NCBI GenBank assembly: GCA_027053075.1
Contig: JALUEE010000095.1
Span: 1-27,360 of the forward strand
DNA length: 27,360 bases
Source: a candidate division WOR-3 bacterium
Lineage (GTDB): Bacteria; Hydrothermota; Hydrothermia; B15-G9; WFZT01
Direction of reading: 5' to 3'
Shown: in pieces, positions 1-27,360 of the stretch
Numbering within the stretch: position 1 is the stretch's first letter
Layout: every line of letters begins with the position of its first letter
The notes under the pieces: generated by a model
The model's input: the letters and a program-made list of their open reading frames with translations, nothing else
Told to the model about the DNA's origin: nothing
Databases searched by the model: none
Translations under genes and position numbers: made by a program

Positions 1-1099
1 TAAGGTGCTGAGGGACTTCTTCCCTCGGATAGTTTTTCACGACTTCATGAGCCTTTTTCAGGGCTCTGTAAACGGTATTGGATTTTGGTGCAGTTGCAAG
101 ATATAAAACAGCTTCCGAGATTATCAGGTCCCCCTCGGGCCTGCCCACCATTTCAAAGGCTGTGAGTGCAGATGAAGCAACCACAAGCGCCATAGGATCA
201 GCAAGCCCGATGTCCTCGGCAGAATGTATGAGAACACGTCTTAATATATACCGTGGGTCCTCACCGGATTCAAGGATTCGCACCATCCAGTACATGGCTG
301 CATCCGGGTCAGAACCACGTATGGATTTTATGAATGCGGAAATCATGTCATAGTGCTCGTCCCCGGTACGATCATAATGAAAGGTATGGGTGAGAATTGC
401 ATCAACATCATTTTCGTCAATATGCTGTTTCCCTGCGATAATAGAAACCAGCTCCAGATAGTTGAGTGCCCTTCGCGCGTCCCCCTCTGCGGCAATGGCT
501 ATCTTTTCAAGGGCACCTTCAGTGAAGGTGAGTCTGAGTTTGCCGATGCCCCGCTCCTCATCTTTTACTGCACGTTCCATTATTGTTTTAAGTTCATCCA
601 CCTTCAAGGGCTTGAATTCAAAAACCAGGGTTCTTGAAATCAGTGCCTTGGAAATGGCAAAAAATGGATTTTGGACAGTGGAGCCCAGGAAAGTCAAAGA
701 CCCCCTTTCAACTGATGGGAGTAAATACTCCTGCTGCAGCCTGTTGAATCTGTGAACCTCGTCAACAAACAGAACGGCTCTATTGCCGGTCATCTGGTAG
801 TGCTTTTCGGCAAACGAGATTTTCTTTTTTAATTCAGAGACATTGGACTCAACCGCATTGATATAAACAAACGGAGACTTTGTGCGGTTTGCAATAATTT
901 TTGCAAGTGAGGATTTACCCGTTCCGGGAGGCCCATAGAAGATGGCAGAAATCAAGCGGTCTTCTTCAATGAGCTTCCTCAGGGGCCTGCCCTCTCCGAG
1001 GATGTGCTCCTGCCCCACAAACTCATCAAGGGTTTGAGGCAACATCCTTTTGGCAAGGGGAGCAATCCCGCCCTGTTTTTTAACTCCAAAAAGATCCAA
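1..1099 (-). CDS. rarA: Replication-associated recombination protein A (MgsA/RarA AAA+ ATPase), 3' end runs off the window
   Basis: Not in the ORF track. Manual translation from TTG at 1099 (SD AGGAGGTG at 1107-1114) gives MDLFGVKKQGGIAPLAKRMLPQTLDEFVGQEHILGEGRPLRKLI..., Walker A YGPPGTGKS, Walker B LFVDEVHRFN, and ISAFIKSIRGSDPDAAMYWM, all typical of RarA. Confidence 0.93.
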   Translation of the reverse strand, partial: MDLFGVKKQGGIAPLAKRMLPQTLDEFVGQEHILGEGRPLRKLIEEDRLISAIFYGPPGTGKSSLAKIIANRTKSPFVYINAVESNVSELKKKISFAEKHYQMTGNRAVLFVDEVHRFNRLQQEYLLPSVERGSLTFLGSTVQNPFFAISKALISRTLVFEFKPLKVDELKTIMERAVKDEERGIGKLRLTFTEGALEKIAIAAEGDARRALNYLELVSIIAGKQHIDENDVDAILTHTFHYDRTGDEHYDMISAFIKSIRGSDPDAAMYWMVRILESGEDPRYILRRVLIHSAEDIGLADPMALVVASSALTAFEMVGRPEGDLIISEAVLYLATAPKSNTVYRALKKAHEVVKNYPREEVPQHL

Positions 1100-1124
1100 T
1101 TATTTTCACCTCCTAAAAACAAAA

Positions 1125-1397
1125 TCATCTAACTTCCTCTAATTTTTCGAGCATCCTTTTGATGCTCTCTTCATGAAATTTTAGTTCTTCTTTGTTTTTA
1201 TAGCACTCTATCGAGGCGTTTAAAAATGCAATCAATACCGTTGCCACACGGCTGAAGTGCTCTGAAGACCTCATTGCCTCTTCAGCTTCCCTTATCCAGT
1301 CCTCGATGTACTCCTTTATCTTCTCCAATTCATTTGGCTCGAGGTCTGCCTTCACAGGAATTTCCATATCGTAAATTTTCAGGTGCGCCTCGCTCAT
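1125..1397 (-). CDS. zapA: Cell division protein ZapA family
   Basis: 90 aa. N-terminal beta motif (LKIYDMEIPV), helix 'LEKIKEYIEDWIRE', 'VLIAFLNAS' (cf. AALN motif) and a C-terminal coiled coil. The position downstream of pheT is the common synteny. Confidence 0.75.
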   Translation of the reverse strand: MSEAHLKIYDMEIPVKADLEPNELEKIKEYIEDWIREAEEAMRSSEHFSRVATVLIAFLNASIECYKNKEELKFHEESIKRMLEKLEEVR

Positions 1398-1600
1398 GAT
1401 CTCTCAAACATTGAAAGTTTAATGGAAATTCTATTCAACTCTTTTTCAAGTTTATTCACAGTCCTAACAAGTTTTTCTTTCTGGCGCTGAAGATTGTCTT
1501 TCTCTTCACGCAATTTTTCATTCTCGTGCCGTAGCTCTTTTATCTCGTTAATCAGCTCTTCGATCCTCTGGTCCAGTTTTTTCAAAAGCTCACGCGACAT
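1394..1600 (-). CDS. ZapB-like short coiled-coil protein
   Basis: All-helical heptad protein (LKKLDQRIEELINEIKELRHENEKLREE) between pheT and zapA, overlapping both. The start may be 1600 or 1606. Confidence 0.65.
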   Translation of the reverse strand: MSRELLKKLDQRIEELINEIKELRHENEKLREEKDNLQRQKEKLVRTVNKLEKELNRISIKLSMFERS

Positions 1601-3956
1601 CGTCAATTCCTCTAACCTGATAGCCCGAATTTTTCAAAAGAGCAATAAGCTTTTCAAATTCCCTGTCAACCTCTTCGTCGCTCAGGGTTCTTTCCTCAGA
1701 CTGAAATTCAAGAGTAAATGTTAAACTCTTTTTGCCCTGAGGTAAAGGCTTTCCTGTATAAATATCCAGGAGCCTGAAATTGCGCAAAAGTGGCGATTTG
1801 AAGCTCGATATAAGCTTCTCAAGTTCAACGTAAGGAGTATCAATATCCGCAAGGATAGAAATATCTCTTTTGACTGCTGGAAAGACAGGGAATGACTTGA
1901 ACTTCTTATCTTTAATCTCTATATCTTTAAGCGAGAGCTCCAGCACGTATACATTGTCCTTTATGTCATAAAGCTTTGCGACATTGCTTCCGAGTTCACC
2001 GATAAATCCCGCGTCTTTGCCGTTAATTAAGACCCTTGCCCCGATAGTAAGATAATCAGACTCAATGGGTTTGAGCTCGTAGTCAAATCCAAATTCCTCG
2101 GATAGGGCATCCAGAATGGCTTTCAGGTCGTAGTAATCAACCGGTGTCTCGGGATTGAATGGGCTTTTCGGATATTTCCCGGTCATCATTATACATATGC
2201 GCTCATCCTCAATGGGAAGCTTATCCGGGCCCTGCCAGAGAAATGCCTTCCCAGCCTCAAATACCCGAATTGGTGTGAGCCCACGACGCCAGTTGGTAGA
2301 GACCACCTGCACCACGCTCATGGAGAGCATGGGTCGCATAAATTCGTAGGACTCGTTAACTGGATTCTTGATCTTTACGGCATCTTTTTCGTCAAATTTG
2401 AACGCCCTGAGTTCTTTCTTCCCTACAAACTCAATGGTTTTTACCTCGTATAAGCCCAGTCTAATGAGGAAATCACGGAGAGAATCGCTCTTCTTGCGAA
2501 GTTTTCTGCCAACAAGTTCGCCTGAGGTGGAAATAATTTTGCCGGGTATATTGTCGTACCCGTAAATCCTCGCCACCTCTTCCACAAGATCAGCTGGAAG
2601 TGATATATCCTGCCTCCTCGTTGGGACCAAAACGTCGAATCCTTCGGGATTTTTGTGAACGGTAAAGCCAAGATTTTCGAAAATTTCCACCACCTTTTCC
2701 TGAGGAATGTGGTAACCGAGTAACCTGTCCAGATAAGATTCCTTAAGGAAAATCCTTGCAGGCTTAATTTCAAGGTAGTTGACATCGTTGATAGGCCCGA
2801 CCTTCCCACCGGCAATTTCAGTGATCAGTCGTGCAATTCTATTGGATGCGAGGGGTGGAAGCTCCGGGTCAACCTTTCTTTCAAATCTGTACGAGGCCTC
2901 GGTAGTGAGCTTGAGAGTCATTGAGCCTTTTCTTATGGTCGCAGGACTGAAATATGCAGCCTCAATCAACAAATCCTGCGTTTCATCTTTTACACCGGAT
3001 TCTTCTCCACCCATGATTCCACCAATGGCTACTGGTTTTTCTTTATCAGCGATTACAAGAACATCCTCTGTTAATTCTCTTTCAACTCCGTCAAGGGTGA
3101 CAAATTTCTCACCGGGTTTTGCGTAACGGACAACGATTTTCTCATCTAATTTTGCAAGGTCAAAGGCGTGAATGGGCTCACCGAGCTCAAACAGCACATA
3201 GTTTGTGATGTCCACGATGTTATTGATAGGTCTTTGACCGATAAGGGCAAGTCTGTATCGCATCCAGTGGGGGGAGGGACCAACTTTTACGCCCTTAATA
3301 ATTCTCGCCGTGTATCTTGGACACCCGTCTTTTGCGACAATTTCAACGGGAAAGGTGCCGATCTCTGGTGTTTCCTCTATGCCCACCTTTGGAGGTATGA
3401 GCTCAAAGCCGGTTTTTGCCTTAATGTCCTGCGCTATACCAATATACCCTAAGAGGTCTCCTCTGTTGTGGGTTATTTCGAGATCGTATAGATAATCGTC
3501 CATCTGCAGGTAGGAAAGTGGTGACTCACCTGGTTTCATGTCCTTCGGCAGCTCAATAATTGTTTCTGAGTGATCAGCCAGTCCGAGCTCTTCTTCAGAG
3601 AGCGGCATACCGTAGGACTTTACGCCTTTAATTTCACGCTCTCCAATCTCCATGCCGTTGGGAAGAACAGTGCCAGGTAGGGCCTGAACCACCTTCATTC
3701 CCTCATAAAGTCCTGGGGCACCTGAGACGACCTGAATGGTATCATCGCCCACAAAGATTTCAAGGATTTTCAAGTTTTTTGATTTTGGGTGATCTTTAAT
3801 GGAAACGATTTCGCCGACGACCAATTTGTCGAGGCCTTCGCCAAGATATTTATACTCCTCAACCGGTATGCCAAGAGAATCAAGGAGTTCTACGAGCTCT
3901 TCAGGGCCGACTTTAAGGTCAATGTAATCTTTAAGCCAGTTGTAGAGTATTTTCAT
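1590..3956 (-). CDS. pheT: Phenylalanyl-tRNA synthetase beta subunit
   Basis: 788 aa with MKILYNWLKDY, the OB-fold tRNA-binding domain, 'LEITHNRGD', 'NNIVDITNYV', 'DLVEEVARIYGY' and the FDX-ACB C-terminus 'FPAVKRDIS'. Confidence 0.98.
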   Translation of the reverse strand: MKILYNWLKDYIDLKVGPEELVELLDSLGIPVEEYKYLGEGLDKLVVGEIVSIKDHPKSKNLKILEIFVGDDTIQVVSGAPGLYEGMKVVQALPGTVLPNGMEIGEREIKGVKSYGMPLSEEELGLADHSETIIELPKDMKPGESPLSYLQMDDYLYDLEITHNRGDLLGYIGIAQDIKAKTGFELIPPKVGIEETPEIGTFPVEIVAKDGCPRYTARIIKGVKVGPSPHWMRYRLALIGQRPINNIVDITNYVLFELGEPIHAFDLAKLDEKIVVRYAKPGEKFVTLDGVERELTEDVLVIADKEKPVAIGGIMGGEESGVKDETQDLLIEAAYFSPATIRKGSMTLKLTTEASYRFERKVDPELPPLASNRIARLITEIAGGKVGPINDVNYLEIKPARIFLKESYLDRLLGYHIPQEKVVEIFENLGFTVHKNPEGFDVLVPTRRQDISLPADLVEEVARIYGYDNIPGKIISTSGELVGRKLRKKSDSLRDFLIRLGLYEVKTIEFVGKKELRAFKFDEKDAVKIKNPVNESYEFMRPMLSMSVVQVVSTNWRRGLTPIRVFEAGKAFLWQGPDKLPIEDERICIMMTGKYPKSPFNPETPVDYYDLKAILDALSEEFGFDYELKPIESDYLTIGARVLINGKDAGFIGELGSNVAKLYDIKDNVYVLELSLKDIEIKDKKFKSFPVFPAVKRDISILADIDTPYVELEKLISSFKSPLLRNFRLLDIYTGKPLPQGKKSLTFTLEFQSEERTLSDEEVDREFEKLIALLKNSGYQVRGIDDVA

Positions 3957-3958
3957 GA

Positions 3959-4927
3959 TTAAAGCTCCTTGATAAATCTGAGGTCATTTTCGTAGAAGAG
4001 CCTTATGTCATCAATTCCGTATTTTATCATGGCAATACGATCTGGGCCGAGTCCAAAAGCGTAGCCAGTCCATTCCTCTGGGTCGTAACCCACGGCTTCG
4101 AAGACTTTAGGATGAACCATCCCGGCTCCGAGGATCTCCAGCCAGCCTTCTCCCCAGTTGACAAGCACCTCGGTTGATGGTTCTGTAAACGGGAAGTACG
4201 AGGGGAGAAACCTGATCCTCGTCTGGGGCCCAAAGAGTTCCCTTGTAAACATCTCAAGGGTTGCTTTTAGATCGGCAAATGAAACGTTTTTATCCACATA
4301 AAGCCCTTCAGCCTGGAAGAATGCAGGGGCGTGCGAAGCATCGAATGGGTCCTTGCGATAGACTCTGCCCGGATGGAAAACCTTCAGTGGCGGCTTTCGG
4401 CTTTCCATTGTTCTTATCTGCACTGGTGAAGTGTGGGTACGAAGTAGCATTTTATCAGTTATAAAAAGTGTGCTCCACATGTCGCGGGAAGGGTGATATT
4501 CAGGGATATTTAAAGCCTCAAAGTTATAGTATTCCCATTCTATTTCAGGTCCGTCAACAATTTCGAATCCCAGTCCCACGGCAATTTCCACCAGCTCTTC
4601 CATGACTTTGATGAGTGGATGTTTCTTACCTGCAATGAGGGGCTTACCAGGGAGTGTTAGGTCAAATTTCCTTGATTTTTCCTTCTTTTCCAGCTTTTCC
4701 CGTGCTTCTTTGATAAGGTTTTGAATCTCTACCTTGAGTGTGTTGACCGCCTGCCCGAAAGCCTTTCTATCTTCAGGAGCTACCTCTTTAATTTTTTTAA
4801 GGAGATTGGTTATCTCTCCCTTTTTCCCGAGGTATCTAATTCTCAGGTCATCGAGCTCTTTAAGGGAGGATATTTTATTAAACTCATCTTTGAACTTTTT
4901 CCTTATTTCATCAACTTTCTTGACCAA
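3959..4927 (-). CDS. pheS: Phenylalanyl-tRNA synthetase alpha subunit
   Basis: 'YLGKKG', 'NFEALNIPEYHPSRD', 'LLRTHTSPVQIR', 'YFPFTEPS', 'GAGMVHP'. TTG start with SD AAGGAGGT. Confidence 0.98.
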   Translation of the reverse strand: MVKKVDEIRKKFKDEFNKISSLKELDDLRIRYLGKKGEITNLLKKIKEVAPEDRKAFGQAVNTLKVEIQNLIKEAREKLEKKEKSRKFDLTLPGKPLIAGKKHPLIKVMEELVEIAVGLGFEIVDGPEIEWEYYNFEALNIPEYHPSRDMWSTLFITDKMLLRTHTSPVQIRTMESRKPPLKVFHPGRVYRKDPFDASHAPAFFQAEGLYVDKNVSFADLKATLEMFTRELFGPQTRIRFLPSYFPFTEPSTEVLVNWGEGWLEILGAGMVHPKVFEAVGYDPEEWTGYAFGLGPDRIAMIKYGIDDIRLFYENDLRFIKEL

Positions 4928-4941
4928 TTTCGGACCTCCTT

Positions 4942-4986
4942 AAAATAAACGGAGGCCCAAGCTTACTCTGAAGCCGGGGCCTCCGT
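4942..4986 (-). terminator. Intrinsic terminator-like hairpin between rplT and pheS
   Basis: Minus strand ACGGAGGCCC-CGGCTT-CAGAGT-AAGCTT-GGGCCTCCGT (perfect 10-bp outer stem plus an inner stem), followed by TTATTTT. Confidence 0.75.
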
Positions 4987-5007
4987 GGTTTTCAAAAATT
5001 TTAAAAC

Positions 5008-5364
5008 TCAGGCTTCTATGGCACTTTTAGCAATATTTGCAAGCTCTTTAAAAGCATCTTTGTCATTAACAGCCAATTCAGCCAGAATTTGTCTATTGAG
5101 CTTTACCCCGGCCTTTTTCAGGCCGTAAATAAATCGAGAATAACTCAACCCCTCTTCTCTTGCGGCAGCATTAATTCTTGTGATCCAGAGCCTTCTGAAA
5201 TCTCCCTTTTTATCCTTTCTGTGTGCGTAGGAGTACTGGAGAGATTTTATGACAGCTTCCTTTGCTTTCCTGAAGGTACTCGACTTCTGGCCATAGTATC
5301 CCTTTGCCGCATTCCTGATCTTCTTATGCTTATGCCTTCTAACTGTCCCTGTCTTAACTCGCAT
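5008..5364 (-). CDS. rplT: 50S ribosomal protein L20
   Basis: MRVKTG...AKGYYG...[18 protein letters not shown]...[24 protein letters not shown]. Confidence 0.98.
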
Positions 5365-5395
5365 TTTCTTCCTCCCTTTAATTCAGGTGGTTCTT

Positions 5396-5425
5396 ATTAT
5401 ACCTTACCCCCAAATCTCGTGTCAA
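5396..5425 (-). promoter_or_regulatory. Consensus sigma70 promoter for rplT
   Basis: Minus strand TTGACA (5425-5420), 18-bp spacer, TATAAT (5401-5396), ~30 nt before the rplT ATG. Confidence 0.85.
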
Positions 5426-5534
5426 TTTAAATTGACAGGTGTTTATTGATTTTTAGCTTATTACTACTGCAGAAGAGAGTTTCTGTTACAAAGGTATAGG
5501 GATGATTTTCATCTTATATTGACAAAAATATTTT

Positions 5535-7841
5535 TCATCGTAATCTTACGAAAATCTTGTTTAAATTTCCTATTACCATTGGATGTTGATCGCGGTTGTA
5601 TAGTTTACCCGCTGTATATGAAACTTCACTTTCCAGATAGTTCTGTAGTTCACTCAAGGTTATTTTTCTGTCTTTATTACCGTCAGCCTCTCCTCTTATA
5701 CCCTTCAAAAAATAATATGTAAATAAAGAATGCCTTTTCTGAGGATACCAGGAAGCAATCTCTCCCGTTGTATCTGTTGCTGTTATTATCGTGAAATTTG
5801 ATGGCAACTTCTTTGACTTAAAAACAGGAACAACCCCGAGAGGTGACGCCCTCGCTATCAGCATCCCTCTCTGTGAACCGCCCGAAAAACACGCATCTAT
5901 TATTATGTTAATACTTCTTGCCGGCAGCTTGCTTAAATTTTTATAAAATAGGTCAAGGGGATAACCACTCAAGGCAATATAACTTGGATTGGCATCCACA
6001 GGTACAAAATATGCTGACCTTGTTGCAGGGTCAGGCGCCCCATGTCCTGCGTAATAAATATAAATATCGGGATTAGAGCCTTTCCTTATTAACCTGTAGA
6101 GTTTCCCCCTATAATCCTTACCTGTTCCAAACCACACTTCAAAATCAACCTTTTTCGCATTCTTCACAAAATAAATATTCCTTTCTGGTATTCCAAATGT
6201 TCTTTTAAAATATTCCTTAACTATTTCGCCATCATGAATGGCATAGTCAACTGGAGGAACATCTGAATGTTCGTAGTTTTTATTTGATATAACTATCCCT
6301 ATTGCATTTGATCTACTGTACCCAACAGGTATGTTTTCATCAACATCCACTATACCACCACTTTTCACCATAAACTCCGCTCCAAATTCACCCTCACCAT
6401 TGATTCCCTTTCTTGACTTTATCACATATTCCTTTCTCAATTCTCTACCGATTGGAAAGTCTAACTCCTTCTCCACATTCCACAACCCCGTTGCTTCCTC
6501 TATTCTAACATCTATAGCCATATTCTTTCTGCTATATCCAGAAGGCACAAAAAACACAAGCGTCCCTTCAACCTCACCTCCCGGTGGCAAATTCCCCAAC
6601 TTGTCTTCGCTTTTAATCATTCTTATTTTTCCATTCTTTGGAGTTCCTAATATCTCAACATCCCTTGCCTCTCCTTTCCCTACATTTTTTACTTTCAGAT
6701 GCAACTCTATTTGTTCTCTCGGTTGTATAATGCCGTCACCATTTCCCACAGACAAACCGACGTTATCATCATCTATAGATGCTATTACTCTGAAAGACGG
6801 AGGTAAAGGGGCATGGGTATAGAACTTCACTACCACTGGTTCTGGTGAATATTCTCCTGCATCTACCATTAATCTTATACTTTTCTCCCCTGTCTTAACT
6901 TTTAACGGAATCTTGAAACTTATACTTTTCTCAATTTCCTCTCCTTTCTTGATCTCTCCAATCTTGATATTCCTGTTTATGAATCCTGTAATCCTGAGTT
7001 TTACATTATATGCATTACCTTTTCCTGTATTAGCTATTTTGAGTTTCACATATGCATTTTCACCTGCAGAGAATATACCATCTTCATCACTATCTGTGAC
7101 TTTCACTTCCTTTATCTCGAGAAAAGGGGGAAGCTGGGTGTAAGGAGATTCACGTTGAGATTTTGTTTTCAAAACATATACATCATAATCAAGATACTTA
7201 TATGAGTATATGCAACCTGCAACTACTATATTCCCACCATCGAATGTCTGTAGTGAATAGATTTTCTCACCGTCGACCCCTCCAAGAACTTTCTCCCATA
7301 TTTTATCCCCTTCCTTGTCGAGTTTTAAGATATATACATCATATCCGCCTGCTCCATAAGATACTGCCCAACCTGCGACTACTATACTCCCATCGTCTAA
7401 TACCTGGAGAGCATTAGCCCTATCATCCTTAATTCCTCCAAAAGTCTTTTCCCATATCTTATTGCCATCCTTGTCAAGTTTTAAAACATATACGTCAAAA
7501 TCATATCCATTTGATCTATATGACATTGTCCAACCTGCGACTACAATACTCTCGTCAGCTAATACCTGAAGGGCATTCGCCCAATCATCCTTAATTCCTC
7601 CAAAAGTCTTTTCCCATATTTTGTTCCCGTCTCTATCAATTTTTACAACATACACATCCTGTCCACCTGCACCGTAAGACTCTGTCCAACCTGCAACCAC
7701 TATGCTCCCATCAGGTAATACCTTAAGGGCATTAGCCACATCATCTTTATTTCCACCATAAGTTTTCTGCCACACAAGTTCCTGGGCATTCAAAATACAC
7801 GCTGCCAATATTAACACTAAAATTGCCCTTACTTTACTCAT
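5535..7841 (-). CDS. Exported caspase-like (peptidase C14 family) protein: signal peptide, 4 beta-propeller repeats, 2 Ig-like domains, caspase domain
   Basis: Likely start MSKVRAILVLILAACILNA (ATG 7841, SD GAGGTG). Four ~49-aa W[QE]KT[YF]GG repeats. Dyad YYAGHG ... IIDACFSG. EF-hand-like DGNKDRKITLSEL. Confidence 0.85.
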   Translation of the reverse strand: MSKVRAILVLILAACILNAQELVWQKTYGGNKDDVANALKVLPDGSIVVAGWTESYGAGGQDVYVVKIDRDGNKIWEKTFGGIKDDWANALQVLADESIVVAGWTMSYRSNGYDFDVYVLKLDKDGNKIWEKTFGGIKDDRANALQVLDDGSIVVAGWAVSYGAGGYDVYILKLDKEGDKIWEKVLGGVDGEKIYSLQTFDGGNIVVAGCIYSYKYLDYDVYVLKTKSQRESPYTQLPPFLEIKEVKVTDSDEDGIFSAGENAYVKLKIANTGKGNAYNVKLRITGFINRNIKIGEIKKGEEIEKSISFKIPLKVKTGEKSIRLMVDAGEYSPEPVVVKFYTHAPLPPSFRVIASIDDDNVGLSVGNGDGIIQPREQIELHLKVKNVGKGEARDVEILGTPKNGKIRMIKSEDKLGNLPPGGEVEGTLVFFVPSGYSRKNMAIDVRIEEATGLWNVEKELDFPIGRELRKEYVIKSRKGINGEGEFGAEFMVKSGGIVDVDENIPVGYSRSNAIGIVISNKNYEHSDVPPVDYAIHDGEIVKEYFKRTFGIPERNIYFVKNAKKVDFEVWFGTGKDYRGKLYRLIRKGSNPDIYIYYAGHGAPDPATRSAYFVPVDANPSYIALSGYPLDLFYKNLSKLPARSINIIIDACFSGGSQRGMLIARASPLGVVPVFKSKKLPSNFTIITATDTTGEIASWYPQKRHSLFTYYFLKGIRGEADGNKDRKITLSELQNYLESEVSYTAGKLYNRDQHPMVIGNLNKIFVRLR

Positions 7842-8021
7842 GACTATCACCTCGATTTTATAAACACCTGATCCATATTTTCCATGCACCAAAAGCTTTT
7901 GGAAAACAATATGTTATTATAAATTTGTGACCATGTGGCTTAATACTGTCTGGACTTACATTTGCTGATATCAAGCATCTCTTGCAGGCAGAGCCGATAC
8001 CGAGTTTACTTTTTGATTTCC

Positions 8022-9473
8022 TCACAATTTCCAGCCTCCTACATCTAAAGAAACATTCCTCTTGATTTCTTCCAAGGCTTTCTTCTTAGCTATAGAAACG
8101 CTACCTGCACTTTTTACTACTTCATATGACCTCTGAAGCACTTCACCCTTTCCTCTCTTAGATATCGTCACTCTTACTTTTATGGAAACCTGATGAAATA
8201 GAGTCCCCCAGTAATCCTTGTCTTTTTCTGTTTCCCTCGAGCTGATAGTCAATTGGTATTCCCATCTTTCGGGATTGATCACCATCCATGAACCCAATTT
8301 CTTTTGTATCACTTCAAGCACTCTTTGACTCAATTCGCTTCCGTCTGTCTTGACCATAAAGAAAGCCTGCTCTTTCTTGTGGCTATATACCAGAACCAGT
8401 GATTTATTTTTGAGTGAATATAAACCATCGAGCAATGAGGGGAACGCCTTTAACTCCTCTTCCAGGTCGTTCCCAATATATGGTTTAACCATAAGCTTAA
8501 TTTTACCGGAATAACTTGGTGAAACTGTTAGGTTAGAATAGGCAATCCCCTCCTTATTTGTGGAAACAATATCTGGAGAAACCCTTCCAGAGCCTTCTAT
8601 TACCTTGAATCTAATCCTAAATCCTTGAACGGGAATGTTATTACCAAATACGACTTTTGCTCCAACCTTCGCGTTATTCTTTTTACCAAGGTCCCACTGG
8701 TTTGATTTCAGTGACTGTAAATCTATTCCATACAAGATACTATTGATTTTCCTATCAAAGTTAATACCAAATTTTTCGGCTCTCCATCCAACTCTTCTTG
8801 CGGTTTCATATCCTGTAAGTAAAATGTTTAACCCCGGCATTATTTTGCCCTTATTCACAAGTTCTAAGCCTGTTTTGTAGGCCTTCAGCATTGTTGCTAT
8901 AAGAGTATCAATTTTTGCCTGAAGAGTTTTCCTGTAGTTCTCAACTTCCTCTTCAGGATACAATGTTAGAACCCACACTTTGTAAAACCTTTTCCATCCC
9001 TCAGGGGTGTATCTTTTCCATGCCTCGACATAAACATTACTTGTGAATAATCTGTTAACCACAGCCTTTGATTCTGAACTCACAACTTTTGTCTCAATCA
9101 CCTCGGGATTGATGATCTCTGATGCCAGTTGATTTACTTTCGTGACTCCTCTGTATTCAACGCTTATTCTATTGTTTAAGTATTGTGCAATTTTGGAAGC
9201 TGCATCCCTGTATGCAATATTCTCCGCAACGGCTTCATCCGAATAGTTCTCCGCAACTCCACGAAAAGGAATAAATCCTTTGTATTCATTTTTTCGCTCC
9301 CGCAAAAATCTTCCCCAATCAGTAACCCATAATGGTTTCTGGCTTGGATAGCTTTCAACAAGTTTCTCCTCACCCAAGCTCACTCTTGCAGCCCTTTTCG
9401 CCTGCCTCGGCCCTACGCAGGATGATAGAAATAGGATTATACCTAAGAAAATTAATCTGTGGCCTGTTTTCAT
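8022..9473 (-). CDS. Lipoprotein with LPP20-like N-terminal domain and invasin/Big_1-like Ig domain
   Basis: Lipobox ILFLSS-C after MKTGHR. 'KPLWV...FRGVA...AENIAYRDAASKIAQYL' is shared with the 20192 and 20863 lipoproteins. 'GSGRVSPDIVSTNKEGIA' is Big_1-like. The start may be 9491. Confidence 0.65.
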   Translation of the reverse strand: MKTGHRLIFLGIILFLSSCVGPRQAKRAARVSLGEEKLVESYPSQKPLWVTDWGRFLRERKNEYKGFIPFRGVAENYSDEAVAENIAYRDAASKIAQYLNNRISVEYRGVTKVNQLASEIINPEVIETKVVSSESKAVVNRLFTSNVYVEAWKRYTPEGWKRFYKVWVLTLYPEEEVENYRKTLQAKIDTLIATMLKAYKTGLELVNKGKIMPGLNILLTGYETARRVGWRAEKFGINFDRKINSILYGIDLQSLKSNQWDLGKKNNAKVGAKVVFGNNIPVQGFRIRFKVIEGSGRVSPDIVSTNKEGIAYSNLTVSPSYSGKIKLMVKPYIGNDLEEELKAFPSLLDGLYSLKNKSLVLVYSHKKEQAFFMVKTDGSELSQRVLEVIQKKLGSWMVINPERWEYQLTISSRETEKDKDYWGTLFHQVSIKVRVTISKRGKGEVLQRSYEVVKSAGSVSIAKKKALEEIKRNVSLDVGGWKL

Positions 9474-9639
9474 AATTGATTCTCTAAGCATGTTCGAAAA
9501 AATCCCAAATTATGGAAATTTCCCTTTCTTTCCCCACGGGATATGGTAAAATTCTGAATCAGAGAATATTTTATGAGAGACATTCTCGCTCTCATTACAC
9601 ACTCTCATGTTCAATAATTAGACTGACATTAATTTTCCT

Positions 9640-10602
9640 CTAATACTTAATCCTGATAAAAACACAATCCTCTGCATAGCCACCTTTATCGCAGCTTTTT
9701 CTCACATCTCTTAATAGCTCTCTCACGCTGCCTTTGTATTTGTAATAACCACCAAGGTCCTCAAGCTTTTCCTTTGGAACATGCAGAGGCTTTTCACAAG
9801 CAAAAACTTTTATTATGTCCCAGCCCGGGGGTGCCATTGCCACTATTTTAAAAGTATCATTCTGGGAGGGTATTGTAACTTCCTCACCCGCCGGTATTTT
9901 CATCTGGCTCGAATAAGAGTTTGGATAAATCTGATATAACTCCCCAAGGTCTCTGTAAAGGTCATAAACCAGAATGTAACAGTCCCGATTCGCTTTTACT
10001 TTCAAATACACTGTATCTTCACCAGCTTTAAAATTAGCTCTCTCTGAGCTTAACGCTATCTTTAGTCCTCCTTTGTGAACATTTTCGATAAATAATTCTG
10101 CTGGAGTCTTTATTTTTGAAACACAGGCTGATAAATTTTTGGGGAACATCCTTTTAGGAACCTCAAAGTTTTTTGTAATAACCCTCTGAAGAGTATGCAC
10201 ATCCGTTACCCACAACTGGAGCAAGTAGTTATCACCCTCACTTTCCCATATTTTTCCTGAGAGATGCCAGTCAGGTGTTATCTTGCCTCCCCCAGATGAA
10301 ACTTGAACCTCTCCTCCAGTGCCACTTGTTGATAAAAATTCCTCTAATTTCTGCACCTCTTTAGTATCTGTTAGCCTTACAACTCTCAGATTATACTTAC
10401 CTGTGAGTTCTTCTTCTATTTTTCCAAGAATTAGCTCATTAAGGGGAGATACAGAATCATTTTGGCTACAATAGATCGCCCCTATGGTTAAGACTTTCCC
10501 CTGACCGGCCTTCTTTGATAAAGTATCAGCTAAGGACCCAATCGCCTGGTCAAAACTCAATCCACTTATGAGTAACCCGGAAAGTATCAAAATGCTAATC
10601 AT
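9640..10602 (-). CDS. Exported DUF4384-like protein with CsgG/FlgO-like N-terminal domain
   Basis: Hydrophobic N-terminus. C-terminal 'FKAGEDTVYLKVKANRDCYILVYD...QIYPN...IPAGEEVTIPS...APPGWDIIKVFA' matches the DUF4384 pattern. ATG overlaps the upstream stop (TAATG). Confidence 0.7.
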   Translation of the reverse strand: MISILILSGLLISGLSFDQAIGSLADTLSKKAGQGKVLTIGAIYCSQNDSVSPLNELILGKIEEELTGKYNLRVVRLTDTKEVQKLEEFLSTSGTGGEVQVSSGGGKITPDWHLSGKIWESEGDNYLLQLWVTDVHTLQRVITKNFEVPKRMFPKNLSACVSKIKTPAELFIENVHKGGLKIALSSERANFKAGEDTVYLKVKANRDCYILVYDLYRDLGELYQIYPNSYSSQMKIPAGEEVTIPSQNDTFKIVAMAPPGWDIIKVFACEKPLHVPKEKLEDLGGYYKYKGSVRELLRDVRKSCDKGGYAEDCVFIRIKY

Positions 10603-12499
10603 TACTCCACCACCTGGGACAATTTTAAATTCAATCCCTCTATCACCGGCTCCTGCCTAACACCTACTCGCCTCGCATATTCCTCCGTCTTCTTCTCCAA
10701 ATATCCCCTTATCTCATTTACCTCCAGATACCCATCACCATCCCTGTCCAATACATCTCCCGTTGTTAATGTCTTATACAAAGCATACGTGAATACCGAA
10801 TACCCCACATCCTCTAAATACGCACTTATCTCATCTGCCCTTGATGATAATAACACTGTGTAATTCTCCCCCCTCTTCGGCTCCTTCACCACCACCAATG
10901 GCTTCGCTCCCGCTAACATCACACCCTTCCCCTTCCCAGCATAACATACATCTCCTATCACCAACACCTTTACCCTCCTGCTACCCCTAAACCTCTTGTA
11001 TATCTCATCAACCCTCATCGCTGTCTCCGGTATGTATGTTATACTCTGATCCGCATCCACTGGCAACCAATACGCATTCCCTTCTTCATCCACCGCCCCA
11101 TGCCCTGAAAAGTATATTATCGCCATACCTCCCTTCCTCACCTGTTCCTTCAACCATTGCAACCCCTTCTTCATCTCCGCTAATGTTGGATTCTCCATAT
11201 ACCTTAAATTACCAGGCTTCACACCCATTATCTTTACTGCCATCTCCCTCATTAACCTCGCATCATTCACCGGTGTCGGCAACTTACTCACATTCATGTA
11301 ATTACTCACTCCTATTATCAACGCATACCTTCTCGGGTCCTGAAATAATGGTACCTCTGGTAACCCCGCCCTCTCCTTCTCCACCTTAATTACACTCCTG
11401 AACTCCCCTCCCTCTTGAATCTCTCCTGTCGGCTTTATCACATAACTCCTCTCCGTTAACTCACCTACAGGAAATCTCATCTCTTTCTTCACTGTCCATA
11501 GCCCAGTGCTCTCTTTTATCTTTAGTCCTATCTTAACATCTTTCCCTTTATACCCATATGGTACAAAGAATGCTAATCTACCTTCTAACTCCCCACCGGG
11601 CACTATGTTCCCCAATACATCCTCACTCTTCACCATTCTTATACCCTCGCTCTCCGCCTCTCCTTCTATTTTGACCCCTTTTGCCATCCCTTTACCCTCA
11701 TTTCTCACTTTGACATGCAACTCTATAGTCTCCCTTGGCTCTATCTTACCATTACCATTCCCCAATGAAAGACCTTCCCTATCGTCATCTACTCTTACCA
11801 CCACGTTGAATGATGGTGGTATAAGTGCATGGGTATAGAACTTCACTACCACTGGTTCTGGCGAATATTCCCCTGCATCTACCATTAATCTTATTCTCTT
11901 CTCCCCTGTCTTAACTTTTAAGGGCACTCTAAACTCAAACTCCCTCTCGATTTCCTCACCTCTCTTTATGATTGATACCCTATCCACTTCACTCCTGAAA
12001 AATCCATCAACCCATATTCCAACCCCATATGCATCTCCCTTGCCACTGTTTTTAATCACCACCCTCACTCTCGCCTTCTCACCTGCCTCAAATACACCGT
12101 TCCCATTCTCATCCTTTATATCAAATGCCTTCACCTCCAAATATGGGGGCCTCTCTGCTAACCCACCTCTCGGCTCTGTCTTTATGCTGACTTCGTCCAT
12201 TGCCTCCACACTCTCTCCCCACTCGGCTTTCCCCTTATACATCAGTCTGAAAGTCATTTCTCCCTTTGGTAATCCTCCTATGGCTTCTATTGGTATCCTC
12301 ACTTTTGCCTCTCCATTTGCTGGAACCTTAGGAACTTTTATTTTCATTGGATATTTTACTAATCCACTGTAATCAGATGATATCAATTCAACCAGCAATC
12401 TCCCACCCACAGCTTTCGAATTTGCACTATTACTCAATGTTACCTCTATTTCTCCTTTATCTCCCGCCCTTAACACACCATCCCCGTCTGTATCGGTAA
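10545..12499. repeat. 1,955-bp direct repeat, copy 1
   Basis: Aligns without visible gaps to 13264-15218 (offset 2,719). The central ~1 kb appears identical by eye. Confidence 0.95.
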
Positions 12500-13142
12500 T
12501 TTGGGAGAAGATAGAAATTTGTGGAGGGAATATTCTAACTACGTCTTTAGGAACCCATGCATAATACAAAGGAGCATTCAACTTCAATCCAAAATAAAAA
12601 TTACTTCGTTGTAAGCCAGTATCTTTTTCTTTCATAGAAAAAAATCCACCTTCTATTCCAAGTGCCATTACTTTAGTCAACTGCCATTCTACACTGCCAT
12701 TTAAAATAACCCATGAAAGTTCATGATCTGTAGTGCTGTCAAAACCACCTATGGCGAATATACTTGTAGATGCAGACAATTGAAAAATCGAGGGATAGTA
12801 ATAAACCCCACTTTTTTCTCTTATGTTGCTTAATGGTATCATAACTTTCAAATAGAGTGGGATAAGTCCCTCTACTTTGCCACCATTTTTCTTGTCTATA
12901 CACTGATCTAAATTTGCTAGTCCTATCCCTACACCAATTCCTAAATCATGTTTTTTAGCTCCTATACCCCGAGCAATACCAACATCCATACGCAAAAGAG
13001 GATAACCTATCGTTCCTTCATATATGTAATTTTTCCACCCTCCTTTCCCAATATAACCATATCCTGAGAGAAATAGTGGGATTAACAAAATCATTGTGAC
13101 TATCAAGGATTTGTTCCTTGCAATAATAAATCCCATCTTCAT
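10602..13142 (-). CDS. Exported caspase-like protein, copy A: signal, beta-barrel-like variable domain, 3 Ig-like domains, caspase domain
   Basis: Likely ATG at 13142 (SD AAGGAGA). 'RYALIIGVSNY...PVNDA', dyad YFSGHG ... GDVCYAG, EF-hand loop DRDGDGYLEVNEI. Confidence 0.85.
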   Translation of the reverse strand: MKMGFIIARNKSLIVTMILLIPLFLSGYGYIGKGGWKNYIYEGTIGYPLLRMDVGIARGIGAKKHDLGIGVGIGLANLDQCIDKKNGGKVEGLIPLYLKVMIPLSNIREKSGVYYYPSIFQLSASTSIFAIGGFDSTTDHELSWVILNGSVEWQLTKVMALGIEGGFFSMKEKDTGLQRSNFYFGLKLNAPLYYAWVPKDVVRIFPPQISIFSQITDTDGDGVLRAGDKGEIEVTLSNSANSKAVGGRLLVELISSDYSGLVKYPMKIKVPKVPANGEAKVRIPIEAIGGLPKGEMTFRLMYKGKAEWGESVEAMDEVSIKTEPRGGLAERPPYLEVKAFDIKDENGNGVFEAGEKARVRVVIKNSGKGDAYGVGIWVDGFFRSEVDRVSIIKRGEEIEREFEFRVPLKVKTGEKRIRLMVDAGEYSPEPVVVKFYTHALIPPSFNVVVRVDDDREGLSLGNGNGKIEPRETIELHVKVRNEGKGMAKGVKIEGEAESEGIRMVKSEDVLGNIVPGGELEGRLAFFVPYGYKGKDVKIGLKIKESTGLWTVKKEMRFPVGELTERSYVIKPTGEIQEGGEFRSVIKVEKERAGLPEVPLFQDPRRYALIIGVSNYMNVSKLPTPVNDARLMREMAVKIMGVKPGNLRYMENPTLAEMKKGLQWLKEQVRKGGMAIIYFSGHGAVDEEGNAYWLPVDADQSITYIPETAMRVDEIYKRFRGSRRVKVLVIGDVCYAGKGKGVMLAGAKPLVVVKEPKRGENYTVLLSSRADEISAYLEDVGYSVFTYALYKTLTTGDVLDRDGDGYLEVNEIRGYLEKKTEEYARRVGVRQEPVIEGLNLKLSQVVE

Positions 13143-13263
13143 AATATGTCTCCTTAACGATGTTAAAAATTTCATCTTGATCTAATTGATATCTTAATTA
13201 AACCTTTGTGCATTATTGGATTTTGGTCTCGCTTGTAAAATCGATCTCTTGTGGATCCAAGCT

Positions 13264-13321
13264 CCTGGTCAAAACTCAAACCACTTATGAGTAACCCGGA
13301 AAGCATCAAAATGCTAATCAT
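13264..13321 (-). pseudogene. Truncated 5' remnant of the DUF4384-like gene
   Basis: Translates MISILMLSGLLISGLSFDQ versus MISILILSGLLISGLSFDQ at 10602, then homology stops. Confidence 0.85.
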
Positions 13322-15218
13322 CACTCCACCACCTGTGACAATTTTAAATTCAATCCCTCTATCACCGGCTCCTGCCTAACACCTATCCGCCTCGCATATT
13401 CCTCCGTCTTCTTCTCCAAATATCCCCTTATCTCATTTACCTCCAGATACCCATCACCATCCCTGTCCAATACATCCCCCGTCGTCAATGTCTTATACAA
13501 AGCATACGTGAATACCGAATACCCCACGTCCTCTAAATACCCACTTATCTCATCCGCCCTCGACGATAACAACACCGTGTAATTCTCACCCCTCTTCGGC
13601 TCCTTCACCACCACCAATGGCTTCGCTCCCGCTAACATCACACCCTTCCCCTTCCCAGCATAACATACATCTCCTATCACCAACACCTTTAATCTCCTAT
13701 TACCCCTAAACCTCTTGTATATCTCATCAACCCTCATCGCTGTCTCCGGTATGTATGTTATACTCTGATCCGCATCCACTGGCAACCAATACGCATTCCC
13801 TTCTTCATCCACCGCCCCATGCCCTGAAAAGTATATTATCGCCATACCTCCCTTCCTCACCTGTTCCTTCAACCATTGCAACCCCTTCTTCATCTCCGCT
13901 AATGTTGGATTCTCCATATACCTTAAATTACCAGGCTTCACACCCATTATCTTTACTGCCATCTCCCTCATTAACCTCGCATCATTCACCGGTGTCGGCA
14001 ACTTACTCACATTCATGTAATTACTCACTCCTATTATCAACGCATACCTTCTCGGGTCCTGAAATAATGGTACCTCTGGTAACCCCGCCCTCTCCTTCTC
14101 CACCTTAATTACACTCCTGAACTCCCCTCCCTCTTGAATCTCTCCTGTCGGCTTTATCACATAACTCCTCTCCGTTAACTCACCTACAGGAAATCTCATC
14201 TCTTTCTTCACTGTCCATAGCCCAGTGCTCTCTTTTATCTTTAGTCCTATCTTAACATCTTTCCCTTTATACCCATATGGTACAAAGAATGCTAATCTAC
14301 CTTCTAACTCCCCACCGGGCACTATGTTCCCCAATACATCCTCACTCTTCACCATTCTTATACCCTCGCTCTCCGCCTCTCCTTCTATTTTGACCCCTTT
14401 TGCCATCCCTTTACCCTCATTTCTCACTTTGACATGCAACTCTATAGTCTCCCTTGGCTCTATCTTACCATTACCATTCCCCAATGAAAGACCTTCCCTA
14501 TCGTCATCTACTCTTACCACCACGTTGAATGATGGTGGTATAAGTGCATGGGTATAGAACTTCACTACCACTGGTTCTGGCGAATATTCCCCTGCATCTA
14601 CCATTAATCTTATTCTCTTCTCCCCTGTCTTAACTTTTAAGGGCACTCTAAACTCAAACTCCCTCTCGATTTCCTCATCTCTCTTTATGATTGATACCCT
14701 ATCCACTTTACTCTTGAAAAATCCATCAACCCATATTCCCACCCCATATGCATCTCCCTTGCCACTGTTTTTAATCACCACCCTCACTCTCGCCTTCTCA
14801 CCTGCCTCAAATACACCGTTCCCATTCTCATCTTTTATATCAAATGCCTTCACCTCCAAATATGGGGGCCTCTCTGCTAACCCACCTCTCGGCTCTGTCT
14901 TTATGCTGACTTCGTCCATTGCCTCCACACTCTCTCCCCACTCGGATTTCCCCTTATACATCAGTCTGAAAGTCATTTCTCCCTTTGGTAATCCTCCTAT
15001 GGCTTCTATTGGTATCCTCACTTTTGCCTTTCCATTTGCTGGAACCTTGGGAACTTTTATTTTCATTGGATACTTTACTAATCCACTGTAATCAGATGAT
15101 ATCAATTCAACCAGCAATCTCCCACCCACAGCTTTCGAATTTGCACTATTGCTCAATGTTACCCCTATTTCTCCTTTATCCCCTGCCCTCAACACACCAT
15201 CTCCGTCTGTATCGGTAA
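13264..15218. repeat. 1,955-bp direct repeat, copy 2
   Basis: Matches 10545-12499, from CCTGGTCAAAACTCAA to GTATCGGTAA. Confidence 0.95.
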
Positions 15219-15855
15219 AAGAGCTTGTTATAAATATATCAGGAGTATGTAACGTGTAAGTGCCTCGAGTTTTCCAAAATCCAAGATCAGCCCCTATCCC
15301 AGCATAAAACTTGTTCTCTGATATGCCTAAATTCAAATCCTGGCAATGCAAATACCCCATTTCTAAGCTAAAAATTGCTCCGTAATAAAAACTCCAATCT
15401 AACACGCCACTTAATGAGAAATAAGGCAAAAGTCCAGGCATGCTCCTCCTGTTTGCCAGGTTTTCATCCTTAAAATATCCAAATCCATATGGAATTATTT
15501 TAGCAATTAAGCCAAACATTAAAGGGTATCGATCACCCCATTTTGAATTTGATAAAGGAGAATTCAATATTAGATAAAGCGGGACCCCACCACCATGGAA
15601 TACTGTTTGAGATTCACTTCCAGAAATCATTAAATATTCAGCAAGGCCTATTCCTATACCAACTCCTATTTTACCTTTTGTCCCGCCATTTATCCCAACA
15701 GCTATATTATATGCATCCATGGCTAAATACAATGGAACACCTATTGTAACACCTGACAAGCTAAGGTATTTCCAGCCTTTGCTTACACGTATATCTCCTA
15801 TAAGAAATGCGGGCAATAAACATGTCAAGATCATTAACACTTTCAACATTTTCAT
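13321..15855 (-). CDS. Exported caspase-like protein, copy B (diverged N-terminal domain)
   Basis: Likely start MKMLKVLMILTCLLPAFLIG (ATG 15855, SD GGAGG). The C-terminal ~630 aa is nearly identical to copy A. Dyad YFSGHG/GDVCYAG. Confidence 0.85.
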   Translation of the reverse strand: MKMLKVLMILTCLLPAFLIGDIRVSKGWKYLSLSGVTIGVPLYLAMDAYNIAVGINGGTKGKIGVGIGIGLAEYLMISGSESQTVFHGGGVPLYLILNSPLSNSKWGDRYPLMFGLIAKIIPYGFGYFKDENLANRRSMPGLLPYFSLSGVLDWSFYYGAIFSLEMGYLHCQDLNLGISENKFYAGIGADLGFWKTRGTYTLHTPDIFITSSFTDTDGDGVLRAGDKGEIGVTLSNSANSKAVGGRLLVELISSDYSGLVKYPMKIKVPKVPANGKAKVRIPIEAIGGLPKGEMTFRLMYKGKSEWGESVEAMDEVSIKTEPRGGLAERPPYLEVKAFDIKDENGNGVFEAGEKARVRVVIKNSGKGDAYGVGIWVDGFFKSKVDRVSIIKRDEEIEREFEFRVPLKVKTGEKRIRLMVDAGEYSPEPVVVKFYTHALIPPSFNVVVRVDDDREGLSLGNGNGKIEPRETIELHVKVRNEGKGMAKGVKIEGEAESEGIRMVKSEDVLGNIVPGGELEGRLAFFVPYGYKGKDVKIGLKIKESTGLWTVKKEMRFPVGELTERSYVIKPTGEIQEGGEFRSVIKVEKERAGLPEVPLFQDPRRYALIIGVSNYMNVSKLPTPVNDARLMREMAVKIMGVKPGNLRYMENPTLAEMKKGLQWLKEQVRKGGMAIIYFSGHGAVDEEGNAYWLPVDADQSITYIPETAMRVDEIYKRFRGNRRLKVLVIGDVCYAGKGKGVMLAGAKPLVVVKEPKRGENYTVLLSSRADEISGYLEDVGYSVFTYALYKTLTTGDVLDRDGDGYLEVNEIRGYLEKKTEEYARRIGVRQEPVIEGLNLKLSQVVE

Positions 15856-15933
15856 GGTCTTACCTCCTTCCATTTTCTTACCGCATAGAACTACTCAAAA
15901 ACACTAATTTTTAGAATCAAAGATTTTATAAAT

Positions 15934-17286
15934 TTACCTCAACCTCACAAACACCTTACTCAAATCTCCCCTCACCATTGGATGTTGCTCACGGTTGTAT
16001 AGTCTGACCGCCATGTATGAAACCTCCCTTACTAAATACTCCTCCATCTCACTTAATGTTATCTCCCTGTCTCCATTCTTATCCGCAGCTCCACCCATTC
16101 CCTTCATTAAATAATACGTAAATAACGAATGCCCCTTCTCCGGATACCACGACGCTATCTCCCCACTTGTATCCGTCGCCGTTATCACCGTAAACCTCCT
16201 CGGCAACTCACCTCCACCTACCCTCACTACACCCAACGGTGATGCCTTCGCTATCAACATCCCTCCCGGTGAACCACCTGAAAAGCACGCCTCTATTATC
16301 ACGGTCACCCCACTTGATGGCACCTCCGATAAATTCCTGTAAAATAATTTCAATGAATACCCGCTCAAGTTCACATAACTCGGATGTGCATCCACTGGAA
16401 CAAAATATGCACTCCTCGTTTCCACATCCGGTGCTCCATGCCCCACATAGTAGATGTAAATCTCTGGCCTCGTCCCTGGCCTCACCAACCTGTATAACTT
16501 ACCCTTTGGGTCCTTCTCTGTCCCAAACCACATCTCAAAATCACTCTTCTTAGCATCCTTTATCACATATACATTCCTCTCCGGTATCCCCAGTGTCTTA
16601 ATGAAATACTCCTTCATCACCTCAGCATCATGAAATGCATATTTTACCTCTGGCACATCCCTGTGCTCATAGTCCTTGTTCGCAATTATTATCCCTATCG
16701 CATTCGGCCTCCTGTATCCCTCTGGTATATTCACATCAACATCTACCGCCTTTGGTAAACTCACTTCCTTCCTCTTTGCTTTTACACTTACCACCTCCTC
16801 AGTTGTATTGGATTTAGAACCAATTTTGCTTACATAATCTTTATACACCCATCCCCCACCCTCTAAATAATACCAGTCGTTTTTATAACCTATTGAGGTA
16901 ACGAGTGTCCCCTTCGTTAGCGTAGATACAGCCTTGAAACTATCTCCTGGGCCACTCCGTGCACTTGTCATGTTCGTTATTTCTAAAACTGCGTATTCAG
17001 GGGTATAATCTACTACAGGTTCCTCTATCACTATTGGTAATTCACTTTCTTTCCCACTTACGTCCCATGCTCTCACAGTCAAATCCATACCCGGTGTAAT
17101 AGTCATTTCCTTTTCAAACGGATATGCATCTCTATAATTTCCCTTATCTACCGTGAAACTTACCCTTTCTAAAATTTCATTACCAAATTTTACTTCCTTT
17201 ATCCCTTTGTCGTCGTAAACCACCCCTTTAAGATACAAATAAGGATCTTCAAACTTTTTAGAAATTATACGAATAACAGGTTTCAT
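15934..17286 (-). CDS. Caspase-like protein: Ig-like + bacterial SH3-like + caspase domain (possibly the 3' half of a frameshifted gene)
   Basis: 'GVVYDDKGIKEV...VRAWDVSG' Ig-like; 'ARSGPGDSFKAVSTLTKGT...DWYYLEGGGWV' SH3b-like; dyad YYVGHG ... IIEACFSG. No signal peptide and no SD. Confidence 0.8.
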   Translation of the reverse strand: MKPVIRIISKKFEDPYLYLKGVVYDDKGIKEVKFGNEILERVSFTVDKGNYRDAYPFEKEMTITPGMDLTVRAWDVSGKESELPIVIEEPVVDYTPEYAVLEITNMTSARSGPGDSFKAVSTLTKGTLVTSIGYKNDWYYLEGGGWVYKDYVSKIGSKSNTTEEVVSVKAKRKEVSLPKAVDVDVNIPEGYRRPNAIGIIIANKDYEHRDVPEVKYAFHDAEVMKEYFIKTLGIPERNVYVIKDAKKSDFEMWFGTEKDPKGKLYRLVRPGTRPEIYIYYVGHGAPDVETRSAYFVPVDAHPSYVNLSGYSLKLFYRNLSEVPSSGVTVIIEACFSGGSPGGMLIAKASPLGVVRVGGGELPRRFTVITATDTSGEIASWYPEKGHSLFTYYLMKGMGGAADKNGDREITLSEMEEYLVREVSYMAVRLYNREQHPMVRGDLSKVFVRLR

Positions 17287-18617
17287 TACATCGGGTTTTT
17301 TAAAAGAGATGTATTTTTATCAATCCACCCTTTCAAAGTAGGTATTACTTTTACATAATATTTATCCTCCTTCTCTAAAAGCAATTTCAACTTAGTTCCT
17401 GCGGGTAATTTTGTTAATACTCTCCCGGTGGAGGAAAATAGAGGAGCATTATTTTGTTTTATAAAGATGAATTCCCTATTAAATCTTAACCTAAACTTCA
17501 ATAGATATACATCTTTTCCTCCCAATCCATAGGATTTAGTCCATCCTGCGACTACCATAGTTCCATCATCTGTTATTCGTAAAGAATAGGCCTCTTCATC
17601 TTTTTTACCCCCATAGGTTCTTTCCCATATGATGTTCCCGTCTTTGTCCAATTCTGCCAAAAATACGTTTTTCGACTCTCCATACGCATATTTCCATTGA
17701 TTTCCAGCGATTATTATTGTAGTGTCTTCGAGTACTTGTAAAGACCTTGAACTGGAGGAAACATATTTATATACTCCTCCAATATAATAGTTGGTCCAAA
17801 TTGAGTCCAACTGATTATCGAATCTCACAACAAATGCTCCATTAGGTTCGTATGTTCCTGCAATTATTCCGCCCCCATCTTCGAAAACATATAAGTCATA
17901 CCCATACCAAGACCCTAGAGCGTTCCGTTCAAGTCTGTTTTCCTTTAACAGGTTACCATCTCCATCAAATTTCCACAGAGTTATGTATAGGGCTTCACCT
18001 GCCAATAGTATGCCACCGTCGTGTAGAACTTTTAGAGCATATGCACCTTGTTCTTTTGCTTTTTTCTTAAAAATTTTCTGCCATACTTCATTTCCATTAG
18101 CATCAATTTTTAATAAATATATACCTGTAGTAAAAAAAGAAAATTTCACCCACCCCGCCACTACTATACTGTTGTTTTCTGCCACCCCAATTGCCTCGGC
18201 TACTTCATTTTTGCCCCCTTTAAACGTCCTTTCCCATATTTTGTTTCCATCTCTGTCTACTTTTAAAATGTAAACATCTTTCTTTACAGCACCAAATGAC
18301 TTTGTCCATCCGGCCAGTATAATACTACCATCATCTAATACTTGCATATCGTTAGCTACATCATCATTACTCCCTCCATACGTTTTTTGCCATAATAGTT
18401 TACCATCTTTGTCCACCTTCACCAAATATACATCTTTGCCACCATTCCCAAATGATTTTGTCCATCCTGCAATAATGATGCTACCATCCTCCAACACTTG
18501 AACAGCTCTTGCCTCTTCATCCTCACTACCACCATAAGTTTTCTGCCACACAAGTTCTTGGGCATTCAAAAATCCAATAACCAATGCCATTATTGTAAAA
18601 ATCATTTTAATCCTCAT
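17286..18617 (-). CDS. Exported 7-repeat beta-propeller protein with C-terminal SH3-like domain
   Basis: Signal MRIKMIFTIMALVIGFLNA (SD AAGGAGG). The mature start QELVWQKTYGG is identical to that of the 5535 gene. C-terminal 'LTKLPAGTKLKLL...YYVKV...GWIDK' is SH3b-like. Confidence 0.8.
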   Translation of the reverse strand: MRIKMIFTIMALVIGFLNAQELVWQKTYGGSEDEEARAVQVLEDGSIIIAGWTKSFGNGGKDVYLVKVDKDGKLLWQKTYGGSNDDVANDMQVLDDGSIILAGWTKSFGAVKKDVYILKVDRDGNKIWERTFKGGKNEVAEAIGVAENNSIVVAGWVKFSFFTTGIYLLKIDANGNEVWQKIFKKKAKEQGAYALKVLHDGGILLAGEALYITLWKFDGDGNLLKENRLERNALGSWYGYDLYVFEDGGGIIAGTYEPNGAFVVRFDNQLDSIWTNYYIGGVYKYVSSSSRSLQVLEDTTIIIAGNQWKYAYGESKNVFLAELDKDGNIIWERTYGGKKDEEAYSLRITDDGTMVVAGWTKSYGLGGKDVYLLKFRLRFNREFIFIKQNNAPLFSSTGRVLTKLPAGTKLKLLLEKEDKYYVKVIPTLKGWIDKNTSLLKNPM

Positions 18618-18858
18618 CATCAACCTCCTTTTAAATATTTGGGTAAACTGCACAACGTCTTAAACTTACCTCTAAAACATTTCCCAACCCATGAGAGCAT
18701 TTGGGGAAATTTCAAGTTATTAGATTTTCCTTCTCCTTCTTTTCCCCACGCAAATTGTGCGTATGGGGAAATGGAGGATTTAGCAACATTTTTGGACACA
18801 CTCATCCACTCTGTGGTCATATTTGTATAAGCGAGAATAAATAAAAAGCCTTCTTTTT

Positions 18859-19917
18859 TCATCTGAAATATTTTCTGTAATAAGCTCTGCGTCTTATTAC
18901 CTTCCTGACATATTCTCTCGTTTCCTTTGGAGGGTAGGTTCTCAAAATTCTATAAACCATGTCAGGGTTTTGGGTGTCAATGTGTTCTCTGCGGATTAAT
19001 TTGAGGACATTGCCCGGTCCCCAGTTATAAGAAGCAATTAAAAGATACTGCTCTGATAGATTATTGTCGAAATTACCGAAAAAGGTCTTTCTCATGTAAT
19101 CAATGTATGCTGTCCCAAGCCTAATATTTATTTCAGGGTCAAAAAGCATACCACACGGGACCACTCTATCCTCCCCCTTCAGGTATCGATATGCCTCTCT
19201 CGCCCCATGCCTGGGCATCAACTGCATTAACCCACAGGCTCCTGCTTTTGACACTGCAAGTGGGTTAAAATACGATTCGGTATGTATGATGGCTGCTATT
19301 AATGCTGGCTCAAGCTTAAATTCTTCAGAATATCTTTCGATTAAATTTTTGAACGGCTTTATTCTCCTTCTTAAATGATCCGGTAACATCGCTATTTTTA
19401 TCGCATATCTGTATCTTTTCACTCCATCGGGAGACAGTATGACTCTTTTCTCGATTTTGTGCTCCTTTAATAATTCTGGAGCATTCTTTTCATTTACATA
19501 CTTTCCTTTCTTTGTTTTTACCTGCTCCTGCAATAGATTCATGTGAGATGGATTGTCCTTTGAGAAAACCTTCTTTAGTCTTTCAGTCAAATGTTTTCTT
19601 GCTATCCTATCTGCATCAAGGGAGTCAACTGGCACTACGGTTTCAATTTTAAGAAACCCATCCTTGAAATTTACAATACTACGGGATTCAGCATCCTTTG
19701 AATAGCTTACCCACTCTTTTCTTGTTGATTTAACAAACTCCCCCCAAATAGAATCAACCTTTGCCTCAAACGCTGTCCACTGCTTGTTTGTACCGGTGTT
19801 GAACTCTGACCAGGATTTATCTACATTTTTTTCAAATTCGCTCCACTGTTTATCAATATCTTGGGAATAGATTTGTCCCACTGTTAACATTATCAACACA
19901 ATTACAAAATTTTTCAT
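18859..19917 (-). CDS. MltC-like lytic murein transglycosylase (DUF3393-like + SLT domain)
   Basis: SLT motifs 'IIHTESYFNPLAVS', 'GLMQL', 'LFDPEINIRLGTAY', 'ASYNWGPG', 'ETREYVRKV'. N-terminal 'WVSYSKD..SRSIVNFKDG.LKIET' resembles MltC. Signal peptide present. Confidence 0.88.
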   Translation of the reverse strand: MKNFVIVLIMLTVGQIYSQDIDKQWSEFEKNVDKSWSEFNTGTNKQWTAFEAKVDSIWGEFVKSTRKEWVSYSKDAESRSIVNFKDGFLKIETVVPVDSLDADRIARKHLTERLKKVFSKDNPSHMNLLQEQVKTKKGKYVNEKNAPELLKEHKIEKRVILSPDGVKRYRYAIKIAMLPDHLRRRIKPFKNLIERYSEEFKLEPALIAAIIHTESYFNPLAVSKAGACGLMQLMPRHGAREAYRYLKGEDRVVPCGMLFDPEINIRLGTAYIDYMRKTFFGNFDNNLSEQYLLIASYNWGPGNVLKLIRREHIDTQNPDMVYRILRTYPPKETREYVRKVIRRRAYYRKYFR

Positions 19918-20079
19918 AAACCCTCCGCCAAGTTAATGTTTTAAGTCTGCTATATTTGTCTGAAAAATCCCGTATTTCTTGACTCTTGGAGCAATTTCCC
20001 ACCCGATTTTTCTTTCATGTATTTCGTGCACGGGGTAGAGAAGTGTGGGAATTGGACACTTTCCGTTGAGGATATATTG

Positions 20080-20132
20080 TTTTGGTGCATTATTTGCCAC
20101 GCACTTCGTGCGTGGCAAATAATGCACCAAAA
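20080..20132. repeat. Perfect 25-bp inverted repeat with 3-nt loop
   Basis: TTTTGGTGCATTATTTGCCACGCAC-TTC-GTGCGTGGCAAATAATGCACCAAAA. Confidence 0.95.
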
Positions 20133-20191
20133 ATCTCCCTTTAAATAATCCTACAACTCGTGATCCTCCCAAAATACTCATCCAGCATCTC

Positions 20192-20863
20192 CTAAAATCC
20201 CTGACTCTTAAGTTTCTCTAATTCCCTGTCCGCTTCCTCGAGGAGTTTCGTTTTCTGCTCATTCTGGGCTTTTGCCATTTCCTCTCTTATTTTTCTCTGC
20301 TGTTCCTCTATCATTCTTTTGTGAATGCGTTCAATCTCCGTCTTTGGATAAAGGACGAGCACATATGCTTTATAGCTTGTCTTACTCCAGGCTCCATTTC
20401 TAAATTCCTGGCATTGCTGAACAAATCTTTCACGTGTATAAGCTTTGGAGATTTTGTTAGCGTTGATCTGTTTAATGGCAATTTCCTCTTTAGTGGCTGG
20501 ATCGAGCACCTCTGAAGCTAAACCTTTTATCAAGAGGACTTGATCAACCTTGGAGCCACTGGTTGTCTGGACATAGGCTGATATTTTATCTACTACATCC
20601 TTATAAGCATCCTTCTCTGCAAGAGCCTCCGAGGTCATTGGCTGAGAGATCCCTACAAATGCGAGATACTGATCAGTACTATACTTTCCCCTATGAGTAA
20701 CCCAATCTGGCTTTTCTGGAGGATAAGGCTTCCAACCATCCCTGTGAAGACATCTTATGTCACCTTCCTGCGGAGCTTTTAATGCCTTGCCACCTGTTGC
20801 ACAGGCAGTCACAAAAAGTGAAAAAAATAAAATGGGAGCCCCAATTCGTAACAACTTTCTCAT
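20192..20863 (-). CDS. LPP20-like lipoprotein
   Basis: Lipobox LFVTA-C; 'KPDWV...FVGIS...AEKDAYKD..DKISAY'; C-terminal coiled coil. Paralog of 20863-21525, coupled through TGATG. Confidence 0.7.
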   Translation of the reverse strand: MRKLLRIGAPILFFSLFVTACATGGKALKAPQEGDIRCLHRDGWKPYPPEKPDWVTHRGKYSTDQYLAFVGISQPMTSEALAEKDAYKDVVDKISAYVQTTSGSKVDQVLLIKGLASEVLDPATKEEIAIKQINANKISKAYTRERFVQQCQEFRNGAWSKTSYKAYVLVLYPKTEIERIHKRMIEEQQRKIREEMAKAQNEQKTKLLEEADRELEKLKSQGF

Positions 20864-21525
20864 CAGAACCCTTCCTTCTTTAATTTTTCAAAATCTTTCT
20901 CGGCCTCTCTAAGTAGCTGCTTTCTCTGCTCATTTTTGGTCTTTGCTATCTCCTGACGTATCCTTTCCTGTGCCTGTCTTATCATGTCCTCTCTTATCTG
21001 TTTTATCACACTTCTTGGTAGCTTAACCATTGCATAAGAGACGTAATAATCATCTCCCCACGCGCCGTTGCCGAACTTCTGAGCATGTAGTGTGTAGTAC
21101 TCATTAACATACATGGACTTCAGCGTGGCGACAGAAATCTCTTTCCTTATCACCTCTCCCACAATTGCAGGATTAACTATTTCATTACTCAGGTTTTTCT
21201 TTTTCGCCACATCGAGCATTTTTAAGCCTACTGAAGACTGGAAATATCTAACTATCTGGTCAAGAGCAGATCTGAGAGCGTCGTCTCTTGCATCACTCTC
21301 GGTAGCATACTTTCTCGACACTCCCACAAACACCAAGTTTTCCTTGTCAGAGTATTTACCGGGTTTATTTACCCAATCCGGCAGAACTGGTTTATTCAGT
21401 GTCCAGCCTTTGCCAGGAACTTCATATCTAATGTCACCTTCTTTTACCTGCGTCACTCTTGGGGCATTACAGGACATCCCTATCATTGCTATTCCAAGCA
21501 CCGTTGCATACAATACTTCCTTCAT
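20863..21525 (-). CDS. LPP20-like lipoprotein
   Basis: Lipobox IGMS-C; 'LPDWV...FVGVS...ARDDALRSALDQIVRY'; SD AAGGAGGT. Confidence 0.7.
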   Translation of the reverse strand: MKEVLYATVLGIAMIGMSCNAPRVTQVKEGDIRYEVPGKGWTLNKPVLPDWVNKPGKYSDKENLVFVGVSRKYATESDARDDALRSALDQIVRYFQSSVGLKMLDVAKKKNLSNEIVNPAIVGEVIRKEISVATLKSMYVNEYYTLHAQKFGNGAWGDDYYVSYAMVKLPRSVIKQIREDMIRQAQERIRQEIAKTKNEQRKQLLREAEKDFEKLKKEGF

Positions 21526-21741
21526 TTGCTACCTCCTTTAGATTTCATTCTTTTTTTTATATTACCACTTATGGTAAACCTTCCAATTTCACAATTTCCA
21601 TCTTTTCCCCAAAAGTAAATTTATTTTCAAGTCGTTGATACCTTGTGTCTTTATAAAAAGCTCTTCTCCTATTTAAACCACCGAGTGGAGAGACTTCTCT
21701 TCTGTTGTTTAAATTTACGGGAATAAAATCCCATTGCAATC

Positions 21742-24700
21742 TCATTGAGCTCTGAACCTCCATTTTACGAAAACCTGATCAAGATTTCCTATCACCTGCG
21801 GATGCTGTTCCCTATCACGCAATGCCACAGCTTTAATAGGAACTTGTCTCAAGAGATATTTTTTCAATTCATAAAGTGTCAATCTGTTATCTTTATTAAA
21901 ATCAGCCTCCCCTTTTAATGCTTTAAGGAAAAAGTATGTGAATAACGAATGTCCAACTTCAGGGTACCATAAGGCTGTTTCTCCCGCTTGTGTTGCAGTT
22001 ATTACTGTGAAATTCTTAGGGATTGAGCTTCTAACAGGTTTAACACTTAACGGGGATTCTAACTTAAAAAGACTTCCTCTGTCTGAAATTCCTGAAAAAC
22101 ATGCATCTATTATTATAGTGATTGACTTTGCCCTGACTCGACTCAAATTTCTATAAAACAAATCAAGTGAATATCCATTGAGGTCCACAAAATTAGGATG
22201 GCAGTCAACGGGGACAAAATAGGCAGATTTAGTTTGTATATCAGGGGCTCCATGCCCTACATAATAAATAAAGACATCGTAAGCTTCATTGTTCATCAAT
22301 CTATAAAGCCTTCCCTTGGCATTAGATTCAGTTCCAAACCACAGTTCAAAATCTGTTTTCTTTGCATCTTTTAATACAAAAATTTGCTCAGATGGGATTC
22401 CTAATACTTTATGAAAGTAGTTCTTCATCACCTCCGCATCATGGAATGCATAAACAACTTCAGGAATATCACTATATGTATAATGTTTGTTTGCAATAAT
22501 AATACCAATAGATTTAGGGTTTGCGTATCCCTCGGGGATATTTACATCTACATCGTTGTTGCCTTTTATCTCTGTTTTAAATCTATGGGAAACGTCTGTA
22601 TTTTTACTATATAATTCTTCCTTGGGTGTAATTACGTATTGCTTTTCCGAAACTGTTCCAACAGGAATGTTTATAACTTTTGAAAAAGACCATAGGCCTG
22701 TATTTTCCATCACTTTCAAGTTCATAGAGATTTCAGTTTTGTCATATCCAGATGGGACAAAAAATGCCAAAGTTCCTTCAATTTCCCCTCCAGGCGGGAG
22801 ATTTCCAAGTTTAACTTTTCTTTTTATCATCTTTATATCCTTACTTTGCGGAATTACCTCTATTTCAACATCCTTAGCTATCCCTCTGCCTGAATTTTTT
22901 AGTGTTATATGCATTTCAATTTGCTCTCTCGGCTGGATAGAGCCATCCCCATTTCCAATAGATTGACCGATGTTGTCATCATCAAATCTATAAGAAATCT
23001 CAAATGCAGGAGGTATTGGTGCTTGAGTATAAAACTCCACAGTTATTGGCTCGGGAGAATACTCGCCAGCATCAACATAGAGTTTTAAGAATTGCTTCTT
23101 TGTTTCAACTCGTATAGGGACTTTAAATTTAATTTCTTTTTTAACATAAGATTTCTTATCTATTTGACCAATGTTTATGTCTTTATTAATAAACCCTCTT
23201 AGTTTCAATCTGACTCCATAGGCTGGCCCTTTGCCACTATTGTAAAGTATAATCTTTGCAACAGCAGGTTCATCTGATTCGAAGACACCATTATTGTTAG
23301 CATCATATACGGCAAATTTATCAACATTAATAAACGGCGGGTAAAAATGGGAACTTTTTATTTTGAAATTCATATTCCTTGTGTGCCTTATATCATGGCC
23401 ACAGAGAGTATAGAGACCAGATTTACTACCACTACAGTTCGCTTCTATTGCATATAAATATCCACTATTGTCTCCTACATAAACAATTCCATCGGGGGAT
23501 ATAAGCGGTTCGCTTTGAACTCTGGACCTTGTTTTATAGACTTTCAATATTTTTCCATGAGAGGAAATCTCATATAATCCATCCTCATAGCCTATAAAAA
23601 TATTTCCATTATTGCAAATGCTGACATTGGAATAAATCTCATAGTCAAATTCCATGTACCAGCCTTCACCTGTTTTGATACTCAGTGAATATAGGTGATC
23701 TCCTAATATTGCATATATTCTGTGAGAATCAATCATTATCTCTTGTAAAAGTAGGTTTTCGTCCAAACTATTTATCTTGAGAAGTTCCCCATTGGATGTC
23801 AATTTATATAAATTAGTTCCAGAATATGAACGTCCGAATAAACCGTGATAATTGTATCTTGCAGTAGCGAGTATCATCCCCCCTTTTATCCATGGAGAAA
23901 TTGCAATAACTGGCTCATCACCAATTTTTCTTTTGCTAATTCTAAATTTTCGTCCACTTTTTCTGATTTTATAAATATAACTTACATCCTCCTTTTTATT
24001 ATAGCACCCAATTATAATGTTGTTATACACATCAACCAGTGGTTGAGTTAAAACTGTCATATCTTTTATAGACATCACTACTTTTCCATTGGGAGAAACT
24101 ATAAAGAAGTTGTAATTCAATGGGCTAACACAAATATACCCAGTAGATGTTATTGCGATTCCCACTCCCGCGTTATGAGTTGAATCCAAGAAAATCTCCC
24201 AATTTTTATGCCCATTTATATCTATTGATGTTAAATAGCCATTTTTAGTCTGAAGATATATATTCCCGTGCTCATCGATTGAAGGAGAACTTCTCACTGA
24301 GCCCTTCAACTTGTATTTCCATTTCATTGTTCCATCTGGATAAATAGAATAAACATACCCATTGTTAGTGCCTACAACAATTGAACCATCAAGGTTAATA
24401 GCCGGAGAGTAATATATGGGACTACCAGCGTTAAATTCCCACTTTAAATAAGCAGGTAACTTTCGAGTTTTGGATTTATATTTAGAAAAAATTTTATTGT
24501 AATTTAAGATGAACAGCGCCAAAAAAATGGAGAAGACGATTATACCAATCAAAGCTGTCAAACTAATATCATCTGATGAACTACTGGAATATGAGGTAGT
24601 ATTTGCATTTGTGGTATAGGTATCGTTGCTTGGGACAGAATTTAAATTCCAATTTTTTGTTAAATCAGGGGGAGTTGATCTAATCTGTGTAGGGGAAAAT

Positions 24701-24921
24701 TCGTAATCACCGAGGGTGGAATATTTGTCTTTATTGTCGTCTATATCAATCTTATGAAATTCATTTTCATTAGAAGAGAGATCTGATAAATTGATTCCTT
24801 TCACCTCTTTGGGAGGCCATAGTAAACCAATATTATTGCTTCCACAATAAGGACATTTACAAGGAGGAAAGTAACAGTTAAAAGTTTTTCCACAATTAAA
24901 ACAATGATAAATTTCACTCAT
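21742..24921 (-). CDS. Membrane-anchored caspase-like protein: Zn-ribbon, TM helix, PQQ-like beta-propeller, 2 Ig-like domains, caspase domain
   Basis: CFNC...CKCPYC; Ser/Thr linker; TM LTALIGIIVFSIFLALFIL; 'SPAINLDGSIVVGTNNGYVYSIYPDGTMKW' PQQ/BamB-like repeats; dyad YYVGHG ... IIDACFSG. Confidence 0.85.
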   Translation of the reverse strand: MSEIYHCFNCGKTFNCYFPPCKCPYCGSNNIGLLWPPKEVKGINLSDLSSNENEFHKIDIDDNKDKYSTLGDYEFSPTQIRSTPPDLTKNWNLNSVPSNDTYTTNANTTSYSSSSSDDISLTALIGIIVFSIFLALFILNYNKIFSKYKSKTRKLPAYLKWEFNAGSPIYYSPAINLDGSIVVGTNNGYVYSIYPDGTMKWKYKLKGSVRSSPSIDEHGNIYLQTKNGYLTSIDINGHKNWEIFLDSTHNAGVGIAITSTGYICVSPLNYNFFIVSPNGKVVMSIKDMTVLTQPLVDVYNNIIIGCYNKKEDVSYIYKIRKSGRKFRISKRKIGDEPVIAISPWIKGGMILATARYNYHGLFGRSYSGTNLYKLTSNGELLKINSLDENLLLQEIMIDSHRIYAILGDHLYSLSIKTGEGWYMEFDYEIYSNVSICNNGNIFIGYEDGLYEISSHGKILKVYKTRSRVQSEPLISPDGIVYVGDNSGYLYAIEANCSGSKSGLYTLCGHDIRHTRNMNFKIKSSHFYPPFINVDKFAVYDANNNGVFESDEPAVAKIILYNSGKGPAYGVRLKLRGFINKDINIGQIDKKSYVKKEIKFKVPIRVETKKQFLKLYVDAGEYSPEPITVEFYTQAPIPPAFEISYRFDDDNIGQSIGNGDGSIQPREQIEMHITLKNSGRGIAKDVEIEVIPQSKDIKMIKRKVKLGNLPPGGEIEGTLAFFVPSGYDKTEISMNLKVMENTGLWSFSKVINIPVGTVSEKQYVITPKEELYSKNTDVSHRFKTEIKGNNDVDVNIPEGYANPKSIGIIIANKHYTYSDIPEVVYAFHDAEVMKNYFHKVLGIPSEQIFVLKDAKKTDFELWFGTESNAKGRLYRLMNNEAYDVFIYYVGHGAPDIQTKSAYFVPVDCHPNFVDLNGYSLDLFYRNLSRVRAKSITIIIDACFSGISDRGSLFKLESPLSVKPVRSSIPKNFTVITATQAGETALWYPEVGHSLFTYFFLKALKGEADFNKDNRLTLYELKKYLLRQVPIKAVALRDREQHPQVIGNLDQVFVKWRFRAQ

Positions 24922-25409
24922 TAAAAATCACCCCCAACGTCAGAAATGAAATGCAACGATCTTTCTATATGTTGTTTCAGTGATAGGAAAAGTAGTGCCA
25001 AAGTTATTGAATTTCCTGCGCTTTTTCGCTGATTATATAAAGACCGTAATTGGATGAAGCCTAAACCTGGAGAGGTTCCGGAAATAGTTAATAGCTTATA
25101 AAACAAAATGGCATAGCTAAGTAAATATGAGTAGAACCCTCCTATAACAAACTTTTTTTTAAAAAATTGTACAATAAAAATTTTTATTGTTTTACAGAAC
25201 GCTTTCGTCTTTATAGAATGCTCGGCATTATTCCAAACTTTTATACCAATGGAAAGGTTGTTTTTTTTGGAATGTTGTAAAACTTTGGGTATATATACAG
25301 TAGAAATAGGTTTTCCATGATCATCAATTGTGATTTTAGTAAGTGTGTATTTTGTAATATCTCCCTCCGCCGAAGAGATCGCCAAATTCATAAATTGACA
25401 AGAGCTCAT
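24921..25409 (-). CDS. Doubtful hypothetical ORF or degenerate gene
   Basis: Has an SD-like GGGGAG and a stop overlapping the next ATG. Very AT-rich with homopolymer runs and no recognisable motif. Confidence 0.25.
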   Translation of the reverse strand: MSSCQFMNLAISSAEGDITKYTLTKITIDDHGKPISTVYIPKVLQHSKKNNLSIGIKVWNNAEHSIKTKAFCKTIKIFIVQFFKKKFVIGGFYSYLLSYAILFYKLLTISGTSPGLGFIQLRSLYNQRKSAGNSITLALLFLSLKQHIERSLHFISDVGGDF

Positions 25410-25460
25410 AACATACTCCCCTTTTGAAAAATTTTAATATATGGTTTGGGGATATTCAAC

Positions 25461-26048
25461 CTAACGATTTTTCCCCAGGGGAATCTCGATCCCAGTCTGG
25501 AGCATTCCAATAACGTTAGATTTATAAAGAATCAGCTGGAAACTGTTGTAAATATAATTGGATTTCCATTTTGAGCGATTGCCAACGTAAAATCTAAGAA
25601 TTACATTGGAATTTTCACAGCTATTGCATATTCCGGTCATAGCCTGAACCCCAACGAGAGAGCGGGGCCATATTCTGTAGTAAATCCCTCCGCTTAAGAG
25701 GTAAAAATAGTTCTCCGAAGAAATGAAAGAGTTAAGTCCAAGCGATAATATGCCTTCACTAAGTCCAAATCTATACTTTCCTCCAAGTGTAACAATTCCA
25801 CCATCACTACCAAGCAGTAAAAGTGGGGCCTGGATTAAAAAGTCCTGATTGGATCCGAGGCCGCGTCTATAATAAATCTCGGGAATCGGCAACAAGAGAA
25901 AACCGCTGCGTATATATGCAAAGGGTATCCCTACACCCAGTCTGGACTCACCCTTATCGAGAATTTTGGGGTCTTCATAAAGCCCAATCCCCATGCATCC
26001 CTCAAGAAGGAAGGTTACAATGATGAGAGGAATCCATTTTTTAACCAT
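25461..26048 (-). CDS. Hypothetical lipoprotein, amphipathic beta-strand rich (possible outer-membrane barrel)
   Basis: True start is probably ATG 26048 (SD AAGGAGG): MVKKWIPLIIVTFLLEG-C lipobox. Alternating Gly/aromatic strands, ending MLQTGIEIPL. Confidence 0.65.
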   Translation of the reverse strand: MVKKWIPLIIVTFLLEGCMGIGLYEDPKILDKGESRLGVGIPFAYIRSGFLLLPIPEIYYRRGLGSNQDFLIQAPLLLLGSDGGIVTLGGKYRFGLSEGILSLGLNSFISSENYFYLLSGGIYYRIWPRSLVGVQAMTGICNSCENSNVILRFYVGNRSKWKSNYIYNSFQLILYKSNVIGMLQTGIEIPLGKNR

Positions 26049-26119
26049 GCCAGCCTCCTTTTGTTCGGATTTTAAAGGATTGGAGTTGAAAGGGCAAAAA
26101 GTGGTGGGAAGTTTTAAAA

Positions 26120-26148
26120 GGGGGGCGCACACGAAGTGCGCGCCCCCC
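26120..26148. repeat. GC-rich hairpin, terminator-like on the minus strand
   Basis: Minus strand GGGGGGCGCGCAC-TTC-GTGTGCGCCCCCC followed by TTTT. Confidence 0.75.
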
Positions 26149-26361
26149 AAAAAAAGTTTCCTCTTAACCCTTCAAAAATTACAGAAAATTTTCGGTGTAA
26201 CCTCCCTACTCATCACCTTATTCGAGACCAAATTTTCCTATTGTAAAACTCGTAGCCCCCTATTCCAAAGTTCAATTAGAGGTTCCAATATTCCCGGCTG
26301 AGCCCGATTTCCAATCCATGCACTGAATGTCATATAAGCCCTGTATTTTACTTAATTTTCG

Positions 26362-26390
26362 TTGACATTTCCGTCAATGTTGCTTAATTT
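26362..26390 (+). promoter_or_regulatory. Putative sigma70 promoter for the MBL-fold gene and deoC
   Basis: TTGACA (26362-26367), 17 bp, TAATTT (26385-26390). SD GAGGTG precedes TTG 26431. Confidence 0.5.
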
Positions 26391-26430
26391 ATTAACGCAC
26401 TCAAGACTTATCCCGTGAGGTGATGCTGTA

Positions 26431-27123
26431 TTGGAAAAGTTTAAGGTTAAAGATAACATTTGTTTGTTTACTGAGAAATATTCGTACAACAACACGTATG
26501 TCAACGTGTATCTTGTGAGAGATGAATCACCGGTGCTCGTAAACGTTGGGCCACCGGAAAAAAGTAAGGATTTTATGGAAGTAATCAGTGAATCCATACC
26601 TCTTGAAGAGATAAAGATTGTTCTCCTACTTGACAGCGAGAGGGAGCACGTGGGTGCGATTCCTGCCTTTGTGAGTAAGTTGCCAAAGGCGAGGTTTATT
26701 ACCTCCTGGCTGAATTACGATCTCATAATAAACTACACTGCTGACATAAAACTCGAGATGATGCGGGAGAAATGGGTGCTGAAATCTGGAAAGAACAGGA
26801 TTAAGTTCTTTGAATCCATGATACCAACTCCTGAGTCCCTTTTTGTTCTCATAGATGGTGTCCTCTTTACAGGAAGCGCTTTTGCTCTCGATTTAAAAGA
26901 TGGACACATTGATGAGAGTGATCGGATGGAGGATATAGAGGAGCTTTTCCATCTTTATCGAAACAGGGCACATAAAATTGGTGAATACATGGAAAAACTT
27001 GGGGCGCATGAAATTGAGGCCATTGCGCCAGCACATGGGCCGGTTTTAAAAGGAAACGTGGGGGATTATATAGAAAAATGGAAAATACTGAGCAATACAT
27101 TGAAAGGGCAAGAGAAAAATTAA
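26431..27123 (+). CDS. Metallo-beta-lactamase-fold protein, FprA/ODP-like, with degenerate metal motif
   Basis: 'NVYLVRDE.PVLVNVGP', 'LLDSEREHVGAI', 'VLFTGSAF', 'IAPAHGP' follow the flavodiiron N-terminal domain layout. No flavodoxin domain. Confidence 0.7.
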   Translation: MEKFKVKDNICLFTEKYSYNNTYVNVYLVRDESPVLVNVGPPEKSKDFMEVISESIPLEEIKIVLLLDSEREHVGAIPAFVSKLPKARFITSWLNYDLIINYTADIKLEMMREKWVLKSGKNRIKFFESMIPTPESLFVLIDGVLFTGSAFALDLKDGHIDESDRMEDIEELFHLYRNRAHKIGEYMEKLGAHEIEAIAPAHGPVLKGNVGDYIEKWKILSNTLKGQEKN

Positions 27124-27360
27124 GAAATCTTAAAGACAAATTCAGATGGTTGAGTCGTCAGGAGGTTGCATCTTTACTGGACCATACTCTCCTCAAACCC
27201 TACGCTACAAAAGAAGACCTCAGAAGATTTCTTATTGAGGGCAGTAAGTACAATTTCGCTTCGTTCTGTGTAAATTCTTATGCCATCCCGATTCTTGCGA
27301 AAATTGCGAATGAAGAGGGGATAAATGGCACACTATGCTCTGTAGTGGGATTTCCACTTG
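27078..27360 (+). CDS. deoC: Deoxyribose-phosphate aldolase, 5' part
   Basis: Manual translation ...VASLLDHTLLKPYATKEDL...NFASFCVN...CSVVGFPL matches DeoC. The frame is open from ATG 27078; the exact start is uncertain (alternative TTG near 27150). Confidence 0.9.
   Translation, partial: MENTEQYIERAREKLRNLKDKFRWLSRQEVASLLDHTLLKPYATKEDLRRFLIEGSKYNFASFCVNSYAIPILAKIANEEGINGTLCSVVGFPL

Follow-up and report, generated by a model that had tools for sequence, protein, structure and literature searches.

An expanded copy of a widespread caspase and LPP20/FlgP-fold–DUF4384 module in a deep-sea bacterium: a possible envelope surveillance system

The window analysed here is a stretch of 27,360 nucleotides (contig JALUEE010000095.1, assembly GCA_027053075.1) from a deep-sea bacterium of candidate division WOR-3, whose genome is 95.4% complete. 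Positions 5535–26048 hold 13 open reading frames, all on the minus strand (table 1), in which a preliminary description had seen about 12 co-oriented genes. The co-orientation holds; the number of genes that we judge real is 11, g7 and g6 being one gene and g12 probably none. The remaining products are an MltC-like enzyme, a DUF4384 protein and four lipoproteins, three of which have the Lpp20/FlgP fold. The five caspase domains are the only ones in the genome. Lipoboxes are present in g2, g9, g10 and g13; like the signal peptide and transmembrane (TM) calls on the cluster proteins, they rest on a hydropathy heuristic and inspection.

Table 1. Features of the caspase cluster, in window coordinates.
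Feature	Position	Strand	Description
g13	25461..26048	-	LEGC lipobox lipoprotein, Gly/aromatic-rich, no family; dN/dS 0.28 against G004
g12	24921-25409	-	ORF; dN/dS 1.07 against G004
g11	21742..24921	-	Zn ribbon, low-complexity linker, TM helix 116-146, PQQ-type beta-propeller, two CARDB-like Ig, caspase
g10	20863..21525	-	Lpp20/FlgP-fold (SHS2-like) lipoprotein
g9	20192..20863	-	lipoprotein, paralogue of g10 (38% identical), stop/start overlap with g10
inverted repeat	20080..20132	.	perfect, 25 bp, 3-nt loop
g8	18859..19917	-	MltC-like lytic transglycosylase, Mltc_N + SLT, catalytic E214 motif, signal peptide, no lipobox
g7	17286..18620	-	5' half of split gene: signal peptide, delta-60/DUF5122 beta-propeller, SH3b
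g6	15934..17286	-	3' half of split gene: Ig, SH3b, caspase
g5	13321..15855	-	signal peptide, variable head (~180 aa), three Ig, caspase (second subtype)
g3 stub	13253..13321	-	copy of first codons of g3 (repeat D4)
g4	10602..13142	-	tandem duplicate of g5 with different head; stop/start overlap with g3
g3	9640..10602	-	signal peptide, alpha/beta domain, DUF4384
g2	8022..9473	-	lipoprotein: LPP20-type domain, helical stalk, Ig (Big_1-like), C-terminal domain
g1	5535..7841	-	signal peptide, delta-60 beta-propeller, two CARDB-like Ig, caspase

The cluster adjoins rplT-pheST, not a defence island, and its GC content is low (39.4% versus 43.9 ± 1.1%). Promoter and terminator scans of the locus gave chance-level results only. 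No single empty site is definable, since the congeners differ in the genes beside rplT and beside the divergent MBL-fold gene at 26431–27123. That gene was considered as an effector and rejected, because close homologues occur in the four congeners without caspases. The inverted repeat is a copy of a REP-like palindrome that recurs throughout the genome, and is not specific to the system. Compared with congener G004, the caspase, LPP20, DUF4384 and MltC regions are under purifying selection. Given its dN/dS and the absence of a family match in a Pfam search, g12 is probably an unselected frame and not a gene, so its overlap with g11 carries no meaning. Membership of g13 in the system is uncertain; it has no homologue among the 79 caspase loci considered below. 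The stub of the g3 start marks g5 and g4 as a tandem duplication.

Are g7 and g6 two coupled genes or one? The frame is continuous in G004 and in protein P0156, whereas here the loss of 1 bp at about 17,314 interrupts it; the extra base is present in X5, a near-identical 151-nt contig from another study with a depth of only 2.6. The overlap is thus not two-gene coupling. Of the TAATG/TGATG junctions that had been taken for translational coupling, those of g10/g9 and g4/g3 are real, while g7/g6 and g12/g11 fall away. A programmed frameshift or phase switch at the A-run 17,296–17,301 was rejected because the lesion lies at 17,314, both in the alignment with G004 and by comparison with contig X5; downstream of the A-run there is no stable hairpin (−6.1 kcal/mol). 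Since g6 lacks a signal peptide, the cluster retains four intact caspases with export signals and one split one; g6 also lacks a clear ribosome-binding site. The g6 caspase has a dN/dS of 0.06 against G004, and paralogues of the g7 type are broken repeatedly.

All five caspase domains keep the dyad, GHG and [D/E]-x-C, as originally described (in longest-ORF numbering g1 H617/C668, g4 H692/C744, g5 H685/C737, g6 H283/C334 and g11 H890/C941). Pfam C14 exceeds its cut-off in three of the five; NCBIfam and PADLOC caspase models match all of them, below the cut-off where one exists (NF047832, the EACC1-type caspase, 52–87 bits in the cluster against 140). The fold was modelled for g1, the other four being assigned by alignment. 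The AF2 model (pLDDT 92.5) is metacaspase-like, with Z 21.8 to metacaspase 4 (rmsd 2.6, 214 aligned), 20.8 to MALT1 and 14.7–17.4 to legumain and GPI transamidase; a PDB sequence search with the caspase domain gave nothing significant. The idea of a constant Ig+caspase effector did not survive: there are two caspase subtypes, g1/g6/g11 and g4/g5 (g4 and g6 are 28% identical), and g6 carries Ig+SH3 in place of the CARDB Ig pair. In the wider clade the His/Cys dyad is kept in 82 of 84 ORFs. The S1 Asp pair, whose role in S1 is treated in the accessible part of PMC6426788 (section 17), is present in four of the five window caspases, g6 having Glu at the second position, before the Cys; both positions, located by motif and not by superposition, are kept in 81 of 82 clade caspases. 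A Ca-loop motif (68/82) and a Lys or Arg within the loop behind the catalytic Cys (74/82) are also common. We predict from these sequences that the caspases are Arg/Lys-specific.

Where do these proteases act? By the heuristic, four of the five have a signal peptide or TM helix, and the fifth, g6, is split from its signal. Across the clade 62 of 75 complete caspases have a signal-like N-terminus, compared with 392 of 1049 background ORFs. In g11, whose Zn ribbon and caspase are 100% and 99% identical to those of G004, the predicted topology is an inner-membrane anchor with the ribbon in the cytoplasm and the caspase in the periplasm. The heads are 35–49% identical as against 90–99% for Ig+caspase, which indicates head swapping; between g4 and g5 the values are 35% for the head, 90% for the first Ig and 98–99% for the other Ig and the caspase. 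These results support the original picture of an extracytoplasmic caspase system with different heads. The g4/g5 head is possibly a small outer-membrane beta-barrel: one of ten heads matches OMP_b-brl (weakly, E 0.095), the Atlas comparison gives TraO at 0.91 at rank 17, and the composition is 15–16% Gly and 13–15% aromatic; a PDB sequence search with the g4/g5 heads gave no match. Searches with Pfam and NCBIfam found neither a T9SS tail nor a C25 domain in the five caspases, and none of the 45 T9SS-tail matches in the genome lies on this contig.

The AF2 model of g10 (pLDDT 90.2) has Lpp20 (5ok8) as its best match in both fold searches, with Z 9.4. The g10 protein has 152 relatives at E<=1e-3; Pfam LPP20 is found in 4 of 87 members of the lipoprotein family alignment at E<=0.01. 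We assign the Lpp20/FlgP/FlgT (SHS2-like) fold to g9, g10, the N-domain of g2 and the N-domain of the DUF4384-type partner found in related loci. Ten of 38 partner members match FlgT_N, and the partner-family profile picks up 9hmf_C at E 9e-6 and, weakly, FlgP/FlgT chains; for the partner N-domain against the g10 family, hhalign on small alignments gave only a 26% probability, most such comparisons being uninformative. Pfam confirms DUF4384 in g3 (E 9e-16), a protein that the partner-family profile recognises at E 1e-11, as well as Mltc_N and SLT in g8. The N-domain of g3 gave a single, weak match (LpoB, E 0.035); pairwise comparisons were negative, a PDB search with the g3 family found nothing significant, and a word-index search with g3 gave no sequence other than g3. 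For g8 the NCBIfam MltC score is 165 bits, below the cut-off of 375, and the catalytic Glu motif is invariant in 45 homologues. Neither flagellin nor FlgI was matched in this 95.4% complete genome. Complex predictions for the g1 caspase and g3 DUF4384 domains scored 0.28 and 0.31 against a mark of 0.32; made without controls, they are counted neither way.

If the cluster recurs elsewhere, which of its genes travel together? The caspase clade has at least 612 matches in complete genomes; 79 of its loci, from about a dozen phyla, were compared. By counts made in six frames, a co-oriented DUF4384-type partner occurs in 44 of them, where 0.75% is expected; all 44 partners lie on the strand of the caspase, 36 within 2 kb, and after collapse at 70% identity 29 of 52 groups retain one. 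The partner is usually fused to an FlgP/LPP20-fold domain. DUF4384 is also fused to 21 of 150 g10 relatives, LPP20 to a caspase in P0096, and DUF4384 both to a caspase and to MltC in L175. Partner co-occurrence across phyla, which the first reading had hinged on, is thus borne out. The link is not obligate, because 35 of the 79 loci have no detectable partner in the fetched flanks and DUF4384 occurs in 35 of 185 phylum genomes without this caspase clade. The figure of 47 of 50 genomes with DUF4384 served for copy density only and not as evidence of co-occurrence, those 50 of the 79 having been hand-picked and enriched for partner-bearing loci.

The simplest loci, L070 and L075, are a caspase of 332–364 aa and a partner of 274 aa alone, and two genomes of the same phylum, G115 and G134, hold independent multi-gene copies (in G115: caspase, two LPP20-type genes, an unknown, LPP20/DUF4384, caspase). 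As a unit, the 12-gene composition is not conserved: MltC is found in 1 of the 79 caspase loci and, among 201 phylum genomes, in G000 and G004 only, while g9/g10-type LPP20 genes occur in only 1–2 of the 79. Viewed from the MltC side, a caspase on the same strand accompanies 8 of 25 groups, the gene order varying between them, and 16 of 25 have LPP20, FlgT_N or DUF4384. Caspase presence is patchy (one congener in five, and 16 of the 201 genomes of the phylum), which together with the low GC content and the breakage of g7-type paralogues speaks for turnover. Phage records gave no caspase match; 72,556 plasmid records gave one 40%-identical match covering the caspase domain, the others being at most 33%. 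We conclude from these gene neighbourhoods that the conserved core is the caspase with its LPP20/FlgP-fold–DUF4384 partner, and that MltC is optional.

In 9 of the 79 loci we found diversity-generating retroelements (DGRs), with template/variable repeat pairs in which 86–100% of mismatches fall at template adenines. Their targets are FGE/CLec (lectin-type) genes, 28 of 31 with a signal-like N-terminus. Neither RVT_1 nor FGE was matched in the present genome; lacking a reverse transcriptase and an FGE gene, it does not share the hypermutation, which is a trait of relatives only.

How does the locus compare with known systems? With metacaspases and orthocaspases (C14; MaOC1, GSU0716) it shares the fold (GSU0716, Z 19.7), the His/Cys dyad and the acidic S1 pair. 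The available part of PMC3501461 already counted, in 2012, 46 caspases with signal peptides and operons with up to three caspases, and notes N-terminal TM helices or signal peptides among prokaryotic metacaspases; caspase–DUF4384 fusions are known in cyanobacteria (PMC7475262, PMC6426788, as far as accessible). The metacaspase literature, in the parts available, describes no LPP20/FlgP–DUF4384 partner, MltC link, head swapping or DGR–lectin link; the present locus has five paralogues. Protease-effector immune modules (gasdermin, EACC1, MBL, Pepco, Csx29/Csx30, PCaspase; PMC12642450) share the logic of sensor head, caspase-like protease and linked partner, and DGR-diversified antigen sensors (PMC10907252) have CLec targets near caspase-like effectors, a few of them predicted periplasmic. 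In contrast, our locus has no known effector, STAND, MoxR or CRISPR gene, its partner is a ring-fold lipoprotein module and export is predicted for the protease as such; 'signal peptide', 'periplasm' and 'secreted' never occur in the main text of PMC12642450. The flagellar-motor ring proteins Lpp20, FlgP and FlgT (PMC12222027, accessible part) share the fold, whereas the locus genes are linked to proteases and not to a motor, and rings are here a prediction.

Gingipains and PorU (C25), clostripain-like proteases (C11) and legumain/GPI transamidase (C13) share a clan CD fold outside the cytoplasm, Ig domains and Ca motifs, and gingipains have the Arg/Lys preference predicted for the locus caspases. 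However, g1 is nearer to C14 (Z 20–22) than to gingipain (9) or C11 (7), and the locus caspases lack a T9SS tail and have the catalytic domain C-terminal and the head N-terminal. As in MltC, g8 combines Mltc_N, SLT and the catalytic Glu, but it lacks a lipobox and its subfamily travels with LPP20, FlgT_N, CsgG and DUF4384 genes. Literature searches did not find the gene system, although the surveys PMC7159879 and PMC8195603 could already include the neighbourhood; nor did they find work joining metacaspase, periplasm, outer membrane and lytic transglycosylase, or caspase with FlgT and CsgG, and the accessible DUF4384 literature does not describe the module. The suggestion that no characterised system has this composition therefore stands as far as the literature searched goes, exported caspases and multi-caspase operons as such having been noted bioinformatically (PMC3501461, available part).

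What might the locus do? We tentatively propose, with slightly less than even confidence, that it is an expanded copy of a widespread module in which exported Arg/Lys caspases, each with its own exchangeable head, and a scaffold form an envelope surveillance system. The caspases would be exported to the periplasm and anchored in the inner membrane (g11), in the outer membrane (the g4/g5 head, or the lipobox of homologues) or not at all (g1). The Lpp20/FlgP-fold lipoproteins may polymerise, as FlgP does, into rings or sheets that would form a scaffold under the outer membrane. In view of its separate fusions with LPP20, with caspase and with MltC, DUF4384 may be the adaptor or substrate tying the caspases to that scaffold; in the available text of bioRxiv 2022.08.17.504292, some of the Csx30 proteins, on which the caspase-like Csx29 acts, have DUF4384 as their C-terminal domain. 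On binding of a ligand by the head the protease would cluster, switch on and cut envelope partners. Activation may come about through clustering together with Ca2+ and a cut after a basic residue of the flexible loop that follows the catalytic Cys. The optional MltC-like enzyme could open the peptidoglycan locally for assembly or be released as a downstream effector.

In a more specific and rather doubtful form of this proposal, diderms would possess a periplasmic, inflammasome-like immunity: variable receptors would recruit exported caspases to an Lpp20/FlgP-fold lattice via DUF4384, and the cascade would license the lytic transglycosylase or another envelope effector against phage, predator or epibiont. 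The receptor repertoire would be the swapped heads here and the retroelement-hypermutated secreted lectins in relatives. Against the surveillance proposal in general, no known defence effector, sensor NTPase or CRISPR gene is adjacent by Pfam, NCBIfam or PADLOC, the last returning only the caspase matches and one weak cyclase match. Variable binding heads are as compatible with adhesion or feeding as with immunity.

The caspases might instead be displayed on the cell surface for feeding or attack, with heads resembling adhesins, as in gingipain logic, the lipoproteins serving only as anchors or export aids and MltC digesting the cell's own or a foreign wall. The Arg/Lys S1 pocket, the Ca-binding motifs, the propeller, SH3b and lectin heads and the many other secreted proteins of the genome, among them those with T9SS tails, would suit this, and DGRs diversify adhesins too. 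We consider it unlikely: none of the five caspases has the tail that the host uses so widely, the conserved cytoplasmic Zn ribbon and inner-membrane helix of g11 are a better fit to signalling, and a single partner family so closely linked on the same strand points to a dedicated target. Or are two modules, MltC with LPP20 lipoproteins and caspase with DUF4384, merely side by side, the five caspases having arisen by tandem expansion on the spot and serving no joint function? The scarcity of MltC among caspase loci and phylum genomes, the plain duplication of g4/g5 and the broken g7/g6 would agree with this. The independent MltC groups with a co-oriented caspase in varied gene orders, the fusions of LPP20 with DUF4384, LPP20 with caspase and MltC with DUF4384, and the purifying selection on all the compared regions make it distinctly improbable.

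A further possibility is an assembly or sorting machine, in which MltC opens the wall, a trans-envelope ring is assembled from the LPP20/FlgP-fold and CsgG/FlgO-like proteins, and the caspases are maturases or sortase-like transpeptidases that process or anchor surface proteins in the manner of PorU and GPI transamidase. PorU acts as a sortase, and legumain and GPI transamidase are among the g1 fold matches. MltC-like loci, often caspase-free, repeatedly contain FlgT_N, LPP20, CsgG/FlgO, GNA1162, TPR-SLH and TPR-OmpA genes, and the basal disk consists of concentric rings made by FlgP (PMC12222027, accessible part). As a rule a single conserved sortase serves many tagged cargoes, whereas here the protease is multiplied, head-bearing and turning over; a common C-terminal sorting tag was not seen, the simplest loci consist of caspase and partner alone, and Pfam finds no CsgG match in this locus. 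We regard this possibility, too, as unlikely.

Exported bacterial caspases have been counted since 2012 without an assigned partner or pathway, and no assigned function for DUF4384 or non-flagellar LPP20 was found in the literature. Caspase, DUF4384 and LPP20 are now tied into one recurring module in about a dozen phyla. The analysis provides a candidate partner or substrate, a predicted Arg/Lys specificity and activation loop, minimal two-gene versions and cultured carriers (the clade is present in the genera Flammeovirga, Rapidithrix and Flexithrix), so that the question is directly testable. If the envelope surveillance proposal is true, the protease-based immunity of bacteria would reach the envelope and a class of DGRs would gain a pathway; the inflammasome-like form, if true, would place caspase immunity outside the cytoplasm and give FlgP-type ring proteins a non-flagellar role.

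Are the five domains with a histidine–cysteine dyad caspases? All five retain GHG and [D/E]-x-C, as the preliminary description reported, and the genome has no caspase matches besides these. The expectation that such domains would model as caspase folds is borne out by a confident model of the g1 domain (pLDDT 92.5), which on structure comparison gave Z values of 19.7–21.8 with metacaspase 4, MALT1, caspase-9 and GSU0716, 9 with gingipains and 7 with C11. By fold, dyad and S1 motif the cluster caspases belong to C14. Within the clade of g1, g6 and g11, the Asp pair is kept in 81 of 82 caspases, which predicts Arg/Lys specificity, and the Ca loop motif in 68, which predicts Ca dependence. The loop after the Cys, flexible in the model (pLDDT about 62), contains Lys/Arg in 74. 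A hydropathy test for export was passed by 62/75 complete clade caspases versus 392/1049 background ORFs, and the clade caspases are probably exported.

How many genes does the cluster contain? Co-orientation holds, but the original count of about 12 becomes eleven, because g7 and g6 count once and g12 has a dN/dS of 1.07 against the congener G004, as expected of unselected sequence; the caspase, DUF4384, LPP20 and MltC regions give 0.06–0.17. The g7/g6 overlap had been taken for coupling of two genes, a view that we reject. The frame is continuous across the counterpart in G004 and in a related protein (P0156), and the DNA alignment has a gap of one base near 17,314. A hydrothermal vent metagenome run, the possible source of the genome, matches the window at the break, while a near-identical contig of another study has the extra base there (depth 2.6; weak alone). 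The g12 region, a 162-codon ORF open in both genomes, lies upstream of g11 and could contain a decayed gene or sequence with a regulatory role. G004 differs in copy number and order, with one g4/g5-type gene and two g7-type propeller genes, both with frame breaks (L021:6877-9563, L022:2-1340); this suggests that paralogues are born and lost, though an error of assembly is possible too.

Features of the contig, the cluster being listed in order of transcription
Feature	Coordinates	Strand	Content
Flank	26431-27360		ODP-family MBL-fold gene (Pfam), deoC-like gene; housekeeping, by inspection
g13		minus	lipoprotein; first of cluster
g12	24921-25409	minus	ORF
g11		minus	Zn ribbon-TM-PQQ propeller-2 Ig-caspase
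g10, g9		minus	lipoproteins
g8		minus	Mltc_N+SLT
g7		minus	signal-propeller-SH3b
g6		minus	Ig-SH3b-caspase
g5, g4		minus	each signal-head-3 Ig-caspase
g3		minus	signal-unknown-DUF4384
g2		minus	lipoprotein; LPP20-type domain and Ig
g1		minus	signal-propeller-2 Ig-caspase; last of cluster
rplT-pheS-pheT			downstream of g1 in transcription order
Flank	1-5364		rarA-like ATPase, zapA-like, pheT, pheS, rplT; housekeeping, by inspection

Do the partner genes accompany exported caspases in other genomes, as had been proposed? We examined the best 79 distinct loci of at least 612 confirmed clade matches in GTDB genomes, with record titles from Bacteroidota, Ignavibacteria, Nitrospirota, deltaproteobacterial groups, Cloacimonadota, Elusimicrobia, Calditrichota, Marinimicrobia, Zixibacteria, Lentisphaeria, Gammaproteobacteria and others. 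The most frequent neighbour (34/79) is secreted and about 280 aa long; the DUF profile was derived from these neighbours themselves, and Pfam independently recognised 31 of the 34 as DUF4384. A six-frame recount including the Bacteroidota homologue of this neighbour finds a DUF4384-type partner in 44/79 loci, so that the proposal stands. The partner lies on the same strand in 44/44, within 2 kb in 36 and within 500 bp in 22; it occurs in 29 of 52 groups collapsed at 70% identity. The chance expectation per locus is 0.75%, from a density of 89 Pfam matches over 174 Mb in 50 carrier genomes picked by hand. Its N-domain is FlgP/FlgT_N-like, and the usual partner is therefore an LPP20-fold plus DUF4384 in one chain, two domains that the window splits (g9/g10/g2 versus g3).

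DUF4384 is fused to 21 of 150 g10 relatives (all 21 among the 47 that exceed 300 aa), LPP20 to caspase in P0096, and DUF4384 to caspase and, in another fusion, to MltC in locus L175; such fusions close the network. Across 201 genomes of the phylum, which are kin and not independent, the caspase clade occurs in 16; DUF4384 is found in 10/16 of these versus 35/185 others, and the g10 family in 9/16 versus 15/185. Module genes are physically linked in five genomes and on separate contigs in two. A four-gene version is conserved in five Bacteroidota loci: caspase, c7 (secreted, about 240 aa), c8 (the partner homologue) and c9 (secreted, about 500 aa). Neither c7 nor c9 has a Pfam match; c9 occurs also near an MltC-like gene. 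Module genes are often separated by small genes that, by inspection, are TA-like (nucleotidyltransferase/HEPN, RelE, HigBA, PIN) or of DUF559 or REP-transposase type (eight loci).

What of the lipoproteins and the MltC-like enzyme? The g10 model (pLDDT 90.2) has Lpp20 as top match in both fold searches, with a modest Z of 9.4, a Foldseek E of 0.006 and 108/114 target residues covered. MltC is present in 1 of the best 79 caspase loci, in 6/50 carrier genomes and, among the 201 phylum genomes, only in G004 and the genome of the window. From the MltC side we took g8 relatives in metagenomes, the best 80 loci out of 571, and collapsed them at 70% identity; 25 groups reached 7 kb or more and were counted, and 16 groups of shorter loci were excluded. 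A co-oriented caspase occurs in 7/25 by our own profile and in an eighth (L189) by Pfam; an LPP20/FlgT_N/DUF4384 neighbour in 14/25, or 16/25 with Pfam. MltC is thus optional yet not accidental, and counts from both sides show a caspase–partner core and an MltC–ring-lipoprotein extension that meet repeatedly. Four MltC-like loci illustrate frequent neighbours, namely a GNA1162-type lipoprotein, FlgT_N proteins or a TPR-SLH protein, which apparently belong to a more extensive envelope assembly unrelated to flagella.

Genes g5 and g4 are a tandem duplication that takes in a stub of g3. Their heads, the exchangeable N-terminal domains, are 35% identical mutually and 35–49% to the G004 copy, whereas the first Ig is 90–96% and the remaining Ig and caspase regions 95–99% identical; the heads have evidently been exchanged by recombination. 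Head variation in this genome arises via duplication and exchange, no diversity-generating retroelement (DGR) being present. Among the same best 79 caspase loci, FGE/CLec genes occur in 26 (signal-like N-terminus in 28/31 complete cluster members) and a reverse transcriptase or template repeat in 9; in nine, a template/variable pair has 86–100% of its mismatches at template adenines. The nine come from a manual count; an automatic count of 3 skipped templates themselves scoring as FGE. DGRs (RT, Avd/HRDC, template repeat) adjoin caspases in nine loci, their targets being Ig+FGE/CLec-type genes (two in L122); in L113 as many as nine FGE genes are interspersed with two caspases. DGRs diversify adhesins too.

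The window is the entire contig C95. Its genome (2.44 Mb, 95% complete) has Omp85 and 45 T9SS-tail matches, and flagellin, FlgI, reverse transcriptase and FGE gave no match. A homologue of 52% identity labelled WOR-3, together with the gene content, tentatively places the genome in that phylum. The cluster, found in one of five congeners, has a GC content of 39.4% versus 43.9 ± 1.1% in 123 windows of 20 kb, only one of which is as low. The genome contains 29 copies of a palindromic core (17 bp, GAA loop), one of them at 20080-20132 and 24 outside ORFs of at least 150 aa; in many the stem is prolonged perfectly by locally differing flanks, like a REP element with arms copied from the insertion site. 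The CARDB-like Ig pair of g1 and g11, which has Ca motifs of DxDxDG type, recurs in large T9SS-tailed proteins of the genome (C23:31517-35968, C33:2104-5928) and in MXAN_5808-type periplasmic Prc peptidases (TIGR03900 hits), a repeatedly used spacer of envelope proteases.

Does the cluster belong to a known system? Unlike characterised caspase-effector modules it lacks a known effector and its protease is predicted to be exported; unlike flagellar accessory systems it has no flagellar genes found in its genome. Its caspases lack the T9SS tail of gingipains, and g8, without a lipobox and scoring below the cut-off, is not MltC proper. The literature searched, largely open-access main texts, yielded no description of the module, in keeping with the earlier statement that no characterised system with this composition was known to its author.

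How might the module work? The caspases would be exported and then kept in the periplasm, since they lack a T9SS tail, g11 has a TM anchor and others have lipoboxes or a possible barrel head; they may self-activate within the flexible post-Cys loop. FlgP, which shares the LPP20 fold, builds concentric rings (PMC12222027), and in some of the Csx30 proteins, substrates of caspase-like Csx29, DUF4384 is the last domain (bioRxiv 2022.08.17.504292); the simplest reading would be that the lipoproteins form a lattice in which DUF4384 serves for docking or as substrate.

The variability of the heads, the patchy distribution, the turnover of paralogues and the linkage to DGRs lead us to favour, tentatively, a recognition-triggered role in conflict; against it stand the absence of a known effector, the housekeeping flanks and a partner that is not obligate. 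That this is a categorically new periplasmic immune pathway we consider doubtful. An assembly or sorting machine (PorU acts as a sortase) and proteases for feeding or attack are each less probable than the conflict role; against proteases for feeding or attack, the 45 T9SS tails of the genome are absent from these caspases. Least probable is mere juxtaposition of genes, set beside the linkage and fusions.

The gene system, in its folds, dyads, selection, linkage, fusions and head exchange, is well supported; the function is inferred. We conclude that the envelope caspase module is real, recurring and apparently undescribed, and that the window locus is an unusually expanded example of it.
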